Origin: a virus
Strand: one strand, 5' to 3'
Virus record (IMG/VR): IMGVR_UViG_3300032893_000028
Location: 9,972 to 73,971 of that record
Length of the DNA: 64,000 nt
Each line of letters begins with the position of its first letter. Position 1 is the stretch's first letter. Under the pieces are notes generated by a model. That model did not search any database. It worked only from the letters and a program-made list of their open reading frames with translations, and was not told where the DNA came from. The translations under genes were made by a program, and so were the position numbers. Below, piece after piece: positions 1 through 64,000 of the stretch.

Positions 1-633
1 GGATTGACGGCCGCGATCATCCTCAACCCGTTCGCAGCACTCGCGGTCGCGTTCGGCGGCATTTTGCTCTTCCTCAACTCCATCCAGCGCTTCCGTGAGG
101 GGCGCGATTCGCTATTTGGCGACTGGATGCGGATGCTCAATGATTGGGCGCAGCCCAATGCCAATGACCCCTGGTGGCTCAAGGCCATCAAGGAGCTTGT
201 GCTATACATGCAGAAGGCGCTCGGCATCGCTGACAAGCTGGGCGTGGCGGGTGACAAGGCGCGCAACAAGATTCCCGATCTGACTCTCGGTGAGCGCGCC
301 GCTTCGCTCACAGTCCCAGGGGCGGCATACATCTTCGGTAAGAAGAAATTAGAGCAAAGCCGGCAGCAAGGCGGATTGCTGTACGGATACAATCAGGCGC
401 GGGAAGCGGGACTCAATCCATTCGCGGCGACGCTGCATGCGTCCGATTACGCGGATACGAGCCCTTATTATTTGCCGCCGGGGCAGGGAGTACTCAAGGC
501 TCCGACGCAAAATAACGCGCGCACCTACAACATCTATCAGGCGCCCGGGATGAGCGCGTCCGACGTCGTCAACCTCATCCAACAGCACGAGGACACGGCC
601 AATGAAGAAGCGGCCGCGGCGCTGGGAGACTAA
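1..633 (+). CDS. Probable tail tape measure protein, C-terminal part (5' end outside window)
   Basis: Open frame from the window edge, Ala/Gly-rich with hydrophobic helices, directly upstream of baseplate genes; call is by position. Confidence 0.5.
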   Translation, partial: GLTAAIILNPFAALAVAFGGILLFLNSIQRFREGRDSLFGDWMRMLNDWAQPNANDPWWLKAIKELVLYMQKALGIADKLGVAGDKARNKIPDLTLGERAASLTVPGAAYIFGKKKLEQSRQQGGLLYGYNQAREAGLNPFAATLHASDYADTSPYYLPPGQGVLKAPTQNNARTYNIYQAPGMSASDVVNLIQQHEDTANEEAAAALGD

Positions 634-636
634 CCC

Positions 637-1314
637 ATGGCGCAGCAGCGGGTCACGGTCATCCAGCGCGGCGGGGTCATCACCGCCGACACGACGATGA
701 TCACCATGCACGCGGTGGTGAGCGAGCAGCATACGCTTACCAACACGATCACCGACCACCCCGTTGAAACGGGCTTCAACGCGAGCGACCACTCGCGCCC
801 CAACCCGGACCTTGTCACGATGGACTGCCGCATTTCCAACACGCCGCTGTCGAGCGGGCAGGCGACGGAGGCGGTCAAGGCCGGCGCGTTCACCATCCAG
901 ACCACGACCGCCGCGGCGCAGGCCGCCGGCGCTATCGGGGCCGTCGATGGCTACGCGCAGGGCGAGTGGGCCAAGCTGCGCCGGCTGCGCGACATCGGCG
1001 CCATCGTCACCGTGGCGACGACCATGGGCAGCTACGACTCGATGGCGATCGAGTCCATCTCGCTGCCACGCTCGGCCAGGAACTACGACGCGATCGCGTT
1101 CTCCATCTCGTTCAAGCGCATTCGCGTCGTGCAGAACAAGCTCACGCGCGGTGTCGTCTCGACCGACAAGCGCGTCGGCAAGAAGAAGTCGACGGGCAAC
1201 AAGACGGCGAAGGACGCAGGGCAGGATATTGACCCGCTGCGCAAAGTCGCGAACGGCATCAAGGACGCGAGTAATAAGGTGCTCAGCGGCTTCGGCGGCG
1301 CGGCGGGAGACTAA
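637..1314 (+). CDS. Baseplate/tail Dit-like (tube-initiator) protein
   Basis: ITDHPVETG...SDH motif typical of phage Dit-like proteins following the tape measure. Confidence 0.7.
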   Translation: MAQQRVTVIQRGGVITADTTMITMHAVVSEQHTLTNTITDHPVETGFNASDHSRPNPDLVTMDCRISNTPLSSGQATEAVKAGAFTIQTTTAAAQAAGAIGAVDGYAQGEWAKLRRLRDIGAIVTVATTMGSYDSMAIESISLPRSARNYDAIAFSISFKRIRVVQNKLTRGVVSTDKRVGKKKSTGNKTAKDAGQDIDPLRKVANGIKDASNKVLSGFGGAAGD

Positions 1315-1316
1315 CG

Positions 1317-1658
1317 ATGCCGCTTGAGATCGACATCCCGCTGTCCGAGGGCGCGCCGCTGCCGTTCTTCGACATGCAGGTGAGCCTGGAGGCGGTGACC
1401 TACACGCTCCAGCTCCGGTGGAACGTGCGCGCGTTGGCGTGGTACATGGACGTGCTCGACGAGCAGGGCTCGACGTATATCGTCCCCGGGCTCAAGCTCG
1501 TCACCGACTGGCCGCTCGGCGCGTACCGCTTCGGCCGGCAGCCGCCGGGCGCGTTCGCCGTGGTCGACAGCGCCGGCGAGGGGCAGGACCCCGACGATCT
1601 GAGCCTCGGCGTGCGCCACAAGCTCGTCTATTTCACCTCGACCGAGCTGGGGCTGTGA
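1317..1658 (+). CDS. Small baseplate plug-like protein
   Basis: 113 aa, 'YTLQLRWN...WYMDV' and 'DDLSLG..HKLVY' pattern of myophage baseplate plug proteins; synteny. Confidence 0.65.
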   Translation: MPLEIDIPLSEGAPLPFFDMQVSLEAVTYTLQLRWNVRALAWYMDVLDEQGSTYIVPGLKLVTDWPLGAYRFGRQPPGAFAVVDSAGEGQDPDDLSLGVRHKLVYFTSTELGL

Positions 1659-1659
1659 C

Positions 1660-2589
1660 GTGGCGGATAGGCTCTACGACCGCCGCGCGCGCGTGACCTT
1701 CGCGTCGCCCACCAGCACGACTAAGACGACCCAGACCACCGGCGACATCCGCGTCGACTACACGACCGTCACGAGCGACGTGCTCGTCGTCGAGGCGGGC
1801 GAAGGCGGCGAGCGGCCGGCGGGGCTGCGCATCTCGTTCAAGGTGACCAAGACCGACGGCAAGGAGCCCAACACGGCCGAGATCGTCGTCACCAATTTGA
1901 ACGACGACAGTCGCGGGCTCATCCAGAAGAAGGGGACCAAGATCATCCTCGAGGCGGGCTACGCGAGCACGGGCGTCTCGCGCATCTGGCGCGGGGACGC
2001 GCGCACGGTCGACAACGTGCGCGACGGCGCCGACTGGAACTCGACGATCAAGGGCGGCGACGGCGAGCGCGCCTACAAGCTGGCGCGCGTGTCGGAGAGC
2101 TTCGCACCGGGGACGCAGGCGGGCGCCATCCTGCAGTACCTGGCCAACGCCAGCGGGCTGCAGATCGGCAACACGCCCGACGTTGTCCTGAACCTGACGC
2201 AGTCCTTCGACCAGGGCTACGTCGTCTCGGGGCAGTGGGCGCACGAGATGGACCGATTCCTCAGGGGCACGGGCTATGCGTGGAGCGTGCAGGACGACAC
2301 GCTCCAGGTGCTCTTACCCGGTCAGGCGTCGACGGCCGAGTTTCCCGAGATCTCGCCCGACAGCGGTCTCATCGGCTCGCCCGAATTCGGCTCGCCCGAG
2401 AAGAAGGGCAAGCCGGCGCTAGTCAAGTTTCGCTCACTGCTCCAGCCGTGCGTACCGGGAGCGAAATTGGTCCTGCGTTCCCGTCGATATAACGGCCCCG
2501 TGCGGGTGAAAAAAATATCCATAATTGGTGACACGCATGGCGCCGAGTGGTACACCGACTACGAAGGCGTGTTACTATCGACGACGTGA
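1660..2589 (+). CDS. Baseplate hub protein
   Basis: 'PNTAEIVVTNL', 'ILEAGY', 'WSVQD', 'SGLIGSP', 'GDTHGAEW' motifs of phage hub proteins. Confidence 0.8.
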   Translation: MADRLYDRRARVTFASPTSTTKTTQTTGDIRVDYTTVTSDVLVVEAGEGGERPAGLRISFKVTKTDGKEPNTAEIVVTNLNDDSRGLIQKKGTKIILEAGYASTGVSRIWRGDARTVDNVRDGADWNSTIKGGDGERAYKLARVSESFAPGTQAGAILQYLANASGLQIGNTPDVVLNLTQSFDQGYVVSGQWAHEMDRFLRGTGYAWSVQDDTLQVLLPGQASTAEFPEISPDSGLIGSPEFGSPEKKGKPALVKFRSLLQPCVPGAKLVLRSRRYNGPVRVKKISIIGDTHGAEWYTDYEGVLLSTT

Positions 2590-2605
2590 GAGCCAGCGCG
2601 TGGGA

Positions 2606-2725
2606 GTGAAGTTGCTCGGCCGTCGAACCTACAAGCTACGCAAGCGGGGGCAGAAAGCGCAGGCGCCGCGCGGGGCGTCGGCCGGTAAGCGCAAGCGCTG
2701 CCCGACCTGCGGGGCGCAGCGGTGA
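2606..2725 (+). CDS. Small basic protein with CxxC
   Basis: 39-aa frame filling the gap between hub and spike, overlapping the next start; KRKRCPTCG. Confidence 0.3.
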   Translation: MKLLGRRTYKLRKRGQKAQAPRGASAGKRKRCPTCGAQR

Positions 2726-3471
2726 GCGACCAGGAGCGCGACGAGGAGGTCCGCCGGCCCAGGCGACAGACCGTCATCGCCGCCGCCGTCGAGGCCGCGC
2801 TCAAGCGCCTGCCGCGCGCGCTGCCCGCGCGCGTGGTCTCGTACGATTCGTCGATGCAGCGCGTCTCGTGCAAGGTGCTCGTCATGCGCCCGTTCTTCGA
2901 CGAGGAGGACGCGCGTCAAGTCGAGTCGATCCCCGTCGTCCCAGGCGTCCCGGTCGTGTTCCCGGGCGCCAACGGCAGCTTCCGCACGACTGTGCCCATC
3001 TCCGACGGCAACCTGCAGATCAACGGCGCGACCGTGCCGGCCACGACGGGCCTGCTCATCTGGGCCGACCGCTCGCTCGACAAGTGGCTGACGGGCAAGG
3101 GCGACGAGGTCGACCCCGAGTTCGACCACGCCAACTCCATCGCCGACGCGTTCTTCTTGCCCGGGCTCAACCCCTTCGGCGCGCCGCTGGCGTACGCGCC
3201 GACGGACCGCATGACCATCGGCCGCGACCAGTCGCCCTCGGACATCGAAATCGATGGCGGCGGAAACGTCAACGTGGCGAATGGCTCCAACGGGGCGGCG
3301 CGCGTGGGCGACCCAAGCCAGATAGGAACGCCGCTCTCGACGTGGATGAGCCAGGTGGAGACGGCCATCAACCTGATCGCCGGTGGCTCCGTCGTTCCGC
3401 TCTCCTCCACGTTCCTGACGTCGCCGGGCATCACCGTTAAGACGGGTTCCAGCAAGGTCAAAATCGGGTAG
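2722..3471 (+). CDS. Baseplate central spike (Gp138-like)
   Basis: 'LPARVVSYD', 'VPVVFP', 'LLIWADRSLDKW', 'ADAFFLPG', 'AARVGD'. Confidence 0.8.
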   Translation: MSDQERDEEVRRPRRQTVIAAAVEAALKRLPRALPARVVSYDSSMQRVSCKVLVMRPFFDEEDARQVESIPVVPGVPVVFPGANGSFRTTVPISDGNLQINGATVPATTGLLIWADRSLDKWLTGKGDEVDPEFDHANSIADAFFLPGLNPFGAPLAYAPTDRMTIGRDQSPSDIEIDGGGNVNVANGSNGAARVGDPSQIGTPLSTWMSQVETAINLIAGGSVVPLSSTFLTSPGITVKTGSSKVKIG

Positions 3472-3480
3472 AATCGGCCC

Positions 3481-3858
3481 ATGGCCGACCCGGTTCGCGA
3501 TTTCGCCCTGGACGACGACGGCGACATGGCGGTGGCCAACGGCGACCGCGTGGTAGTCGCGGGGCAAGACGCTGTGGCGCAGGCGTGCAAGGTCAAGCTC
3601 AAGCTCTTCCTCAAGGAGATTTTCCTCGACCAATCGCTCGGCGTCGACTACCTGGGCGTGGTACTGGTTAAGAACCCCGACCCGATCGTCGTGCGCGAGG
3701 CCATCCGCGCGCGCCTGCTCTCCGTGGCGGACGTGATCGAGGTCGTCGGCGCGCAGCTCCTCTTCAGCGACCCGAATGACCCGCGCTCGGCCAGCATCGC
3801 CTACTCCATCCGCACCAACTACTCGCAGACGCCTATCACCGACACGGTGAGCCCGTAA
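3481..3858 (+). CDS. Baseplate wedge/sheath-initiator (gp25-like) protein
   Basis: 'DAVAQACKVKLKLFLKEIFLD..LGVDY'; lies between spike and baseplate J. Confidence 0.75.
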   Translation: MADPVRDFALDDDGDMAVANGDRVVVAGQDAVAQACKVKLKLFLKEIFLDQSLGVDYLGVVLVKNPDPIVVREAIRARLLSVADVIEVVGAQLLFSDPNDPRSASIAYSIRTNYSQTPITDTVSP

Positions 3859-5324
3859 TGGCCACCGTCTACGGGCTCACGGCCGAGGGCTGGGTCGGCA
3901 AACCGCTGTCGGTCATCGTCGACGAGCTGCAGACCGACTACCTCAACATCCTCGGCAGCAGCGCGGGCACTGAGAGCGATGGCACTATCCCGCTCGACTC
4001 GCTGGCGGGCCAAGAGATCACTGTCCTGTCTGACGGATTCGCGGCCATGTGGGACCTCGGGCAAGCCATCTACTCGAGCCTCGACCCCAACGCGGCGTCC
4101 TCCGCCGCGCTCGATCAGGTCTGCGCGCTGACCGGCACCACGCGCGACCAGAAGTCATTCTCGACGGTGACCGAGACCTGCACGGGGACGCCCGGGACGC
4201 TGCTCGTCGTCGGTCGGCAGGTCAAGACGAACGACGCCACCAATTCCGTCTTCGTCTCGACGGCCGCTGGCACCATCGCGGCCTTGACGGCATGGGCATC
4301 GGGGACGGGCTACTCCATCGGTGACCGGCGCACCAACGCCAACCGGACCTACGTCTGCATCACCGCGGGGACGTCGGCCGGCTCTGGCGGCCCGACCACC
4401 ACCGCGAGCGACATCACCGACAACACCGTCCACTGGCAATACATGGGCGACGGGACGGGCGCGGTCGACGTCGCATTCAAGGCCGCGCAGGCCGGTCCCG
4501 TGGGCGCGCTGGCGGGCGTACTGACGAGCATTGTCACGCCCGTGTCGGGGTGGTCGGGGGCGATCAACCTCCACGATGCGGCCGCGGGCGCGCTGGCCGA
4601 GACTGACCCGGCGCTGCGCGCGCGCCGCGAGGCGGAGCTCGCCGGCCAGGGCGGCTCGACCGCCGACGCCATCCGCGCGGCCATCCTCAAGGTCAACGAG
4701 GGCTCGACCGACCCCAACCACCAGCCCCCGACGTCCTGCACGGTCTTCTACAACGACACCGACGCGGCCGACGCCAACGGCGTGCCTCCCCACTCGGTCG
4801 AGATCTTGGTGCAGAACGGCACCGACCAGGACGTCACGCAGGCGGTGTGGAACGCGGTCGGCGCGGGCACAGGCACCTACGGCAACACGTCGGGCGTGGC
4901 GACAGACTCGCAGGGCAACTCGCAGCCCGTGTCCTGGTCGCGACCGGTGGCGGTGCCCATCTACGTGACGGCGACGGTCAACTACGACTCGACGCAGTGG
5001 TCGAGCTCAGCGCTGGTCGTCCAGGCGGCGTTGTCGGCGCTGCTCACCTACGGTGATGCCATCGCGATCGGCGTCGACGTCCGCTCGTCCATCCTGTCGG
5101 GCGCCATCCTCTTCCAGCCCTCGGCCACCGACACGGCCGGCAACGCCGTGGTCCCGGCCCCGGCCGGCTCGGTCGCGGCGCCTGGGCTGCTCGAGGTGTC
5201 GACGATGCTTATCGGCACAGCGCCCAGTCCGGTCAGCTCGGCGTCGATCCCCATCTCCACCAGGCAGCTCGCGACTTTCGATAGCTCGCGGTGCATCATC
5301 ACCGCCGTCGCGGAGACGCCGTAG
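3858..5324 (+). CDS. Baseplate J/gp47-family wedge protein with an inserted carbohydrate-binding-like module
   Basis: 'ALDQVCALTG', 'ETDPALRAR', 'NGVPPHSVE'; insertion 'AWASGTGYSIGDRRTNANRTYVCITAGTS...VHWQY'. Confidence 0.85.
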   Translation: MATVYGLTAEGWVGKPLSVIVDELQTDYLNILGSSAGTESDGTIPLDSLAGQEITVLSDGFAAMWDLGQAIYSSLDPNAASSAALDQVCALTGTTRDQKSFSTVTETCTGTPGTLLVVGRQVKTNDATNSVFVSTAAGTIAALTAWASGTGYSIGDRRTNANRTYVCITAGTSAGSGGPTTTASDITDNTVHWQYMGDGTGAVDVAFKAAQAGPVGALAGVLTSIVTPVSGWSGAINLHDAAAGALAETDPALRARREAELAGQGGSTADAIRAAILKVNEGSTDPNHQPPTSCTVFYNDTDAADANGVPPHSVEILVQNGTDQDVTQAVWNAVGAGTGTYGNTSGVATDSQGNSQPVSWSRPVAVPIYVTATVNYDSTQWSSSALVVQAALSALLTYGDAIAIGVDVRSSILSGAILFQPSATDTAGNAVVPAPAGSVAAPGLLEVSTMLIGTAPSPVSSASIPISTRQLATFDSSRCIITAVAETP

Positions 5325-5325
5325 C

Positions 5326-5892
5326 GTGGCGCTCACGATCGACTACGTCTCGGACTGGCAGTCGCGGCTGCGCGCCCGCATCTATTGGCAATTTAAAGGT
5401 AAGCCTAAAATTCAGGCTTGGGTTGATATGGTGGCGAAGCAATTCGCCGACCTCGAGGACGCGTTCCAGTCGCTCCTGACGCTGCCGTCGATCGACGACT
5501 CGGCCGGCGCGCAGCTCGATCTCCTCGGGCGCCTGCTCGGCCAGGCGCGCGGGGGCGTCGACGACGCCACCTACCGGCTCTACCTGCGCGCGGCGATCGT
5601 GGCCGAGAAGTCGGGCGGTCGCGGCGAGGACATTTACCGCACCTTCGCGGCGCTCTTCCCGGGCTCGCCGTTGCTGTTGGTCTCGGGCGGGGTCAAGAGC
5701 TTCTACCTCCGCGTCGGCCAAGTGCTCACGCGCGCGCAGGCGCTGGTCGGCCAGCAGTTCCTGCTCCGCGCCAAGGAGGCCGGCGCGCGCGCCAACCTCA
5801 TCTGGCAGGAATCACCGACCGCCGCGCTGTTCACGCTTGACTCGGGACCCGGCTTGGACTCCGGGGTATTCACCGGCGCGCTGCCGGTGTAG
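5326..5892 (+). CDS. Baseplate wedge protein (DUF2612-like)
   Basis: GTG start at 5326; 'IDDSAGAQLDLLGRLLGQAR..VDDATYRLYLRA'. Confidence 0.75.
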   Translation: MALTIDYVSDWQSRLRARIYWQFKGKPKIQAWVDMVAKQFADLEDAFQSLLTLPSIDDSAGAQLDLLGRLLGQARGGVDDATYRLYLRAAIVAEKSGGRGEDIYRTFAALFPGSPLLLVSGGVKSFYLRVGQVLTRAQALVGQQFLLRAKEAGARANLIWQESPTAALFTLDSGPGLDSGVFTGALPV

Positions 5893-5901
5893 TCTGGACG
5901 C

Positions 5902-6969
5902 ATGACGGCACGTCCGACCGGGTACGCCACGTGGGCCGCGAGCGGGGCGACCAATCTCGCGCAGCCGGACGGCGCGCATCAAAACGTCGGCTGGGGCGTC
6001 GGCGAGGCGCCGCCGAGCTCATATTTCAACTACCTGCAGCAGCAGTACGACCAGTGGATCCGCTACCTCGACGCACAGCGCGGGGGCGCCATCTTCGGCG
6101 ACGGCAGCGACGGCGCCGTGGTCTTCGACGGCGTGGCTACCGGCGCCTCGATGGGCCTGGGCGCGTTGGCGACTGGACCAAGCGGCGGCGCATACCGCCT
6201 CGTGCGAGACCTCTTTGCGACCACCGTCGGCGTGGCCACGGGGATCGAGCTGCAGACGGCCGGATTTCGCGTTTTTGCGACCGATCAGTTTACGGCCACT
6301 GGTCTGGCGCGCGTCACCTCCAACGGCATGACTGGTGCGACCGGCAACGGAGCATCCGGCGGTCTCGGCGGCCTGCCTGCTCCGGCGGGGACCGTCGGTG
6401 GCGGCGCTACAGGCGGGCGCGGCAGTAACATCGGTGGAACCCCAGCTACCGGCGGTACGGCGACGGGATACGGTGGGGCGGGCGGCGGTGGTGGCAGCGA
6501 GACCAATGGTGGCGTGGTCACGGCCCCGCCGGCGAACGCGGGATCGCCGCGCGGACCTATCGGCGGTCAATTTTTCGGCTCGATCGCAGGGGCCGGCCTC
6601 GCGGCGCCGTATTGGTACCAGGCCGGCGGCGGCGGAGGAGGCGGCGACGCGGGCGCCAGCACGGGCGTGGGCGGCGGCGGTGGAGGCGGCGGCGGTGTGC
6701 TCGCGATTTCGGCGCGCAACCTGTATTGTGCGACGTCGATCAACCTGCAGACGCGCGGCGGCGCCGGCGGCGCGGGAAGCGCGCTCGGGCCGAACTCGGG
6801 CGGTGGAGGAGGCGGCGGCGGCCTCGTACTATTGGCCTACGGGGCAAAGTCGGCGGGTGCATCGTTTCCGGCGGTTGAATGCTGCCCGGGGGGCATCGGT
6901 GGCGCCGGCATCACCGCGACCGGAAAAACGGGCGCCGTGGGCACCGTGATTGAATTAGCTATTCGTTAG
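5902..6969 (+). CDS. Glycine-rich tail fibre/collar protein
   Basis: N-terminal 'GWGVGEAPPSSYFNYLQ' baseplate-attachment motif; 'FGDGSDG'; poly-Gly tracts. Confidence 0.7.
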   Translation: MTARPTGYATWAASGATNLAQPDGAHQNVGWGVGEAPPSSYFNYLQQQYDQWIRYLDAQRGGAIFGDGSDGAVVFDGVATGASMGLGALATGPSGGAYRLVRDLFATTVGVATGIELQTAGFRVFATDQFTATGLARVTSNGMTGATGNGASGGLGGLPAPAGTVGGGATGGRGSNIGGTPATGGTATGYGGAGGGGGSETNGGVVTAPPANAGSPRGPIGGQFFGSIAGAGLAAPYWYQAGGGGGGGDAGASTGVGGGGGGGGGVLAISARNLYCATSINLQTRGGAGGAGSALGPNSGGGGGGGGLVLLAYGAKSAGASFPAVECCPGGIGGAGITATGKTGAVGTVIELAIR

Positions 6970-7468
6970 AATGTACAGCGAAATACTCGGCCGCGTCGGC
7001 CTCCCGTAGACCTTCGGCAGCCAGCGGGTGGTTGACGTACCGGTACATGACCGCGTACTGATCGTCGACGTGCCAGAGGCCGAGCGCATGACCAAGTTCA
7101 TGCGCGAGTGCCACTTCCTGCTCTCCCGGGAGCAACGCCGCCAGCGCCTCGCGCTGCACCTCGATGCAGGGGCCATCCGCGCAGGCGCCCACTCCCTCGG
7201 CGCCAACGCTGCTTGGCGCGTGATCCCAGGCCGCCGCCGAGACCAGACGCAGCGGTAGTCCGTCCCCCGACAGACGCACTTCGACGTCGGCACCGACGGT
7301 ACTCCAGAGCGAGGCGGCGGCGCGTACGCGCTGTATAAGCGCCGGGTCAGTTTGGACGGCGGCGTCCGGGATGATCGTGATATGAGTCGGTGACGTCATC
7401 GCCCCTTCGCCGCATCCGGCCGCCAGCGCGAGCAGGAGCACGAGCTGCTTGACGTTGACATTGTCCAT
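6959..7468 (-). CDS. Matrixin-like (M10) zinc metalloprotease, predicted lipoprotein
   Basis: HELGHALGLWH (HExxHxxGxxH) plus Met-turn 'AVMY'; lipobox LAAGC; has its own promoter. Confidence 0.8.
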   Translation of the reverse strand: MDNVNVKQLVLLLALAAGCGEGAMTSPTHITIIPDAAVQTDPALIQRVRAAASLWSTVGADVEVRLSGDGLPLRLVSAAAWDHAPSSVGAEGVGACADGPCIEVQREALAALLPGEQEVALAHELGHALGLWHVDDQYAVMYRYVNHPLAAEGLREADAAEYFAVHSNE

Positions 7469-7474
7469 GCGCGT

Positions 7475-7516
7475 AATCTAGCATCGCCCTCCAATTTGTC
7501 AACAAAAATCTTCTTA
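7475..7516 (-). promoter_or_regulatory. Sigma70-type promoter, motif copy 1 (TTGACA-16-TAGATT), leaderless to 7468
   Basis: AGATTTTTGTTGACAAAT; -10 ends 6 nt before ATG. Confidence 0.7.
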
Positions 7517-7551
7517 AAATCGACCGGGCCGTCGGTGCTAGAATCGGGACC

Positions 7552-8970
7552 ATGCGCAAGTACTTGACCGCCGTCGTCATGATCGCAGTCGCCGTATTAG
7601 GCGCCGGCTTGGCGCTCCGCGAGCGCTCCGCCGCCGCGACCGCCACCGCCGATAACAGCGCCATTTCCGTCGGGGCTGGCGTCCGCTACATCTGCCAGAC
7701 GTCCGCGCCCGCGCCGGTCGGGCGCGCGCGCACGTGGGTGCGCTGCTCGGACGGGCACCAGATGTTCACGGGCGCCAACAACGTCGACATCGACTTGCAG
7801 GCGGGCGCGGGCGGCGCGGTCTCCTGCTTGACCTCGACGGGGGCCGCGGGCACGGGGTGCGCGATCTACGGCGCTGCGGCGCGCGTCCGCGCCGTGGGCG
7901 CCACGACCGACCAGTACAGCCCCACGCTGGGAACGAGCTTCCAGCAGCTCAACGGCCGCACCTTCCCGGTGCCCAGCGATGTCTCGCGGGTGCGGGTGCG
8001 GATCAACAACGGCATTTGGAACACCGCCTCGCAGAATACGGGGGCGGCCACCATCAACGTGGGCGTCTGCCCGAGCAACGGCTCCTACGCCTGCGCCGGC
8101 GGGGCGTTCTCGGGGACGACGACGGGGCTCTCGCTGCCCGGCGCGGACATCGACGTCGTCGCCCCGTCGACCTCGACCTGGTACACCGTCTCGCAGGGCA
8201 CCGACAAGAACGTGCTCGTGATCTTCGGCATGGACACCGCCAGCAACGGCTCCTTCAAGGAGTCGTTCGGCGGTTTCTCCGTGTGGGGGAAGTACCTCAG
8301 CGGAACGGCGACGCTCAACGCCAGCCCGACGTGGACGGGCACCGATCCCACCCCCGAGCTCTGGGTCTCGCTCGAGTACGAGACCTCCAAGCGGCGCATC
8401 GTGGTCATCGGCGACAGTATTTCGAAGGGCAACAGCTCGAGCACGCCGCCGGGCTTCGACGCGGCGTGGCCGAACGTCGTCGCGCGCGACAAGGACTACG
8501 GGGTCACGGTGATCGGCATCGCGGGCGCCAGCTTCTCCACCTATCTGACCTACAACAGCGGCCCCAACATCTACACGCAGCCCATTTTCACGGGGGCGGA
8601 CTGCATCGTCGCCCTCGGCACGAATGATTTTTCCAGCGGCGTCGATACGCTGAAGGCCGGCGCGTCGCAGTTCATCCCCTACCTGCGCGGCGCGGGCTGC
8701 AAGGCCGTCTACCTCCTGAACGTGGCACCGTGCAACGTCTCGGGCGTGTCCACCGACCGGGTCTACTGGAATACCTACCTCGCGAGCACGGACGTTCCGC
8801 CGTTCGGCGTTACTAAGGTGATCGACATCGACTCCGCCCTCGACCCCACGCACGCCAATACCTTGTCGTCCACGGCGTGCGGGGGCGGCACGTGCGACTC
8901 CGGGGATGCGTGCCATCCCAGCACCGCCGGGCAACTCAAGATCGCGCAGACCGTCGAGGCGGCCATCTAG
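7552..8970 (+). CDS. SGNH/GDSL hydrolase-domain protein with N-terminal signal/anchor
   Basis: Block I 'VIGDSIS', block III 'LGTND', block V 'DACHP'; hydrophobic N-terminus. Confidence 0.8.
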   Translation: MRKYLTAVVMIAVAVLGAGLALRERSAAATATADNSAISVGAGVRYICQTSAPAPVGRARTWVRCSDGHQMFTGANNVDIDLQAGAGGAVSCLTSTGAAGTGCAIYGAAARVRAVGATTDQYSPTLGTSFQQLNGRTFPVPSDVSRVRVRINNGIWNTASQNTGAATINVGVCPSNGSYACAGGAFSGTTTGLSLPGADIDVVAPSTSTWYTVSQGTDKNVLVIFGMDTASNGSFKESFGGFSVWGKYLSGTATLNASPTWTGTDPTPELWVSLEYETSKRRIVVIGDSISKGNSSSTPPGFDAAWPNVVARDKDYGVTVIGIAGASFSTYLTYNSGPNIYTQPIFTGADCIVALGTNDFSSGVDTLKAGASQFIPYLRGAGCKAVYLLNVAPCNVSGVSTDRVYWNTYLASTDVPPFGVTKVIDIDSALDPTHANTLSSTACGGGTCDSGDACHPSTAGQLKIAQTVEAAI

Positions 8971-9008
8971 GCGCCGTAGTCAAGAGCGAATAGTGTAGAA
9001 TCGGCCGC

Positions 9009-11036
9009 ATGGCCGCACGAGTCACAGCGCTCACCGTCAACGTCGGGACCGCGCAAGAGCTCGAGGTAGCCCAGGGCGAGGACCGCGACTTCCAGCTCCT
9101 GTTCAAGGACGGCGGCGTCGCGGTCGATATGACCGGCGCGCTCGCCGTCGTCCTGTCGGTGCGCGACGCGCAGGGCGTCCTCCTTTTCGCCCGCATGTAC
9201 ACGGGCTTCGTCGGCGGTGACCCGACGAGCGGCAACGTCATCTTCTCCGTCCGCTCGACGGACACGATCGAGAAGTCCGCCGGGCCGTATACGGCCGACG
9301 TCGTCCTCACCCGCTCGGACAGCTCGCGCGAGCAGCTCCTCGTCTCGTCCCCCTTCGTCGTCCTCACGTCCGAATCCCTATTCGCCGACGTCGTCACCAC
9401 GCCGCCGGCCGTGCCGCTCGTCTTCGGCCTCAACTGGCTCGCCGGCTTCTGGTCGGGCGGGACGTCCGGCTACAACCTCAACGACGCGGTGCAGGCGTAC
9501 GATCCGACGCTCGGCGCCACCGCCGTGTCGACCTTCCGCGCCACCGCGCAGGGCATCACCCACGCACCGATCAACGCCAGCCTGCTCCAGGTAGCGACGG
9601 GGTGGGCCTACGTTGGCCAGCACGGCGGCGCGGGCGCCACCGGGCCGACCGGTCCGCGCGGCGCGACGGGGCTGGGGACCACGGGCGTGACCGGGCCGAC
9701 GGGCCCGGCCGGCGTCACCGGCGCGACGGGGCCTACCGGCCCGCGGGGCAACACGGGTCCGACGGGCGCCGCCGGCCCTACCGGTGTCACGGGTGCGACG
9801 GGGCCGACTGGCCCCGCCGGGGCCACCGGCGCCACGGGTCCGACCGGTGCGCGCGGCGCCACCGGGGTCACCGGCGCGACGGGTCCGACGGGTCCGGCCG
9901 GCGTCACGGGCGCGACGGGACCTACCGGCGCCCGAGGAGCGACGGGCCCGGCGGGGGCCACAGGCGTCACGGGCGCGACGGGACCCACCGGGCCGCAGGG
10001 CGGCGTGGGACCCAAGGGCAACACCGGGCCCGCCGGTCCCGCGGGGGCCACCGGCGCTACAGGTCCGACCGGACCGCAGGGTGCCGCGGGCGCGCGCGGC
10101 AACACGGGGCCTACCGGACCGGCCGGCGCCACGGGGGCCACCGGACCTACGGGACCCGCGGGCTCCGTGGGCGCGCGCGGCAACACCGGCCCGACCGGGC
10201 CGGCGGGGGCCACCGGCGCAACGGGCCCGACTGGGCCCCAGGGCGCCACGGGGCCCGCCACCATCAACTTCACTGGATCGCCGACGTCGTTCGTCGCGCC
10301 CGGCGGCATGATCGTCGCCTCGCCTACGTCGCTGTCTCTGGGCATCGCCGGCGACGGGCCGACCGGGCTCGCCACGCTCTTCGTCACGGCCCAGCGCATG
10401 CGCATGGCGCAGGTCGCCGGGGTGAGTTCGCTCGTCAACCCGGCCTGGCAGATCGTGGGCGCCTCGCACCGCCTCGCGCCGTCGGGCACCGAGATCTTCG
10501 ACGTCAACATCGCGCTCAACGCCACGGTCGAAATCCTCGGCGGCACGGTCTCGCAGAACCGCTCGTTCATCCTGAGCCCGCGCACGATCGGCTTCGCCTC
10601 GGGCAGCTCGGGCACCGTGAACATGGCGGCCGCGCTCGCCATCAATGGCGCGCCTATCCCGGGCACCGGGGCGGCCTTTCTCGACTCGGCGGCGTTGTGG
10701 GTGCAGACGGGCATGGCCCGTCTCGACGACCGGCTCAAGATGGGCGCGTCGGGTACCAAGCAGCTCTGGGCGGGCTCGCTCTTCCCGGGCGCCGCCAACC
10801 AACCGCTGGCGATCGGCCCGACCAATACGGCCTGGCTCGGCCTCGGGCCCACCAGCGCCGCGCTCGGCTTCTTCGGCGTCTCGGGCTGCTTCCAGCCCTC
10901 GGGCGCCGGCGTCACGGGCGGCGCCACCGGCACCACCTTCTTCGACGCCCGCTCCAACGGTGGCACGGGTAGCCAGTACTACACGCACGCCGACCTCGTC
11001 CTCGTCTTCAAGCGTCTCGGCCTACTGGCCACGTAG
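9009..11036 (+). CDS. Collagen-like fibre protein 1 (BppU-like N-terminus, long G-X-T tract)
   Basis: '[22 protein letters not shown]' head; GPT/GAT/GVT/GNT triplets at ~9633-10257. Confidence 0.85.
9633..10257 (+). repeat. Collagen triplet repeat (roughly 70 Gly-X-Y, Y mostly Thr)
   Basis: Direct translation. Confidence 0.9.
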
Positions 11037-11097
11037 CCCACAGCGCGAAAATTTTCGCCTTGCGCTGATTCTGCGCGCCGTGACACATTCGAGTCAC

Positions 11098-11457
11098 GTG
11101 GCGCCGTTTCCAGATTTTCTCGACGAGAAAGAAGACTATGAGGGGGCGGACCTCACCAAGAACAAGGTCGTGCACGTCCGGCTGCTCCCCATTACGTGGG
11201 TGTGGGTGCGATACGAGGCGCGGCGCTGCAAGCTGCGGCCCTCCGAGTGGGTGCGCGAGGCCATCCTCAACTACGACGATGAGGCCGCCACCGATTTGAT
11301 CATCAAGGACAAGGTGCTGCACGTGCGCGTGGACAGCGAGCAGTGGGCGCACCTGCAGAAGGCGGCCCGGGGGGCGGACCGGCGCGCCGCCGACGTCATC
11401 CGCCGGGCCATCAACCAGCGGCTGCTCGCCAGCGGCGACGACAAGGGGAAGAAATGA
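11098..11457 (+). CDS. Tandem ribbon-helix-helix DNA-binding protein
   Basis: Two repeats: KNKVVHVRL...SEWVREAI and KDKVLHVRV...ADVIRRAI; GTG start. Confidence 0.7.
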   Translation: MAPFPDFLDEKEDYEGADLTKNKVVHVRLLPITWVWVRYEARRCKLRPSEWVREAILNYDDEAATDLIIKDKVLHVRVDSEQWAHLQKAARGADRRAADVIRRAINQRLLASGDDKGKK

Positions 11458-14231
11458 GCATCGAGCTCTCGATCGCGATCATCGCCAAGGACGAGGAGCA
11501 GAATCTGGACGCGGCCCTCGCCTCCGTCAAGGGGTGCGCCGACGAGATCATCGTCGTCGACACGGGCTCGACCGACAACACGACGGCGGTGGCCGAGCGC
11601 CACGGCGCGCGCGTGGCGCTGTTCACGCCCGAGACCGACCCCGACGCGTTCTTCCGCGACGACGAGGCGACCTGCGCCGCCTTCGGCGTGCCGCCGCCGT
11701 ATTCGGGCGAGGTCATGCTGGGGGACTTTGGCGCCGCCCGGCGCAAGTCCTTCTCGCTGGCGCGCGGCGAGTTCGTCTACTGGATGGACTCGGACGACGT
11801 GGTCGAGGGGGCGCCGAACCTGCGCGGCATCGTGCAGCAGATGCGCGCGGCCAACCTGGACCTCGGCTTCCTCGCCTACGACTACGCGCGCGACGCCCAG
11901 GAGCGGACCTTCTACCGGCAATGGCGCGAACGCGTCGTGCGCGCCGGCGCCGCCGTGTGGGTCAACCCCGTGCACGAGGTGCTCATGCCGACGCGCCCGG
12001 TGCAGTCGGCGCGCTTCGAGGGTGTGCTCAACGTCCACCGGCGCAAGGTCGACCGCAAGTCGGTGCCCAACCGCAACTACAAGATCCTTCTCCGCCAGCT
12101 CGCGCGCGACCGGGCGACCGGCGCCGTGGTCGACCCGCGCACGCTCTTCTATCTCGGGCAGGAGGCGCGCTGGATCGAGCCGCACAGGTCGCGTGAGTTC
12201 TACGAGGACTACCTCAAGCGATCAGGCTGGTGCGAGGAGCGCGCGGCGGCGCACGTGGCGCTCGGCTCGATGTACGAGTTCGGCCAATTCGGCGGAACCC
12301 CCGAGGAGTCCTACGCCAAGGCCGATATGCACTTCGCCGCGGCGGCGGCGGAGATGGCCGACAACCCCGACGGGTTCTTCGGGCTGGCGCGCATCGCGTA
12401 CCTGCGCGGACGTTACGCCGACTGCGTCTCGTACACCGAGCGGGCGCAGAAGATCGGCAACACCGAGTCCATGCTTGGCGCCAACCCGCTCGACCGCACC
12501 TACCGCCCGCACGTCTACCTCAACCACGCCCTGGCTAAGCTCGGCCGAACCGAGGAGGCGATCGCGAGCTGCGAGGCCGCGCTCAAGGTGTGCCCCGAGG
12601 ACCCGGGCGTCCCCGGCGGCGCGCCGGGCATGATCAAGCACAACCTCGCCGTCTACCAGGCCGAGCTCGCCGCGCGCCGCGCGCCGGCTGCGCCCGCGCC
12701 CCAGAAGGCCATGGTCGAGTTCACCAAGTTCGAGGACCTCGACGCGCCGCCCGTGCAGCAGAACCCCGACGCCTATGTGATTTACGCCATGCAGCTCTGG
12801 AAGCAGTGCGCGGCGTGCGGCGACGAGGCGGGCGCGCGCGGGGCGGTGGCGGCGGCGCGCTGGACGGGCGACGCGGTGGTCGAGCGCATGCGCGCGGCGA
12901 CGGAGCGGCGATGGCCGGCGCGCAATTCCCACATGGGCCCGACGCTCGATAGCTTCCTATGTGAAGAAGGAATCAAGGACGATGTCGACAAGCTAACGAA
13001 GATGAAGCTCGATGAAGTGAAGCTCTACGAGGCACGTGAAATCGTTCGGCAGTACAAAACCAACGATAGGCAGCGCGTCGCCTTCTGGGTCGGCCCCTCG
13101 GTCGAGCCCTGGGATCCGAACACGCCGAACACGCGCGGCATCGGCGGCAGTGAGACGGCGTGCGTCGAGCTGGCGCGCGAATTGGCCGCGCTCGGGCATG
13201 AGGTGACGGTCTACGGCGATTTACCGAATGGTGCGGCGCACCCGGTCGGGTACTCGATCGGCTTCAATGGCGTGCACTATGTCCATTGGCAGAACGCCCG
13301 CGCGCCCATCGAGTGCGACGTCTTCATCTCCTCGCGCCAGGCTGCCATCATGGAGCGCCCCGACGACGTGCGCGCGAGGGTCAAGCTTCTTTGGGTGCAC
13401 GACGTCAACGTCGGCCCCGACTCGCCGCAGATGCAGCGCTGGCTCCTCCGCTTCGACCGCGTCCTGTGCCTGAGCGAGTGGCACCGCGGGTACTTCCTAT
13501 CGTGCTACCCCGGCCTCGACCCGGCCAAGGTGCTCGTCACGCGCAACGGGATCGATCCTGCGCGCTTTCGAGTGAAGGGCTTCTCCGATGATGAAGGATT
13601 GCTGTTCAAGCAGAACCATCTCGTCTTCTCGTCGTCGCCCAACCGTGGCCTCGACACGCTCGTGCTCAACTTCCCGCACATCAAGGCGCGCGTGCCCGAC
13701 GCGGAGCTACACGTGATGTATGGGTTCGACACGTGGGAGGCGTTCGCGCGAGCGCGCGGCGACCAAGGCGAGCTCGAGCAAATTCGGCAGTTCAAACAAT
13801 TCCTGAGCGACCGCGCGCATCCGGGCAGTGGCATTCATCTACACGGACGAGTCTCGCAGCAGGTGCTCGCGGAAGCGCTCATGCGCGCCAAGATTCGACC
13901 GCACTGGACGCAGTTCACCGAGACGTCCTGCATCTCCATGATGGAAGCGATGGCGGCCGGCTGCGTGCCCATCGTCTCGCGCGTCGCCGCTCTCCCCGAG
14001 ACGGTGAAGCACGGCGTGTTCGTGGATACGCCGCAGCAATTCGTCGACGAGTGCGTGCGCCTCTTGACCGACGAAAACTACCGTCGCCCGATCGCGGAAG
14101 CGGGCCGGCAATACGCGCTCGCCAACTTGTCATGGAAGTCTCTGGCGGCGGAGTGGTCGGAGATGTTCAAGCGAGTCGATGGCGAGCTGGCGATGGACCC
14201 GCTGCCAAAGTACATGGAAGTTGGAAAGTGA
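11454..14231 (+). CDS. Multidomain glycosyltransferase GT2 + TPR + GT4
   Basis: 'IIAKDEE', 'VDTGSTD', 'WMDSDD', 'VHE', 'PRTLFYLGQE' TPRs, 'GIGGSE', 'SSPNRGL', 'ETSCISMMEAMAAGC'. Confidence 0.9.
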   Translation: MSIELSIAIIAKDEEQNLDAALASVKGCADEIIVVDTGSTDNTTAVAERHGARVALFTPETDPDAFFRDDEATCAAFGVPPPYSGEVMLGDFGAARRKSFSLARGEFVYWMDSDDVVEGAPNLRGIVQQMRAANLDLGFLAYDYARDAQERTFYRQWRERVVRAGAAVWVNPVHEVLMPTRPVQSARFEGVLNVHRRKVDRKSVPNRNYKILLRQLARDRATGAVVDPRTLFYLGQEARWIEPHRSREFYEDYLKRSGWCEERAAAHVALGSMYEFGQFGGTPEESYAKADMHFAAAAAEMADNPDGFFGLARIAYLRGRYADCVSYTERAQKIGNTESMLGANPLDRTYRPHVYLNHALAKLGRTEEAIASCEAALKVCPEDPGVPGGAPGMIKHNLAVYQAELAARRAPAAPAPQKAMVEFTKFEDLDAPPVQQNPDAYVIYAMQLWKQCAACGDEAGARGAVAAARWTGDAVVERMRAATERRWPARNSHMGPTLDSFLCEEGIKDDVDKLTKMKLDEVKLYEAREIVRQYKTNDRQRVAFWVGPSVEPWDPNTPNTRGIGGSETACVELARELAALGHEVTVYGDLPNGAAHPVGYSIGFNGVHYVHWQNARAPIECDVFISSRQAAIMERPDDVRARVKLLWVHDVNVGPDSPQMQRWLLRFDRVLCLSEWHRGYFLSCYPGLDPAKVLVTRNGIDPARFRVKGFSDDEGLLFKQNHLVFSSSPNRGLDTLVLNFPHIKARVPDAELHVMYGFDTWEAFARARGDQGELEQIRQFKQFLSDRAHPGSGIHLHGRVSQQVLAEALMRAKIRPHWTQFTETSCISMMEAMAAGCVPIVSRVAALPETVKHGVFVDTPQQFVDECVRLLTDENYRRPIAEAGRQYALANLSWKSLAAEWSEMFKRVDGELAMDPLPKYMEVGK

Positions 14232-14728
14232 GACCGACAGTAGACGAACGCTTCGACGCTAAATGGATACCAGAACCAAATACTGGGTGCTTTCTTTGGT
14301 TCGCTGCGCGCGACAAGGATGGTTACGGTATTTTCTGGGATGGCGAGAAGGACGCAAAAGCGCATCGTCATGCTTTAGAGAAAACAGGGGTTCATATTCC
14401 TGCGAATAAGCTGGTTTGTCATCGATGCGACACGCCTGAATGCGTCAACCCGGAGCATCTGTGGATCGGCACGGCAGGAGACAATAACCAAGATGCGGCG
14501 CGTAAAGGCCGTTCCGCGAGTGGAAATCGAAACGCTTCACGCGCGCGACCAGAAACGCGCCCGCGTGGCACTTCGCACTATATGGCCAAGCTCTCCGCGA
14601 ATGATGTCTTAGAGATTCGTAGACGTTTCGATGCGGGTGAAGCGCATAACTCAATAGCTCGTGACTTCGGCATCGGACGCAATAACGTCAGCGAAATCGG
14701 TCGCCGTAAGACCTGGAGGCATCTATGA
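14228..14728 (+). CDS. HNH homing endonuclease
   Basis: 'PNTGCFLW..DGYG', 'AHR', 'VCHRCDTPECVNPEHLWIGT..DN'; lower GC than flanks. Confidence 0.9.
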   Translation: MRPTVDERFDAKWIPEPNTGCFLWFAARDKDGYGIFWDGEKDAKAHRHALEKTGVHIPANKLVCHRCDTPECVNPEHLWIGTAGDNNQDAARKGRSASGNRNASRARPETRPRGTSHYMAKLSANDVLEIRRRFDAGEAHNSIARDFGIGRNNVSEIGRRKTWRHL

Positions 14729-15789
14729 GAATCCTCATCACCGGCGGCCTCGGCTGCATCGGCTCGCAGATCGCGCGCTCGTATCTCGACGAGAGGCACG
14801 AGGTCGTTCTCATTGACTCGTGCGAGGAAGCGCGCAACGAATGGATTTATCAAAAATTCATAAATTACGCCGATCAAACTACCGTGTATGTCGGACGCAT
14901 GGAGCATCGGGATACGGAATCGTGGATACATCAGATATTGCCTTCATGCGACGCTGTCATCCACGCCGCCGCGTCCACCGGCATCCCGCACTCGGCCTTG
15001 CACCCGGACGACGACTGGGCCTCGAACGTCGACGCCACCAAGGTGCTGCTCGACGCGCTCCGCGAGCGCCCCGTGCCGACGGTGGTGCTCTCTAGCGTGA
15101 AGCCTTATCGCACGACTTTCGGAGGCCCGGTCTGCGAATCTATCGACGGAGGGGGCATTCGTTTGCGCATGAACGCGTCGCAAGCGGACGAGATGCAAGC
15201 CCACGGCGGCCTCCGCGAGGACGACCCACTCGAGCCCGACGAGCCCTACGCCGCGTCGAAGGCGGCGCAGTCCATGCTCGCGATGGCCTGGGCGCGGTCG
15301 TACGACTTGCCCATCGTCACGCTGCGCTGCTCCAACCTCTACGGCCCGGCGCCGTGCCACGGCCCGCGCCATGGCTGGCTGACGTGGTTCTGCATCGCCG
15401 CCGCCATCGGCCGACCCATCGAAGTGCAGGGCGGTGGCGCGCAGGCGCGCGACATGCTTTTCGGCTCGGACGTCGCCGCGGCGTGCCGGGTGGCGCTCGC
15501 CAACGCGCCTGCGCTCGCCGGCAAGGTCTTCAACATTGGCGGCGGGCGCGCGAACGTGACTAGCGTGCGGCGCATGGCCACCAAGATCCAGGGCATGACT
15601 GGGTGCGAGGTGGTCGAGGGTCCCGGGCGCAGGCACGAGGATCAGCTCGTCTTCGTCGACCACTCGCGCTTCACGGAGGCGACGGGGTGGCGGCCGCTGG
15701 TCGACGTCGAGGAGGGTTCCGACCGCGTGCTTGCCTGGGCGGAGGAGAACGCGGATGAGCTCAAGAAGGTCTACGAGGGGGTCAAGTAG
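14725..15789 (+). CDS. NAD-dependent NDP-sugar epimerase/dehydratase
   Basis: TGGLGCIGS, HAAA, YAASK, NLYGP, RDML. Confidence 0.9.
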   Translation: MRILITGGLGCIGSQIARSYLDERHEVVLIDSCEEARNEWIYQKFINYADQTTVYVGRMEHRDTESWIHQILPSCDAVIHAAASTGIPHSALHPDDDWASNVDATKVLLDALRERPVPTVVLSSVKPYRTTFGGPVCESIDGGGIRLRMNASQADEMQAHGGLREDDPLEPDEPYAASKAAQSMLAMAWARSYDLPIVTLRCSNLYGPAPCHGPRHGWLTWFCIAAAIGRPIEVQGGGAQARDMLFGSDVAAACRVALANAPALAGKVFNIGGGRANVTSVRRMATKIQGMTGCEVVEGPGRRHEDQLVFVDHSRFTEATGWRPLVDVEEGSDRVLAWAEENADELKKVYEGVK

Positions 15790-15957
15790 ATGCGTGTTCT
15801 CGCGCTCTCGTATAACGCCCGTGGCGAGATGCTGAGGCGCTCGGGCGACAAGCTCATCGTGGTCCGTCTCGACAATGGCAAAACGGTCTATGAATCCGTC
15901 GCGCGATGTATCCCACAAGACGACGAGGCCAAGAAATTTCTAGCGGAGGGGAAATGA
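15790..15957 (+). CDS. Hypothetical 55-aa protein
   Basis: Frame abuts the epimerase stop and overlaps the next start. Confidence 0.5.
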   Translation: MRVLALSYNARGEMLRRSGDKLIVVRLDNGKTVYESVARCIPQDDEAKKFLAEGK

Positions 15958-16757
15958 GAAAGATCGGAATCGTGGGCGTCGGCTTCGTCGGCGGCGCCGT
16001 TTCGCGCTATTTCAAGGGGGACTCGCGCTTCGCCGTCGTCGAGCACGACCCGGCCAAGGGGCTCGACGGCGACCTGTCGGACGTCGACGTCGCATTCGTC
16101 TGCGTCCCGACGCCGTTCGGGCCGAGCGGCTTCGACGACTCCTACGTGCGCGCGGCGGTGGCGGCCATCCCTGGCTCCAAGGTGGTCGCGGTCAAGTCCA
16201 CCGTGCTGCCCGGCACGACCGACCGGCTGCAGGCCGACAACCCGCGCCACAAGGTGCTCTTCAACCCCGAGTTTCTGCGCGAGCGCTGCGCCTACGAGGA
16301 CTTCATCAAGCCCGACCGGCAGGTCGTGGGCTGCGGCGCCGACCAGGCCAACATCGCCAACGAGCTGCTCGACATCCTGCCGCCGGCGCCGTTCGCCACC
16401 ATCGCCACGCGCAAGCAGGCGGAGCTGGTCAAGTACTTCTCCAACTGCTACCTGTCCATGCGCGTCACCTTCGCCAACCAGATCTACGACATCTGCGACA
16501 AGCTCGGCGTGTCGTACGAGGAGGTCAAGCGCATGGCGGAAGCGGACCCGCGCGTCGGCGGGGGCTACCTGGAGGTCGCCACCGACGGCTACCGCGGCTA
16601 CGGTGGGACATGCTTCCCCAAGGATATGCGCGCGCTCATCCAGCTCGGCCGCGCGCTGGGCGCGCCGCAGCGCGTGCTCGAGGCGTGCGAGGACGTGAAC
16701 AACGACTTGCTACGCGCGGGCGGACGCGCGGAGTGGCTGCCGCCGAAGGAGAAGTAA
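15954..16757 (+). CDS. ugd: UDP-glucose/GDP-mannose 6-dehydrogenase family, short form lacking the C-terminal domain
   Basis: GVGFVG, VCVPTP, KSTV.PGTT, NPEFLRE, KYFSN, GYGGTCFPKD. Confidence 0.85.
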   Translation: MRKIGIVGVGFVGGAVSRYFKGDSRFAVVEHDPAKGLDGDLSDVDVAFVCVPTPFGPSGFDDSYVRAAVAAIPGSKVVAVKSTVLPGTTDRLQADNPRHKVLFNPEFLRERCAYEDFIKPDRQVVGCGADQANIANELLDILPPAPFATIATRKQAELVKYFSNCYLSMRVTFANQIYDICDKLGVSYEEVKRMAEADPRVGGGYLEVATDGYRGYGGTCFPKDMRALIQLGRALGAPQRVLEACEDVNNDLLRAGGRAEWLPPKEK

Positions 16758-16976
16758 ATGCGTCGCATCACGATCGCCGGCGAGAAGTGGTGGTGGGCCG
16801 TTCGTAAAGAGCCCGATTATTCGGAATACACGCCCTGTAATTTGCGCACTATGACGCTCCAGGGGCCCGACGGATATCGTCGATCGTTTACGCTCGATTA
16901 TGATACGTCGCCTGTGACGCCCTCAAAGGTGGCGAATATCATCCGCGAGAAGAAAGCGACTTGGCCATGCGTTTGA
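16758..16976 (+). CDS. Hypothetical protein
   Basis: 72-aa ORF tightly packed in the operon. Confidence 0.5.
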   Translation: MRRITIAGEKWWWAVRKEPDYSEYTPCNLRTMTLQGPDGYRRSFTLDYDTSPVTPSKVANIIREKKATWPCV

Positions 16977-17575
16977 ATCTCGCCTCGGGCACCGACATTC
17001 GCGACGGCTGGGTCAACCTCGACGTCGTCGAGAAGTGGCCGCTGGCGCGGCGCGGCTGCGATGTCGTCTGGGACGCGCGCTCGCAGGCCATCCCGTTTCC
17101 CGACGGCAGCGCCAACGAGATCTACGCGGGCTACCTCCTGCTCCATCTCGCGCCGCACCACCACGGCCGCGTGCTCGACGACATCCGCCGCGTGCTGCGC
17201 GTCGGCGGTCGGCTGGTCGTGGGCGAGGTGGACATGCGCGAGGTAATGCGCCGGTGGTTGGCCGACCCGCGCGACGCGCGGCTGGCGGAGCTGGTCTGGG
17301 GCGAGCAGGGCGCGTTGCCACCGCGCAACTGTCTCATCTGCCAGGCGTCCGAAGCGCGGATGCGGCATGAAGGCAAAATGGGCTATGTCATGTGCGGCGA
17401 ATGCCTGGCGCACGAGGAGCAGGCGCGCCTTGCCGACTTCGACAAGCATTGCCACGGCTACACCGAGGAGACGCTGCGCGAGGCGTTGGCGGCGCACGGC
17501 TTCCCGTTGGCGCGGCGGATCAACGTCCACGGGCCGGCCGTTTGGTACGAGCTCACCCTCGAGGCTTTCAAATAA
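16967..17575 (+). CDS. Class I SAM-dependent methyltransferase
   Basis: 'RLNLASG...GWVNLD', 'IPFPDGSANEIYA', 'RRVLRVGGRL'. Confidence 0.85.
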   Translation: MRLNLASGTDIRDGWVNLDVVEKWPLARRGCDVVWDARSQAIPFPDGSANEIYAGYLLLHLAPHHHGRVLDDIRRVLRVGGRLVVGEVDMREVMRRWLADPRDARLAELVWGEQGALPPRNCLICQASEARMRHEGKMGYVMCGECLAHEEQARLADFDKHCHGYTEETLREALAAHGFPLARRINVHGPAVWYELTLEAFK

Positions 17576-17755
17576 ATGGGTCGACATAAATCGAAAAATC
17601 CGAAGGAAACGCACATCGGCATTCGTGTCGATAAGGCGCTGGACGCGGCCATCACGGCCGAAGGGAAGCGAATCGAGCGCGAGTTAGGACTCACGCTCAA
17701 GAAGTCGGACATCGTGCGGATGCTGATTCAGCGCACATTGGGAGCTAAGCGATGA
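17576..17755 (+). CDS. Ribbon-helix-helix DNA-binding protein (59 aa, absent from ORF track)
   Basis: MGRHKSKNPKETHIGIRVDKALDAAI...KKSDIVRMLIQRTL. Confidence 0.7.
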   Translation: MGRHKSKNPKETHIGIRVDKALDAAITAEGKRIERELGLTLKKSDIVRMLIQRTLGAKR

Positions 17756-20001
17756 GTCCGTTTCTCAGCGTGATTGTGCCGACCTACCGCGCCGGCGGAA
17801 TCGACGTACTGCTCGACGCGCTCGCCGCGCAGAGCTACACCGACTTCGAGCTGGTGCTCGTCGACATGCTCAAGCGCCACCGCGCCGAGAAGGTGGCCGC
17901 GGAGGCGCGCGACCGGTTCCTGCGCGTCGTCCACGTCGAGCCCAAGCCCTCGCCGTTTCCGATCGCCAGCTACTGCGCCTGCGCCAACGTGGGGCTCGCG
18001 GCGGCGTCGGGCGAGGTGGCGCTCTTCCTGGCCGACTACTCGCGGCCGACGCCGGGCGCGCTGGCGGCGCACGCCGCCTTCCATCGCGCGGACAAGACGG
18101 CCGGGCGCGCCGGGCTCATGATGCCGCACCGGTACGTGGCGCTCGAGCTGGAGCCGCGCTTCAATCTGCGCTACGCAGCCTCGGATTGGGAGCGATACGC
18201 GCGTGATATCGAGCGCGGATATCTCGACCCGTGGATGATCTCGATCGGCCAGCCCTCCGAGCGCGCCGACGCGGGGCACGAGGTCGACGGCGGCGGGCGC
18301 GCGACGGCGGACGCCGACCCCAAGCTGCGCATGGCGGCCGGGCCGATCGACGCCAACTTCTTCCACGCCAAGTGCGAGTCGGTCCGGCTCGAGCGTTGCC
18401 TGGAGGTCAACGGCTTCGACGAGGACCTCGACGGCGGCCACGGCTACCAGGACTCCGACTTCGCGGCGCGGCTGTCGCTCAAGGCCGGCGTGCAGTGGAC
18501 GCTCGACCCGTCGCTCGCGTGCGAGATCGCCAACCCGCGCGGCGTGTTCCCGATGCTGCGCCGGCTGCGCGACGTGCGCGAGAACGAGGCGATCTGGCGG
18601 AGCAAGGCCGCCGCGGGCTACCCGCCGACCAACCCGCGGTGGAGCCTGCGCGAGCGCCGTGCTATTTTCCTGTCCCAGGGTTCCGGCGTCGTCGAGGGTC
18701 CACCCCCGACCTCCCCGCCGGCGGCGCCGGAGCCCCCTTTGACCTTCAGCATCAAGATGCGCGTCAATATGTCGCCGGAAGTCGTGGATGACCTCCGCGA
18801 GCGCGCCGCGAAGCGAGGAACGACACTGGACGAGGTCATGAAGACGGCCGGGGTTCCGCCACGCAGACTGCGCGTGGCGATGGTCTACGGCGAGTTCTCG
18901 ACGGCCATCCACGGCCCCTTCGACTTCGCCAAGCTGGGCGACGCGGCGCTCACGGGCAGCGAGGGCTCGTTCTTCAACCTCGCCCGGTCGCTGGCCGAGC
19001 GCGGCCACGAGGTGGTCGTGTTCGCCCCGGCCGCCGCCGCGCACCACCACGAGTCGGGCGCGCACATGCTGCCCATCAAGGCGATCCGCGGGCTGCCCTC
19101 CGTCCCCGGGCTCGACGCGGTGGTGGCGTGGAACGAGCCCGACTACCTGGCCCACGCGCCCAAGGGCGTCCTACGCGTCGTCAACCAGCAGCTCAACGAC
19201 TGGGGATACTGCAAGCCTGATTGGGGGAAGCTCGTCGACCACTTCGTTTTCCCGTCAAAATCATCGCAGGGAAATCACGAACAGTATATCGGTGACAGTC
19301 TTCGGCATCCGAAGTACGCCAGCGTCATCCCCAACAGCGTCGACCTCGACCTCTTCGAGCGCCACGCCGTCGAGCGCGTCCCGCACCGCGTCGTCTACTG
19401 CTCCTCGCCCGACCGCGGGCTGCACCACCTCCTGGCGATGTGGCCGGCGGTGCGCACGCGGGTGCCCGACGCCGAGCTCAAGATCTTCTACCGCATCGAG
19501 CCATGGCTGCAAGCCAACCTGCTCAATCCTAACGAGATCGGCCAGCGGGCGCGCTTCGTCGAGGAAGCGCTGCGGCGGCTCGGCCCGGCCCGGGGCGTCG
19601 AGGTCGTTGGCCCCGTGCCCAACCGCGAGATGGCGCGCCAGCTCCGCATGGCCTCCGTCCTGGCCTACCCGTGCGACCCGGTGCGCTACACGGAGGGCTT
19701 CGGCTGCTCGGTCCTCGACGCGTGCGCGGCGGGCTGCCTGCCGATCATCTCCGATGCCGACGCGCTGGCGGAGGTGCACGAAAGCGGAAGTGAAGTGATT
19801 GCGGGCAGACCAGGTGATCACATGCAAATCTGGATCGACACCATCACCAAGCATTTAGGGTACATCCCGCCGGAACATCCGAAGGGCGCGCCGTATTACA
19901 CCGATCGAGGAGATATCATGTGCGTGGCGTCGGTGCACGCCCAGACCCACAGCCGCCAGAAGGTGGCGGAGATGTGGGAGCGCCTCCTGTCGCGAACGTA
20001 G
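17752..20001 (+). CDS. Multidomain glycosyltransferase GT2 + GT4
   Basis: 'SVIVPTYR', 'FLADY', 'NGFDE...GYQDSD', 'TGSE', 'SSPDRGL', 'EGFGCSVLDACAAGC'. Confidence 0.9.
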   Translation: MSPFLSVIVPTYRAGGIDVLLDALAAQSYTDFELVLVDMLKRHRAEKVAAEARDRFLRVVHVEPKPSPFPIASYCACANVGLAAASGEVALFLADYSRPTPGALAAHAAFHRADKTAGRAGLMMPHRYVALELEPRFNLRYAASDWERYARDIERGYLDPWMISIGQPSERADAGHEVDGGGRATADADPKLRMAAGPIDANFFHAKCESVRLERCLEVNGFDEDLDGGHGYQDSDFAARLSLKAGVQWTLDPSLACEIANPRGVFPMLRRLRDVRENEAIWRSKAAAGYPPTNPRWSLRERRAIFLSQGSGVVEGPPPTSPPAAPEPPLTFSIKMRVNMSPEVVDDLRERAAKRGTTLDEVMKTAGVPPRRLRVAMVYGEFSTAIHGPFDFAKLGDAALTGSEGSFFNLARSLAERGHEVVVFAPAAAAHHHESGAHMLPIKAIRGLPSVPGLDAVVAWNEPDYLAHAPKGVLRVVNQQLNDWGYCKPDWGKLVDHFVFPSKSSQGNHEQYIGDSLRHPKYASVIPNSVDLDLFERHAVERVPHRVVYCSSPDRGLHHLLAMWPAVRTRVPDAELKIFYRIEPWLQANLLNPNEIGQRARFVEEALRRLGPARGVEVVGPVPNREMARQLRMASVLAYPCDPVRYTEGFGCSVLDACAAGCLPIISDADALAEVHESGSEVIAGRPGDHMQIWIDTITKHLGYIPPEHPKGAPYYTDRGDIMCVASVHAQTHSRQKVAEMWERLLSRT

Positions 20002-20013
20002 TAGAATCGCCCC

Positions 20014-23000
20014 ATGGCGATCGTCCTGCCTCGTCTGACGGGTGTTCTCGAGGACGGGACGGGCTCGCTCGCGCAGTCCACCCAGCAGCGCGCGTTCCAG
20101 CGCGCCGCGTCCGGCACCATCTCCATCACCTGCTTCCGCGCCAGCGGCGCGCGCTTCAACCTCACCGGCGGCGCGCTCGTCTGGACGGTGGCGGACGGCA
20201 AGGGCGTCGAGATCTTCGCCCGCGCCGCCGACTTCGACGACGCCGCCAGCGGCGAGGCTACCTTCACCTTCGTCACCGAGGACACCGACCAGGCCGGCGG
20301 CGTCTCCAACTCCAACATCATCGGCCAGCACGACGTCGCCTTCGTCGACAACGCGGGCACCTACGGCGTCCCGGGGGCGATCTACCAGCTCGTCCCGCCG
20401 TCGATCCTGTACCTGTCCGATCTGCTCCTGCCCATCCCGCCCGTGGTCACGCCGCTGCCGCCGCAACTCCCCTTCTCCCAGGGCGCCACCGGCGCGCCGG
20501 GGCCAACGGGGCCCGCGGGTGTGACCGGCCCGGCCGGCCCTACGGGCGCCGCGGGCCCACAGGGCGCGACCGGCCCCGCCAACGGACCGCAGGGGCCGAC
20601 CGGACCGCAGGGCGCTACAGGCCCGACAGGGCCGGCGGGTACCAATGGAACCACCGGCGCGACGGGACCGACGGGGCCGCAGGGTCCTACAGGCGCCGCC
20701 GGTCCCACCGGCGTCACGGGCGCGACCGGCCCGACCGGCCCCGCAGGCGCCAACGGTGCGCAAGGCGCCACCGGCCCGACTGGCCCGCAGGGTCCAACCG
20801 GGACGCCCGGACCGACCGGCGTCACGGGGGCGACAGGTCCAACCGGCCCCGCCGGCGCACAAGGAGTGACAGGACCCGCGGGGCCGCAGGGCGCAACGGG
20901 CCCAACAGGGCCGCAAGGGCCGACAGGACCGCTTGGCGGCGGACCTCAGGGCGTTACCGGCGCAACGGGGCCGACAGGACCGCAGGGAGCCCAAGGCGTC
21001 ACGGGCGCGACGGGCCCGACGGGTCCCCAGGGAACGCAAGGCGTCCAGGGCGTCACCGGGGCGACGGGGCCGACCGGCCCGGCCGGCAGCACGGGCCCGG
21101 CGGGGCCGAACAGCCCGGCCTCCGACAGCACAGTCGCGCTCGGAACCACCAATCTGCGCTGGCTCGGCTTATACAATGCGGGCCCGCTCGGCGGCGGCTG
21201 GACGCAGGTGGCCATGGGCGCCGCCAGCGGCTGGACCGCCAGCGCGCGCAGCTACGGCGTGGGCGTCACGGGCGCCTCGGGCGACCGCATCGTCCAGCTC
21301 CCCGCGGCGGCGCAGTTCTACGCCGGCCAGGAGCTACGCGTGCGCGACGTCGGCGGTGGCGGCAACGTCCTCGCCGTCAAGTCGGCCGGCGCCGACCGCA
21401 TCAACGGCGCCACCGGGGTCACGTCTACCGCGGCCTACGCGCAGTGGCTGCTCGTCTCCGACGGCGCCTCCAACTGGTACGCGTCGCTCGGCCCGACGGG
21501 GCCGACCGGCCCGCAGGGGGCCACGGGCGCGACGGGTCCCACGGGCCCGGCGGGGACGACCGGCGCCACCGGCCCGACCGGACCCCAGGGCGCGCAGGGC
21601 GTCACGGGTGCGACCGGCCCGACGGGTCCGCAGGGGAGCCAGGGTGCGCAGGGCGTCACGGGGGCGACGGGCCCTACCGGCCCGGCTGGTGTGCAGGGGG
21701 TCACAGGCGCCACGGGTCCGACGGGGCCGCAGGGAGCCACGGGCCCGATCGGCCCGCAGGGCGCGACGGGGCCGGCGGGCGGCGGTGGCGGAGGCACGCC
21801 GACCACGCTCCAGGGCGCGTACAACGCCGGGCCCTCGGGGCCGCAGGCGATCGCGCTCGGGCCGTCGAGCGCGGGCCTGTACGGCGTGCTCATCCAGGAC
21901 ATGACCGGCGGGACGACGGGGCCGATCTTCGGCGTCGGCGGCCCGAGCGGCACGACCGGCTACCTGGTGGTGTACCCGACCGGCGCCTTCGCACAGGGTC
22001 TCGTGGTCGGCACTGGCAACAACTACGGTCAGTTCAACGCGGTGCCCGGCAGCAACACGGGGTACCCGAGGATCCTGCTCGCCACCGACAACATCTCGGC
22101 GGTCACCATGCTCGAGCTCGTCAACTCGCTCTACGCGACGACGAGCCAGTTCGCGCAGGCCGGCAACCTGGCGCTCTTCTCGGCCGGAGACATCTTTCAG
22201 ATCTACACGCAGAACGGCGGCGTAGCGCTCCTCGACCTTCGAACGCTGACCGCCTCCTTCAACGGCGCGGTGCAGCCGGGCGCGGACGCGGGCGCCGCGC
22301 TGGGCGCAACTCTTCGGCGATGGAACGGCCTCTACAACGTGGGGCCCTTATCCGCCGCGCTGTCCGTCAAGGCCTCGCCGACGGGGACGCCGTACGTCCT
22401 GGCATCCACCGACCACTTCATCGGGTTGACCGGGGCGTCGGGCACGAGGAGCGCGTTCCTGCCCGCGGCCAGCAGCGTTCCCGCCGGTCAATTCATCCGC
22501 GTGCAGGACGTGGCCGCCAACCCCAACGGCTTCCTGCTGGCGACCGCGACGGGGGCGACGGCCGACCGCATCAACGGCGCCACGGGGCTCACGCTGGCGG
22601 CGCGCTACGGCGGGATGATGGTCGTCTCCGACGGCGCCACCAACTGGTACGCCGCCGACATGGCGGGCTCGCTCCAGGACGCCTACGCCAACGGGGCGAG
22701 CGGGCCCGCTGTCATCGCGATCGGTCCGACGGGCTGGTACGGCGTTCTCATCCAGGATATGGGCAGCGGCGTAGCCACCGGACCGATCTTCGCCGTGCAG
22801 AATGCGCTCGGCACCACCAACTATCTGCGCGTGCAGGCCACCGGCGTTGACACCGTCGGGTATTTCAAGGGCAAGCGCCTCGACTTGAGCGTCGGCAAGG
22901 CGATCGGAACCAACAGCTTCACCGGCGCGCGGTTCGGCAACAGCGCCGGGAGCATCACGGGGTATACGGGGACCGACTCGGCCGGGCAATTCACGATCGT

Positions 23001-23241
23001 GGTCGGCGTGACCGGCTACACCATCAATCCCCAGATCACCATGTTCTACGCCGACGGGCCGCGCGCGACGCCCCGCTACATATCGAAGCTGCGCGCCTTC
23101 TCGCCCACCACCTTAGCGCCATATCTCGTCGACAACGAGACACCCACGTCCGTCACATGGACGCTGATAGGCAACGGGGCGCAGATGGGCGCGCCCACGG
23201 GCCTCGGCTTCTACACCATTGAGTACATGGGCCTGGGGTGA
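20014..23241 (+). CDS. Collagen-like fibre protein 2 (two G-X-T tracts, duplicated globular domains)
   Basis: Collagen tracts at ~20482-21110 and ~21490-21780; repeated '[18 protein letters not shown]' and 'LQ.AY..G.SGP..I..GP...YGVLIQDM' modules. Confidence 0.85.
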
Positions 23242-23290
23242 GGTGATTCTGCCTTGCGCAGTCGGCGCTGCGCGTGTTGAATTGTGACAC

Positions 23291-23793
23291 ATGCAAACGA
23301 TCGCGCTGACTCGCGGACATGTAGCCTTAGTTGACGACGAGGACTACGAAAAACTCCAGAAATGGAAGTGGTTTGCGCAGCCGTCCTCAACATCCTGGTA
23401 CGCCAAACGTGATGGGCGTACCAGGGGGAAGGCATCGTTTATATGCATCGTGTCATTTGTGAAGCGCCTCGAGGTGTCGAAGTCGATCATATCGATGGTA
23501 ACGGTTTGAATAATTGCAAAACTAATTTACGATTAGCTTCTCGTCGAGAAAACGCTAGAAATACTCGAATATTTGTGCCCAAAAAATCGCGATTCAAGGG
23601 AGTTTCTTGGTTCACGCGCGATCAGTGTTGGCGTGCGTACATTTGCGATAAGTCAGTACAATTCGGAAAGTCGCCGCAGCGCCATCTCGGCTATTTCGAT
23701 TCTGAATTAGAAGCCGCGCGAGCGTACGATATCGCTGCCGTCAAATCCTTCGGCGTTTTTGCGGCCGTCAATTTCCCGTCGGAGAAAGCATGA
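23291..23793 (+). pseudogene. HNH-AP2 endonuclease split by a frameshift near 23420-23445
   Basis: N-terminal 'LTRGHVALVDDEDYE..KW' in one frame; 'MHRVI...VDHIDGNGLNN..NLR' and AP2 'HLGYFDSELEAARAYD' in another. Confidence 0.75.
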
Positions 23794-24488
23794 GTCTCAA
23801 TGTAGTTTGCGTTCATGCCAAACACGGGTTTCGATTCGCCGAGGTGTCCGGTACGCCGGCCGATCACGCGAGTCATTGGTCCTTCGACGACGAGCAGGAG
23901 GTGCGCGACCGCTGGTGGCGCGCCCAGCCGGGCGAGACCGTGCTCGACGTCGGCGCCGCGTTCGGCAGCTACGCCCTGCCCGCGCTGGCGGCCGGCGCGC
24001 GCGTCGTGTGCTTCTCGCCGGCGGACTTCGACACGGAGCTGCTCCGACACAATCTCTCGCTCAACCCCGAGCTGGCGCGGCGCTGCCTCGTCGTGCGCGA
24101 CGGGCTGCACGAGCGCGACGGCTGGTTCGACCCGGATCATTCGCACTTTACTGACGACGTCGGACCTCTTGGAATTCCGAGTCCGAAGGGCTACCAATGG
24201 CTCCGCGTGCGCTCGCTCGACTCATGGCTCGCCGAGCGGCCTGGCGTCGACCACGTCGACCTCGTCAAGATCGACGTCGAGGGCGCAGAGCTGGGCGTAC
24301 TCCGGGGCGCCGCGGGCATGCTGCGCCGCTGGCGCCCGCGGCTGCTGGTCGAGCTGCACGAATTCCACGTGCCGGACATGGCCGCGCGGATCTGGGCGTT
24401 CCTGGAGAGCCTTGAGCTCGGCTACACCGTCGAGGGGCCGGTCAAGCACTGCGCGGTCTCCCACGCGTTCTACGAGGTGAAGCGGTGA
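23790..24488 (+). CDS. FkbM-family methyltransferase
   Basis: 'VLDVGAAFG', 'LVKIDVEGAELGVLRGA', 'LLVELH'. Confidence 0.9.
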   Translation: MSLNVVCVHAKHGFRFAEVSGTPADHASHWSFDDEQEVRDRWWRAQPGETVLDVGAAFGSYALPALAAGARVVCFSPADFDTELLRHNLSLNPELARRCLVVRDGLHERDGWFDPDHSHFTDDVGPLGIPSPKGYQWLRVRSLDSWLAERPGVDHVDLVKIDVEGAELGVLRGAAGMLRRWRPRLLVELHEFHVPDMAARIWAFLESLELGYTVEGPVKHCAVSHAFYEVKR

Positions 24489-26017
24489 AGCCTACCGTCT
24501 GCCTCATCACGCCGCCGTCGGTGTTCCTGCTCGACGAGCGCGTCTTCCCCAACCTGGGGATCCTCAAGATCGCCGCCGCGCTGGAGGCGCGCGGGTACCC
24601 AGTAGAGCATCTCGACCTCGACGGCGTCTCCAACTTCGAGCAGGCCGTCGAGGCGCACTTCGAGGCCTCGTCGGCCGAGTACGTGGGCATCACCTGCACC
24701 ACGCCGCAGCTCCCCGCGGCGGTGCGGATCGCGCGCGCCATCCGCCACGTGCGCGGCGTCGCCGGGCCGCAGCTCATCGTCGGCGGCCCGCACCCGACCG
24801 TTACGCTGGCGGCGGTGAAGAAGGCCGGCGCTGGCGGCCGCGCGGGGCGCGCGCTCGAGCGGCTCAAGCAGGAGTTCGACGTCGTGGTGGCCGGCGACGG
24901 CGAGGAGTCGATCTTCTCGGCAATCGGCGCCTCCTACGGCAGCGTCATCGACGCCGACGACGCCAAGTCGCCGCTCTTCCTGCTCGGCAAACGGCTCGAG
25001 CAGGCGCCGTGGCCGGCGAGGCACCTGCTCGACCTCGACAGCTACCGCTATAAGATCGACGGAGTGCCCGCGTCCACGCTGGTCGCGCAGCTCGGCTGCC
25101 CATTCCGCTGCACGTTCTGCTCGGGGCGCTCGTCGCCGATGCTGCGCCGCGTGCGCTTCCGACCGACCGAGGACGTGCTGGCGGAGGTCGAGCACCTCCA
25201 CGTGCGCTACGGCTTCCGGGGCTTCATGTTCTACGACGACGAGCTCAACGTGTCGAAGGGCATGATGGACCTGATGCGCGGCATGGCCGCGCTCGCCAAG
25301 AAGCACAATACTGAGTGGCGCCTGCGCGGCTTCGTCAAGGCCGAGCTGCTCACGCAGGAGCAGGCCGACGCCATGCACGAGGCCGGCTTCCGCTGGCTGC
25401 TCTGCGGCTTCGAGAGCGGCAGCGAACGCATCCTGGCCAACATCGAAAAGCAGGCCACCGTCGCCGATAATGATCGCGCCGTCGAGTACGCGCGCCGCGC
25501 CGGGCTCAAGGTCAAGGCCCTCATGTCGCTCGGCCACGCCGGCGAGTCGGCCGAGACGATCGCCGACACCGAGGCGTGGCTGCGACGCGTGCGCCCCGAC
25601 GACTTCGACGCCACCGTGATCACACCCTACCCGGGCTCGCCGTACTACGACGAGTCGGTGCCGTCGGAGTTCGTCTGGAACGACCGCTCGCGGTTGGAAA
25701 CTGCCAACAAGCTCCAGGCATGCTGGACGTACACGCACCCGAAGTCGGGCGATCGGTTGCACATGGTCGAGCTTGACTACGCCGAGACGGTTGACTTCTA
25801 CAAGGGCGCGCCCGGCGAGTACCGCGCGTACACGTGGACCGACCATCTTTCGTCCGCGGACCTCGTGCGGATGCGCGATGAGCTGGAGACGCGCGTGCGC
25901 GCCGACCTCGGCATCCCCTACAACGCCGGCGCGCCCGGGATCCAGTTCGAGGCGTCGATGGGTCAGACGAAAAAACTCCCGCCGTCGATTTTGAGGTCGA
26001 CGGCGGGAATGTTATGA
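24485..26017 (+). CDS. B12-binding radical SAM enzyme
   Basis: 'PNLGILKIAA', 'VGGPHPT', 'GDGEE', CPFRCTFC, 'FYDDE', 'GFESGS', 'PYPGS'. Confidence 0.9.
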   Translation: MKPTVCLITPPSVFLLDERVFPNLGILKIAAALEARGYPVEHLDLDGVSNFEQAVEAHFEASSAEYVGITCTTPQLPAAVRIARAIRHVRGVAGPQLIVGGPHPTVTLAAVKKAGAGGRAGRALERLKQEFDVVVAGDGEESIFSAIGASYGSVIDADDAKSPLFLLGKRLEQAPWPARHLLDLDSYRYKIDGVPASTLVAQLGCPFRCTFCSGRSSPMLRRVRFRPTEDVLAEVEHLHVRYGFRGFMFYDDELNVSKGMMDLMRGMAALAKKHNTEWRLRGFVKAELLTQEQADAMHEAGFRWLLCGFESGSERILANIEKQATVADNDRAVEYARRAGLKVKALMSLGHAGESAETIADTEAWLRRVRPDDFDATVITPYPGSPYYDESVPSEFVWNDRSRLETANKLQACWTYTHPKSGDRLHMVELDYAETVDFYKGAPGEYRAYTWTDHLSSADLVRMRDELETRVRADLGIPYNAGAPGIQFEASMGQTKKLPPSILRSTAGML

Positions 26018-26200
26018 CGTCTTTTTTTCCTCCGCCTCGACCAGCTTTGCTATCGCTTCTCTAATTCGTTTGTCCGCCAATCCTCTAATTGGCTCTCCAG
26101 CTATCCATCGACGAACACTGCGATAGTCTACGCATGCGGCTTCAGCGATTTCTAATTCGCGTTCACGACTAATGATCCGCTTAGGAATTTTCTTCATCAT
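26012..26200 (-). CDS. Small HTH-like protein
   Basis: 'EIAEAACVDYRSVRRWIAGEP'; own promoter upstream. Confidence 0.65.
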   Translation of the reverse strand: MMKKIPKRIISRERELEIAEAACVDYRSVRRWIAGEPIRGLADKRIREAIAKLVEAEEKKTS

Positions 26201-26218
26201 CCCGCCTTTCTTCGCGCA

Positions 26219-26259
26219 AACCTAATGTTGCCTATCGTGTTCGTCAACCAAATTCTACT
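26219..26259 (-). promoter_or_regulatory. Promoter motif copy 2 (TTGACG-17-TAGGTT)
   Basis: AGAATTTGGTTGACGAAC. Confidence 0.65.
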
Positions 26260-26294
26260 TTACCCGCGCGCGCCCTGCCGCTAGTCTCGTCTCC

Positions 26295-26603
26295 ATGCGA
26301 ACCGTCATCATGTACACGTGCCTCACGCTCTCGTCGGTCATTCTCATTCTCGTGGCCTGCGCCGCGCTGCTCGGCTGCGCGCCGGCGCCCGACGGCCGAG
26401 TCGCGCCGCTGGCGGTGCGCCCGCCGTCGCTGTGCGCGGACGGGGGCGGCTGCCCCGAGGGGCTCCTGTGCGCCGACGACGGCCACTGCGGCGAGCCGTG
26501 CGGGGTCAACTTCGCCTGCCCGCTCGGCTACTACTGCTCGGCGCGCTTCCCCGGCCACGACTGCCTGCCGCTGTGCCTGCGCTCCGACGCGGGGTGCCAG
26601 TGA
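26295..26603 (+). CDS. Cys-rich predicted lipoprotein
   Basis: Hydrophobic N-terminus, LLGC lipobox, repeated C-x-CPxGxxC units. Confidence 0.6.
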   Translation: MRTVIMYTCLTLSSVILILVACAALLGCAPAPDGRVAPLAVRPPSLCADGGGCPEGLLCADDGHCGEPCGVNFACPLGYYCSARFPGHDCLPLCLRSDAGCQ

Positions 26604-27565
26604 AGGCTCGCCGACTCGCCCTCCTCACCGGCGGCGCCGGGTTCCTGGGCTCGCACCTCGTCGATCGGCTGCTCGCCGACGGGCGCGACGTCGCGGTCGT
26701 GGACGACTTCTCGACCGGGCGGCACGCCAATCTGGAGCACCTGCCCGTCGGCGCGATCAAGGTCCTGGAGCTCGACGTGCGCTCGCCCAACGCGGCCCGG
26801 CTCATGGCCTCGTTCGAGCCCGACGAGGTCTACCACCTGGCCTGCCCGGCCAGCCCGCCGGCGTACCAGCGCGACCCGCAGAAGACGATCGAGACCTGCT
26901 TCCTCGGCACGCGCGCCGCGCTCGACGCGGCCGAGCGCTCGCGGGCGCGCTTTCTCATGACTTCGACCTCGGAGATCTACGGCGACCCGCCGGCGAGCCA
27001 GCACCCGCAGCGCGAGGAGTACTGGGGCAACGTGAATCCTCGGGGATCTCGATCCATGTACGACGAGGGCAAGCGCGCCGCCGAGGCGCTATCGTGGTGC
27101 TACGAGCAGCGCGGCGTGCAGGTACAGGTGGCACGCATCTTCAACACCTACGGCCCGCGCATGGCCCCGGACGACGGCCGCGTCGTGAGCAACTTCGTGT
27201 GCCAGGCGCTCGCCGGCCAGCCGCTGACGGTCTACGGCGACGGGTCGCAGACGCGCTCGCTCTGCTACGTCGCCGACACGGTCGACGCGCTCGTGCGCCT
27301 GATGCAGATGCCGCACCCGATCGGCCCGGTCAACGTCGGCAATCCGGCCGAGGTGACCATGCTGGAGCTGGCGGAGGCCGTGGCGACGGCGATCGGGGCG
27401 GACCTCGCGGTCGACTACCTGCCCCTCCCCGCCGACGATCCCAAGCGCCGGCGGCCGGACATCGGTCGCGCGGGGCGGTTGCTGGGGTGGCGGCCGACGA
27501 CGCCGCTGGCGGTGGGCTTGGCGAGGACGGTGGATTACTTCAGAGAGGCGACGCGGAGGGGCTAG
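26600..27565 (+). CDS. uxs: UDP-glucuronate decarboxylase (UDP-xylose synthase) family
   Basis: TGGAGFLGSH, HLACPASP, TSTSEIYGDP, YWGNVNP, YDEGKR, RIFNTYGPRM, DGRVVSNF. Confidence 0.9.
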   Translation: MKARRLALLTGGAGFLGSHLVDRLLADGRDVAVVDDFSTGRHANLEHLPVGAIKVLELDVRSPNAARLMASFEPDEVYHLACPASPPAYQRDPQKTIETCFLGTRAALDAAERSRARFLMTSTSEIYGDPPASQHPQREEYWGNVNPRGSRSMYDEGKRAAEALSWCYEQRGVQVQVARIFNTYGPRMAPDDGRVVSNFVCQALAGQPLTVYGDGSQTRSLCYVADTVDALVRLMQMPHPIGPVNVGNPAEVTMLELAEAVATAIGADLAVDYLPLPADDPKRRRPDIGRAGRLLGWRPTTPLAVGLARTVDYFREATRRG

Positions 27566-27786
27566 CGGAAGGGATGGGGGACTTGCGCGGCTAGTGTTGC
27601 GGGATTGAACCACTCGCAACGTTTTTCGGCCTCGCGCGTGAACCACGTACATTGAATGCAATAGGTTTCGCGCTCGGGCAGGTGCTTCACTGCGTCATAT
27701 GTGAGGACACAATTGATTGTCATCGATGGCCCGCCACTGAGCAGCGAAACGACCATACCAACTTTGCAATCTTCCTTCTTCATCAT
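27562..27786 (-). CDS. DUF2158/YodC-like small protein
   Basis: 'KVGMVVSLLSGGPSMTI...CTWF'. Confidence 0.7.
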   Translation of the reverse strand: MMKKEDCKVGMVVSLLSGGPSMTINCVLTYDAVKHLPERETYCIQCTWFTREAEKRCEWFNPATLAAQVPHPFR

Positions 27787-28079
27787 CCGCCCGCCATCTT
27801 CCTGACCGCTGCGCGGACCTCCTCGAGCTGCGCCGTGGGCTGACCCTTGGCGCGGCACTCGGTCACGGCGCGGTTGAGCAGCGAGACCACGTCCCACAGC
27901 GCCTCCTGGCGCCCGGCGCGGCGCACGCGCGTCAGCGTCTCGTCGTCGCGGCGCAGGCGGTCGTTCTCCAAGATCACCTTGAGCTCCTGCGTCGTCGGTC
28001 CCTTGGGCCGCATGTGCTCCTCCCACCGCGCGTCGATGCGCTCCTGCTCCGCCACGATCTGTATGAGATTCGCCGTCAT
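27783..28079 (-). CDS. Hypothetical protein
   Basis: Overlapping start/stop chain on the minus strand. Confidence 0.55.
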   Translation of the reverse strand: MTANLIQIVAEQERIDARWEEHMRPKGPTTQELKVILENDRLRRDDETLTRVRRAGRQEALWDVVSLLNRAVTECRAKGQPTAQLEEVRAAVRKMAGG

Positions 28080-28450
28080 GGCAAATAATCCCCCTTGCGG
28101 CGCACGATGGTTTGGGCCTCGTCGGAACCAATCTTCGGATATAGCCATCTTTTTTGGCGCGGTGGATGCGGCAACGAATCGTAGCAATCTTGGCAGACGC
28201 CGACATCAGCGAGGAACGGGCTTCCCGTCCGTTCCATGAACTCGCGGATCTTGTGAATATTGGTGGACGGCATAAGGTGAGCTACCACTCCCGCCCGGCC
28301 GCAGACATGCGGACCACCACCGCGCATCTCGTCCGCCCGTCTACGGCACGTGCTGTAATCTTTCGTCCTTTCGTATAGAGAGTTTATCTCTTCTACCTGC
28401 TCGTCTGATAAGCCGATAAAGTCCCCGACGATGCCGCATGTCATGTCCAC
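28076..28450 (-). CDS. Hypothetical Cys-containing protein
   Basis: 124-aa ORF with GGAGG upstream. Confidence 0.55.
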   Translation of the reverse strand: MDMTCGIVGDFIGLSDEQVEEINSLYERTKDYSTCRRRADEMRGGGPHVCGRAGVVAHLMPSTNIHKIREFMERTGSPFLADVGVCQDCYDSLPHPPRQKRWLYPKIGSDEAQTIVRRKGDYLP

Positions 28451-28452
28451 GG

Positions 28453-28677
28453 TCAGCCTCCTCCCTTAATCTCGTCCAGCGAGCAGGCGGCCCGCCGCGC
28501 GTCCAGGCGCCATTGCATCTCGCGCTCGAGCGACTCCAGCACGTCGCGTCCGCGGTCGATGTGCTCCAGCCCGCGGAGAAGCTTCTCGGCGTCGGTCTCG
28601 GTCAGATCGACCACGATCCGGCGGGTGGCGCGGTGGTCCTCGATGGCCTCGACGGGGGCGTTGTGCTCTCGCTTCAT
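28453..28677 (-). CDS. Hypothetical protein (MKREHNAP...)
   Basis: ATG 7 nt after the -10 of promoter copy 3. Confidence 0.55.
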   Translation of the reverse strand: MKREHNAPVEAIEDHRATRRIVVDLTETDAEKLLRGLEHIDRGRDVLESLEREMQWRLDARRAACSLDEIKGGG

Positions 28678-28684
28678 GATCCTC

Positions 28685-28727
28685 AGCTTGCCCCCGTCCG
28701 GCCCGTTTGTCAACAAAAATCTTTTAA
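28685..28727 (-). promoter_or_regulatory. Promoter motif copy 3 (TTGACA-17-CAAGCT)
   Basis: AGATTTTTGTTGACAAAC. Confidence 0.65.
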
Positions 28728-28963
28728 CTCGGGGCGCGGCCGTGCAGGTAGTGGGCGACGCCGCGGTCGGTCTCGCCGCGGGTCCAGATCGCCACCAGCA
28801 CGTCGCGCTCCCAGATCGTGGCGCCCTCGATGCCTGGGGTGGCGCGCGCGACCTCAACCGCGTCGGCAAGCGTGTGCGTCCAGGCATCCGGGGCCCTGCG
28901 CACGCGGTCGGAGACGTTCTCCTCGAGCGTGCGCTCGGAGAAGTGCAGGAAGACGGCGTACAT
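28724..28963 (-). CDS. Hypothetical protein (MYAVFLHF...)
   Basis: GGGAGG upstream of ATG 28963. Confidence 0.5.
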   Translation of the reverse strand: MYAVFLHFSERTLEENVSDRVRRAPDAWTHTLADAVEVARATPGIEGATIWERDVLVAIWTRGETDRGVAHYLHGRAPS

Positions 28964-28964
28964 G

Positions 28965-30002
28965 CTAGGCGCCTCCCTTCTCGTCGAGCGCGGCGCCTTC
29001 ATAGGCGCAATCGCGAGCTGCGCCAATGCGATCAATGTGGTTCTGCTTTGACTGTCCGCACGAGCGACAAAGCACCGCATTACTCGATTTCTTCAAGTGC
29101 TCTCGCGCGCGTTCTAGCGCGTTATCGATCTCGAATTCATGCGCCAGAGATCCGTCAGCGCGATCGAACGACTCCGAAAGATCTTTCAGCCTGACAAGAT
29201 GATCCCCTGCGTCGGTCTGTGTCTTCTCTAGACGCTGGCGCATGACTGCACGCTCATGGAGCGCCTTCGCTAACTCGGCCTGCGTGCGTGCGATGGCCTC
29301 CACCGCAGCCTTGCCGGCGCTCTTGGCGTCGATGAATTCGCGATTGTGCGCGTGCACCTTGTAATCTTCGACGTCGAGCCCAAACGCCTACAGGATGTTA
29401 GTCAGGGCTTCGGGCACGTCCTTCGCCGCCTGATACACCGCTTCTAATTCGCGCATCTCCTCGACGGCTGCGGTCGCGGATGGGTCGGTCAAGATGGCGT
29501 CGGCCTCTTTGATTCGCCTGTCAATTTCCATGATGCCGATAGTGTGCCGAGTACAGACTAATTCGAATATGTCTCGCAGCGCCGCGACCGCGCGAGCGAG
29601 GCGGGTTTGCAGGTGCAGACGTTCCCGTGCTGGACCGGAGAGCGAGATCGCATCTTTCAGCTGCGCGTTCTCCTCTCGCGCAGCCGCAAGCTCGGCCATC
29701 ACATCGCGCAGATCGCGACACGTCTCGTCTCGTTGTCCTTCCGCCGCCTCCGCGCGCTTGACTGCAGCGTCGCGTTCTTCGCGCACCAGTTTTCGCCGCT
29801 CTTCGGTTAAATCGCGATCTAAGAGCAGGTATTCCGCGCGTGCGTGCTGCTCGTCGCGCTCCGCCCGCGCCTGGTCGCGTTCGGCGAGCGCAACGTCTCG
29901 GGCTCTCTCGGCCTCGTTGGCGCGGTGCCACTCCCTCTCGCGCTGCGTGTTGGCGGCGTCGCGCTCGGCGCGGGCCTGCGCGAGGAGCTCCGCCGCCGTC
30001 AC
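28965..30002 (-). CDS. Coiled-coil protein interrupted by a single in-frame TAG at 29388-29390
   Basis: ORFs 29388-30002 and 28965-29357 share a frame with no other stop between them. Confidence 0.45.
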
Positions 30003-30262
30003 CTCCGCACCGCCCGCGCGACCGCGGCGTCGACCGCCTCGACCGAGTCGTAGAGCTTGCCCGCGCCCGACGGGCCGCGCAGGTAGCAGCTCGCCCGGCC
30101 CTCGACCAGCACGCCGACGATGACCCCCAGCACCACCACCCAGTGCCTCGCGCCCTCGCCGGCGGCCGTGAAGCGCACGCGCGAGGCCCCGGGGGCGATC
30201 TGGTACGTGAAGGGGCGCATGGCCGCCGGGACATACTCGTGCGTCGCTCGCTCTTGTTTCAT
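29999..30262 (-). CDS. Hypothetical protein (MKQERATHEY...)
   Basis: GGGAGGG SD; coupled to flanking genes. Confidence 0.55.
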   Translation of the reverse strand: MKQERATHEYVPAAMRPFTYQIAPGASRVRFTAAGEGARHWVVVLGVIVGVLVEGRASCYLRGPSGAGKLYDSVEAVDAAVARAVRR

Positions 30263-30444
30263 GGTCACCCTCCCGCCTTGGCGCGCTTGAACACGCAGTG
30301 GGCGATAAAGCCCTTGTTCTCGATGTGCACCAGTTCCCACCCGAGATCGCCCCGATCGTTGATCCATTGCGAGAATGATTTCGCCGTGCGGTCGCACATT
30401 AACTCCTGGTACTCCCAACGTTGCATGGTCACCCTCCCGCCTTG
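30260..30444. repeat. 21-bp direct repeat CATGGTCACCCTCCCGCCTTG at 30260-30280 and 30424-30444
   Basis: Exact match read from the sequence. Confidence 0.9.
30265..30426 (-). CDS. DUF4177-like small protein (53 aa)
   Basis: MQRWEY...INDRGDLGWELV...VFKR. Confidence 0.65.
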   Translation of the reverse strand: MQRWEYQELMCDRTAKSFSQWINDRGDLGWELVHIENKGFIAHCVFKRAKAGG

Positions 30445-30655
30445 CGAACCTGCTCCGCCAGCTCCAGCGCGAGCGCGTACAGCTCCGCCTCGTACGTCTG
30501 TGCTGCGTCCGTCGCTGTTGAATGCACGAGTCGATAAGCTGTCGCGCGCAGCTTCCGCGCCGTGTACTCCAGCGGGTTGTCGCGCGGCAGCTCGCGTCGC
30601 AGGATGGATAGCAGCACGCGCGCGGTGGCGTTCGTCTTTGCATCAATGCTAGTCA

Positions 30656-30656
<1 letters not shown>
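30429..30656 (-). CDS. Hypothetical protein (MTSIDAK...)
   Basis: Coupled to neighbours. Confidence 0.5.
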
Positions 30657-31588
<932 letters not shown>

Positions 31589-31858
31589 TTTCGTCTCCCC
31601 GTTATCCCACCACGTACGATTTGCGCAGATATTCCCCACCGCGGCGGTCGCCGCGCGGCCCGCACCACCACGAGACACGGCTTTCGCACTCGGGCACGAG
31701 CGGCAGGAGCGGCTCGATGAAATCGTCGCGCTCGGGCTCCAGCGCCGGCAGACCGCCGCCCATCGGCGCGCGCTTGGCCTCGATCACCCGCGTCTTGTCG
31801 GCCCACATGCCCGTTACATCGGGCGTTGCGCCCATGACTTGAGTCTCGAACGACACGG

Positions 31859-32077
31859 CTAGTCCGCCTCGTCGGCGCCCGGCGCCTGCCCGAGCGTCAC
31901 CGCGAACCCGTCCTGCGTGCCGTCCTCGACTATCATGTAGGACGATCCGCGACCGCGCAGGAAGTCCCAGTATTCCTCCTCCTGCACCGTGGCCATCCGG
32001 TAGGGCTTCCCCGTGTGGAAGTCGTAGAGCCAAGTCGCCGCCGTCGTCTCGCTCATGTCGCCCTCCGTCGCGCTCAT
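31859..32077 (-). CDS. Hypothetical early protein
   Basis: ATG 7 nt after the -10 of promoter copy 4. Confidence 0.55.
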   Translation of the reverse strand: MSATEGDMSETTAATWLYDFHTGKPYRMATVQEEEYWDFLRGRGSSYMIVEDGTQDGFAVTLGQAPGADEAD

Positions 32078-32084
32078 GAACTCC

Positions 32085-32127
32085 ACGTTACGCGCGCGGC
32101 CCGAGTTAGTCAACAAAAATCTTTTTA
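32085..32127 (-). promoter_or_regulatory. Promoter motif copy 4 (TTGACT-17-TAACGT)
   Basis: AGATTTTTGTTGACTAAC. Confidence 0.7.
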
Positions 32128-32194
32128 TTCGAGGGTCGATTTGACCCGCAGCGCGCAAAAGCGCTATCCTCGCGTCTATATAGGGGTGAAGCAC

Positions 32195-32911
32195 ATGCTC
32201 GACCAGTTGCACGCCTACGCGGCCCTCCACTGGACGCTGATCATGACCATCGCGGGGGTCTGGATCTTCGGGGCGACCGTCGTCGCCCGCGGCTGGCCCA
32301 AGCCGCCCGCCACCGCGCCGTGGTACGTCCGCGCCGGACACTTTCTCTTCGTCGACCTGCCGTCGCTGGCGGCGACGCTCAACGGCAAGACGTGGATGGG
32401 CCTGACCGTCTCCATCCCCTTCGTCACTTGGACCGTGCGACCCGACAAGACCGAGGAGCCCAACGCCCGCACCAAGGACGGCGGCTTCGTCGTCCAGGGC
32501 GTCCTGCTCGTGGTGGCGCTCGTCGGCGCGCTCCTGCTCTCAGCGGCGCTCCTGGCGGGCTGCGCCCCGGGCACCGACGGGCTGCGCCAGGCGTGCGCGA
32601 CCGAGCAGCGCGCGCTCTCGGGCGCGTATGAGTCGGGGGCGGCGTGGTATCGGGCCAAGATCCACGCGGCCGAGACGCTGGCGAGCACCGACCCGAAGTC
32701 AGCCGCGGCCGGGCTTGAGGCCGCCAAGGCGACGCACGACAAGCTGCGCGCGACGCTCGCCGCCGCCGGCGCCACGGCCGAGACGCAGTGCAAGCTCGCC
32801 AACGCCATCGACGCAGGCGAGAAGCACGACGTCAAGGCCCTCATCGCCTCGGTCGGCGCCGTGACGGCGCAGATCGCCGACGCCCTCACCTCCATCTCGG
32901 GAGCGCTCTAA
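32195..32911 (+). CDS. Membrane protein with internal lipoprotein-like segment (lysis module)
   Basis: N-terminal TM segments, then 'GGFVVQGVLLVVALVGALLLSAALLAGC' and a helical C-terminus; upstream TTGACC-18-TATCCT. Confidence 0.55.
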   Translation: MLDQLHAYAALHWTLIMTIAGVWIFGATVVARGWPKPPATAPWYVRAGHFLFVDLPSLAATLNGKTWMGLTVSIPFVTWTVRPDKTEEPNARTKDGGFVVQGVLLVVALVGALLLSAALLAGCAPGTDGLRQACATEQRALSGAYESGAAWYRAKIHAAETLASTDPKSAAAGLEAAKATHDKLRATLAAAGATAETQCKLANAIDAGEKHDVKALIASVGAVTAQIADALTSISGAL

Positions 32912-33127
32912 ATGGACCCGGCCACCGAGGCTCTCATTGTTGCCGCCATCGAGGGGCTCATCAAGATCATCCAGGACGAGGTCGCCAACCGATCGGCGGT
33001 GCACGACGCTGTTCTGGCCAACCTCCAGGCCGCCCGCGCCGCACTCGCCTCGTCCAAGGCGGACGACGACGCCGCGGCGGCCGAGGGCGAGGCGGAGCTC
33101 AAGAAGATCGAGGAGCCCGCTCCGTAA
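32912..33127 (+). CDS. Small helical lysis-module protein
   Basis: 71 aa between the membrane protein and the endolysin. Confidence 0.55.
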   Translation: MDPATEALIVAAIEGLIKIIQDEVANRSAVHDAVLANLQAARAALASSKADDDAAAAEGEAELKKIEEPAP

Positions 33128-33672
33128 TGGGCGTCGCCGACGCCATCCCGGCGGCGGTGCCGTACGGGCTCGCGCAGATCGTCGAGGTTTACGGCGACCC
33201 CAAGGTGCGCTGGACCGGGACCGAGTACGATGTCGACCGCGCCTGGGAGTCGCGCTCGATGACCTCGCTCGCGCACGGCTTCATCCCCAACGCGAGGCAG
33301 GAGATCTACTGCCACCGCCTGTTCGCGCCGCTGCTCGGGCGCCTGCTCGACGCGTGGGCCGCGCGCGTGCGCGCCGGCGACCCGTACCGCCTGGTCAAGC
33401 TGGCGTGCTTCAACCCGCGGCTGCAACGCGGCGCCGACCCGGGCTCGCAGCTCTACTCGACGCACTCGTGGGGCATCGCGATCGACGCCAACGAGGACAC
33501 CAACCGCCTGATCTCGCCCTGCCCGCTCGGCGATCCGCGCCGCGCGGTCGGCCCGCTCAACGACCTGCCCGAGGCGTGGCTCGACGACGCGCGCCGGCTG
33601 GGCCTGGTCTGCGGCGCGGACTTCAAGAATCGCAGCGATCGCATGCACATCCAAGCGGCCGCGGAATACTAG
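33127..33672 (+). CDS. Endolysin, M15-family peptidase
   Basis: 'FNPRLQR', 'STHSWGIAIDAN', 'DRMHIQ'. Confidence 0.85.
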   Translation: MGVADAIPAAVPYGLAQIVEVYGDPKVRWTGTEYDVDRAWESRSMTSLAHGFIPNARQEIYCHRLFAPLLGRLLDAWAARVRAGDPYRLVKLACFNPRLQRGADPGSQLYSTHSWGIAIDANEDTNRLISPCPLGDPRRAVGPLNDLPEAWLDDARRLGLVCGADFKNRSDRMHIQAAAEY

Positions 33673-33818
33673 CGTGATAGCGCGCGGCAAATTGTCGCAG
33701 GTCGAGCGCGAACCCAACGCGCCGGAGGATGAGGCGGATATGGCCGATACGAACGAGGAATTTGCTATGATGGTCCGCGCGGTGCACGAGTTCAAAACCG
33801 CGCAACAGGAGCGCGCCG

Positions 33819-34244
33819 ATGGCGGACGAGTCGACGACAGACGAGAAAATTCTTCAGCGTCTGTCGACGCTGGCCGACCGCCAGAAGCTCACCGCTAGGT
33901 CCGTCGCCGACCTCGCCATCGGCCTCAACACCTTCTCGCGCCAGATCAACCAACGCCTCGACAAGATCGAGGGCGCGCTCGTCGTCCTGCTCGGCGTGCC
34001 CGCCAAAAAGCCGCGCCGCGACACGCCCGAGAGCACCGACAAGTTCAAGCTCCCCGCCGGCGTCGAGCTCCAGGTGCCGCGCGCCACCACCAAGAGCGCC
34101 ATCGAGAAGGCCGGCAAGTACGTCTTCTACGTCCTGCTCTTCCTGCTCTCGCACCTGGCCAACTGCCTCGTCAACCACGCGCACTGGCCCGCGGCGCTCG
34201 AGCCCAAGCGGGCGCCCGCGGTCGCCGCGCCGGCTGAGCAGTAG
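33819..34244 (+). CDS. Coiled-coil membrane protein (possible lysis accessory)
   Basis: CAGGAG SD; C-terminal TM helix; TGCTATGAT upstream. Confidence 0.55.
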   Translation: MADESTTDEKILQRLSTLADRQKLTARSVADLAIGLNTFSRQINQRLDKIEGALVVLLGVPAKKPRRDTPESTDKFKLPAGVELQVPRATTKSAIEKAGKYVFYVLLFLLSHLANCLVNHAHWPAALEPKRAPAVAAPAEQ

Positions 34245-34285
34245 AGTAGATTCCTGTTGACAAACGCCCCCGAGCGCGCGATGTT
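34244..34285 (+). promoter_or_regulatory. Promoter motif copy 5
   Basis: AGATTCCTGTTGACAAAC upstream of the HTH gene. Confidence 0.6.
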
Positions 34286-34293
34286 GCTCGGAA

Positions 34294-34605
34294 ATGGGTC
34301 GACCTCGGACGAAGCAGGACAACACGGCATTCGGGCGCTTCCTCGACGGGGAACGCCTCGGCAAGCGCGGCGAGCCCGTGCAGACCGCCGACAAGATCAC
34401 CTACCAGGATGCGGCCGAGGCCCTCTGCCTGGCGCGCGGCTACGTCAACCAGCTCGCCTCGGGCGCGGTCCTGCCCGGCCGGGCGCTCATGTTCCGCATC
34501 GAGGCGTGGGCGAAGTCGCGGGGCGGGGACGTGTCGGTGAGGAGCTGGGCGCCGCCGGCGCCGGCGCCGGCGATCGCGCCCAAGAGGAAGCGGAGGCGGG
34601 CCTAG
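34294..34605 (+). CDS. Cro/XRE-like HTH regulator
   Basis: 'TYQDAAEALCLARGYVNQLASG..LPG...FRIE'. Confidence 0.75.
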   Translation: MGRPRTKQDNTAFGRFLDGERLGKRGEPVQTADKITYQDAAEALCLARGYVNQLASGAVLPGRALMFRIEAWAKSRGGDVSVRSWAPPAPAPAIAPKRKRRRA

Positions 34606-35126
34606 CGCTCCCTCGCCTGCCGCAGCGCCCACAGGCCGATCGCCACCGCATCCCAGACGTTCTCCGCCAGCTTCTTGTTGACCCGCCCGCGCGAGCCCGG
34701 CAGCTCGACGCGCGTCAGTTCCGCCGGCGACAGGTCGCGCTTGGCGCGCTCCATGTTGACCGACTTCTCCGCGCAGCCCCACTCCTGTGGCAGAACGATG
34801 CGCGACGGCGCGCCCAAGCGCCCGACGACGGTGCCGACGACCACCGCCACGTCGATGAGGTCGGAGGCGTCGCCGCGCTTGGCGCGCCCACCATAGACGC
34901 GCTGGCGCTCGATGACGACAGCATGCGGATTTCCGTCTTCATCGTTAGGACGATAATCCCACGCGAATAGATAAACAGAATAGGCCATAGATTCGACGAC
35001 GTCGGCAAAAGAGGCGTTTTGATCGCTATTACCTAGCCTATATGCAGCGCGGACAAGTTGGCCATCGCGCCATAGGGCGCAGCCGCAGCCGCGCAGGCCG
35101 GGGTCGACGCTGAGGAGGGTGCTCAT
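34602..35126 (-). CDS. RuvC-like Holliday junction resolvase
   Basis: 'SVDPG', 'VIERQ', 'PQEW', 'DAVAIG'. Confidence 0.75.
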   Translation of the reverse strand: MSTLLSVDPGLRGCGCALWRDGQLVRAAYRLGNSDQNASFADVVESMAYSVYLFAWDYRPNDEDGNPHAVVIERQRVYGGRAKRGDASDLIDVAVVVGTVVGRLGAPSRIVLPQEWGCAEKSVNMERAKRDLSPAELTRVELPGSRGRVNKKLAENVWDAVAIGLWALRQARER

Positions 35127-35371
35127 CGCGGAATCCGCATGGACACTAGGCCATCCCCGTTCACATCTTGGTATAAGGGCACCGTGACGGCGACGAGGGC
35201 CAATACACCACCATCCGGCGTTCGTATCGGCGGTCTATCGAGGAAGCCCACGTAAGGCCCGGCATCAGGATCAAACGAGACGGCGCGCGCCTCGACGCCG
35301 TAGACCGATTGGTCCGTGAAGAACGGTAACGACGCCTCGTCGTAATCGAGTAGCTCGAAGAAAACTAGCAT
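35123..35371 (-). CDS. Hypothetical protein
   Basis: GAGGAGG SD, ATG 35371. Confidence 0.5.
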   Translation of the reverse strand: MLVFFELLDYDEASLPFFTDQSVYGVEARAVSFDPDAGPYVGFLDRPPIRTPDGGVLALVAVTVPLYQDVNGDGLVSMRIPR

Positions 35372-37476
35372 GCGATCCTCCTCGCTTCCCCGCGCCCGGG
35401 GTCGTGCACCCAGCGCGTTTTGCCCTCCGCGTCCTTGACCGGCATGACCGGCAAGTGCGGGGCGTCCTTGATCGGCTTGGCGCCCTTGTGCCACCGCCGC
35501 ATGAGCACGAACGTCGAGCCCGACGGCACGCGCGGGAACCACTTGGCCAGGCCCTCGAGCACGACGGCCTGCTGGCGCCAGCCGCGATCGCCCTCGGTCC
35601 CGTTCTCGGGGTGCTCGAGAATGGGCTCGTCATGGAGGAACATGACCGGCCGCGAGCCGACCAAGATCGACCGGCCCGCGTGCGTGCAATCGCTCGAACC
35701 GCCGTGGCGGTGCGCGCTCGTGCAACGGCCCGTGTAGCACTCGTCCCCGAGGCGGAAGAGGATCTCCTTCATCGCGTCGGCGACGCGCCCTTGGAAGAAC
35801 CCGTTGGCGATGGCGGTGAAGCGCGCGCCGCCGCGGATGCGGCCGGACATGAGCTGGCGCACCGTGGCCAGCCGCTCGCCGCCCATCATGTCCTCGATGC
35901 GCTTGAAGTAGGGCCGGTTCTCCGGCGCGTACTCGAACCACGCCTCTCGGATCGCCTTGGCCTTCGCCTCGGCCTTCCTGCGGTCGACGTCGAACCACTT
36001 GAGGAACTGCGCGCGGTCGAGCTGGGCGGCGGCGTAGGCGACGAACACGCGCGGGCCCAAGCCGCCGAGAAAGCCGTACTGCGGGATCTTGGCGAACTGG
36101 CGCGCGTCCTCCATGTCCTTGTCGCCGGCGCGCACGGCGGCCTGGAGCGCCTCGGGCGTAACGGTGCCGACGATGCTCGCCGCCAGCGCCTCATGTGGGT
36201 CGGGCCCGCCCGACTGCTTCCAGTGGACGATCGTGTCGGCCGTCTTGGACCAGCCGAGGAGGTCGAGGCAATTTTCGGCGTGCGCCACCAGCTCGATGGC
36301 ATCGGCGTCGGTCGAGCAGAAAAGGTAGCCGTCGCGCGGCACCACCGCCGGGCGCACATCGCCCTTGCGCGGCGGATTCTGGATGTTGGTGCCCTCCTGC
36401 CCCTCGGAGCCCGACGAGGCCGTGCGGCCGGTCTCGACCAGCTCGACGTAGCGGCAGCACACGGGCCGGTCGACGGCGGCGCGCAGCACGGGCCCCCACT
36501 GGCCGAGGTGCTTGGCGAAGGACATCGACTCGGCCAGGACATGCAGGGCCGGGTCGTCGGTGAGCAGCAGCGTGTCAGCGTCGGTCTTGACCTGCCCGTT
36601 GGGGAACTTGCCCGACGGCGGCGTCATCGGCACCTGCGCGCCCTGCGCCTCGAGCGAGGCGACGACGCGGGCCATGATCTCCTTCATGACCCGCTGAGGC
36701 GTGCCGTTGGGGTTGCGCTTGAGGCCGCCGGTCTTCTTGTCGACCTTGAAGATGCCGGTGTCGTCGAGCGCGTCCTCCATCTTCTCGATCTCGGCGCGGC
36801 AGTGGCGCTCGAAGGCCTCGACGCGCTCGCGCTCGGCGCGGATGCCCCACATCGACATGAGGTGCAGGACCCAGGCGGCGCGCTGCTGCTCGGCCTGGTT
36901 GGGCAGCTCGCCGAAGTACTCCCGGATCGCCTCCTCCTGCGCGTCGTGCACGCGCAGCGCTTCGACCGCGTCGGAGACGGCGTAGTCGACGGCCTCCTGC
37001 GGCCACTGCTCGACCGGCACGCCGTCGAGCTCGGAGTAGCGCAGTCGCCAGGTGTCGACCTTCTCGAGGTGCTCGTCGAAGTAGAGCTCGACCAAGTCGC
37101 CGAGGCCGTACGTCGCGCGCGCGACCTTGCCGCGGTACCGGCGCCACTTGCGCATGCCGAGCGCGATGTCAAGGAGCTTCTGCTTCGTGGAGGTACAGCG
37201 CACGCGCCCGGCGGCGTAGGCGTCGAACACGAGCGGCACGAGGTCGGGGTCCTCGGCGCAGACCACGCCAAGGTCGTAAGGGAGGTTGTGGCCGACGAGG
37301 GCGACCTCCGGGTCGAGCAACCACTGCCGGATCAGCTCCAGCCCGCGATCGCGGAGCACGACACCGGTGGCGGCGCCGGTCAGGTGCGGGATGGCGAACG
37401 ACAGACAGACCATGCGCGGCGCGAGGCACCCGGCGCGGATGAGGTGGGTCTCCGTGTCGAACGCAACCAGCTTCAT
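35365..37476 (-). CDS. DNA polymerase family A with 3'-5' exonuclease
   Basis: 'AFDTET', 'GHNLPYD', 'YAVSDA', 'TGRTAS..NIQNPP', motif A 'DADAIEL', motif B 'RQFAKIPQYG', motif C 'LHDE'. Confidence 0.9.
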   Translation of the reverse strand: MKLVAFDTETHLIRAGCLAPRMVCLSFAIPHLTGAATGVVLRDRGLELIRQWLLDPEVALVGHNLPYDLGVVCAEDPDLVPLVFDAYAAGRVRCTSTKQKLLDIALGMRKWRRYRGKVARATYGLGDLVELYFDEHLEKVDTWRLRYSELDGVPVEQWPQEAVDYAVSDAVEALRVHDAQEEAIREYFGELPNQAEQQRAAWVLHLMSMWGIRAERERVEAFERHCRAEIEKMEDALDDTGIFKVDKKTGGLKRNPNGTPQRVMKEIMARVVASLEAQGAQVPMTPPSGKFPNGQVKTDADTLLLTDDPALHVLAESMSFAKHLGQWGPVLRAAVDRPVCCRYVELVETGRTASSGSEGQEGTNIQNPPRKGDVRPAVVPRDGYLFCSTDADAIELVAHAENCLDLLGWSKTADTIVHWKQSGGPDPHEALAASIVGTVTPEALQAAVRAGDKDMEDARQFAKIPQYGFLGGLGPRVFVAYAAAQLDRAQFLKWFDVDRRKAEAKAKAIREAWFEYAPENRPYFKRIEDMMGGERLATVRQLMSGRIRGGARFTAIANGFFQGRVADAMKEILFRLGDECYTGRCTSAHRHGGSSDCTHAGRSILVGSRPVMFLHDEPILEHPENGTEGDRGWRQQAVVLEGLAKWFPRVPSGSTFVLMRRWHKGAKPIKDAPHLPVMPVKDAEGKTRWVHDPGRGEARRIAC

Positions 37477-38613
37477 GTACGATCTTCAATGGGCTGGAAC
37501 TTACGAGGATCCTTACCGCGCGATCGAGCCGCGTCTGCACACGTCTTGCAAACGTTACTGTAGATGCCCGTCAGGACTGTGCAGGGGTCTTGGAGCACGC
37601 GCCCGCACATCGCTACGCGCGTCGACCCGGCCCATAAGAAATGGAATTTGCGCTTCATCGAATCGCGTGCTCCTCGTCGGCTCCGACGCAGCGGCCGTGA
37701 TGTAGCTCGGTCGGACGCTGCTCGTGGACGATCTGGGCGACGCGCGCGCCCTGCTCGCGCGACATACCGTCGCGGGTGCCAGTGAAGCCGACGATCACGT
37801 CGCCCTCTTCTTGCGCGCCTTGATCGCCGCCGCGCACTCCTTGCAGAACGGTCGCTCGGCCATTTCGAGGTTGTAGCCGGCGCCGCTCTTGCGCTTGGCC
37901 CTCTCGTTCTTGGTCATCTGGCACTTCTTACACAGCTTCATCGAATGCTCCTCCGACACGACTAGCACCCAACGCGAAGCGCACTCACGATCGCATCCAA
38001 GCAATCGTTACACGCCACGAGGCGATCTCCTTTTAGGGCGGCGTATGCGGCATGATCGATATTCTGGAAAGTGAATTCCAGCGGTTGAACTACACGTTTG
38101 CACCACGTCTCATGCTTCTTGTCTTCATGCGTATGCTGAACGCACTTGATCCATGTGGGCCGATTCATCGGATCGCGTGCTCCTCGTCGACGACGTAGCG
38201 GCGCTCGAGCGCGCGGCAGGCCGCCAGCGCCTCCTCGGCCGCCAGCGCGCGACGCTGGAGCCGCTGCACGTCGTAGCGCACCGGCTCGAACCACAGCCAC
38301 GTCATGAACGCCCCGAGCCCCGCCGCGCCGACAGCGAGCAGGCACAGCGTGCCGAACAGAACCCAATCCGCGGACGACATCGCTACCTCCTGCCGAACTT
38401 GGGGAACGCCCCGACCGGCGGCGACCACGCCGCGCGAATCTCGCTCTTCTCGATGAACTCGTGGTTGCGCGACGAGTTGGACCTGCGCTCGCGCTGGCGG
38501 ACGAGCGACCGCGCCCGGCGCAGATGCTTAGGCTCGGCCTCGGGCGGGCCGCCGTGAAGGCAGCGCTCGCCGGGGACGCGTGGGAGGCCGCAGTAGCAGG
38601 TCGACTTGCTCAT
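37473..38613 (-). CDS. Run of six small coupled ORFs (37473-37658, 37655-37798, 37795-37941, 37962-38168, 38165-38380, 38383-38613), several with CxxC pairs
   Basis: Overlapping start/stop codons and GGAG-type SDs. Confidence 0.55.
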
Positions 38614-39152
38614 CCATCCACCGTTCCGCAGATACCACAGAACGGACCGAGTAGCGTCCGCTTGCCGGCGTCATAGTCCTTGTGCCACTGCGCCCGGCAT
38701 TGGCGCTGCGCCACGCGCGCTCGCTTCCCCGTGCTCCCCGTCCCCTTGGCGCCGCGCGCCGAGGGCGACAGCTCGTCGACGACCGTCAGGCGTACCCCGG
38801 GCACGCGGGCGAAGAGCATCTGGCAGCAGCGCTCGCCGGGCTGGACGTCGTAGGCGCGGTCGCCATGATTGAAGAGTAGCGCCTTGACCTCGCCGCGGAA
38901 GTCGCTGTCGATCGTGCCCCAGAACTCGACCACGCCGTCGTCGAACGCCAGGCCCGAGCGCGGCACGATATGCGCCACCCAGCCCGAGGGGACCTCCATC
39001 GCGAACCCGAGCGGCACGACCGCGCGGCAGTCCGGGTAGACGCGGATCTGTGTCTCCGCCGCCGAGCAGCAGTCCAGCCCGGCCGCGCCCTCGGTCATGC
39101 GCTCGGGCAGCCGAGCCGTCGGGCGGAGAAGCTTGATGCGGACGTCGATCAC
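38610..39152 (-). CDS. dut: Trimeric dUTPase with C-terminal extension
   Basis: AGLD, PRSGLA, GTIDSDFRGE, GERCCQ, RGAKGTGSTG. Confidence 0.9.
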   Translation of the reverse strand: MIDVRIKLLRPTARLPERMTEGAAGLDCCSAAETQIRVYPDCRAVVPLGFAMEVPSGWVAHIVPRSGLAFDDGVVEFWGTIDSDFRGEVKALLFNHGDRAYDVQPGERCCQMLFARVPGVRLTVVDELSPSARGAKGTGSTGKRARVAQRQCRAQWHKDYDAGKRTLLGPFCGICGTVDG

Positions 39153-39334
39153 TTCCGCTCCAGCTCGCGCTTGACCGCGCGCAAGGCCGCGCCGACGCAG
39201 CGCAGACAGGTACGGCAGAGGCGAGCCCGCTGCGATGTGGTCGGAATCATCCAACCTGCGACGAGTTCGCCTTGCTTGCATAGATCGCATACACCATCGC
39301 CCACGTTGATCGTGGTCTGAATCGTGCGAGACAT
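39149..39334 (-). CDS. Small Zn-finger protein
   Basis: CDLC...CRTC. Confidence 0.55.
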   Translation of the reverse strand: MSRTIQTTINVGDGVCDLCKQGELVAGWMIPTTSQRARLCRTCLRCVGAALRAVKRELERK

Positions 39335-39352
39335 CCCCGATACCTCCAGCAG

Positions 39353-39433
39353 TGGGCGCTCGTGGAGTCGAACCACGTCGGCCGAAGCTGCGGCTCTACA
39401 GGCCGCCCCGCGTCCCTAACGGTCTACGCGCCC
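39353..39433 (-). tRNA. tRNA-Tyr(GTA), type II, no encoded CCA
   Basis: Acceptor GGGCGC/GCGCCC + A73; anticodon arm GCGGC-CTGTAGA-GCCGC; variable arm GC-TTCG-GC; T arm CGTGG-TTCGACT-CCACG; D arm irregular. Confidence 0.7.
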
Positions 39434-40050
39434 GGCTGAAGCGGGTTGACCTGCCAGCTCGGTTCAACCTGGCGCCAGACCTCGGCGGCCTGGGCGAACT
39501 CCGTGGCGTTGAGCGCTCGCAGGTTCACGTTGATGAACTGCTGGCCCGTGCGCCCGTCGAGCTTGGGCTTGCCGAGCTTGTCCACCGCCGGAACGCCATC
39601 GGACGCAAACATGAGACCGGTGAAAGGCTGTTCGGAAGAATACGTCTTGACCGTGCCGGGCGTGTCAACGTCGTGGGGCCCACATCCGCAGGCGGCCATG
39701 ATGAACTTGGCGATGCGGCTGTCGTAGCCTTCCTTGTCGGCGCGCTCCATGATCGTGCGCGGGGTGCCGACCTGGACCTTGGGGTTGTTGGTCGCGACCA
39801 CGCGCACTTCCACGAGGTACGTACCAATCTTGCCGATGCGCGTCCTGAAGTACTTGATGCGGTCGACCACGAGGATTTGGGAGCACTGTCCGTCGGTGAA
39901 GAGCTGCGGGTAGCGCGCGCCCCCGGCCTTCTGCGCCGCATCACTCATGTTGGCGAAGTCGTCGTAGCCGTCATCGGCGGGGGCCTGCGCCGCGGCCTGG
40001 GGCGGCGCAGTCTCCGGGGCGGTGGCGGGGCGTTTGTCGAAGATTCCCAT
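39424..40050 (-). CDS. Probable ssDNA-binding / replication accessory protein
   Basis: Position in the replication module, own promoter, strong SD; beta-rich; no diagnostic motif. Confidence 0.45.
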   Translation of the reverse strand: MGIFDKRPATAPETAPPQAAAQAPADDGYDDFANMSDAAQKAGGARYPQLFTDGQCSQILVVDRIKYFRTRIGKIGTYLVEVRVVATNNPKVQVGTPRTIMERADKEGYDSRIAKFIMAACGCGPHDVDTPGTVKTYSSEQPFTGLMFASDGVPAVDKLGKPKLDGRTGQQFINVNLRALNATEFAQAAEVWRQVEPSWQVNPLQPGA

Positions 40051-40088
40051 GCTTGAATTCTCCTGTTTGAAGGTGAAATGTGAAGATC

Positions 40089-40129
40089 ATGCTCGCCTAC
40101 TGGCGAACGTTCGTCAACAGAAATCTACT
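40089..40129 (-). promoter_or_regulatory. Promoter motif copy 6
   Basis: AGATTTCTGTTGACGAAC. Confidence 0.6.
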
Positions 40130-40130
40130 C

Positions 40131-40391
40131 AGTCGTGAACGCGAGGGACGAGGGTAGAACTTCAATCGGCTTGCTAATCACTTGCGGCTCATTTCTCACC
40201 ACTGACCGCTGAGCGCTGTTTCAGCTAAACGCTGACCGCTCGGGTGCCGATGGTTTTTGCCTTGTGAGGGCGTCAATGTATGCCTCGCATACGCACCGTC
40301 GTGCGCGACATCGTCATACTGACCGACGCGCGACCAAACGATGGAGTTTGCCGATTCCGTCGCCCTATCCTCGTCCCTCGCGTCCACGACT
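40131..40391 (-). ncRNA. Candidate structured ncRNA closed by a 27-bp stem
   Basis: 40131-40157 pairs with 40365-40391 (25/27 Watson-Crick); inner AATCGGC/GCCGATT; internal hairpins; AGCGNTC-like short repeats; strand inferred from context. Confidence 0.55.
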
Positions 40392-40398
40392 TCCTGAT

Positions 40399-40899
40399 CT
40401 AGACCAAGAGCGTCTTGTGATTGATCGTCTCGACGGCATCGTTGAGCGCGTCGAATGCCTCTTGCTCGGTGCAGATCATCTCCGTCCGCATCATCTCCGG
40501 GCAGTCGCACACGGTGAGCACCGGAATGTCGGCGTACTGCCCGTTCATCACCACGCGTGTGAGCTTGTTGAGCTTCTTGCTATTCTGCACCGTCAAGCTC
40601 TTCAGCCACACGATGCGCGCCTTGTGCTCCTGCAGCTCCGCCGTGGCCTGCGCCAGCGGCATTTCGCGCTCGCCCACCTTGATCACTGTTCGCGCATTGG
40701 TGACGCGCAGCTGCGATTCGAGCCCAATCAGCTCGACGCGAATCGCGTTGGCGCGCTCCAGCATCGCGTTGAACGCGAACGCCGGAGGATCCGACTCCTG
40801 ATACGTCACCGACGCTGCGGCGCGGTCCAGAGTCTCCTTGTACTCGCCCTTGAGCTTCGCGATGCGCCGAAGTGCCTGCGAGATCGTTTTCCGTTCCAT
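40399..40899 (-). CDS. Long-helix coiled-coil protein (DIP1984/DUF6847-like)
   Basis: 'TISQALRRIAKLK', 'LESQLRVTNART', 'PLAQA', 'LNDAVETINHKT'. Confidence 0.6.
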   Translation of the reverse strand: MERKTISQALRRIAKLKGEYKETLDRAAASVTYQESDPPAFAFNAMLERANAIRVELIGLESQLRVTNARTVIKVGEREMPLAQATAELQEHKARIVWLKSLTVQNSKKLNKLTRVVMNGQYADIPVLTVCDCPEMMRTEMICTEQEAFDALNDAVETINHKTLLV

Positions 40900-40924
40900 C
40901 CCTGTTTACCTCCGTCGAGAAGTC

Positions 40925-40964
40925 AACCTAGACTCCTCTGTCGCGTTCGTCAACTAAAATCTTT
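40925..40964 (-). promoter_or_regulatory. Promoter motif copy 7 (TTGACG-17-TAGGTT)
   Basis: AGATTTTAGTTGACGAAC. Confidence 0.7.
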
Positions 40965-42833
40965 CTATCCGCCGCACCGCTCGTCTTCCTCGACGAAATC
41001 TAGGCCGACCTTGTCGGCGTAGTAGAGGCGCTGGGGCTCCTTGGTCTCCGTGTCGCGCCACGCCTCGCGCCAGGCGGCGCAGAGCGCATTGCGCAGCGCG
41101 CGGTCGCCGACGTGCACGGCGCACTCGACCTCCTCGGCGCGCTGGCCGGCGCGGTGCCAGCGCCCGAGGAGCTGCTCCCAGCGGCCGTTGGATGACGGCG
41201 GGGTCAGGACCAGGCCCCGGCGGAAGTGCTGCAGGTTCTTGCCCGTGCCATGCGCAGCGATGCTGGCGGCGCAGGCCGGCCCGCGGAACTCGACGATCTG
41301 GTCGCCCTCCGAGCCGGCGCGGAAGACCGGCAGCCCGCGCGAGGCCAGCTTCTCGCCGACAGCGCGGTGGTCGTACCAGACGACCAGCGGCCCCGCGCCC
41401 TCGCCGACCGCGCGCTCGACGTCGCGCCAGACCAGCTCGCGGTCGAGCCAGACCGTCTCCTTGGGCGGCTCGGGCCGGTAACGGTCGGCGACGGCGAGCC
41501 ACGCGGCGTATTCGGCCGACTGCACCTCGCCGCGCTCGACCGCCCGGCGGAGCAGCTCCGGCGAGTCGCAGCCCGAGCGCGAGCGGCGCGAGAGCCAATC
41601 GCGCTGGAATCCGCGCCAGGCCGCGCGGGCGTCGAGCCACTCCTGGTCCTTGCCGTTCGGCCACACCCAGCGGTAGTAGAAGCCGAGGTAGAGCTGCTTG
41701 GCGAAGCGCGCCACCTCCTTGGCGTCGACCAGGTCCTGACCGCCGACGGACCACAGCTTGCGCAGTTCGGCGAGCGCTGCGGCGACTGGGGCCGACTCGG
41801 GCATAGTCCGGCCGCGCAGCATCAGCCGGCAGTCGACCGATGCGCCGGACGTGGCCACGACACCCGGAGTCTCGGTCGCGCGGCGGCGGAAGATGCGCCA
41901 GGCGACGAGGCGGCGCACGGTCAAAGCCGAAGAGTGGTCCGAGACGAAGAGCTGTTGTTCTTCGTGCGATAGCTTGCTTATTTCGCCTTCCAGGTCCGCC
42001 GGGCCGCAGAGGTCGAGCAGTGCGCCGGGCTCTATCGGGTCGGCGCCGGCCTCGGGGTTGGGGTCCACGGCCCGGCCCCAATCGTCGGCCTCGTGGAAGC
42101 TGCGCGGGACGTGGGAGAGCGCGCGGAGCGACCGCGCGGGGAGCCGGCGCGAGCGCTTGACGCCCTTGGAGCCGAGCGTGCCCGATAAGAAGCAGACCGG
42201 CGCGTCGGGGCGCGCGTCGGCCTCGCGCCAGAAGCGCTCGGAGCGCACCGAGTCGTTCTCGAGCGTGTGCGCCTCGTTGCAGATGAAAGCGTCGGGGTCG
42301 AGGCGCTCGAGCACGTCGCCCTTCGAGGTCGAGGAGAGCTCGGAGTAGGAGACGACGCCGACGATCCGGTCGAGCGGCAGGCGAAAGTGACGGCCGTAGC
42401 GGGGGAGGTCCACGTCGAGCATCTGCGACTTGAGTCTGGCCTCGGTCAGGATGACGGCGCGCCGGGCCTGGAGCGCGTCGGGCAGGAGGAGGCAGGCGAG
42501 CTCCTTGCCATGCCCGACGCCGACCGGGGCATAGAGCCCCCCGACGCGCTCGGCCTCGAGCAGCACGGCCGACTGTATGGGGCGCAGGCGCGGCTGGCGC
42601 GGGTGACCGTCGGGGTCGCGGCAGAGGTCGCAGCCGGGGCAGTCGGCGTTGGGGATTAACCAGATGGGCGTGAGGTCGACGGCGGCGGGGTCAAGGACGC
42701 GGCGCGGGAGGGTCGAGATCCGCTTCCACTCCGAGGACCGCCCGACGCCCTTGGCCGCCAGCGCGCGGTCGGCGAGCGTGCCGCGCTTGATGGCGACGCC
42801 GGTCTTCTCGCGGAGGAGGTCGGAGAGGGACAC
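40965..42833 (-). CDS. SF2-like helicase with atypical Walker B
   Basis: 'LRPIQ', 'VGVGHGKE', 'CNEAH', 'LSGT', 'GTGKNLQ', 'EQLLGRWHRAGQ'. Confidence 0.8.
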   Translation of the reverse strand: MSLSDLLREKTGVAIKRGTLADRALAAKGVGRSSEWKRISTLPRRVLDPAAVDLTPIWLIPNADCPGCDLCRDPDGHPRQPRLRPIQSAVLLEAERVGGLYAPVGVGHGKELACLLLPDALQARRAVILTEARLKSQMLDVDLPRYGRHFRLPLDRIVGVVSYSELSSTSKGDVLERLDPDAFICNEAHTLENDSVRSERFWREADARPDAPVCFLSGTLGSKGVKRSRRLPARSLRALSHVPRSFHEADDWGRAVDPNPEAGADPIEPGALLDLCGPADLEGEISKLSHEEQQLFVSDHSSALTVRRLVAWRIFRRRATETPGVVATSGASVDCRLMLRGRTMPESAPVAAALAELRKLWSVGGQDLVDAKEVARFAKQLYLGFYYRWVWPNGKDQEWLDARAAWRGFQRDWLSRRSRSGCDSPELLRRAVERGEVQSAEYAAWLAVADRYRPEPPKETVWLDRELVWRDVERAVGEGAGPLVVWYDHRAVGEKLASRGLPVFRAGSEGDQIVEFRGPACAASIAAHGTGKNLQHFRRGLVLTPPSSNGRWEQLLGRWHRAGQRAEEVECAVHVGDRALRNALCAAWREAWRDTETKEPQRLYYADKVGLDFVEEDERCGG

Positions 42834-42836
42834 GAG

Positions 42837-43055
42837 TTAGCGGAGGCCCACTTCGCCCAGCTTACGGGACAGGATGGCGCCTTCGGCATGGTCAGACCAT
42901 CCAACAATGTGCCAGCCCCGAGACCCATATTCGCGATCAATACGTGAGAGAAAATCGGGGATGGACTCGTCGTCAGCTAGATGCTGATTCCATCCAGAGC
43001 CTACCGATTTTCTACGACTCCATGCGACGAACATATGCTCATAGCGCTGCATCAT
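42837..43055 (-). CDS. DUF4177-like small protein
   Basis: 'QRYEH...YGSRGWHIVG'. Confidence 0.5.
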   Translation of the reverse strand: MMQRYEHMFVAWSRRKSVGSGWNQHLADDESIPDFLSRIDREYGSRGWHIVGWSDHAEGAILSRKLGEVGLR

Positions 43056-44050
43056 TTCTCCCACGGCAGCCGCTCGACCTCGCACCCGGCCGCGCGGTGG
43101 TGGCCGCCCCCGCCGAAGGCCTTGGCGATGGCGGAGACGTCGGGGGCGGTCCGAACGGCGACAGTACGCATGCCGATGTATACGTTCTCTGGGTGTAGCT
43201 CCTCCGAATCTACGTCCCGGCTGCGCAGCGACACGCGCCACTTGCCCGACGGGCCGTCCTTGTAGTAGACGACCCCAATCGCATCGAAGCCCCGGCGCGC
43301 GGACTCGAGCGCGAGCGCCTCGCCAACCTCGCTCTGCAGGACCGAGGAGCAGGCGGCGAGGGCACTCGCGAACTTCACCGGACCGAAAGACGCGTCACCA
43401 TTCTCGACGATTGGATCGATGTATTCGATCTCCACCTCCTCCGCGGTCGCGACGATGCGCTCGACCATGAGGCGCTCGGCGCGGAGGATGACGGCGCCGT
43501 CCTGCATGAGCGACTCGCTGATCGGGCTGAATCTACAATCATTATAAATTGGGATCAGCGCGCGGAAGTCCGTCAGCGCGCCGGAGGCCGCGAGCGCCGC
43601 CGAGACCTCCTTCGAGTGCGGCAGCTCCCAGCGCCAGAGATCGCGGTCCTGGACGTAGGCGAACAGCTCGGGGAGCATTGTTTCGTTTCGCGACGTCGTA
43701 CGCCCGTGGAATCGGAACCACGCCAGCGCCGCGCCCGAGTGGTCCATGTCGAACGTGCAGAACTCAAGTCCCTCGCAGTCGGCCTTCGCCGACTTGTGGT
43801 GGTCGATCACTTCGAGATGTCCACCGTCCGGCGACGCGCACGCCGCCGCCATCCGCTCCAGTTCCGCCCGCGGGTACGAGAAGTCGAGCACGTATACGTC
43901 GCGCCCGCGCACCTCGTCGTCCGTCGGCGCCGGGTCACCGTAGCTCGCCGGGCGGTACTCGGCCTCGTCGCCGAACTTGAGCCAGGCCGCGAGCGCCGCG
44001 GCGGCGCCGTCGAGGCAGCCCTTGTGGTAGATAATGAGGGGCTTGCTCAC
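43052..44050 (-). CDS. DHH/DHHA1 phosphoesterase
   Basis: 'YHKGCLDG', 'LDFS', 'IDHH', 'SGAALAW', 'VQDRDLW', 'SLRS', 'GGGGH..AAG'. Confidence 0.9.
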   Translation of the reverse strand: MSKPLIIYHKGCLDGAAAALAAWLKFGDEAEYRPASYGDPAPTDDEVRGRDVYVLDFSYPRAELERMAAACASPDGGHLEVIDHHKSAKADCEGLEFCTFDMDHSGAALAWFRFHGRTTSRNETMLPELFAYVQDRDLWRWELPHSKEVSAALAASGALTDFRALIPIYNDCRFSPISESLMQDGAVILRAERLMVERIVATAEEVEIEYIDPIVENGDASFGPVKFASALAACSSVLQSEVGEALALESARRGFDAIGVVYYKDGPSGKWRVSLRSRDVDSEELHPENVYIGMRTVAVRTAPDVSAIAKAFGGGGHHRAAGCEVERLPWEK

Positions 44051-44319
44051 GACGACACCGCCGCCAGCAGCTTCTCGAGCTGACGGATCTTTCCGATCGC
44101 CAATCGCTTTCTCCTGAACGCTCCGAAGAAGACGCGCCTGCCGCGCGCGTCGACCTTCGAGACGACGAAACGGCGATACGACGAGCGCGTGATGCGGTAG
44201 CCGCTCGGCGAGCGGATGTCGCTCCGATTGGCCCACCAGCCCTCGGGAATGCCATACTTCTTCTCGTAGGCGCGCACGGCGCGCTCCACGAATGTTTCAC
44301 GACACAGCATCTTCTTCAC
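44047..44319 (-). CDS. Hypothetical basic protein
   Basis: Coupled ORF. Confidence 0.5.
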   Translation of the reverse strand: MKKMLCRETFVERAVRAYEKKYGIPEGWWANRSDIRSPSGYRITRSSYRRFVVSKVDARGRRVFFGAFRRKRLAIGKIRQLEKLLAAVSS

Positions 44320-44321
44320 GC

Positions 44322-44483
44322 TCAGACCTCCCCGTGCGGCGCGAGCAGATCGGCCGCGATTCGCTTCCCCGGCAGCGCGCAGACGCGCACCACCCTGTAG
44401 CCCATCTCCTCCAGCGATCGGAGCGCGCGGTCGCGCGGCCCCGGCGCGCCCTCGACCGTCACGCGCAGGCGCGGGCGCTTCAT
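44322..44483 (-). CDS. Hypothetical 53-aa protein (MKRPRLRV...)
   Basis: ATGA overlap with the orphaned exonuclease 3' end. Confidence 0.5.
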   Translation of the reverse strand: MKRPRLRVTVEGAPGPRDRALRSLEEMGYRVVRVCALPGKRIAADLLAPHGEV

Positions 44484-44584
44484 CGCCCCTTCGCCTGCAC
44501 CACGACCGCCGCGTGCGGGCGCAGGACGTCGAGCGCGACCTGCTGCGCGGGGCTGGACGAGTCGACCGCGAGCACGGCCGGCGT
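44480..44584 (-). pseudogene. Orphaned duplicate 3' end of the exonuclease gene
   Basis: Encodes TPAVLAVDSSSPAQQVALDVLRPHAAVVVQAKGR*, matching the C-terminus of 45077-47236. Confidence 0.85.
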
Positions 44585-44585
44585 A

Positions 44586-45071
44586 TTATTCAACATGTTT
44601 CCATGCCTTTCTCTGTCTTATGTGACGAATAGTGTTTCTCGCGACACCTAATTGCGCCGCGAGTGAACGTGAGCCTACTTTCGATTCACGAATTTGACGC
44701 ACTTGCTCGTCGGTGAATTTGGCATTGGCATGCTTCTCTCCGCGTCGAAGATGCCCGCTATTTCTGATACCAGCTGCCGTCCTACCTCTATCTTGCCGGT
44801 CTTTTACGTTGTCTTTATGCGTACCGAGGTAAAGGTGATCTGGTCTCACGCAAAGACGGGTATCGCAGGTATGTAATACGCACATGTCTGGCGAAACAGG
44901 AACGCCTTGCGCAAGTTCCCACGCCACTCGATGAGCAGATACCAGCTTGTGTCCCACTCGAATTTGCCCGTACCCATGTAGAGTTTTCTTGGCCGTCCAC
45001 AGCCAACAAGTGGCTGTCATACGAACCTTCTTCCAGAAACGGATCTCCAAGGGCCGGGCATTAGGATGCAT
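44586..45071 (-). CDS. HNH homing endonuclease
   Basis: 'RFWKKV..TCWLW..GYG', 'AHRVAW', 'HTCDTRLCVRPDHLYLGT..DN'; low GC. Confidence 0.9.
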   Translation of the reverse strand: MHPNARPLEIRFWKKVRMTATCWLWTAKKTLHGYGQIRVGHKLVSAHRVAWELAQGVPVSPDMCVLHTCDTRLCVRPDHLYLGTHKDNVKDRQDRGRTAAGIRNSGHLRRGEKHANAKFTDEQVRQIRESKVGSRSLAAQLGVARNTIRHIRQRKAWKHVE

Positions 45072-45076
45072 AGCGC

Positions 45077-47236
45077 TTATAGCCCTTTGACGATGCTTGC
45101 CGCGTGCGGGGTGAGAACCTCCAATGCGACCTGCTGCGCAGGGCTGCTAGAATTGATGCACAAGACGGCGGGACAAGAATCGAGAGTTTCGCGCAGGGCC
45201 GCCGCGAGGACGGCTCGGCCGGTACCGAAGGGCGCGAGGAAGACATCGTCGAGCGGCGCGGGCTTGCCGCTGTCGCGGTCGACGTGCGCGAGGGCCGCCA
45301 GCTCGGCGATGGGCCCGATCCAGTCGGCCGCGTCGACCACGCCGGCCTTATGCGGGCCCTTGACGGGGTGGCAGTCGACATAGATGGTCGGCGCGACCGC
45401 GGGCACCTTCGGGGGCGCCTTGCGCAGGGCCTTGATGTGCTCCTGGACGCGGTCGAGCTGGTGGCCGATGGCCTTCTCCGTCTCCTTCGCGATCTGCTCG
45501 ATCGCCGGCGCCTTCTCGGCGACTTGCGCCTGCGCGCGTTCGTTCGGCGCCGCCGTGAAGTGGTTGTTGACGATGGTGACCGGCTGCGCTGGCGGTGTCG
45601 ACGTCGGAAGCGGCTCACGTCCTTCCTTCACCAGCTGCTCGCGCACCATCGTGTGCGCCGGGTGCTCGGTGAGCTGGCCGCTAGCCGCTGGCGGCCCGCT
45701 GTTCTTGTACCAGGCCTCCTTATTCGGCTCGAGCGCGACGCCGGCCACGATGGGGACTTTCTCCTGCTCTGGCTCGGGGGCCGGAGTCGGCGCGGCCTTG
45801 GCCGGCGCAGGCTGGCGCAGCATACCAGGCGTGATCTTGCCGGCGAGGGCGTCCTCGATGGCGCCATCCTTCATGAGCCGCTCGACCTCGTTGAGCGAGA
45901 ATCCGCGCTTTTCGTTCAGCTCGCCGTAGATGCGCAGCATCTCCGCCGGGTCCGTCGCCGCTTTCTTCGGCCGGCCGCGCTTCTTGGTCTTCTCCTCGGC
46001 TGCGTCCGATTCGGCGCTCGTCGACGTGCGAGGGGGCGCGTCGGGCGGCAGGACGCGGCCGGGCTCGCAGACCGTGCAGGCGTGGCCGGGCTCGACCGGG
46101 ATGAAGCCCTGCCCGTTTGAGCTCGCGTAGTGGCCGTTGCCGTTGCAGGGCTGGCCGCTCTTGTAGCCCGCGTCCTTCGGTAGGACATCGCCCGGGTGGG
46201 CGTGGTTGGGGTTGGCGGGCTGGTAGCCCGCTGCCGTCGAAGCCTGCTCCTGCGTCGGAATCGGCTGTACGACGACGTACGACTGCCCCTCCTTCGTCAC
46301 CATCGGCTGACTCACGACCGCCTGCGTCGCCGTTCCATTCGCCGCGTTCGCCTGCGCGGCCTTGGCCGCGTTCAACCTGTCGATCAGACTCATCCCGCTC
46401 ATGGTCTTCTTCCTTCCTCCTAAGACGTCCAACCCACAGCGCGCGCGGAAGTGGCACCCGCCGAACCGCTCGCACCCGGTCTTTCCGAACTCGTCCACGT
46501 CCAGCGCTCCCAGCGCCGGCAGGTCCTCGAAGCTCGCCGCCTCCTTGGCCGCCTGCACCATCGCCCGCACGCCGTCGTGCAGCGAGGCCCACTGCGCCAT
46601 GACGTGGTCGCGGTCCATCTCCGCCGGCTCCGACAGCCGCGCGCCCCGGAAGCGGTAGCCCACGGGGTGCTTGGCGTCCTTGTCGAACTTCGCCGTGACG
46701 TGGCGGGCGCGCACGCGCTTGACCTCGGGGATGGTCCACAGCCAGGCCGAATAGCTGATCGGCTGGATGTGCGCGCGGAGCTGCTCGGCCGTCTTGGCGT
46801 AGCGGAAGTCGGACGTGCTCTTGAGGTCGTCGACGAACACGTCCCCCGGCGCCGCCTCGTACAGGAAGTCCGGGTAGCCGACCAGCACCGGGCCGCCCTC
46901 GTACGTGGGCGTCACGATCTTTTGCTGGATGACCACGCCCGGCGGCAGGAGCTTGACGATCCCGTCGACGGCCTCCCGCCACCCGGGGTGCACCGCCTCG
47001 CCGCGGTAGTGCTTCTGCACCTCGTGGTCGACCGCCGTTCCGCGCGCCTGCGCGTCGGTCTGCGGCGCCCAGTCGCCCTCCACGTAGCCGCCGAACCACT
47101 GCCGCGGGCACTGGCCCCAGCGGTCCATGGCGCTGGCGCTCGTCGACTGCAGGACCTTGAGTCGGCGCTCGGCGTGCGCGTCGCGCACGAGAACGCCCGC
47201 AGCCCGCAGCCGCTCTTCTACCGATTCAGATGACAC
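45077..47236 (-). CDS. PD-(D/E)xK (RecB/Cas4-like) exonuclease with long C-terminal extension
   Basis: 'SASAM..W..CPRQW', 'RGTAV', 'GYPDF', 'VDDLKS', 'C..FGGCHF..RC'. Confidence 0.8.
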   Translation of the reverse strand: MSSESVEERLRAAGVLVRDAHAERRLKVLQSTSASAMDRWGQCPRQWFGGYVEGDWAPQTDAQARGTAVDHEVQKHYRGEAVHPGWREAVDGIVKLLPPGVVIQQKIVTPTYEGGPVLVGYPDFLYEAAPGDVFVDDLKSTSDFRYAKTAEQLRAHIQPISYSAWLWTIPEVKRVRARHVTAKFDKDAKHPVGYRFRGARLSEPAEMDRDHVMAQWASLHDGVRAMVQAAKEAASFEDLPALGALDVDEFGKTGCERFGGCHFRARCGLDVLGGRKKTMSGMSLIDRLNAAKAAQANAANGTATQAVVSQPMVTKEGQSYVVVQPIPTQEQASTAAGYQPANPNHAHPGDVLPKDAGYKSGQPCNGNGHYASSNGQGFIPVEPGHACTVCEPGRVLPPDAPPRTSTSAESDAAEEKTKKRGRPKKAATDPAEMLRIYGELNEKRGFSLNEVERLMKDGAIEDALAGKITPGMLRQPAPAKAAPTPAPEPEQEKVPIVAGVALEPNKEAWYKNSGPPAASGQLTEHPAHTMVREQLVKEGREPLPTSTPPAQPVTIVNNHFTAAPNERAQAQVAEKAPAIEQIAKETEKAIGHQLDRVQEHIKALRKAPPKVPAVAPTIYVDCHPVKGPHKAGVVDAADWIGPIAELAALAHVDRDSGKPAPLDDVFLAPFGTGRAVLAAALRETLDSCPAVLCINSSSPAQQVALEVLTPHAASIVKGL

Positions 47237-47245
47237 GCGTCCCCC

Positions 47246-47286
47246 ACCTTGCCCGCGATGCGGGTGTTCGTCAACTAAAATCTACT
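47246..47286 (-). promoter_or_regulatory. Promoter motif copy 8 (TTGACG-17-CAAGGT)
   Basis: AGATTTTAGTTGACGAAC. Confidence 0.65.
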
Positions 47287-47767
47287 TATCCCAGTCGGGC
47301 CCGAGGGTGCGGTACTCGATTTTATGGCACGCCAGATCATCGGGCAGTACGGCTTGACGCAACAGCGTCTTGGCGTGCTCCTCGCCCGCGCGCATCCCGC
47401 GCGACCAGCCAAGGTCCGTGTAGAACGCGGTCGCATGCATCGCCTCGCGCATGGCGAAGCCGGCGCGAATGCCCAGCTCGCGCTCCTCGGGGACGTCGTC
47501 GCGCAGCACCCCCGGCAGCGTCAGAAGCCCATGCGACGCGTACGGCGTTTCCCCACGCCTGACGCAGTCGCGCAGGCAAGCCGCGAGGTAGCGGGCGTTG
47601 CGCGTGGCTTCCCATTTTCGCCTGTCCGCGGCGGTACAATGCGCGCACCCACAATCCCACGCATAACCGCCATACCCTTTGACTTGGACGTAGGGGCTCC
47701 CCTTGCACCCGCCCTCGGGCAGCGGCGTCTGCGGCGCGAAGGGCGACTCGACATGCACGCGCCTCAC
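47282..47767 (-). CDS. Nucleoside 2-deoxyribosyltransferase-like phage protein
   Basis: 'VESPFA', 'RGETPYASH.L', 'ERELGI', 'YTDLGWSRGM'. Confidence 0.65.
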   Translation of the reverse strand: MRRVHVESPFAPQTPLPEGGCKGSPYVQVKGYGGYAWDCGCAHCTAADRRKWEATRNARYLAACLRDCVRRGETPYASHGLLTLPGVLRDDVPEERELGIRAGFAMREAMHATAFYTDLGWSRGMRAGEEHAKTLLRQAVLPDDLACHKIEYRTLGPDWDK

Positions 47768-48164
47768 GCCGGTCTCCGCTCGCGCATGCGCGCCCGCAGG
47801 CGCGCGGCCACCCATGACGGCGACCTGCCCGTCGCGGCCTCGACCTCGCGGTCGAGCAGGATCTCGTCGACGCCGCAGGAGCAGTCGACGCGGAAGATCC
47901 CATGCCCGTCGTCGAACGTGACCAGACTGTGGCCCATGGCCTCATGCCCGGGCAAGAGCGCCGCGAGGATCTCGCGGGACGTGGACTTGTCGTCGATGAT
48001 GTTCGGGGCGTCGACGCAGCCGTTGGCGTTCAGCTTCCTCATTCGTCGCAATCCCAATCAGTAGGCAACGGCCGACCGCACGTCGGGCACGCGAATGTGA
48101 TCTCGTACTCGACGGCCTCTTGGTCGTCGGTCTCGTCCATGAACGGAAAACTGAGCTGCGTCAC
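47764..48164 (-). CDS. Two small ORFs (47764-48042, 48039-48164) with Cys pairs
   Basis: Coupled overlaps. Confidence 0.45.
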
Positions 48165-49432
48165 GTCGTCTCCTCCGCGGCCTCGGCCGCATCCTTGATC
48201 TTGTAGCCGAGCGCCTCTTGCTCCGCCTTCCATTCCGCCTTGCGGCGGCGCATGAGCTTGAGGTACGCCTCGTAACCCTCGGACTTCTGTTGCGAGAAGC
48301 CCAGTCCCTTGCCCCAGTAGTCGTTGCGCAGGAGCGACTTGCACACGCGCCGCCACGACGGCGCCTTGCGCTGCGCCTCCATGTCGTAGTCGGCCTCGTC
48401 GGGGATCCCCTTCGGGTACCCGCGTTCGGTCCACCACTTCTCGAACAAGAGCACCTTGTTTCGGTAGTGCTCGCGCGACTTGGGCGGCATGCTGGCGACG
48501 AGGAGCTCGGCGAAGCTGCGCCACGTGTGCCCCGGCGGCTTGGTCACGCGCCGGTAGCCATTGATGTTGCCCCACTCCTGGACGTACAGAGCGCCGCCGT
48601 TGGCGCCGTTGACGCGCGCCACGACGCGGGCCCATGTCTGCGGCTCGACGACGTGGTACAGCCACAAGTTGCGCCGTTGGTCGTCGCCGTAGGGCTGGCA
48701 GATGCGCATCTGGTGCGGCGTCAATCCGGCCTGATGCATGAGGTCGTAGAGCCGATTGTGCCTCCGCTCGGGCCACTTGGCGTGGTACGTCCAGAGGTCG
48801 TCGACGTGCCAGTCGTAGATCGGGTAGACGTTGTAGAGCTGCTGCTCGCCGACGCGCGACGTCCAGCGCCATCCCCGCCACGTCTCTTTGTCGGAGAGTG
48901 CGATCGTGCGGAACCGATTGAGTGACTCGTCCGTGCGGATGCCGACGAAGCACGCGCACCGCTCGCCCTGCGCATACCACTCGCCGAAGAACGGCACGAA
49001 CTCCTCGAACTCCATCGACCGCCAGAAGAAGGGGAAGAACTTCTCGTCGGTGATGGCGAAGTCCGGCGGCTGGCGCACCCACGCCTCGCGCGCCTCGGGG
49101 TCCCAGCAGGTCCAGAAGGGCTCGTAGACCGAGACCGCATTGCGCAGGTGAATGGGCAGGCAGCACCAGAAGGGCTCCGTGCAGTCGGCGTACTCGCGGA
49201 AGAGCGCCTCGCCGTGCTCCATCGTCACGCCGAATTGCGCCTCTAGATCGATGAGCAGCAGGCCGAACTTGCGCCCGCGCTTGCGCGCCTCGTCGGCGAC
49301 AAGGTGCAGCATCACCGTCGAGTCCTTGCCGGCCGAAAAGCTGAGGTACACGCGTGGGAACTCGTCGAACACGCGCGCGATGCGCTCGCGAGCGGCGGTG
49401 AGCACGTCGACGTCTAGGTATCGCTTAAGCAC
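48161..49432 (-). CDS. PAPS-reductase-like DUF3440 protein (IbrA/YbdN family)
   Basis: PP-loop 'SFSAGKDS', 'IDLEAQ', 'GIRTDESLNR', 'YPIYDW', 'MRICQPYGDDQR', 'PSWRRVCK.LLRND'. Confidence 0.9.
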   Translation of the reverse strand: MLKRYLDVDVLTAARERIARVFDEFPRVYLSFSAGKDSTVMLHLVADEARKRGRKFGLLLIDLEAQFGVTMEHGEALFREYADCTEPFWCCLPIHLRNAVSVYEPFWTCWDPEAREAWVRQPPDFAITDEKFFPFFWRSMEFEEFVPFFGEWYAQGERCACFVGIRTDESLNRFRTIALSDKETWRGWRWTSRVGEQQLYNVYPIYDWHVDDLWTYHAKWPERRHNRLYDLMHQAGLTPHQMRICQPYGDDQRRNLWLYHVVEPQTWARVVARVNGANGGALYVQEWGNINGYRRVTKPPGHTWRSFAELLVASMPPKSREHYRNKVLLFEKWWTERGYPKGIPDEADYDMEAQRKAPSWRRVCKSLLRNDYWGKGLGFSQQKSEGYEAYLKLMRRRKAEWKAEQEALGYKIKDAAEAAEETT

Positions 49433-49802
49433 GTGGGTCCCTCCATTCGGCGGCGCACTCCGCGGCGTCGCGATCGGCGCGCTCGCGCTCCTCGGGCGAC
49501 AGCTCCCAGTAGCCCGCGCGCATGAATTCCTCGGGGATGTGGGCGACCAGCGCCGCACCGGCGTGCGCCAGCCAGTTGGACTTATTGAGCGACGGCGTCG
49601 TGAAGGCGACGAGGCAACTCGTCGGCCACTCGGCCAGCGCCCGGCGCATGGCAGCGCGGAAGACATTCGAGTCGCGCAAGTGCGCTACGGCCATCGCGAG
49701 CCATCGGGCGCGCTCGGAGTCACCGGCGACGCGGCGCCACATGCCGGCGTGGAACTCCTCAAGGTCACGGTAGTCGGCGTAGAAGCGCGGCAGGCTAGGC
49801 AT
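49425..49802 (-). CDS. Small Trp-rich protein, paralog A
   Basis: 'YADYRDLEEFHAGMWR...EWPTSC...N...WL'. Confidence 0.75.
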   Translation of the reverse strand: MPSLPRFYADYRDLEEFHAGMWRRVAGDSERARWLAMAVAHLRDSNVFRAAMRRALAEWPTSCLVAFTTPSLNKSNWLAHAGAALVAHIPEEFMRAGYWELSPEERERADRDAAECAAEWRDPRA

Positions 49803-50208
49803 GAGCCGCCTTCCAGCACGCCTCGGCCTCGGCCGCGCACTCATCGGCGGCGAGTCGCTGCGCATCGGTCAGCTTCCACCAGGCGCGCCGGGTCAGGTGC
49901 TCGGGCACACCGTGGGCGATGCAGCACGCGGCGGCGCCGAACCAGGCGTAGTGGTTGCCGCGGCGGGTGAGCTCCGCCTTGCAGCTCGTCGGCCACTCGC
50001 GCAGCACGCGCGCCAGCGCGTTGCGGAAGCGATCGGGGTTACGCAGCAGGCGCACGGCCAGCGCGATGAGGTTGAGCTGGTGCGCCTCGCCCGACGCGCG
50101 CCGCCACATGCCGGCCTCGTACTCCTCGAGCTCGCGGTAGTCGGCGTAGTACCGCCCCCGCTCGGGCGCGCGCCCCGGGCCGATGAGGTCCCGCTCCCAG
50201 TTACCCAT
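49795..50208 (-). CDS. Small Trp-rich protein, paralog B
   Basis: 'YADYRELEEYEAGMWR...EWPTSC...N..AWF'. Confidence 0.75.
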   Translation of the reverse strand: MGNWERDLIGPGRAPERGRYYADYRELEEYEAGMWRRASGEAHQLNLIALAVRLLRNPDRFRNALARVLREWPTSCKAELTRRGNHYAWFGAAACCIAHGVPEHLTRRAWWKLTDAQRLAADECAAEAEACWKAAHA

Positions 50209-50920
50209 CGATCACCTCCTCCTCCACCGTCGGCTCACCGGCGAGCGCGTCGACCTCCTCATCGTCCGCGGCAAGGTCCGTCTCCCAGGCGCGCGAGAAG
50301 CTGCGGTCCTTGAAGGCCTCGCGCAAGCCGGTGATCTGCGCCAAGCGCAGCACTTCGTCGGGGTCCATGCCGAGGTCGCGGCCGATCTTCTCGTCGCTCC
50401 AGTTGCGGCGCTTGAGCTCGATCACGATCTTGGACATCTGCTCGACCTGGTGCTTCCCGCGCGCCCGGTTGTGGCGAATGGTCGAGGCGATGCGGTCTGA
50501 GCGGTCCTTTTGCGTCGAGCGAATTTGCACGACCGGCAGGTAGCCCTGGACGCGCTTGCGCACCACGTCCGACTCCTTGCCGACGCGATGGCGATGGAAG
50601 CCGTCGACGACGACGAACGCGGCCTTCTCCTCGTCGAGGTCGGCGACGATGGGCTGCGTATAGCCGTCGGCGTCGATGGAAATCTCGAGCAACTTCATCT
50701 CCGGCGGCGCCACGGCGTTGGGGTTGTAGTCGTTCGCCGTGACGAGGTCCGACTCGATCCACAGGACGCAGTCGACCGGCTCGGACGCGAACGGACTCAC
50801 GTCGTGGAGCGCCTCTTTAATGCGGTTGCACGCGTCGACGCGCTCGGCGAGCGGCATGTCCTTGATGGCTGCGAAGAGCCTCTGCGCCTCCGCGACGACG
50901 TCCTTTTGCCTCTTTTCCAC
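50201..50920 (-). CDS. ParB/Srx-like protein (IbrB/YbdM family)
   Basis: 'NDYNPNAVAPPEM.LL', 'DGYTQPIV', 'VDGFHR', 'STIRHNRARG', 'LGMDPDEVLRL'. Confidence 0.9.
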   Translation of the reverse strand: MEKRQKDVVAEAQRLFAAIKDMPLAERVDACNRIKEALHDVSPFASEPVDCVLWIESDLVTANDYNPNAVAPPEMKLLEISIDADGYTQPIVADLDEEKAAFVVVDGFHRHRVGKESDVVRKRVQGYLPVVQIRSTQKDRSDRIASTIRHNRARGKHQVEQMSKIVIELKRRNWSDEKIGRDLGMDPDEVLRLAQITGLREAFKDRSFSRAWETDLAADDEEVDALAGEPTVEEEVIDG

Positions 50921-50922
50921 GG

Positions 50923-52129
50923 TTACGCCCTCTTCGCCGCGAATCGCCCGCGACGCGTAAATCGGTAGGTCCTTGTCCGGCGCTCCGCCGCGCAGCACGG
51001 CCGGCACATGCGCGACTGCGTGTGGATCCAAACGCCGCAGGCGCAGCGGCGCGATTTCTGACGCGATGGCGCGCCCTGGCGCTCGCCAGCGTGGCGGCGA
51101 ATATTGTGCCCGCTGATGCCGCAGTGGTTGCAGGCCATTACCACACGCTCCCGCGGTCGCGGTCGGTCGACGCGCGACGCTCGCGCGCCCGACCGCAGAA
51201 GGGGCAGAAGTCGACCGGGTAGTGGCGCCCGGCGGCGACGAGGTAGAGCACCCCGCGGAGCCGCGTGGCGCGCAGCACTCCGGCGGCGAGCGCCGATTCG
51301 AGCGCGTCGCAACATACCTCGACCATGGACGACTCGGCGCGCTCCTCAGGCGACGGCGGCCCCATGCGGAGGATCATCGATTCCACCAATCCTCCCCGCT
51401 CGCGCGCCGGCGAGCCTGGTACACCTTCGTGAAGTCCACCACGCGCGCCGACGGCTCGCGCACGACCCGGTTGCGCTCGCGGGCGCGGCGCACGAGCCAG
51501 ACCCCGAACGCGAACGGCACCGTCACGACCGCGGGCGTCAAGAAAAAGAGGGCGATGAGCGCCAAGCGGCGGCGACGCGGGGTCATCGCTTCACCGGTTC
51601 GGTTCCGTAGAGCAGAAGCTGCGCCTGCAGCCGCGCGATCGTGATCCTGTTCTGCTCCGTGAACAGCTCTCGATTCTCCTTGCTGTCCATCGCCCGCAGG
51701 AAGTAGCGGAGCACCGCCGCGAGCACGCGCGCCTCCTCCCTCGAGATCTTCACGGCACCCACCCCGCGACCGAGGCCCACGACAGGCTCGCCGCTGCGCC
51801 GAAGGCCGCGCCCGCGAGGCCGACCAGCGCCAGCACCGCGCGGCGCTCGCTCTCGGGGGCAAGGACGGCGAAGATCGCGGCCGACACCGCGCAGGCGTAG
51901 CCGACGTCGAGCGCGGTCACGAGCGCGCCTCCGACCGGCGATCGGCGTCGGCGAACGCCTCCTCCCAGCTCCAGCCCCGACCGTAGGCGAACGTGCCGTT
52001 GGGCAGCATATCGCCTCCGATCGTGCCGACGATGCATTCGCCGTCGCGGGTGATGGCAGTACCCGAGAACCCCCAGCGCCGACGCGCCTCCCTGCGCGCG
52101 TCATCGATGCCCATGATGGCCGGCTTCAT
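50923..52129 (-). CDS. Run of small early ORFs (50923-51138, 51138-51389, 51374-51586, 51583-51753, 51750-51920, 51917-52129); Zn-finger and membrane types
   Basis: Coupled overlaps downstream of promoter copy 9. Confidence 0.55.
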
Positions 52130-52149
52130 GCTCCCCTCCTCGTGCCCCC

Positions 52150-52192
52150 ACCTTGCGCCTAGTCGCTCCGTTCGTCAACAAAAATCTTCTAA
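52150..52192 (-). promoter_or_regulatory. Promoter motif copy 9 (TTGACG-17-CAAGGT); divergent TTGACA-18-CACAAT at 52226-52255 (+)
   Basis: AGATTTTTGTTGACGAAC. Confidence 0.7.
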
Positions 52193-52266
52193 CGCGGTGC
52201 GCACCGTCGGCGATCGTGGGCAAGCTTGACACGCGAGAGGACAACGTAGCACAATCGTCACCTTCC

Positions 52267-52491
52267 ATGAAAACAAAAAACAAAAAGTCGAGCGCGCCCG
52301 TCGCCGCGTCCGCCCGACGGGAGCTGCTCGCGCTCGTGCGCCAGTTGGGAGAGGACGCCGTGCTCGCTGTGCTCGGCACTCGGCGCGACACTCTAGCGCG
52401 GGCGCTCGCCGGTCTGAACGTGCACGCCGGCACGCGCGCGGCCGTCGAGGCGGCGCTCGCCAAGCTGGCGGCCGAGCGCGGTGCGGCATGA
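52267..52491 (+). CDS. Small HTH-like protein
   Basis: 'LAVLGTRRDTLARALAGLNV..GTRAAV', resembling 26012-26200. Confidence 0.55.
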   Translation: MKTKNKKSSAPVAASARRELLALVRQLGEDAVLAVLGTRRDTLARALAGLNVHAGTRAAVEAALAKLAAERGAA

Positions 52492-53027
52492 GATGCCCAA
52501 AATGCGGTGGTGCGTTCGACAAGTGCATCGACGGGGCTTTGTGCGTCGACTGCAAAGGCGTTGGCCATTGTACCAAATGCGAAATGCAAGCTTGGGTACT
52601 AGCGCCAGATGGCGATTTTTATATACCGAATTCGCCTATCGAACGTCTTCTATTGACGGCATTACTGCGTCAATGTCCCGCTGATATCGTTTGGGAGCAG
52701 ACACGCCAATGCTATGGTAATTCATACGGTTATAATATTTTTTGTTGTGCCAAGTCTGACGATCCCCCCTTTTTAGTACCGCAATATCCTGTCGGTCGTT
52801 ATCGAATCGATTTCGCCATTATTGGCGACGATCGAAAAATCGCTATCGAGGCAGACGGGCACGACTTCCACGAGCGAACGAAGCAGCAAGCCGAGCACGA
52901 CCGGCGACGCGATAGAGACCTTCAGGCCGCTGGGTGGACCGTCTATCGATATACCGGCTCGGAAATCTACCGTGATGCCGATGCCTGCGCGCGAGAGATC
53001 TTCGCGCGCGTGTGGGGGCTCGCATGA
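52488..53027 (+). CDS. DUF559/Vsr-like endonuclease-domain protein
   Basis: 'QYPVGRYRIDFA', 'IEADGHDFH', 'DRRRDRDLQAAGWTVYRYTGSEI'. Confidence 0.85.
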   Translation: MRCPKCGGAFDKCIDGALCVDCKGVGHCTKCEMQAWVLAPDGDFYIPNSPIERLLLTALLRQCPADIVWEQTRQCYGNSYGYNIFCCAKSDDPPFLVPQYPVGRYRIDFAIIGDDRKIAIEADGHDFHERTKQQAEHDRRRDRDLQAAGWTVYRYTGSEIYRDADACAREIFARVWGLA

Positions 53028-55519
53028 CGCGTCTTGAGCTGGCGCTCGGGCTCGCCGCGGCGGGCATGAAGATCTTTCCCTGCCACTCCGTCACCGATGG
53101 CGCGTGCTCCTGTGGCGACGAAGGCTGCAAGCCCAACAACCGCGGCAAGCACCCGCGCCTCGGAGGCTGGCAGCGCGAGGCCACGAGCGACGAGGGCAAG
53201 ATCCGCGCGTGGTTCGGCTTCTGGCCGGACATGAATTACGGCGTGGCCACCGGCGCGCCGTCGGGCGTCTGGGTGCTCGACATCGACCCCGACAAGGGCG
53301 GGTGGGATTCGATCGCCGAGCTCGTGGCGCAGCAGGGCGCGCCGCCGACGACGTTCGAGACGGTGACGGGCTCGGGCGGGCAGCACCTGTGGTTCAAGCA
53401 CGTCGCCGGCCTGCGCAACCGATCCGCCATTATGCCCGGCATCGATGCGCGCGGCGACGGGGGCTACGTCATCGGCCCGGGCTGCGCCAACGCCAAGGGG
53501 CAGTACGCGGTTGGCTCCGACGCCGACGTGGCCGAGGCGCCAGCATGGCTGGTCGAGATGGTGCTGCCGGGCAAGCGCGAGCCGCGGGCGACCAAGGGTG
53601 AGGACCGCAGGCCGACGGCGGAGGAACTGCCGCTCGTGCGCGAGCACGCCAGGGCGGACATCCAGCGCCGACCGCCTGGCAAAGAAGGGCAGGGCGGCGG
53701 CCCCGCGCTCCTGCACGTCTGCCGCGACTTGTACCGCGGCTACGGGCTGCCCGACGACGCGGAGACGCGGGCCATCGTCGACGAGTACTGCGCGCGCTGC
53801 GAGCCGCCGTGGTCGGACGCGGGCGAAGTGGATCACAAAGTCGATGAGGGGCAGGACGAGGATAAGGATCCCGACGGCAGGCCGGTCGGCTATCTGCTAC
53901 ACGAGTTCTACGTCCGGCAAGCGTTCGAGCTCGCCGCGAACGAAGAGACTGCGCGTTGCCTGACCGACAAAGTCGTGCGGCTGGACGTCGACGAGCACCG
54001 CGTGGTCGACGAGGTCATCGGCCACCTGGGCCTGCTCGAGGGGCTGTACACGCATTCGGGCGCGCTCGCCGATGTGGTCATGCAGCGTGGAGACGACCCC
54101 AAGGAGGGCGGCGACGACGGCATCCGGCGCAGCGCCGGCGCGTGCCGCGTACGGCGGCTGCCAGCCGCGCGCGTGCGGACGCTCATCACCCGGGCGTGCA
54201 AGCTCGAGAAATGGGACGGCCGAGCCAAGGATTTCGTGCCCGCCCATCCCACCGATTGGCTCGTCTCGGGCGTGCACGCCGAGGGATGCTGGCGCGGCAT
54301 ATCGCCTCTCATCGGCGTCGGCGACGCCCCGGTCATCCTGCCCGACGGACGCGTCGTGAGCGCGCCGGGGTACGATAGGGAGAGTGGCATCTTCGTCTCC
54401 GACGGTGTTGAGGTCAACGTGCCGGATGCGCCAACGAGGGACGACGCGCGAGCCGCCGCCGACCGCGTGCTGGCGCTTGTGGACCAGTTCGACTTCAGCA
54501 AGCCCGCCAGTCGGGCGGCATGGTTGTGCGCGCTCTTGACGGTGGTGGGCCGCTTCGCCTTCCGAGGCTCTGTGCCGCTCATGCTGTTCGACGCGTCGAC
54601 GCCGTCGTCGGGAAAGACACTGCTCGTTGACCTCATCTCGTCGATCGCGTTCCGCCGCTCGGCCTCGCGTACGGCCTGGTCGCCGCACGACGAGGAGGTG
54701 CGCAAGACCATCACCGCCACCGCTATGGCCGGTGACCGGCTTCTGCTCTTCGACAACGTGCCCAACGGCTCGACGTTGCAGTCGGCGGCGCTAGACGCCG
54801 CGCTGACGAGTGACGGGTGGTGGTCCGCGCGCATCCTCGGCACCAACGACATGTTCGATGGCCTCCTGCACACCGTGTTCTTCGCCACCGGCAACAACCT
54901 GTCCATCGGCGGCGACCTAGCGCGGCGCATCCTGCACGTGCGACTTGAGCCACAGGACGATCGCCCCGAGCTGCGCACTGGGTTCCGATATCCTGGTGGT
55001 GAGCTCCTCATCCACGCCAAGCGCTCGCGCGCGGCCATCTTGAGCGATCTCTTCACCATCCTGCGAGCTGCCATCTTGGCAGGGCGCCCGCGCGTCGGCC
55101 TAAGCGCATGGGGCTCGTTCGACGACTGGTCGGCGACTGTGCGCGCGCCGCTGGTATGGCTCGGTCTGCCCGATCCCGGAGACACCCGCGAGGCATTGCG
55201 CGACATGGCGGACCGCGGGCGCAGCGCATCCTGGACGCTGGTGCACGAGCTCGATCGCATGCTCACGGCTAACAAGCGCGGGCGCCGCATGACCGCCAAA
55301 GCCGTACTTATGGCCGTCGCCGATCCGTCTTGGGACGCGCTCAAGGACGCCATCGACGAGCTTACCAACGTCAAGCCCGGGCACCAGCCCACGCCGAGCC
55401 AATTGGCGCGCGTTTTTTCGACTTTGAGGGGGCGGTACTTCGGCGGAAAAACGATTGAGGCCATAGGCGAGAAGGGTGAGCTAGGACGGGAGTGGACGGT
55501 CAAAATCAAACCCACGTAA
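53024..55519 (+). CDS. Bifunctional primase-polymerase fused to a P-loop helicase-like domain
   Basis: 'GKHP', 'NYGVATG', 'VLDID', 'TGSGGQHLWF', 'GIDARGDGGYV'; 'PSSGKT', 'LFDN', 'TGNN', 'DLARR'. Confidence 0.9.
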   Translation: MTRLELALGLAAAGMKIFPCHSVTDGACSCGDEGCKPNNRGKHPRLGGWQREATSDEGKIRAWFGFWPDMNYGVATGAPSGVWVLDIDPDKGGWDSIAELVAQQGAPPTTFETVTGSGGQHLWFKHVAGLRNRSAIMPGIDARGDGGYVIGPGCANAKGQYAVGSDADVAEAPAWLVEMVLPGKREPRATKGEDRRPTAEELPLVREHARADIQRRPPGKEGQGGGPALLHVCRDLYRGYGLPDDAETRAIVDEYCARCEPPWSDAGEVDHKVDEGQDEDKDPDGRPVGYLLHEFYVRQAFELAANEETARCLTDKVVRLDVDEHRVVDEVIGHLGLLEGLYTHSGALADVVMQRGDDPKEGGDDGIRRSAGACRVRRLPAARVRTLITRACKLEKWDGRAKDFVPAHPTDWLVSGVHAEGCWRGISPLIGVGDAPVILPDGRVVSAPGYDRESGIFVSDGVEVNVPDAPTRDDARAAADRVLALVDQFDFSKPASRAAWLCALLTVVGRFAFRGSVPLMLFDASTPSSGKTLLVDLISSIAFRRSASRTAWSPHDEEVRKTITATAMAGDRLLLFDNVPNGSTLQSAALDAALTSDGWWSARILGTNDMFDGLLHTVFFATGNNLSIGGDLARRILHVRLEPQDDRPELRTGFRYPGGELLIHAKRSRAAILSDLFTILRAAILAGRPRVGLSAWGSFDDWSATVRAPLVWLGLPDPGDTREALRDMADRGRSASWTLVHELDRMLTANKRGRRMTAKAVLMAVADPSWDALKDAIDELTNVKPGHQPTPSQLARVFSTLRGRYFGGKTIEAIGEKGELGREWTVKIKPT

Positions 55520-55743
55520 TGGGTGGCTGACGACCCTGACGATCCTGACGCTCTAAATACGGAGCTAGCTAAACTCGCACACACATATACTGTAATTTAC
55601 AGTATAGCGGTACAAAAGGTAGGAGAGTGTAGGATGCGAGTTTAGCTGGGTCGGCTATGGGATCGTCAGGATCGTCAGGGTCGTCAGTCTTCAGGTAATG
55701 GGTGTTCATGGCGAGATTGAACTTAGCGATCGCCCATTACGTG
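55513..55743. repeat. Nested inverted repeats with 9-bp iterons; candidate replication origin
   Basis: 11-bp (55513-23/55733-43), 24-bp (55527-50/55664-87) and 13-bp (55567-79/55635-47) IRs plus TATACTGTAA-T-TTACAGTATA (55586-55606). Confidence 0.75.
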
Positions 55744-55779
55744 TGTGTGAGCTAAGTCGATCTGGCGGCAATTGCCGAT

Positions 55780-56373
55780 TTGCCCGAAAGCGTAGGGCGT
55801 GCCAAAGTCAAAAGCGTGGGAGCTAGTGGGAATCAGCCCTCAAACGTGGGCAAGCCTACAAAAAGACCGAGGGGCGACCGGCGCTCGGCGATGGACGTGC
55901 AGCGCGACGTGGCGCGGGTGGCGGCGATGCTGGCCGAGGGCGAGCCCCGCTGGCGTATCCTGGCCGCGTTCAAGAGCGAGCGGGCGCGGTCGCGCGTCGA
56001 CGACTACATCGCCCAGGCGCGACGGCAGTGGGTGGCGGACCATGCCGACGAGCTGCCGACGGCGCGCGAGGCCTATCTGGCGAATCTGCGCGCCAAGGCC
56101 ACGTTGTGCAAAAAGCTGGGCCAGCTCAGCGTGATGGCGAAGTACGACGACATGATCGGCAAGCTCCTGGGCGTACTCGAGGGCGACAAGCACCTGCACC
56201 TGCACGCGCAGGGCGCTCCGGCCGCGCAGGAGCCCGCCCAGGCCGCGATCGCGGCCAAGGTGGTATCCACGCTGCCCGACCACGTCCTCGAGGCCCTAGA
56301 CGAGGCGGCGGAGGCCTCCGGCGTGAAGTCTGAGACGCTCGCCCTTCCGGCCCGCGTGGACGGGGTCGATTGA
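55780..56373 (+). CDS. terS: Terminase small subunit (start uncertain)
   Basis: Helical HTH-like protein overlapping the terL start. Confidence 0.6.
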   Translation: MPESVGRAKVKSVGASGNQPSNVGKPTKRPRGDRRSAMDVQRDVARVAAMLAEGEPRWRILAAFKSERARSRVDDYIAQARRQWVADHADELPTAREAYLANLRAKATLCKKLGQLSVMAKYDDMIGKLLGVLEGDKHLHLHAQGAPAAQEPAQAAIAAKVVSTLPDHVLEALDEAAEASGVKSETLALPARVDGVD

Positions 56374-57995
56374 CGCGGCCCGGGCTTCAGCTCGCGCAGA
56401 CGTTATTGGCCGACCCGGTCGCCATCCGCGCCGAGCGCGCCAAGCGCAGCTTCGCCTACTTCGTCAAGCGCGGTTGGGAGCACGTGGCGCAGGTCGAGCC
56501 GCTCGTCTGGTCCTGGCACATGGACGCCATCGCCATGCACGCTCAAGCGCTCGCCAAGGGCGAGATGGAATGGCTGTGCGTCAACATCCCGCCGGGCCAC
56601 GCCAAGAGCGTCTTCACGTCGGTGTTGTGGCCGGCGTGGATCTGGACGTGGTGGCCCAAGTGCCAGTTCATCTTCGGCTCGTATTCGTACGGCTTCGTCG
56701 TGCGCGATGCGCGCCGCTGCCGCGACCTCATCCGCTCGGATTGGTACCAGGAGTGGTTCTGCAAGCGTGACGGCTGGAATCTGCGCGAGGACTTCGGCAG
56801 CGCCGACAACTTCACCAACACCGCCGGCGGCGTGCGCTTCGCCACGTCCATCGGCGGCCAGGGCGCGGGCCTGCGCGCGCACGTCATCGGCGTCGACGAC
56901 CCGCTCAACATCCAGGACGCGCACTCGAAGATCGAGCGCGAGGCGGCGCTCGAGTGGGTGCGCGGGACGCTGTCGCAGCGTTTCATCGGCGGCTACCAGC
57001 CCAAGTTCATGCTCACGATGCAGCGGCTGCACGAGGACGACCCGTCGGCGTGGGTGGCGTCCAAGAAGGGCGCGCAGGTGCTCTCGCTGCCCTCGGAGTT
57101 CGAGCCCGAATCGGCGTGCAGGACGCAGCGGATCGTCACGCGCGTCAACGGCCACGTCGAACGAGTCGTCGAGGACTTCTGGAGGGACCCGCGCGCGGCG
57201 CGCGGCGAGCTGCTCTTCCCGGCGCTCTACCCTAAGGAGCGCATCGAGCACGACAAGACGACGCTCGGGCCGTTCGGCTTCGCCAGCCAGCACCAGCAGC
57301 GCCCCGCGCCCGAGGGCGGCGGGCTGTTCAAGATCGAAAATTGGCGCTTCTGGAAGAGCGACGACGCGACCATGGAGCGGCTCGGCCTTGTCGGAGGCTC
57401 GCGCCCTCGCGGCGCCTACGACGGTCCGGCGCGCCCGCTCGACCTCGACGCGCTCGACGAGCAGCTCATCTCGGTCGACGCGACCTTCCGCGAGACCAAG
57501 ACGGGCAGCTTCGTGGCGATTCACGTCTGGGGCAAGCTGGGCGCGCGGCGCATGCTGCTCTACCGCGTCAAGCGGCGCATGGACTTCACCGACACGGTGG
57601 CCGAGCTGTTGCGCGTGATCGCGCTCTTCCCCGACGCGCGGCGCAAGCTCATCGAGGGCAAGGCCAACGGCGACGCCATCATCTCGGCGCTCGAGCGCTC
57701 GCACGGCATCTCGGGCTGCATCGCGGTCTCGCCCGGGACGGCGAATAAGTCGGCGCGCGCCCATGCGCAGCAGCCCTTGCAGGCGGCGGGCAACGTCGAG
57801 CTCCCGGACGGGGCGCCGTGGGTCGAGGACTACATCGCGATCCACGCCGCGTTCCCCAACGGGCGCGAGGACGACGACGTCGACGCGCAGTCGCAGGGCC
57901 TGCAGGGCTTCGAGCAGGAGCAGGGCACGGCCGACCTCTGGGCGCAGGTCGATCTCGGAATCGAGGAGGGCGACGAGTGGGACGCGAGAACGTAA
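56370..57995 (+). CDS. terL: Terminase large subunit
   Basis: 'NIPPGHAKS', 'VDDP', 'MQRLHEDD', 'QQRPAP', 'SVDATF', 'IEGKANG', 'FPNGREDDDVDA'. Confidence 0.95.
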   Translation: MTRPGLQLAQTLLADPVAIRAERAKRSFAYFVKRGWEHVAQVEPLVWSWHMDAIAMHAQALAKGEMEWLCVNIPPGHAKSVFTSVLWPAWIWTWWPKCQFIFGSYSYGFVVRDARRCRDLIRSDWYQEWFCKRDGWNLREDFGSADNFTNTAGGVRFATSIGGQGAGLRAHVIGVDDPLNIQDAHSKIEREAALEWVRGTLSQRFIGGYQPKFMLTMQRLHEDDPSAWVASKKGAQVLSLPSEFEPESACRTQRIVTRVNGHVERVVEDFWRDPRAARGELLFPALYPKERIEHDKTTLGPFGFASQHQQRPAPEGGGLFKIENWRFWKSDDATMERLGLVGGSRPRGAYDGPARPLDLDALDEQLISVDATFRETKTGSFVAIHVWGKLGARRMLLYRVKRRMDFTDTVAELLRVIALFPDARRKLIEGKANGDAIISALERSHGISGCIAVSPGTANKSARAHAQQPLQAAGNVELPDGAPWVEDYIAIHAAFPNGREDDDVDAQSQGLQGFEQEQGTADLWAQVDLGIEEGDEWDART

Positions 57996-59102
57996 GGGGC
58001 TTCGTGCATTACTTCCGCTGTGAGGGCAGACTGCCCGATGGCTCCGTGTGCGGCGCGCAGCGGTGCTATGACGAGGATGATCGATATCATGCCGCGTGCG
58101 CGTGCGGCACCCACTCGAGCGCCGAGGACGGCAGACCGTTGGTACAGTATCGTTTGACCATACCGATGCGCCCACCGCCTACGCGTATACCGAGCGACGG
58201 CGTCATGGTGTTGGCGTGAGCGCCGTCGACGACGCCATCGCCGGCCGCGAGGTCGTGCAGGTCGATCACAACCGCGCCGGCACGCGCATGCGCGTCGTGG
58301 TGCAGGGCGAGGACGGTAGGGAGGAGTCGCTCACGTTCCAGGCCGTGGGCGGCGGCGGCGAGTGGCGCCTCGTCGGTCGAGGCTCCGCGCCGGTCGACCT
58401 TGAGGGCACGCTGGAGGAATTTCGCAGATTTTAATTGACTAACTCGGATGCGCGCGGGATCATGCGCGGTGGAGGTCGGAGCATGACGACGGAAGAGAAA
58501 ATCGAACGAGCCAAGAAGCTGGACGCTCGCGTGGGCGAGGACGTGTACTTCGTCTCGGACGGGCAGACCGGGCCGATGCCCGACAAGCACCAGGCATTTG
58601 GTGGCTCGGGCGGCGGGGTCAAGGCGGTCACCGTCAAGATCGACGCCAGCGACCTTGAGCCGTTGCTCGAGAAGCGCCTCGCGCCCGTCCAGAAAGCGCA
58701 CAAGCTAGCCCTCGACCTCCTGCGCGACCTGCCCGCGCGCCTCCTCGACGCGTCGCTGCGCGCTCGCGTGCTGGAGGTCGAGCGCGCGCTCGTCGAGGCG
58801 ATCAAGCCCGAGACCGCGAGCGACGCGAAGCCGAAGCTGGGAGACGCGTGCGCGGCTATGGTCGCGGCGTATGACGACTGATGCGGGCATGGACAGAAGG
58901 GGCGCTGACCAAGATGCAATGCGAGGAATTGCAAGAATGGGCGCGGGCCAATAAACAGCGGCTTATATCTGATGCTGCCGAGGGAAACGTCGAAGCGAAA
59001 GCGGTCATCAGTTTACATCGGATGCTAGTTCGGCATGCGGATTGGCCCACGTGGGCGCTATTCGCTGGCGCGGTGGTGGACTACATCAAGGAACGCGGCT
59101 AA
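57976..59102 (+). CDS. Four small ORFs between terL and portal (~57976-58219, 58216-58434, 58483-58881, 58881-59102)
   Basis: Coupled frames; the last two follow promoter copy 10. Confidence 0.5.
58426..58463 (+). promoter_or_regulatory. Promoter motif copy 10 (TTGACT-17-GATCAT)
   Basis: AGATTTTAATTGACTAAC. Confidence 0.6.
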
Positions 59103-59139
59103 CTAGACCTTTTCGCCACATCCGCGGTACCTTCGTTGC

Positions 59140-61014
59140 ATGGCCCGCTGGAAGTCCCGACGCCGCGCGAAAGTCCAAGACCAGGTCGACGGCTACGAGC
59201 CCAAGGCGCCCGCGCCGGTCGACCCCTGGACGCAACCCGAGGTGCTCGACGAGCTGAGCACGCGCGCTCCCTCGACCGGCAACGCGCGCTGGGACGCGGC
59301 CAACCTCGACGGCTTCCGCAACGAACTGACCGGCATTGGCACATGGGAGAAGGACAAGTCCTTCGGCGGTCGGCGCGGGGGCATGGCCTTCGAGCTCAAC
59401 TTCATCTCCCAAGTCGCCGCCGAGTCGCGCTGGCGAGGTTCCGACCTTGGCGCGCGCCTCATCGAGACAATTCCCGACGAGATGACGCGCGAGGGCTGGG
59501 ACGTGCAGGTGCAGCCCTCGGACGAGGACGACGAGGCGGACGAGAAGGCGGACGCATTTCCGCCGAACTCCGGCGCGGCTGCGCCGCCGGTCGTCGCTCC
59601 GCCCGCGCCCGAGAAGCACCCCGGCGAGATCGACGTCGACGACGACGGCATCGAGTGCGCCGAGGCGATCGACGCCAAGCTCGAGGAGCTTGACGCGCTC
59701 CAGGTCTTCTGGGAGGCGCTCTGCTACGAGCGCGCGTACGGCGGCGCAGCCATCCTCGTCGGCGCGGACGACGGCACCGAGGACCTGACCAAGCCGCTCG
59801 ACGAGGACCGCATCGAGGACGTCAAGCACATCACCGCCTTCTACGGCGGTTGGGACGGCGAGATGGTTGCGTGGTCGTGGTACCGCGACGTCACCGACGC
59901 CAACTACGGCAAGCCCGAGATGTACATGCTCCGTAACCTCGGCGTGCCCATCGCCAAGATCCCGGCCCCCGGTGAGAAGGTCGCCAACGCCAACATCCTG
60001 CCGCCGATGACCGGGCCGAACGGCAGCTATGGGCCGCTGATCACGTGGGTGCATGAGTCGCGGCTGCTGGTGTTCCCGGGCGTCGCCGCGTCTCGCCGCG
60101 CGCGCGTGCAGATGCGCGGCTGGGGCGATTCGCTGTTTACGCGCGTCGATCAGGTGCTCCAGCAGTACGACCAGACGTGGGCGGGCGTGGCCAATTTGAT
60201 GACCGACTTCGCCCAGGGCATGCTCAAGATCAAGGGGCTCGCCCAGGCGCTCATGGCCAACAACAAGGCCGGCACCGGCATCGTGCGCAACCGCGGCACC
60301 GCGCTCAACATGGGCCGCTCGATCGCGGGCCTCATGATGCTGGACAGCGAAGAGGACTTCAAGCGCGAGATGGCCTCGCTCGCGGGCCTGCCCGAGATGC
60401 TCCAGCAGTTCGCGCTCCGCCTCGCCGCCGCGGCGGGCATGCCCGTGTCGCTGCTCATGGGTCAAGCGCCCGCGGGCCTGAACGCGACGGGCGACAGCGA
60501 GATCCGCTGGTTCTACGACCGCGTCGCGAGCTGGCAGCGCAAGCGCATGCTGCCGCAGCTCAAGCGCCTCGTCGGGCTCATCCTCAAGTCGAAGCAGGGC
60601 CCAACCGAAGGTGCCGAGCCCGCGCGCTGGAGCGTGGTCAACCGGCCACTGTACCAGATGAGCGCCAGCGAGAAGGCCGACCGCTATCTCAAGGTCGCCC
60701 AGGCCGACGCCGTCTACCTCACCAACAGCGTCGTCACGGCCGAGGAGGTCGCGGCCACGCGCTTCGCCGGCTCCGAATACAGCGACGGGCCCATCACCGT
60801 CGACTTCGAGGGGCGCGCGGAGATGGCCGCGCAGGACGAGGCCGACAAGGCCGCCGCCGAGAAGGCGCAGGCCGCGCAGCTCCAGCTCGCCCAGAAGCAG
60901 CAGGCTGAGCTGCACGCGGCCAAGGTCGAGGCGACCAAGAACCCGCCGCCTGCGCCGGTCGCGGAGGGAGACGCGGCGGAGGAGAAGCCGCCCGAGAAGG
61001 CTGTGGCCGAGTAG
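59140..61014 (+). CDS. Portal protein (DUF1073 family)
   Basis: 'IPDEMTREG', 'RAYGGA', 'VHESRL', 'GWGDS', 'GMPVSLLMGQAPAGLNATGDSE..WFYD'. Confidence 0.9.
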   Translation: MARWKSRRRAKVQDQVDGYEPKAPAPVDPWTQPEVLDELSTRAPSTGNARWDAANLDGFRNELTGIGTWEKDKSFGGRRGGMAFELNFISQVAAESRWRGSDLGARLIETIPDEMTREGWDVQVQPSDEDDEADEKADAFPPNSGAAAPPVVAPPAPEKHPGEIDVDDDGIECAEAIDAKLEELDALQVFWEALCYERAYGGAAILVGADDGTEDLTKPLDEDRIEDVKHITAFYGGWDGEMVAWSWYRDVTDANYGKPEMYMLRNLGVPIAKIPAPGEKVANANILPPMTGPNGSYGPLITWVHESRLLVFPGVAASRRARVQMRGWGDSLFTRVDQVLQQYDQTWAGVANLMTDFAQGMLKIKGLAQALMANNKAGTGIVRNRGTALNMGRSIAGLMMLDSEEDFKREMASLAGLPEMLQQFALRLAAAAGMPVSLLMGQAPAGLNATGDSEIRWFYDRVASWQRKRMLPQLKRLVGLILKSKQGPTEGAEPARWSVVNRPLYQMSASEKADRYLKVAQADAVYLTNSVVTAEEVAATRFAGSEYSDGPITVDFEGRAEMAAQDEADKAAAEKAQAAQLQLAQKQQAELHAAKVEATKNPPPAPVAEGDAAEEKPPEKAVAE

Positions 61015-61020
61015 CTCTTC

Positions 61021-61058
61021 GAAATGAGGCGCCGGCCATGCTAGCCCGGCGCCATTTC
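61021..61058. terminator. Hairpin between convergent genes
   Basis: GAAATG-A-GGCGCCGG ... CCGGCGCC-ATTTC; no clear U tract. Confidence 0.4.
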
Positions 61059-61060
61059 GC

Positions 61061-61168
61061 TTAGCTCAGGAACCAGTGAATCAACGCCGCGTGGGAGGCC
61101 TTCTTCGGATTCCACTTGCCCGCGGCCACCATCCCCAGCACCACCCAGCTATTCGCAAAGTTTGTCAT
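61061..61168 (-). CDS. 35-aa peptide with its own promoter
   Basis: AGGAGG SD; MTNFANSWVVLGMVAAGKWNPKKASHAALIHWFLS. Confidence 0.6.
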   Translation of the reverse strand: MTNFANSWVVLGMVAAGKWNPKKASHAALIHWFLS

Positions 61169-61187
61169 CGTCGGCCTCCTGATGATA

Positions 61188-61230
61188 AATATAGGTCCGC
61201 CCTTTGAGTTTGTCAACAAAAATCTTCTTA
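61188..61230 (-). promoter_or_regulatory. Promoter motif copy 11 (TTGACA-17-TATATT)
   Basis: AGATTTTTGTTGACAAAC; near-consensus sigma70. Confidence 0.8.
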
Positions 61231-61254
61231 TTCGAATTGTGCTAGTCTTTCCGC

Positions 61255-62157
61255 GTGCTACACCCTCGCTCGCGCACCGTCGCCATGGTTCGCCTCTTGC
61301 GCGCCGCCGCACCCGCGCTGCACCGGCGCAAGGGCGGGCGCATGCCACGTCAGCAACAGCCCGACGGCCTGCGGCTCGAGTACTACAAGGCCATCCGCGC
61401 CCGCGCGGTCGAGCCGTCGACGCGGGCGCTCGCGGGCGTGCGCGACGAGGTCCTGCGCTTGCTCGCTGACGAGCGTGCGGAGCGCGGCGACGATATGCGT
61501 CGCGATGCCCCTATCAAACGCGCCGGCCGCGCCCGCGAGCTCATCGAGAAGGCCGCGGCGCGCGCCGCGCAAACCGTAAGCGAGCGCGAGCTGGCGGAGG
61601 TGGCGCGGCAGTTCGGCATGCGCACGAGCGACTTCCAGCGCGGGCAGCTCGACCGCCAGGTGCGCCAGGCCGTCGGCGTGCCGCTGTCCTCGGTCGAGAA
61701 GCCGACCGTCGACCGCATCCCCGGCTTCGTGCGCGAGAACGTCGACCTCATCAAGACTGTGCCCGAGCGCTACTTCGATTCGGTCAGGGACACCGTCTCG
61801 CAGGCGTTCGAGGAGGGCTGGACGGTTGACCGGCTCTCGGATGAGATCAGCTTCCGTGGCGACGTCGCCGAATCGAACGCGCGGCGTATTGCGCGGGATC
61901 AGATCGGCAAGCTCAACGCGCAGGTGAACCAGGACCGCCAACAAGCGTTAGGAGTCACGAGTTATATTTGGCGAGGGGTACTTGATGTGCGCGAACGTGA
62001 TTCGCACGTTGCGCTTGAGGGTAGACGATTCGAATGGAACGGTGACGCGCCAATTGGCGTCAGTGGGCAAGTGATTCAGCCTGGTTATGAAATCTGTTGT
62101 CGTTGCCACGCCGAGCCGGCGCTCGACGACATCATCGCGGGATTGGACGAGGATTAG
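61255..62157 (+). CDS. Head morphogenesis protein (SPP1 gp7/Mu F family)
   Basis: 'ENVDLIK', 'ARRIARDQIGKLN', 'YIWRG..D.RER.SH', 'PG.EICCRC'. Confidence 0.9.
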   Translation: MLHPRSRTVAMVRLLRAAAPALHRRKGGRMPRQQQPDGLRLEYYKAIRARAVEPSTRALAGVRDEVLRLLADERAERGDDMRRDAPIKRAGRARELIEKAAARAAQTVSERELAEVARQFGMRTSDFQRGQLDRQVRQAVGVPLSSVEKPTVDRIPGFVRENVDLIKTVPERYFDSVRDTVSQAFEEGWTVDRLSDEISFRGDVAESNARRIARDQIGKLNAQVNQDRQQALGVTSYIWRGVLDVRERDSHVALEGRRFEWNGDAPIGVSGQVIQPGYEICCRCHAEPALDDIIAGLDED

Positions 62158-62201
62158 CCCCCGTTCGCGCGTGACACAACCCCCGGTGTAGCCTAGGGTT
62201 C

Positions 62202-62537
62202 ATGTACTTTCTGGGCTCGATCACGGGCCCGAGCGGCGGCGCCGCCGGGGTCTCGGTCAACAATCAGCAGTCGGGAGGGTTCGCCATCCCGCCCGGGATC
62301 AAGGCGCTGTACCTCGTGCCGCAGAACCCGCCGACGTTGTTCGAGTTCGGTAGCGCCACGGGCTCGACGGGCGCGACCTTCCAGACGACGGTTGCTCGCG
62401 GCGCGCTCCTCGATTCGACCGGCATCTACGGCCCGTTCCCGTGCGTGGTGGCGCCGGGGCAGCAGACCGTGGTCTCCATCTGCAACAACACGGGCGGTCC
62501 CATCTCGGTCCGCGTCTACGCGAGCCCGAACGCATGA
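62202..62537 (+). CDS. Hypothetical Gly/Thr-rich virion protein candidate
   Basis: 111 aa, beta-rich, 'ITGPSG', 'ATGSTGAT'. Confidence 0.6.
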   Translation: MYFLGSITGPSGGAAGVSVNNQQSGGFAIPPGIKALYLVPQNPPTLFEFGSATGSTGATFQTTVARGALLDSTGIYGPFPCVVAPGQQTVVSICNNTGGPISVRVYASPNA

Positions 62538-62598
62538 TGGTCGAGCGCATCAAGCACGTGCGGCCGAAGACGAAGCTGCAGCCCAAGCCGAGGCCCAA

Positions 62599-62868
62599 AT
62601 GAGCGAGCGTCTATTTCCCGCGCACGTTTACGAATTCGGGCGACTCATACTGTGCGCCGATCAACTCTCGTCCAACCCCGACGTGCGCGAGGTCCAGGCC
62701 GCCAACCGCGTGCAGCGCCGCTCGGACGGCGGGCCGCTGCTCGACGGCGACTCCGTGCTCGACCAGGTGCGCCCGCGGTGCCCGTGGTGCGACGAGGTGC
62801 TCGACGACGAGGGCCGCTGCGCGCGCCGCTGCGCCGCCTCGCGCGTGAACAGGACGGACGACCGATGA
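62599..62868 (+). CDS. Hypothetical protein with CPWC
   Basis: Overlaps the protease start. Confidence 0.45.
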   Translation: MSERLFPAHVYEFGRLILCADQLSSNPDVREVQAANRVQRRSDGGPLLDGDSVLDQVRPRCPWCDEVLDDEGRCARRCAASRVNRTDDR

Positions 62869-64000
62869 GCAAGCGTAATGACGTCACGCCGCCGGGCCGC
62901 GAAGCCCAGGTGCGCGCGCTCAAGGAGAAGCCAGGGATCGACAACCCGTGGGCCGTCGCCTGGGCCTCGTACGAGAAAGACGACGGCCCGTCGTGGATGG
63001 GCGCCAAGTGCGACGACTGCGGGCAAATGGTCCCGGTCGTCGACGCCAAGTACGTCGACCACGTCGCGCCCGGCGGCAGCTACGGCGAGCCGACCATGAG
63101 CAACGCCAACATGGACGCGGCGATGTCCATGTGCGACGGCTCGGGCGCGATGTGCAAGTACGACACGATCGAGCACCGCGGCGGCCAGTGGGTGCTGCTC
63201 TCTAAATCGACGGGCAAGGTGCTCGGTACGCACCCGACCAAGGAGGCCGCCGAGGCGCAGGAGCGCGCGGTCCAGGCCAACAAGCACGCCGACGGCGTGG
63301 TCAAGCGCTGGGAGCGCATCGACTTCGCCCCCGGCGAGCTGCCGCGGGCGCGCGTCACCGACGAGGGCTTCCTGGCCGTGGTCGGCCGCGTGGCGCGCAC
63401 GGGCATCCAGGAGTATCGCGACGGACAAGGTGGGACGCGCCGCGAGCTACGGCTGCCCGAGGAGGTGCGCAAGTCGCTCCCCTCGTTCCCGCTCCAGCCG
63501 TTGACCAACACGCACCCGAGCGAGATGGTCGAGCCCGGCAACAGCGACAAGTACGTCAAGGGCGCGGTCGGCGAGGCCGTGCTCAACGCCGACGGCTGGG
63601 TCGTGGCGCCGATGAAGATCTACGCGGCCGACGCCATCGAGGCGGCGCGCAACGGCCGCGTGCAGCTCTCGGTCGGCTACACGTGCCGGCTCGATTCGAT
63701 CGCTGGCGAGTGGCAGGGACAGAAGTACGACGCGGTTCAGCGCGACATCGTTGTCAACCATGTCGCGCTCGTCGACGCCGCGCGCGCCGGCGCGGACGCG
63801 CGGCTGCGACTCGACGCGAGCGACGCGGCGGCGGTGATTGCGTGTGACACAGGCGAAAACGTATCCTCGAAAAGTGAGGCAAAACTGATGGCGAAGCTGA
63901 CGATCGACGGGATGGTCTTCGAGGTGCAGGACGCGAACGCGCAGGCCGCCCTCGACGGCTTCGTCGCCCGCGTCCAGAAGGACCGCGACGAGAAGGTGGC
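62865..64000 (+). CDS. DUF2213 prohead protease/scaffold, runs off the window (absent from ORF track)
   Basis: My translation from ATG 62865: 'ARTGIQEY', 'PLTNTHP', 'QLSVGY', 'QRDIVVNHVALV..ARAG..ARL'. Confidence 0.85.
   Translation, partial: MSKRNDVTPPGREAQVRALKEKPGIDNPWAVAWASYEKDDGPSWMGAKCDDCGQMVPVVDAKYVDHVAPGGSYGEPTMSNANMDAAMSMCDGSGAMCKYDTIEHRGGQWVLLSKSTGKVLGTHPTKEAAEAQERAVQANKHADGVVKRWERIDFAPGELPRARVTDEGFLAVVGRVARTGIQEYRDGQGGTRRELRLPEEVRKSLPSFPLQPLTNTHPSEMVEPGNSDKYVKGAVGEAVLNADGWVVAPMKIYAADAIEAARNGRVQLSVGYTCRLDSIAGEWQGQKYDAVQRDIVVNHVALVDAARAGADARLRLDASDAAAVIACDTGENVSSKSEAKLMAKLTIDGMVFEVQDANAQAALDGFVARVQKDRDEKV

Follow-up and report, generated by a model that had tools for sequence, protein, structure and literature searches.

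Organization of the region

The window is a 64,000-nucleotide stretch (positions 9,972 to 73,971 of IMG/VR record IMGVR_UViG_3300032893_000028) of the complete 73,971 bp genome of an uncultured myovirus-type (contractile-tailed) phage, and coordinates are given within it. Region 9009–27565 forms the end of the tail/baseplate operon, with the sheath, tube, tape-measure and baseplate genes directly 5′ of it. It contains genes for a collagen-like fibre (Col1), a glycosyltransferase (GT_A), an extended SDR, a short dehydrogenase, a class I methyltransferase, a second glycosyltransferase (GT_B), a second collagen-like fibre (Col2), an FkbM methyltransferase, a B12 radical SAM enzyme and a UXS orthologue, in that order, together with five small ORFs and two HNH endonuclease genes (Table 1). 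All listed genes were found at these positions on the + strand, whereas genes beyond 27562 are on the opposite strand. A relative that is 80% identical (L011) has an unchanged gene order.

Table 1. Predicted genes in region 9009–27565 of the window.
Feature	Coordinates	Strand	Basis
Collagen-like tail fibre 1 (Col1), 675 aa	9009..11036	+	Pfam Collagen 8.2e-29; PHROG tail-fibre families
RHH-like small protein, two repeats	11080..11457	+	Pfam NikA-like 9.5e-6 (just below cut-off), RHH_1 0.018
GT_A, GT2-TPR-GT4 glycosyltransferase, 925 aa	11454..14231	+	Pfam GT2, TPR, GT4
HNH homing endonuclease	14228..14728	+	Pfam HNH_3 4.2e-5 (just below cut-off); weaker His-Me zinc-loop match
Extended SDR, NDP-sugar epimerase or dehydratase, 354 aa	14725..15789	+	Pfam Epimerase 1.5e-40
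Short nucleotide-sugar dehydrogenase homologue, 267 aa	15954..16757	+	PDB 4a7p 9.6e-36
Class I SAM methyltransferase, 202 aa	16967..17575	+	Pfam Methyltransf_11 3.1e-5
RHH-like small protein, 59 aa	17576..17755	+	Sequence pattern only; GC3 0.67
GT_B, GT2-like domain, linker, GT4 domain, 749 aa	17752..20001	+	Pfam GT4 families 2e-9 to 7.6e-8
Collagen-like tail fibre 2 (Col2), 1075 aa	20014..23241	+	Pfam Collagen 2.2e-37; triplet counts
HNH-AP2 homing endonuclease remnant or insertion	23443..23793	+	Pfam HNH_3 3.1e-9; AP2 1.7e-6 (below cut-off)
FkbM-family methyltransferase, 232 aa	23790..24488	+	Pfam 1.3e-19; TIGR01444 3.3e-22
B12-binding radical SAM enzyme, 510 aa	24485..26017	+	Pfam Radical_SAM 6.8e-25, B12-binding 2.4e-12
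UXS orthologue (UDP-glucuronate decarboxylase, UDP-xylose synthase), 321 aa	26600..27565	+	PDB human UXS1 2b69/4gll

Upstream of each glycosyltransferase gene, and in translational coupling with it, lies a gene for an RHH-like small protein. The stop codon of the first overlaps the GT_A start (ATGA), and weak homologues of its product occupy the same place in L025 and L026; the second overlaps the GT_B start by 4 nt, and a family search with its product gave no match. The two HNH genes are predicted to be recent insertions outside the pathway: their GC3 values (0.50 and 0.44) compare with ~0.87 in neighbouring genes, the first is not present in L011 or L025 and the second not in L011, and the N-terminal codons of the second sit in a different frame, from 23291, with the frame break seen in the sequence.

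Collagen-like fibres

Col1 has an N-terminal domain, 71 G-x-y triplets (residues 203–417) and a 258-aa C-terminal domain; compared with L011, the N-terminus and collagen part are 79% identical and the C-terminal domain is swapped. Col2 has 103 triplets in four collagen runs and contains a 110-aa module twice (382–491 and 769–881, 46% identity). Threonine occupies the Y position in 44 of the 71 Col1 triplets (62%; commonest GAT 19, GPT 15, GPA 10, GVT 6 and GNT 4) and in 56 of the 103 in Col2 (54%; GPT 24, GAT 19). For comparison, Thr at Y has been put at 8.9% for viral collagens and 48.3% for those of Gram-positive bacteria (PMC3368898, Table 4). The Thr enrichment is therefore genuine, and unusual for a virus. 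Charged residues are nearly absent from both fibres, with only 6 and 7 Lys.

Glycosyltransferases

The start of GT_A was set from database protein P0003. The enzyme carries VDTGSTD and DSDD motifs in its GT2 domain and E-x7-E in its GT4 domain, with all invariant catalytic columns kept. A profile of the N-terminal GT2-TPR part, built from 24 clade A enzymes (see below), was searched against the PDB, where the best solved enzyme relatives are GmaR (5.7e-39) and the peptide S-glycosyltransferases SunS (4.6e-23) and 7msk (1.8e-18); TPR-repeat proteins fall between these enzyme matches, and the OGT TPR region is among the TPR proteins matched. The profile also matches a 374-aa frame from a Clostridia MAG (6.8e-55, 351 columns, residues 15–369, almost its full length) that has a divergent GPT collagen gene 20 nt away. 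These matches support placing the GT2-TPR module in the protein/peptide-glycosylating GmaR/SunS/SgtA-like group, and we propose that GT_A initiates a glycan through GT2-TPR and extends it through GT4.

A close parallel in architecture and context is offered by Clostridioides difficile SgtA (358 aa, GT-A 1–260 and TPR 262–358), whose gene adjoins bclA3 and which adds beta-O-GlcNAc to Thr in GPT/GAT peptides of the exosporium protein BclA3 (PMC7157674). Both systems have a soluble GT-A domain followed by TPR, encoded beside a Thr-rich collagen-like gene, and the SgtA acceptors correspond to the dominant triplets here; the likeness was set by the description of SgtA and by the SgtA-sized clostridial enzyme, which aligns end-to-end with the N-terminal 400 residues. 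GT_A differs in being phage-encoded and fused to an additional GT4, its proposed acceptor belongs to a tail fibre and not to the nap of a spore, and the island adds UXS, SDR, two methyltransferases and the B12 radical SAM enzyme. Listeria monocytogenes GmaR is a flagellin O-GlcNAc transferase with a GT domain followed by TPR (PMC9638930). This best solved relative of the GT2 domain (PDB 22ao) shares the ~180–200-residue GT domain preceding TPR and acts on a cytoplasmic filament protein before assembly, but its C-terminus is an anti-repressor rather than a GT4 and its acceptor is flagellin.

In GT_B the GT4 assignment is firm by family matches. The GT2-like part scores 5.6e-4 in Pfam (20.3 against a cut-off of 23.3 bits) and 3.8e-13 to an EpsD-like NCBIfam model, has 'LADYS' in place of a clear DxD motif, and may be inactive. 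The alignment to the 441-aa orthologue in L026 covers the GT4 half alone. GT_B is proposed as a candidate chain-extending transferase.

Sugar-nucleotide and tailoring enzymes

The best solved relatives of the SDR are CDP-tyvelose 2-epimerase (1.7e-28) and dTDP-glucose 4,6-dehydratases. The short dehydrogenase aligns over residues 40–258 with 81–310 of the 446-residue 4a7p chain and retains GGTCFPKD, the catalytic Cys motif, along with the NAD and central domains, but scores 151.9 bits against TIGR03026, below the 189.8 cut-off. No C-terminal UDP-binding domain (PF03720) was found in it or anywhere in the genome, and it may be unable to make UDP-glucuronate. UXS matches human UXS1 (2b69/4gll) at 1e-98, with the next-best family at 1e-48; its true start is at ~26600, as the long ORF opens with 94 codons of Arg-rich filler. 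The class I methyltransferase is 84% identical in L011 and 59% in L023. The B12 radical SAM enzyme has CxxxCxxC at residue 205, matches 9ccb (2.4e-18) and AprD4 (1.1e-11) in the PDB, and scored far under the cut-offs of all NCBIfam equivalogs; orthologues with 51–54% identity occur in distant phage islands (L031, L032, L041, L047 and L053). C-methylation and sugar deoxygenation or rearrangement are candidate chemistries.

A sequence-only reading of this DNA had listed two Thr-rich collagen fibre genes with mostly GPT/GAT/GVT/GNT triplets, an NDP-sugar epimerase, a UDP-GlcA decarboxylase, class I and FkbM methyltransferases and a B12 radical SAM enzyme, all on one strand in the tail region, and these assignments hold. 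Two further claims stand in part: GT_A is a multidomain glycosyltransferase as described and GT_B has its GT4, but the GT2 of GT_B is weak; and a UDP-Glc dehydrogenase homologue is present, but only in a short form. Because this Ugd homologue lacks the UDP-binding domain, the suggested Ugd-then-Uxs route to UDP-xylose is uncertain.

Imperfections in the region, namely the truncated dehydrogenase, the degenerate GT_B DxD, the frameshifted HNH gene and small ORFs of lower GC3, might indicate that part of the genes is decaying cargo, or that the product is a glycoconjugate, free or attached to a lipid, that is not covalently bound to the virion. We regard this as very unlikely, since the dehydrogenase is conserved as a short form (74% identity in L025, 61% in L026), GT_A is catalytically intact in every invariant column, and the gene order is conserved in relatives.

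Survey of related loci

The survey covered the best 80 phage loci of 316 GT_A relatives, and a tree of 59 enzymes (58 from these loci and the window's own; FastTree, midpoint root) splits the family into clade A (the window and 30 other loci) and a sister clade B (28 loci). A collagen gene lies upstream on the same strand, 37–4636 nt away, at 20 of the 30 other clade A loci (21/30 with L038, where it lies just past the flank, and 22/31 with the window), and at 0/28 clade B loci. The collagen label requires 5 changes on the tree compared with a shuffled mean of 17, supporting a link of clade A to collagen genes far above chance; many of the surveyed loci are related, so that locus counts are not independent events. 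Clade A neighbours include SDR (17/30), FkbM (16/30), UXS (10/30) and radical SAM genes (5/30), whereas clade B has no SDR, FkbM (0/28) or UXS and one weak radical SAM match. The order collagen, GT, then UXS/GT4s/FkbM/radical SAM recurs in loci of 34–66% GC. Collagens and GT2-TPR genes, whose co-occurrence had been proposed for a survey, thus do occur together in clade A. The idea that so full a pathway is exceptional at this phage size does not hold: collagen-GT-UXS-FkbM-rSAM islands occur on phage contigs from ~13 kb fragments to 430 kb records.

In clade B, the enzyme gene follows that of the major capsid protein by 23–967 nt in 26 of the 28 loci, involving four capsid families. With clade A located by collagen genes, the whole enzyme family is encoded next to virion proteins, which makes it most likely that the fibres receive a sugar coat from the phage itself. 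The capsid association of clade B also suits glycosylation of virion proteins elsewhere than on the collagen repeats, in globular fibre domains, baseplate, sheath or capsid. The non-collagen parts of Col1 and Col2 contain 47 and 76 Thr, and the L023 fibre gene that immediately precedes the GT encodes a Col1-type N-terminal domain without collagen repeats; however, that contig stops right after GT_B, where the Col2 orthologue is expected. Such acceptors are unlikely, given that the collagen link is specific to clade A and kept across 31 to 67% GC and that the proven SgtA acceptors are exactly GPT/GAT repeats (PMC7157674). The virion glycans described in mycobacteriophages sit at the C-termini of subunits of the capsid and tail tube (Freeman et al. 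2023, as relayed in PMC12619734). As far as that account goes, the likeness is that a phage modifies its own virion proteins with glycosyltransferases that it encodes, and the difference is that the capsid and tube proteins of this phage have no Ser/Thr-rich C-terminal tails of that kind, a collagen fibre being the candidate acceptor instead.

Clusters independent of collagen, which had been named as evidence against fibre glycosylation, do occur in part. Eight of the 30 other clade A loci are without collagen, including L048, a complete 60.5-kb genome with no collagen gene anywhere, and a collagen-less subclade adjoins DnaB, integrase/DnaA-like or GH25 lysozyme genes. The collagen link is therefore not absolute, and enzymes of this family also serve other purposes. 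O-antigen and capsule loci typically contain UXS, SDR and methyltransferases as well, and the proximity of the collagen-less subclade to integrase, replication and lysis genes resembles moron islands; together these could fit an island that remodels the surface of the infected host cell, for instance to prevent superinfection, as fibre-region glycosyltransferases of pelagimyophages, which are marine myophages, have been read (PMC7029224). For this phage we find that rather improbable. All enzymes of the region have 0 transmembrane segments and are soluble, its annotated genes include no flippase, polymerase or lipid-carrier enzyme and no initiating phosphoglycosyl transferase or ligase, the GT2-TPR module falls among enzymes that glycosylate proteins and peptides, and the genes, with both GTs translationally coupled, lie between two fibre genes in a late structural operon.

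Phage glycosyltransferases often target DNA (bioRxiv 10.1101/2023.12.21.572611), RHH-like (DNA-binding-type) genes precede GT_A and GT_B, and the GT_A-family gene of L048 overlaps the end of the DnaB helicase gene. Even so, glycosylation of phage DNA seems highly improbable here: the known DNA glycosyltransferases lack TPR and are either GT-A enzymes of the TarP/JGT type or GT-B enzymes resembling T4 beta-GT (bioRxiv 10.1101/2023.12.21.572611), and the genes sit in the late fibre module. The complete genome has no gene for a thymidylate-synthase-like hydroxymethylase or a C5 DNA methylase, and a TET/JBP search of it gave no match, with an uninformative control; gene content thus supports the lack of a known route to a DNA sugar acceptor.

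Proposed glycosylation of the fibres

We favour, at a probability of about 0.6, a reading in which the phage O-glycosylates its own collagen-like tail fibres through an encoded, cytoplasmic, stepwise system. Homology and context support this part of the sequence-only reading (the GmaR/SunS/SgtA-like module, collagen linkage and solubility); its Ugd/Uxs route is uncertain, and its claim of completeness does not hold. Adjacency of genes does not identify an acceptor, and we infer the acceptor, sugars, order of steps and biological role. Both fibre proteins and the enzymes would be made late in infection from one structural operon. The TPR part of GT_A would hold unfolded or folding G-x-Thr repeat chains while its inverting GT2 domain attaches the initial sugar to the hydroxyl groups of Thr. 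The precedents of SgtA and GmaR make beta-GlcNAc, drawn from the UDP-GlcNAc of the host, the probable choice for this sugar. Two to three more sugars would follow in all, added by the GT4 domains (retaining) of both enzymes and perhaps also by the diverged GT2-like domain of GT_B. UXS would convert UDP-glucuronate, from the host or possibly the short dehydrogenase, to UDP-xylose, and the SDR could provide an epimer or a deoxy sugar. O-methylation of the glycan would fall to the class I and FkbM methyltransferases, and the B12 radical SAM enzyme would C-methylate a sugar or alter it in some other way; the glycan may accordingly contain xylose, uronate and methyl groups. Likely uses are stabilization of the charge-poor, hydroxyproline-free triple helix, shielding, or tuning of fibre adhesion.

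The collagen-like glycoprotein BclA of Bacillus anthracis, which bears a rhamnose-anthrose tetrasaccharide (PMC6222408), similarly combines a Thr-rich, charge-poor collagen stalk with an oligosaccharide ending in an O-methylated unusual sugar, and so provides a precedent for tailoring by methylation. BclA is found on the spore surface and carries other sugars, and the likeness concerns the stalk and glycan, not the glycosyltransferases. Mimivirus collagen modification and the fibril glycans of giant viruses offer a further parallel, in which a virus encodes its collagen-like proteins, the enzymes that glycosylate them and its own nucleotide-sugar pathways. Mimivirus glucosylates (galactosyl)hydroxylysine by LH3/GLT25-like enzymes (PMC9546862, PMC12279948, PMC9614988), whereas the fibres here are nearly Lys-free and the enzyme family is unrelated.

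Genome organization

The source record is a complete genome of 73,971 bp with direct terminal repeats and a G+C content of ~68%, of which the window spans bases 9972–73971. Plus-strand genes for a major head protein and for the sheath, tube, tape measure and baseplate of the tail identify a contractile-tailed phage. Megablast finds no match among cultured phages, none of which has a terminase more than 34% identical to this one. The segment 9009–27565 continues the structural operon, with genes switching strand after 27562, and contains all of the genes named there in the sequence-only reading: two collagen-like tail fibre genes (Col1 and Col2), two large glycosyltransferase genes (GT_A and GT_B) and a set of sugar and tailoring genes. 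A scan for terminators and promoters returned nothing above shuffled sequences.

Features of the fibre and glycosyltransferase island and of related phage loci
Feature	Coordinates	Properties
Esterase-like protein gene	7552–8970	472 aa
Col1	9009–11036	Pfam Collagen 8.2e-29; 71 triplets, Y=Thr 62%
Ribbon-helix-helix-like gene	11080–11457	NikA-like 9.5e-6, two repeats
GT_A	11454–14231	925 aa; GT2, TPR and GT4 parts
HNH endonuclease gene 1	14228–14728	after GT_A; GC3 0.50 (neighbours ~0.87)
Short dehydrogenase gene	15954–16757	267 aa; 4a7p, 9.6e-36
Ribbon-helix-helix-like gene	17576–17755
GT_B	17752–20001	GT2-like and GT4 parts
Col2	20014–23241	Pfam Collagen 2.2e-37; 103 triplets, Y=Thr 54%
HNH endonuclease gene 2	23443–23793	before FkbM gene; GC3 0.44 (neighbours ~0.87)
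Hairpin	25975–26010	14-bp stem; scored as minus-strand terminator
Cys-rich ORF	26295–26603	102 aa; GC3 0.95
UDP-xylose synthase (UXS) gene	~26600 (start)	human UXS1, 1.1e-98; next family 8.7e-48
Clade B enzyme loci (L061–L102), examples	L074:8486–12970; L063:8488–13195; L097:8687–12274
Enzyme loci of the collagen-less subclade	L048:7447–12487; L040:1014–6152; L054:8765–12556
Proline-free collagen-like ORF	L067:2–9820 (minus strand)	also in L064, L069 and L072

The two ribbon-helix-helix-like genes are translationally coupled to the starts of GT_A and GT_B, respectively. The protein encoded directly upstream of Col1 combines a hydrophobic helix at its N-terminus with a C-terminal domain weakly similar to SGNH/GDSL esterases. 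It may be an esterase acting on glycans or a receptor, or an acyl-transfer enzyme; in the related locus L026, a homologue is encoded between the Col1 and GT_A genes.

The fibres are BclA-like collagens

Both fibre proteins match tail-fibre PHROGs as well as the Pfam collagen family, and their commonest triplets are GAT, GPT, GPA and GVT. Charged residues are nearly absent from the repeats, with no D or E at position X and R or K at position Y in only 7 of the 71 Col1 triplets. Viral collagens are usually rich in charge pairs and have Thr at 8.9% of Y positions, compared with 48.3% in Gram-positive collagens (PMC3368898). Measured against these values, the Thr-rich Y position and the scarcity of charge make Col1 and Col2 fibres of the BclA-like kind, unusual for a virus, and the BclA-type combination of a long G-x-y region, a Thr-dominated Y position and little charge is present in both.

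BclA ends in a C-terminal C1q/TNF-like trimerising head. Pfam returned no match outside the collagen region, and a low-confidence ESM Atlas model of the Col1 head (pLDDT 0.41) gave no fold match. Col2 contains one 110-aa globular module twice (residues 382–491 and 769–881; 46% identity), the first copy following the initial three collagen runs and the second lying in the C-terminal globular part. Four other loci (Table) carry giant proline-free collagen-like ORFs of the form (G-x-T-G-V-Q)n, with maxima of 3273 aa and 969 triplets, whose divergent neighbour is a split GT2-TPR and GT4 gene pair.

GT_A resembles protein glycosyltransferases

GT_A begins 417 nt downstream of Col1, and its motifs VDTGSTD, DSDD and E-x7-E are intact. 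At least 70 full-length homologues are present in the databases, and residues D36, T37, G38, D41, D112, D114 and D115 are invariant in an alignment of 28 of them. The TPR region lies directly behind the glycosyltransferase domain (Pfam TPR_2 2.3e-7 and TPR_1 7.2e-6, residues 395–420 of a 962-aa ORF). A profile of the N-terminal part (430 positions, 24 phage homologues), run on the sequences of every solved structure, scores highest with the glycosyltransferase domain of Listeria GmaR (5.7e-39). The next enzymes are SunS, a peptide S-glycosyltransferase (4.6e-23), and the SunS relative 7msk (1.8e-18); the profile also picks up consensus TPR proteins and, in human OGT, the TPR region. In GmaR, which adds GlcNAc to flagellin, TPR repeats come after the glycosyltransferase domain (PMC9638930). 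The same build, by published description, is that of Clostridioides difficile SgtA, with a GT-A domain (residues 1–260) and four TPRs (262–358), whose gene lies immediately upstream of bclA3 and which as a purified enzyme places beta-O-GlcNAc onto Thr of peptides such as VGPTGATGATGADGV (PMC7157674).

A profile scan of bacterial genomes with a narrower alignment returned 14 loci, C. difficile not among them, and a single one of the 14 has an adjacent collagen gene. This is a Clostridia MAG in which a 374-aa frame lies 20 nt from a divergently oriented GPT collagen gene, and the phage profile aligns to its product over residues 15–369 (351 columns, E 6.8e-55). On the strength of this alignment and of the homology to GmaR and SunS, the N-terminal half of GT_A is assigned to the protein-glycosylating GT2-TPR group, its predicted activity being sugar transfer to Ser/Thr of a protein. 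The GT4 half has only distant likeness to retaining enzymes of the MshA/BshA type.

The sequence-only reading had GT_B as a GT2-GT4 enzyme. Its GT4 part is firm, but the GT2-like part falls below the Pfam cut-off and has no clear DxD; alignment with the 441-aa L026 orthologue is restricted to the GT4 half.

The GT_A family divides into collagen and capsid clades

The alignment of 28 full-length homologues retrieved 316 relatives in IMG/VR, and the best 80 of these 316 loci were taken with 10-kb flanks. A tree of 59 full-length enzymes, 58 from these loci plus GT_A, contains two well-supported clades. In clade A, to which GT_A belongs, a same-strand collagen-like ORF lies 37–4636 nt upstream of the enzyme gene in 20 of the 30 other loci. 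The ORFs are as large as 2340 aa and 569 triplets, and the loci range from 31 to 67% G+C in records of up to 430 kb. In L038, a 3965-aa collagen ORF lies just beyond the flank. The sister clade B has no collagen in any of its 28 loci, and in 26 of them the enzyme gene follows that of the major capsid protein at a distance of 23–967 nt, with four capsid families represented; a Manatee Spring podovirus found by tblastn has the same enzyme-behind-capsid arrangement. The clade B enzymes are apparently undescribed candidate capsid glycosyltransferases. With clade A behind collagen and clade B behind capsid genes, the family as a whole adjoins virion structural genes, and a neighbour that depends on the clade is expected if the neighbour is the substrate. 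The collagen label requires five changes on the tree, compared with a mean of 17 when shuffled; the loci are related to each other, so that the counts are not independent events.

The sugar genes are divided in the same way. Among the 30 other clade A loci, 17 have an SDR, 16 an FkbM methyltransferase, 10 a UXS and five a B12-dependent radical SAM enzyme (rSAM), whereas the 28 clade B loci have no SDR, FkbM or UXS and a single weak rSAM match. The order collagen, GT2-TPR-GT4, then UXS, extra GT4s, FkbM and rSAM is repeated in unrelated islands.

These loci provide the survey of G-x-T collagens and GT2-TPR genes that the sequence-only reading called for. Eight of the clade A loci have no collagen. 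The closest of the eight, L023, is no real exception because its contig ends right after GT_B, at the expected position of Col2, and its upstream fibre gene has the Col1 N-terminal domain. A collagen-less subclade (L029, L040, L048 and L054) is a real exception, the enzyme gene occurring there apart from any collagen gene; the complete 60.5-kb genome of L048 has no collagen gene anywhere. Neighbours in this subclade are DnaT/DnaB helicase genes (with a 4-nt overlap), an integrase and a DnaA-like protein, or a GH25 lysozyme. Since this subclade exists, the family is also used apart from collagen, and adjacency to collagen is evidence rather than proof.

Sugar and tailoring enzymes

The last gene of the island encodes a clear UDP-xylose synthase orthologue by sequence, the match to human UXS1 covering residues 95–410 of the long ORF. 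The Cys-rich ORF whose stop overlaps the UXS start codon has a lipoprotein-type signal (lipobox LVAC).

The gene read as UDP-glucose dehydrogenase retains homology to Ugd enzymes and the catalytic motif GGTCFPKD, but it is not a three-domain Ugd. Its alignment to 4a7p ends at residue 310 of 446, covering the N-terminal and central domains only, and its TIGR03026 score is under the cut-off. The C-terminal UDP-sugar-binding domain (PF03720) is absent from the whole genome in a search that was positive in 14 of 14 control genomes; a split Ugd with this domain encoded elsewhere in it is rejected on this result. Because the missing domain is a defining feature, we do not class the protein as Ugd. 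The short form is kept in two relatives (74% and 61% identity) and is therefore a stable variant and not a wreck.

The SDR, the class I and FkbM methyltransferases and the rSAM are as first described. The rSAM matches the B12-binding (2.4e-12) and radical SAM (6.8e-25) Pfam families and has its CxxxCxxC motif as CPFRCTFC at residue 205. Its best NCBIfam model is the hopanoid-associated HpnJ, at 97.5 bits against a cut-off of 577.6, so that no equivalog is reached, and ESM Atlas yields generic names only. Of the named relatives with solved structures, AprD4 is the closest; its substrate is a sugar of an aminoglycoside. Orthologues of the rSAM in distant phage islands are 51–54% identical. The extreme end of the rSAM gene contains a perfect-looking hairpin (Table), followed by a 277-nt stretch without a called gene.

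The likely acceptor

In the literature on related phages, such genes are taken for modifiers of DNA or of the host surface, the latter being the usual interpretation in marine myophages (PMC7029224). Alteration of the host surface by this island is a poor fit: all of the enzymes lack membrane segments, the island has no priming transferase, flippase, polymerase or ligase, and each of the two glycosyltransferase genes shows translational coupling to the gene before it within the late operon. Glycosylation of phage DNA is unlikely, as the complete genome has neither a thymidylate-synthase-like hydroxymethylase (PF00303) nor a C5 methylase (PF00145) in searches whose controls worked, and TPRs are missing from the known DNA glycosyltransferases, which resemble either TarP/JGT or T4 beta-GT. 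A PF12851 (TET/JBP) search of the genome also gave no match, although its control likewise matched nowhere. Capsid and tube proteins are not Ser/Thr-rich in their last 40 residues, so glycosylation of the mycobacteriophage type, on these two proteins, does not fit. The glycans may instead be carried by non-collagen parts of the fibres.

Glycosylation of the phage's own collagen fibres is the most likely reading, and we infer its steps as follows. Fibres and enzymes would be co-produced late in infection. The TPR region of GT_A would bind the repeat chains while its inverting GT2 domain starts a glycan on Thr, the first sugar probably being beta-GlcNAc by the precedent of SgtA and GmaR, and both GT_A and GT_B would lengthen it through their retaining GT4 domains. 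UXS would supply UDP-xylose from UDP-glucuronate, which might come from the short dehydrogenase or from the host, and the SDR an epimerised or deoxy sugar. The two methyltransferases could then add O-methyl groups to the glycan, and the rSAM could generate a C-methyl or otherwise altered sugar.

More broadly, we give a probability of about 0.45 to the proposal that GT2-TPR-GT4 enzymes, with their 316 IMG/VR relatives, make up a large and so far unstudied group of glycosyltransferases for phage virion proteins, whose clades track the substrate (major capsid protein or collagen-like fibre), the collagen clade making complex glycans with pentose, O-methyl and possibly rSAM-made C-methyl or deoxy sugars. 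Neither phage collagen-fibre glycosylation nor the GT2-TPR-GT4 family turned up in the literature searches. The kind of chemistry is already known from SgtA/BclA3, BclA, GmaR, mycobacteriophage virion glycans and the mimivirus collagen enzymes; new here are the fused GT4 form, the capsid and collagen split of the family, the recurrent UXS, FkbM and rSAM partners, the collagen-less subclade and the short dehydrogenase without its C-terminal domain.

To our knowledge, mycobacteriophages are so far the only phages with demonstrated glycosylation of the particle, on capsid and tail tube. If the proposal is correct, sugar-coated virions would be common among uncultured phages with genomes from 40 kb to 430 kb, and the glycan would replace hydroxyproline as the stabiliser of viral collagen. 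If the island works as inferred above, many environmental phages would coat their receptor-binding fibres (or, in the sister clade, capsids) with self-made glycans. This would matter for recognition of the host, for evasion of antibodies and other binding proteins, and for the question of how collagen helices stay folded when they have no hydroxyproline or charge pairs. The system is small and soluble and would be a source of enzymes for glycosylating designed collagen-like materials, and its rSAM is a candidate for uncharacterised sugar chemistry.

Mobile elements in and around the island

Both HNH endonuclease genes are absent from the 80%-identical relative, where gene order is otherwise equal, and this absence together with their low GC3 marks them as recent insertions. 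In the second (23291–23793 when its upstream part is included), the first ~45 codons are out of frame with the rest. The break falls close to a G-run (~23424–23428) and reflects either a frameshift or an assembly error. Several GT_A homologues (P0015, P0030, P0046 and P0079) carry inteins (PF14890, PF14528 and PF13403), so that selfish elements have targeted this gene more than once among related phages.

What the first reader, a model, noticed from the sequence alone, without database searches (positions are those of the whole stretch)
40131..40964. Self-contained unit: promoter, coiled-coil protein gene and ~260-nt structured RNA
Seen: promoter copy 7 precedes a single 166-aa long-helix protein (DIP1984/DUF6847-like by my recognition). 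Seven nt after its stop begins an apparently non-coding block whose ends pair over 27 bp (40131-57 with 40365-91; one wobble, one mismatch), with an inner 7-bp helix, hairpins (GTATGC-CTC-GCATAC) and short repeats AGCGGTC AGCGTTT AGCTGAAAC AGCGCTC AGCGGTC. The next gene has its own promoter, so the block is not its leader, and it is far larger than a terminator in an otherwise tightly packed genome. Inference: a protein + ncRNA ribonucleoprotein module, for example an oligomer binding repeated RNA sites or an RNA-regulated effector. I do not recognise it as a described system.
Basis: partly seen in the sequence, partly recalled or inferred. Interest (0 to 1): 0.8.

Follow-up and report, generated by a model that had tools for sequence, protein, structure and literature searches.

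The report
Phage heptad-repeat RNA with partner protein
Directly behind a small helical-protein gene of unknown function, this 74-kb wetland phage encodes a real, conserved, folded RNA of about 260 bases carrying ten AGC units spaced 7 bases apart; the same gene-plus-RNA pair is present in 45 of 46 relatives and in phage T5, matched no Rfam family, and probably forms an undescribed protein-RNA particle.

Summary
A dedicated promoter (40944-40962) precedes a 166-aa gene (40399-40899, minus strand). Seven nt after its stop lies a 261-nt non-coding block (40131-40391) closed by a 27-bp helix.

The short repeats are a 10-unit heptad array (40169-40241), with unit consensus N-A-G-C-N-N-U.

45 of 46 relatives' loci (31-54% protein identity, low- to high-GC phages) carry the same architecture right after the gene. 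The closing helix covaries: 15 of 15 pairs show double changes, and 0 of 500 shuffles match the observed score. Strand-specific RNA marks point to an RNA on the gene strand: G-U pairs, and 46 GNRA/UNCG-capped hairpins on the sense strand against 6 on the antisense strand.

The array layout is fixed: 3 units, a spacer, then 7 units, spanning about 71 nt.

The protein has the DIP1984 fold (PDB 3KDQ, Z 15.1). No neighbouring gene is conserved, but tRNA genes are often nearby.

Phage T5 has the pair too: T5.085 plus an unannotated gap.

There is no Rfam match, and RAGATH-27 does not match. Protein-RNA binding and the function remain inferred.

This scan has already reported the same class in at least 8 other genomes. 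The papers I could search do not describe it.

The parts
40925..40962 (-). Dedicated promoter of the unit: extended -35 motif AGATTTTAGTTGACGAACG (40944-40962; TTGACG at 40948-40953), a 17-nt spacer, then a -10-like TAGGTT (40925-40930).
   Evidence: 11 copies of the motif in the window against 0.04 expected. The aligned copies all point into genes. Activity as a promoter is inferred.
40399..40899 (-). Gene for a 166-aa DIP1984-fold protein, a phage branch of DUF6847. It has four helices and two beta-hairpins, with a basic first helix.
   Evidence: ORF. Pfam PF20935 E 1.2e-5, below the cut-off. NCBIfam DIP1984_fam 24 bits against a cut-off of 70. AF2 pLDDT 97.1. 3KDQ: TM 0.79-0.85; Z 15.1, rmsd 2.9 A over 150 residues. 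621 clusters at E<=1e-3. Helix 1 has mean net charge +4.6.
40131..40391 (-). The structured non-coding RNA as a whole (261 nt), starting 7 nt after the stop codon.
   Evidence: Fold z = -7.1. The same architecture occurs in 45 of 46 relatives' loci. Stops in all three sense frames in 39 of 42 elements. No Rfam match.
40365..40391 (-). 5' arm of the closing helix P1 (purine-rich strand).
   Evidence: Covariation of the P1 core in 35 sequences: 82.4% of cells paired, 15 of 15 pairs with changes on both sides, 0 of 500 shuffles as high. Cognate arms pair at -49.5 against -29 kcal/mol for non-cognate arms.
40131..40157 (-). 3' arm of the closing helix P1 (pyrimidine-rich strand), followed by the T-rich GAGTAGATTTCTGTT.
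   Evidence: A T-rich tract follows the helix in 20 of 42 elements against 5% background.
40350..40356 (-). Inner extension of P1: AAUCGGC pairs with GCCGAUU at 40164-40170. A second AUCGGCAC copy at 40244-40251 could pair with the same partner instead.
   Evidence: The GGCA...AGCC pairing recurs in L011, L013, L030 and L040. The alternative pairing is read from the sequence.
40278..40292 (-). Internal hairpin GUAUGC-GAG-GCAUAC in the variable 5' domain.
   Evidence: In relatives this domain holds GNRA/UNCG-capped hairpins: 46 on the sense strand against 6 on the antisense strand.
40244..40251 (-). Conserved motif AUCGGCAC (family consensus A-Y-C-G-R-Y-A-C, e.g. ACCGAUAC, AUCGACAC), located just 5' of the array.
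   Evidence: Alignments. Also present in T5 as UACCGACAC.
40169..40241 (-). Heptad array of ten units, laid out as 3 + 7. Units: AGCGGUC, AGCGUUU, AGCUGAAAC (this step is 9 nt), AGCGCUC, AGCGGUC, AGUGGUG, AGAAAUG, AGCCGCA, AGUGAUU, AGCAAGC.
   Evidence: Family-wide: 3 units, a step of 8-12 nt (mostly 9), then 7 units, spanning about 71 nt. Ten units is the mode (19 of 42). Unit consensus N-A-G-C(79%)-N-N-U(74%).
40108..40126 (-). Promoter motif of the next gene (208-aa ORF 39424-40050). It marks the end of the unit.
39352..39433 (-). tRNA-Tyr(GTA), the only tRNA gene found in the window, about 700 nt downstream of the RNA. This is context; membership in the module is not shown.
   Evidence: tRNA genes also lie near the module in L008, L009, L014, L019, L022, L035 and in T5.

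Best explanation
A two-part phage module makes a ribonucleoprotein.

Shown:
- A dedicated promoter motif precedes the gene for a DIP1984-fold protein.
- Immediately after the gene, on the same strand, lies a conserved ~260-nt structured non-coding RNA.
- The RNA's ends pair into a long, covarying, purine/pyrimidine-asymmetric helix.
- The 5' domain holds variable hairpins.
- The 3' half is an array of ten U-N-A-G-C-N-N heptads in a fixed 3 + 7 layout.

Inferred:
- Gene and RNA are co-transcribed, and the transcript ends at the closing helix, which is followed by a U-rich tract in about half of the lineages. The long, nearly perfect helix may be cut by RNase III to free the RNA.
- The protein, through its basic N-terminal helix, binds the RNA. 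One protomer (or one dimer per two units) would read each AGC unit with free spacers, as HutP and TRAP read XAG triplets. That would give a particle of fixed stoichiometry.

The job of the particle is unknown. The module recurs beside tRNA genes, and in some lineages beside Ro60/Y-RNA genes. My best guess is therefore a role in RNA or tRNA metabolism, or in host takeover or counter-defence at the RNA level, during early or middle infection.
For: RNA reality:
- Fold z = -7.1.
- The element is present in 45 of 46 relatives' loci, spanning 31-54% protein identity and low-GC to ~68% GC sequence.
- P1 core covariation: 82.4% of cells paired against 71.1% in shuffles and 47-58% when slid; 15 of 15 pairs with double changes; 0 of 500 shuffles as high.
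- Cognate arms rank first in 22 of 42 and in the top three in 36 of 42.

Strand:
- The sense helix is more stable in 35 of 42 elements, with 142 G-U pairs against 81.
- GNRA/UNCG-capped hairpins: 46 sense, 6 antisense, 8.7 in shuffles.
- A T-rich tract follows the helix in 20 of 42 against 5% background.

Non-coding: stops in all three sense frames in 39 of 42 elements.

Array:
- Fixed 3 + 7 layout, modal count of ten units, about 71 nt.
- Unique in the window and absent from shuffles.

Linkage:
- No other conserved neighbouring gene in 46 loci.
- Promoter motifs flank the unit.

Protein:
- pLDDT 97.1; 3KDQ Z 15.1.
- Basic helix 1, +4.6, with invariant Q8, R11 and K17.

Analogy: the HutP motif is UAG-N4-UAG-N4-UAG (PMC2425495).

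T5:
- T5.085 hits the family profile at E 3e-5.
- It is followed by an unannotated ~360-nt gap with a 20-bp closing helix (z = -6.2), a UACCGACAC motif and units that by eye recur every 7 nt.
Against: No direct evidence of transcription, processing or binding. No RNA-seq holder was listed.

The protein is near-neutral overall (median pI 7.0), with an acidic last helix.

The array is not predicted to be more single-stranded than its own shuffles (0.42 against 0.455).

AGC heptad arrays also exist without any DIP1984-like gene in at least 120 viral loci. These are mostly a different CAAGCNN type next to GP88-family genes, so heptad arrays need not be read by this protein.

The window's own element has no GNRA/UNCG-capped hairpin.

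tRNA and Ro60 proximity is seen in only about 7 lineages, and this phage has neither Ro60 nor RtcB.
Confidence: 0.6

Rival explanations
1. The RNA works on its own or with a host factor, for example as a sponge or decoy for a host protein or nuclease that reads XAG or AGC units, or as a self-assembling RNA. The DIP1984-fold protein is then only a co-expressed helper (chaperone, stabiliser) or acts elsewhere.
For: Only 3-4 of the 7 positions per unit are conserved, as in sites for HutP/TRAP-type host proteins. Heptad AGC arrays occur without DIP1984-like genes in other viral contigs. The protein is not basic overall.
Against: Gene and RNA are linked in 45 of 46 loci with fixed order and spacing, while all other neighbours vary. 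Such strict co-inheritance is what is expected of physical partners. No HutP-family gene is in the phage.
Confidence: 0.18
2. A toxin-antitoxin-like or defence/counter-defence pair in which the repeat RNA keeps the small protein inactive (it works like a type III TA system), or the pair blocks a host RNA-targeting defence.
For: It is a self-contained protein-plus-repeat-RNA cassette that moves between unrelated genomic contexts. It is carried by phages. Bacterial relatives, annotated 'septicolysin', are reported on Acinetobacter plasmids.
Against: The order is the reverse of type III TA systems, where the RNA repeats precede the toxin. The unit is 7 nt rather than about 36 nt. The fold is DIP1984, and the PDB fold searches returned no endoribonuclease among their listed matches. 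No PADLOC hit.
Confidence: 0.1
3. A purely cis-acting 3' UTR: a large terminator or mRNA stabiliser, perhaps with autoregulation of the upstream gene by its own product.
For: The element starts 2-43 nt after the stop codon in nearly all loci. A T-rich tract follows the closing helix in 20 of 42.
Against: A terminator does not need a conserved ten-unit array, a conserved AYCGRYAC motif and tetraloop-capped internal hairpins kept across 31-54% protein identity. 22 of 42 elements lack the T tract.
Confidence: 0.08
4. A DNA-level element: a replication origin or priming site, a heptad operator or centromere array like the 7-bp repeats bound by the omega repressor of pSM19035 (from my own knowledge), or a MITE with terminal inverted repeats.
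For: In this phage it sits in the replication module, between a helicase-like gene and dUTPase/PolA. It has 27-bp terminal inverted repeats and 7-bp repeats. The complement of YAG is CTR, the DnaG trinucleotide (my own knowledge).
Against: Single copy in the genome. Fixed position and strand relative to the gene in phages with unrelated neighbourhoods. Sense-strand-specific G-U pairs and GNRA/UNCG loops. Arms covary rather than being conserved. Spacer positions in the units are free.
Confidence: 0.04

Closest known systems
DIP1984 family / Pfam DUF6847 (PF20935), NCBIfam NF038048; crystal structure 3KDQ (Corynebacterium diphtheriae, function unknown; often annotated 'septicolysin')
   Same: Same fold over the whole chain: Z 15.1, rmsd 2.9 A, 150 of 152 residues; TM 0.79-0.85. 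There is also weak but specific sequence similarity.
   Different: The protein scores below both curated cut-offs (25.7 against 27 bits; 24 against 70 bits), and sequence identity to 3KDQ is 16%. It belongs to a phage-dominated branch. I found no paper or annotation that describes a function or an RNA partner for the family.
HutP and the hut terminator RNA of Bacillus subtilis (PMC2425495); TRAP-trp leader (my own knowledge)
   Same: Single-stranded XAG triplets with four free spacer nucleotides, giving a 7-nt period, read by an oligomeric protein. HutP sites come in blocks of three, like the first block here.
   Different: No HutP-family protein is present, and the DIP1984 fold is unrelated. 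There are ten units, not 3 + 3. A conserved C follows AG and a U lies two positions before it. The array sits inside a closed structured RNA 3' of the gene, not in a 5' leader terminator/antiterminator.
RAGATH-27 RNA motif (Rfam RF03100), named by earlier notes of this scan as covering part of such RNAs in other clades
   Same: According to those notes, it lies behind DUF6847-like genes in some phages.
   Different: Not matched here. There was no hit at E<=10 in the own genome, in the region, in 14 related loci or in the T5 region.
Y RNA / YrlA with Ro60 (Rsr)
   Same: Ends paired into a long conserved stem that encloses a functional module. In L014 the module lies between tRNA genes and a Ro60 gene that has its own YrlA-like RNA.
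   Different: The element has no Y RNA or YrlA match. In L014 the Ro60 gene has a separate YrlA-like hit. This phage has no TROVE or RtcB gene.
Type III toxin-antitoxin systems (ToxIN, CptIN, TenpIN; my own knowledge)
   Same: A small protein gene next to a tandem-repeat RNA, forming a mobile two-part cassette.
   Different: The RNA lies after the gene, not before it. Units are 7 nt, not about 36 nt. The protein fold is DIP1984 rather than a ToxN-like endoribonuclease. No PADLOC match.

Membership tests
DIP1984 / DUF6847 (protein) | Score at or above the Pfam PF20935 gathering cut-off (27 bits) | tested here: not met
   25.7 bits, E 1.2e-5; 25.1 bits in the genome search. Several homologues do carry PF20935.
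DIP1984 / DUF6847 (protein) | Score at or above the NCBIfam NF038048 cut-off (70 bits) | tested here: not met
   24 bits for the window protein; 15-33 bits for three relatives.
DIP1984 / DUF6847 (protein) | Same three-dimensional fold as 3KDQ over the full length | tested here: met
   AF2 pLDDT 97.1. Foldseek TM 0.79-0.85, prob 1.00. VIA-align Z 15.1, rmsd 2.9 A, 150 residues; the next row has Z 9.1 and covers only a helical hairpin.
RAGATH-27 (Rfam RF03100) | Covariance-model match at or above the gathering score (76.1 bits) | tested here: not met
   No match at E<=10. None in 14 related loci or in T5.
Any Rfam 15 family | Match at the gathering score in the window | tested here: not met
   0 matches in 64 kb. 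Only chance-level hits at E 1-7 in the region.
HutP-type XAG-repeat RNA/protein system | XAG triplets separated by four free nucleotides | tested here: met
   Ten units at 7-nt steps. AG anchored the units (invariant by construction); C is 79% and U 74% at fixed positions, and the rest are free. HutP motif per PMC2425495.
   No PF09021 match in the 74-kb genome. The partner protein has a different fold.
HutP-type XAG-repeat RNA/protein system | Array overlaps a 5' leader terminator/antiterminator of the regulated operon | tested here: not met
   The array lies 3' of the gene, inside a closed RNA, and is followed by the next gene's own promoter.
Type III toxin-antitoxin | Tandem RNA repeats of about 34-36 nt upstream of an endoribonuclease toxin gene | tested here: not met
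   7-nt units downstream of the gene. DIP1984 fold. No PADLOC hit.
MITE / transposable element | Several copies in the genome, with insertion polymorphism among relatives | tested here: not met
   Single copy in the complete genome. Present at the same place relative to the gene in 45 of 46 divergent loci, with covarying arms.
Y RNA / YrlA | Match to the Y RNA or YrlA covariance models, plus a Ro60 (TROVE) partner gene | tested here: not met
   The element has no such match. No TROVE gene in the genome. In L014 a separate YrlA-like hit lies behind Ro60.
Ribonucleoprotein (protein binds this RNA) | Physical association of the two gene products | not testable with these tools
   Only genomic linkage and charge distribution are available.

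The most novel reading that the evidence does not exclude
The pair is a new class of phage ribonucleoprotein of fixed stoichiometry. Ten AGC heptads would be wrapped by ten protomers (or five dimers) of a DIP1984-fold protein on a closed RNA scaffold. It is conserved from T5 to jumbo phages and to relatives in bacteria. It would act on tRNA or the translation/RNA-repair machinery, for example to protect or reprogramme tRNA pools or to blunt RNA-targeting host defences.
Probability: 0.3. Interest if true: 0.9.

Novelty: categorically new. Interest (0 to 1): 0.8.

Why it matters
If confirmed, this is a widespread phage-encoded protein-RNA particle that nobody has described. The family profile finds 621 protein clusters at 50% identity.

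It would give a first functional handle on the orphan DIP1984/DUF6847 family, whose structure was solved in 2009 without a function. It would also add a new way of reading RNA by 7-nt-spaced units.

Because phage T5 carries a copy (T5.085 plus an unannotated 360-nt gap), the question can be tested directly in a standard laboratory system. Its recurrent position beside phage tRNA genes, and in some lineages beside Ro60/Y-RNA genes, suggests a link to the poorly understood RNA biology of phage infection.

Tried and rejected
- Rfam: nothing at gathering score in the whole window. Only chance-level hits at E<=10 in the region.
- RAGATH-27, a lead from earlier notes: no match in the own genome, 14 related loci or T5.
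- Close relatives: the single-protein scan of viral contigs and blastn against cultured phages found none. tblastn of a relative (P0009) against phages and plasmids found nothing.
- MITE: rejected; the element is single-copy.
- Conserved partner genes: none. The next most frequent neighbours are D12 methyltransferase (6 loci), HNH endonuclease (5 loci) and Ro60 (2 lineages).
- Expression: no RNA holder was listed among public runs.
- Selection for an unpaired array: no signal, 0.42 against 0.455 in shuffles.
- Pseudoknot between the AYCGRYAC motif and the first units: looked at by eye and found inconsistent between lineages, so dropped.
- RNA-first search with TAGCGGTYAGCNNTYAGAY: 22 of 23 hits were chance matches with no array, so it was uninformative.
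- RNA-first search with six AGC heptads: it found a different class of arrays, not this one.
Covariation was instead counted on the P1 core and by the cognate/non-cognate arm test.
- Literature: no relevant paper for DUF6847, DIP1984, 3KDQ, RAGATH-27, T5.085 or heptanucleotide-repeat RNAs. 'Septicolysin' appears only as an annotation label.
Full report
**Setting.** The window is bases 9972-73971 of a complete 73,971-bp IMG/VR virus record with direct terminal repeats. GC content is about 62-77%, and the only runs listed as holding this stretch are two wetland metagenomes. The finding lies on the minus strand in the replication region. In transcription order the genes are:
- a helicase-like 622-aa gene (40965-42833);
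- the 166-aa gene (40399-40899);
- the non-coding block (40131-40391);
- a 208-aa orphan ORF (39424-40050);
- tRNA-Tyr (39352-39433);
- dUTPase and a PolA-type polymerase.

**Observation.**
- The terminal inverted repeat is 27 nt and 93% complementary, with 207 nt between the arms.
- The stretch folds at -127.7 kcal/mol, z = -7.1 against dinucleotide shuffles.
- The promoter-like motif AGATTTnnGTTGACGAACG occurs 11 times against 0.04 expected. One copy lies in front of the gene and one directly behind the block, so the unit is bracketed by promoters.
- The short repeats are part of a ten-unit array of AG(C/U) at 7-nt steps, with one 9-nt step after unit 3.
- A run of seven exact steps is unique in the 64 kb on both strands. 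None of 2000 shuffles exceeded four.
- The element is single-copy in the genome.

**Relatives.** A word-indexed protein search gave 8 homologues at 37-53% identity.
- Of 46 loci other than the window's own phage that include the gene's end, 45 carry the same architecture. In 44 of them it begins 2-43 nt after the stop codon; in L051 it begins about 165 nt after.
- The exception, L038, has only 167 nt of flank.
- The architecture is: a G-rich 5' strand, variable hairpins, an A-rich linker, a conserved A-Y-C-G-R-Y-A-C motif, the heptad array, and a 3' strand complementary to the 5' strand.
- Base composition ranges from the AT-rich sequence of L008 to this window's high GC.
- The 5' domain has diverged too far for the alignment to hold, while the architecture is kept.

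**Is it an RNA, and on which strand?** Four independent lines say it is an RNA on the gene strand.
1. Covariation. On a 35-sequence alignment the 15-pair core of the closing helix has 82.4% of cells paired, against 71.1% in shuffles and 47-58% when the partner is slid. All 15 pairs show changes on both sides. 0 of 500 shuffles reach any of the five measures. The tool warns that related sequences can beat shuffles without structure, so I also ran an alignment-free test. Each 5' arm pairs with its own 3' arm at -49.5 kcal/mol on average, against about -29 with the arms of other loci. The cognate arm ranks first in 22 of 42 and in the top three in 36 of 42; most better-ranked arms come from close relatives.
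2. G-U pairs. The sense-strand helix is more stable than the antisense one in 35 of 42 elements and uses 142 G-U pairs against 81. Several columns are mostly G-U.
3. Tetraloops. Hairpins capped by GNRA or UNCG loops number 46 on the sense strand, 6 on the antisense strand and 8.7 in shuffles. 32 of 42 elements have at least one.
4. No coding potential. 39 of 42 elements have stops in all three sense frames, and a 7-nt period cannot keep a reading frame.

In addition, a T-rich tract follows the closing helix in 20 of 42 elements against 5% background. The helix therefore probably also ends the transcript in many lineages. In this window the tract is the start of the next promoter motif.

**The array.**
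- Across 42 distinct elements the layout is remarkably constant: three units at 7-nt steps, one longer step (8-12 nt, mostly 9), then seven units at 7-nt steps.
- Ten units is the mode (19 of 42). Where fewer are counted, 14-nt steps show that a unit has merely lost its AG, and the span stays near 71 nt.
- The unit consensus is N-A-G-C(79%)-N-N-U(74%). AG anchored the units, so its 100% is by construction.
- The first block is the best conserved (YAGCGGU-YAGCNNU-YAGAYY).
- Free spacers with three or four fixed bases are what sequence-specific single-strand readers use. HutP recognises UAG-N4-UAG-N4-UAG, the same period and core, in blocks of three (PMC2425495).
- The array is not predicted to be less paired than its shuffles, so accessibility is not supported by folding alone.

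**The closing helix** is strand-asymmetric. The 5' strand is purine-rich (family consensus GGGGGCGGGAGG, alignment A4) and the 3' strand pyrimidine-rich (consensus CNCCCGTNCCC). Changes stay mostly within purine or pyrimidine. This suggests the helix is read as such, but I could not test that.

**The protein.**
- AlphaFold2 on a 39-sequence alignment gives pLDDT 97.1: four helices and two beta-hairpins.
- The only clear structural match is 3KDQ, the DIP1984 protein of unknown function: Foldseek TM 0.79-0.85; VIA-align Z 15.1, rmsd 2.9 A, 150 of 152 residues. The next row has Z 9.1 on a generic helical hairpin.
- Sequence models score below their cut-offs, so this is a divergent, phage-dominated branch of that superfamily.
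- An exhaustive profile search finds 621 clusters at E<=1e-3 and 203 at E<=1e-30.
- The protein is near-neutral overall, with median pI 7.0. Its first helix, carrying the invariant Q8, R11 and K17, has mean net charge +4.6. The last helix has -2.9.
- Weak Foldseek rows to the RSV nucleoprotein N-domain (prob ~0.5, TM 0.14) are not evidence. From my own knowledge, RSV N binds 7 nt per protomer in 10-11-mer rings; I note this only as a curiosity.

**Context.**
- All-against-all comparison of ORFs in the 46 loci finds no conserved neighbour other than the gene itself and its shadow frames. The pair is therefore a self-contained cassette.
- tRNA genes recur nearby: the only tRNA found in this window lies 700 nt downstream; L009, a 324-kb phage, has an 18-tRNA array around the module; L014, L019, L022, L035 and L008 also have tRNAs nearby.
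- In L014 the order is tRNAs, gene, RNA, Ro60 (TROVE + vWA), then a YrlA-like hit at E 1.4e-6, below its gathering score. L035 also has Ro60.
- This phage has no TROVE or RtcB gene, so the module does not depend on them.

**Phage T5.** I followed a lead from earlier notes of this scan and fetched AY543070.
- T5.085 (43505-44143, minus strand, annotated hypothetical) matches the family profile at E 3e-5.
- Behind it lies an unannotated gap (43142-43504), which ends at the promoter of T5.084.
- The gap folds with a 20-bp closing helix (z = -6.2).
- It carries UACCGACAC followed by AT-rich units that by eye recur every 7 nt with an AAG-like core; my exact AG-at-7 scan found no run of four or more in T5's first 50 kb.
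- It has no Rfam match.
- It lies about 1.6 kb from RNAX and 2.3 kb from tRNA-Arg, at the edge of the T5 tRNA region.
- T5 thus offers a laboratory model.

**What it is not.**
- Not a MITE: single copy, with covarying arms.
- No Rfam family matched; RAGATH-27 did not match here.
- Not a type III TA system by order, unit size or fold, and there was no PADLOC hit.
- A DNA-level reading (origin, priming site, omega-type heptad operator) is contradicted by the strand-specific RNA marks.

**A complication.** A scan of viral contigs for six perfect AGC heptads returned at least 120 loci, none with a DIP1984-like ORF. 80 of them have the unit CAAGCNN, and 61 of those carry a GP88-family gene (PF17338), with arrays on both sides of the gene. 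This is a different element. It shows that AGC heptad arrays are not exclusive to this protein, which tempers the inference that the protein reads the units.

**Verdict.** The RNA and its obligatory pairing with the DIP1984-fold gene are well supported; I put this at about 0.9. I put the claim that the two form a particle through the array at about 0.6. The function is open, with RNA or tRNA-related host takeover or counter-defence as the leading guess. The same class was already reported by this scan in at least eight other genomes. I found no description of it in Rfam or in the papers I could search.

Noticed in passing
L080-L199 (viral contigs), e.g. L094:531-568 and 1331-1368, L083:1730-2669, L081:2083-2200: A second class of heptad arrays with unit CAAGCNN. 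It accounts for 80 of 120 loci found with six AGC heptads. 61 of these have a GP88-family gene (Pfam PF17338, E 1.6e-25 in L094). In the loci inspected (e.g. L083, L094) arrays lie on both sides of the gene, about 800 nt apart. None of the 120 loci has a DIP1984-like gene.
   Followed up: partly
L055 (phage T5, AY543070) 43142-43504, minus strand: Unannotated ~360-nt gap behind T5.085. It has a 20-bp closing helix (z = -6.2), a UACCGACAC motif and AT-rich period-7 units. This is the T5 counterpart of the RNA, and T5.085 matches the family profile at E 3e-5.
   Followed up: partly
window 39352-39433 (-): tRNA-Tyr(GTA), the only tRNA found in the window. It overlaps the last 10 nt of the 208-aa orphan ORF (39424-40050) and lies about 700 nt downstream of the RNA.
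   Followed up: no
L014:4-3594: An RNA-gene cluster in one relative: three tRNA genes, the DIP1984-like gene, the heptad RNA, a Ro60 gene (TROVE + vWA, 1660-3294) and a YrlA-like hit (3493-3594, E 1.4e-6, below its gathering score). L035 also has Ro60 about 800 nt downstream of the RNA.
   Followed up: partly
L009:2560-6212 (324-kb phage contig): The module sits inside an array of 18 tRNA genes in a jumbo phage.
   Followed up: no
window 7493-61225 (11 sites): Eleven copies of the extended -35 motif AGATTTnnGTTGACRAAC (0.04 expected), all pointing into genes. The -10 regions are weak (e.g. TAGGTT), so the conserved flanks may serve a phage or host factor other than plain sigma-70.
   Followed up: partly
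window 40365-40391 / 40131-40157 and the P1 helices of all relatives: The closing helix is strand-asymmetric in the whole family: a purine-rich 5' strand containing GGAGG-like runs, and a pyrimidine-rich 3' strand containing CCUCC-like runs. The reason is unknown.
   Followed up: no
window 40244-40251 and 40350-40356 versus 40164-40170: Two copies of AUCGGC(A) could each pair with the single GCCGAU that follows the array. This may allow an alternative pairing. It is seen only in this element and a few relatives.
   Followed up: no
L185:7075-7160: Eleven tandem AGCGRTC units in a viral contig with no DIP1984-like gene. It looks like a simple tandem repeat rather than the structured RNA.
   Followed up: no
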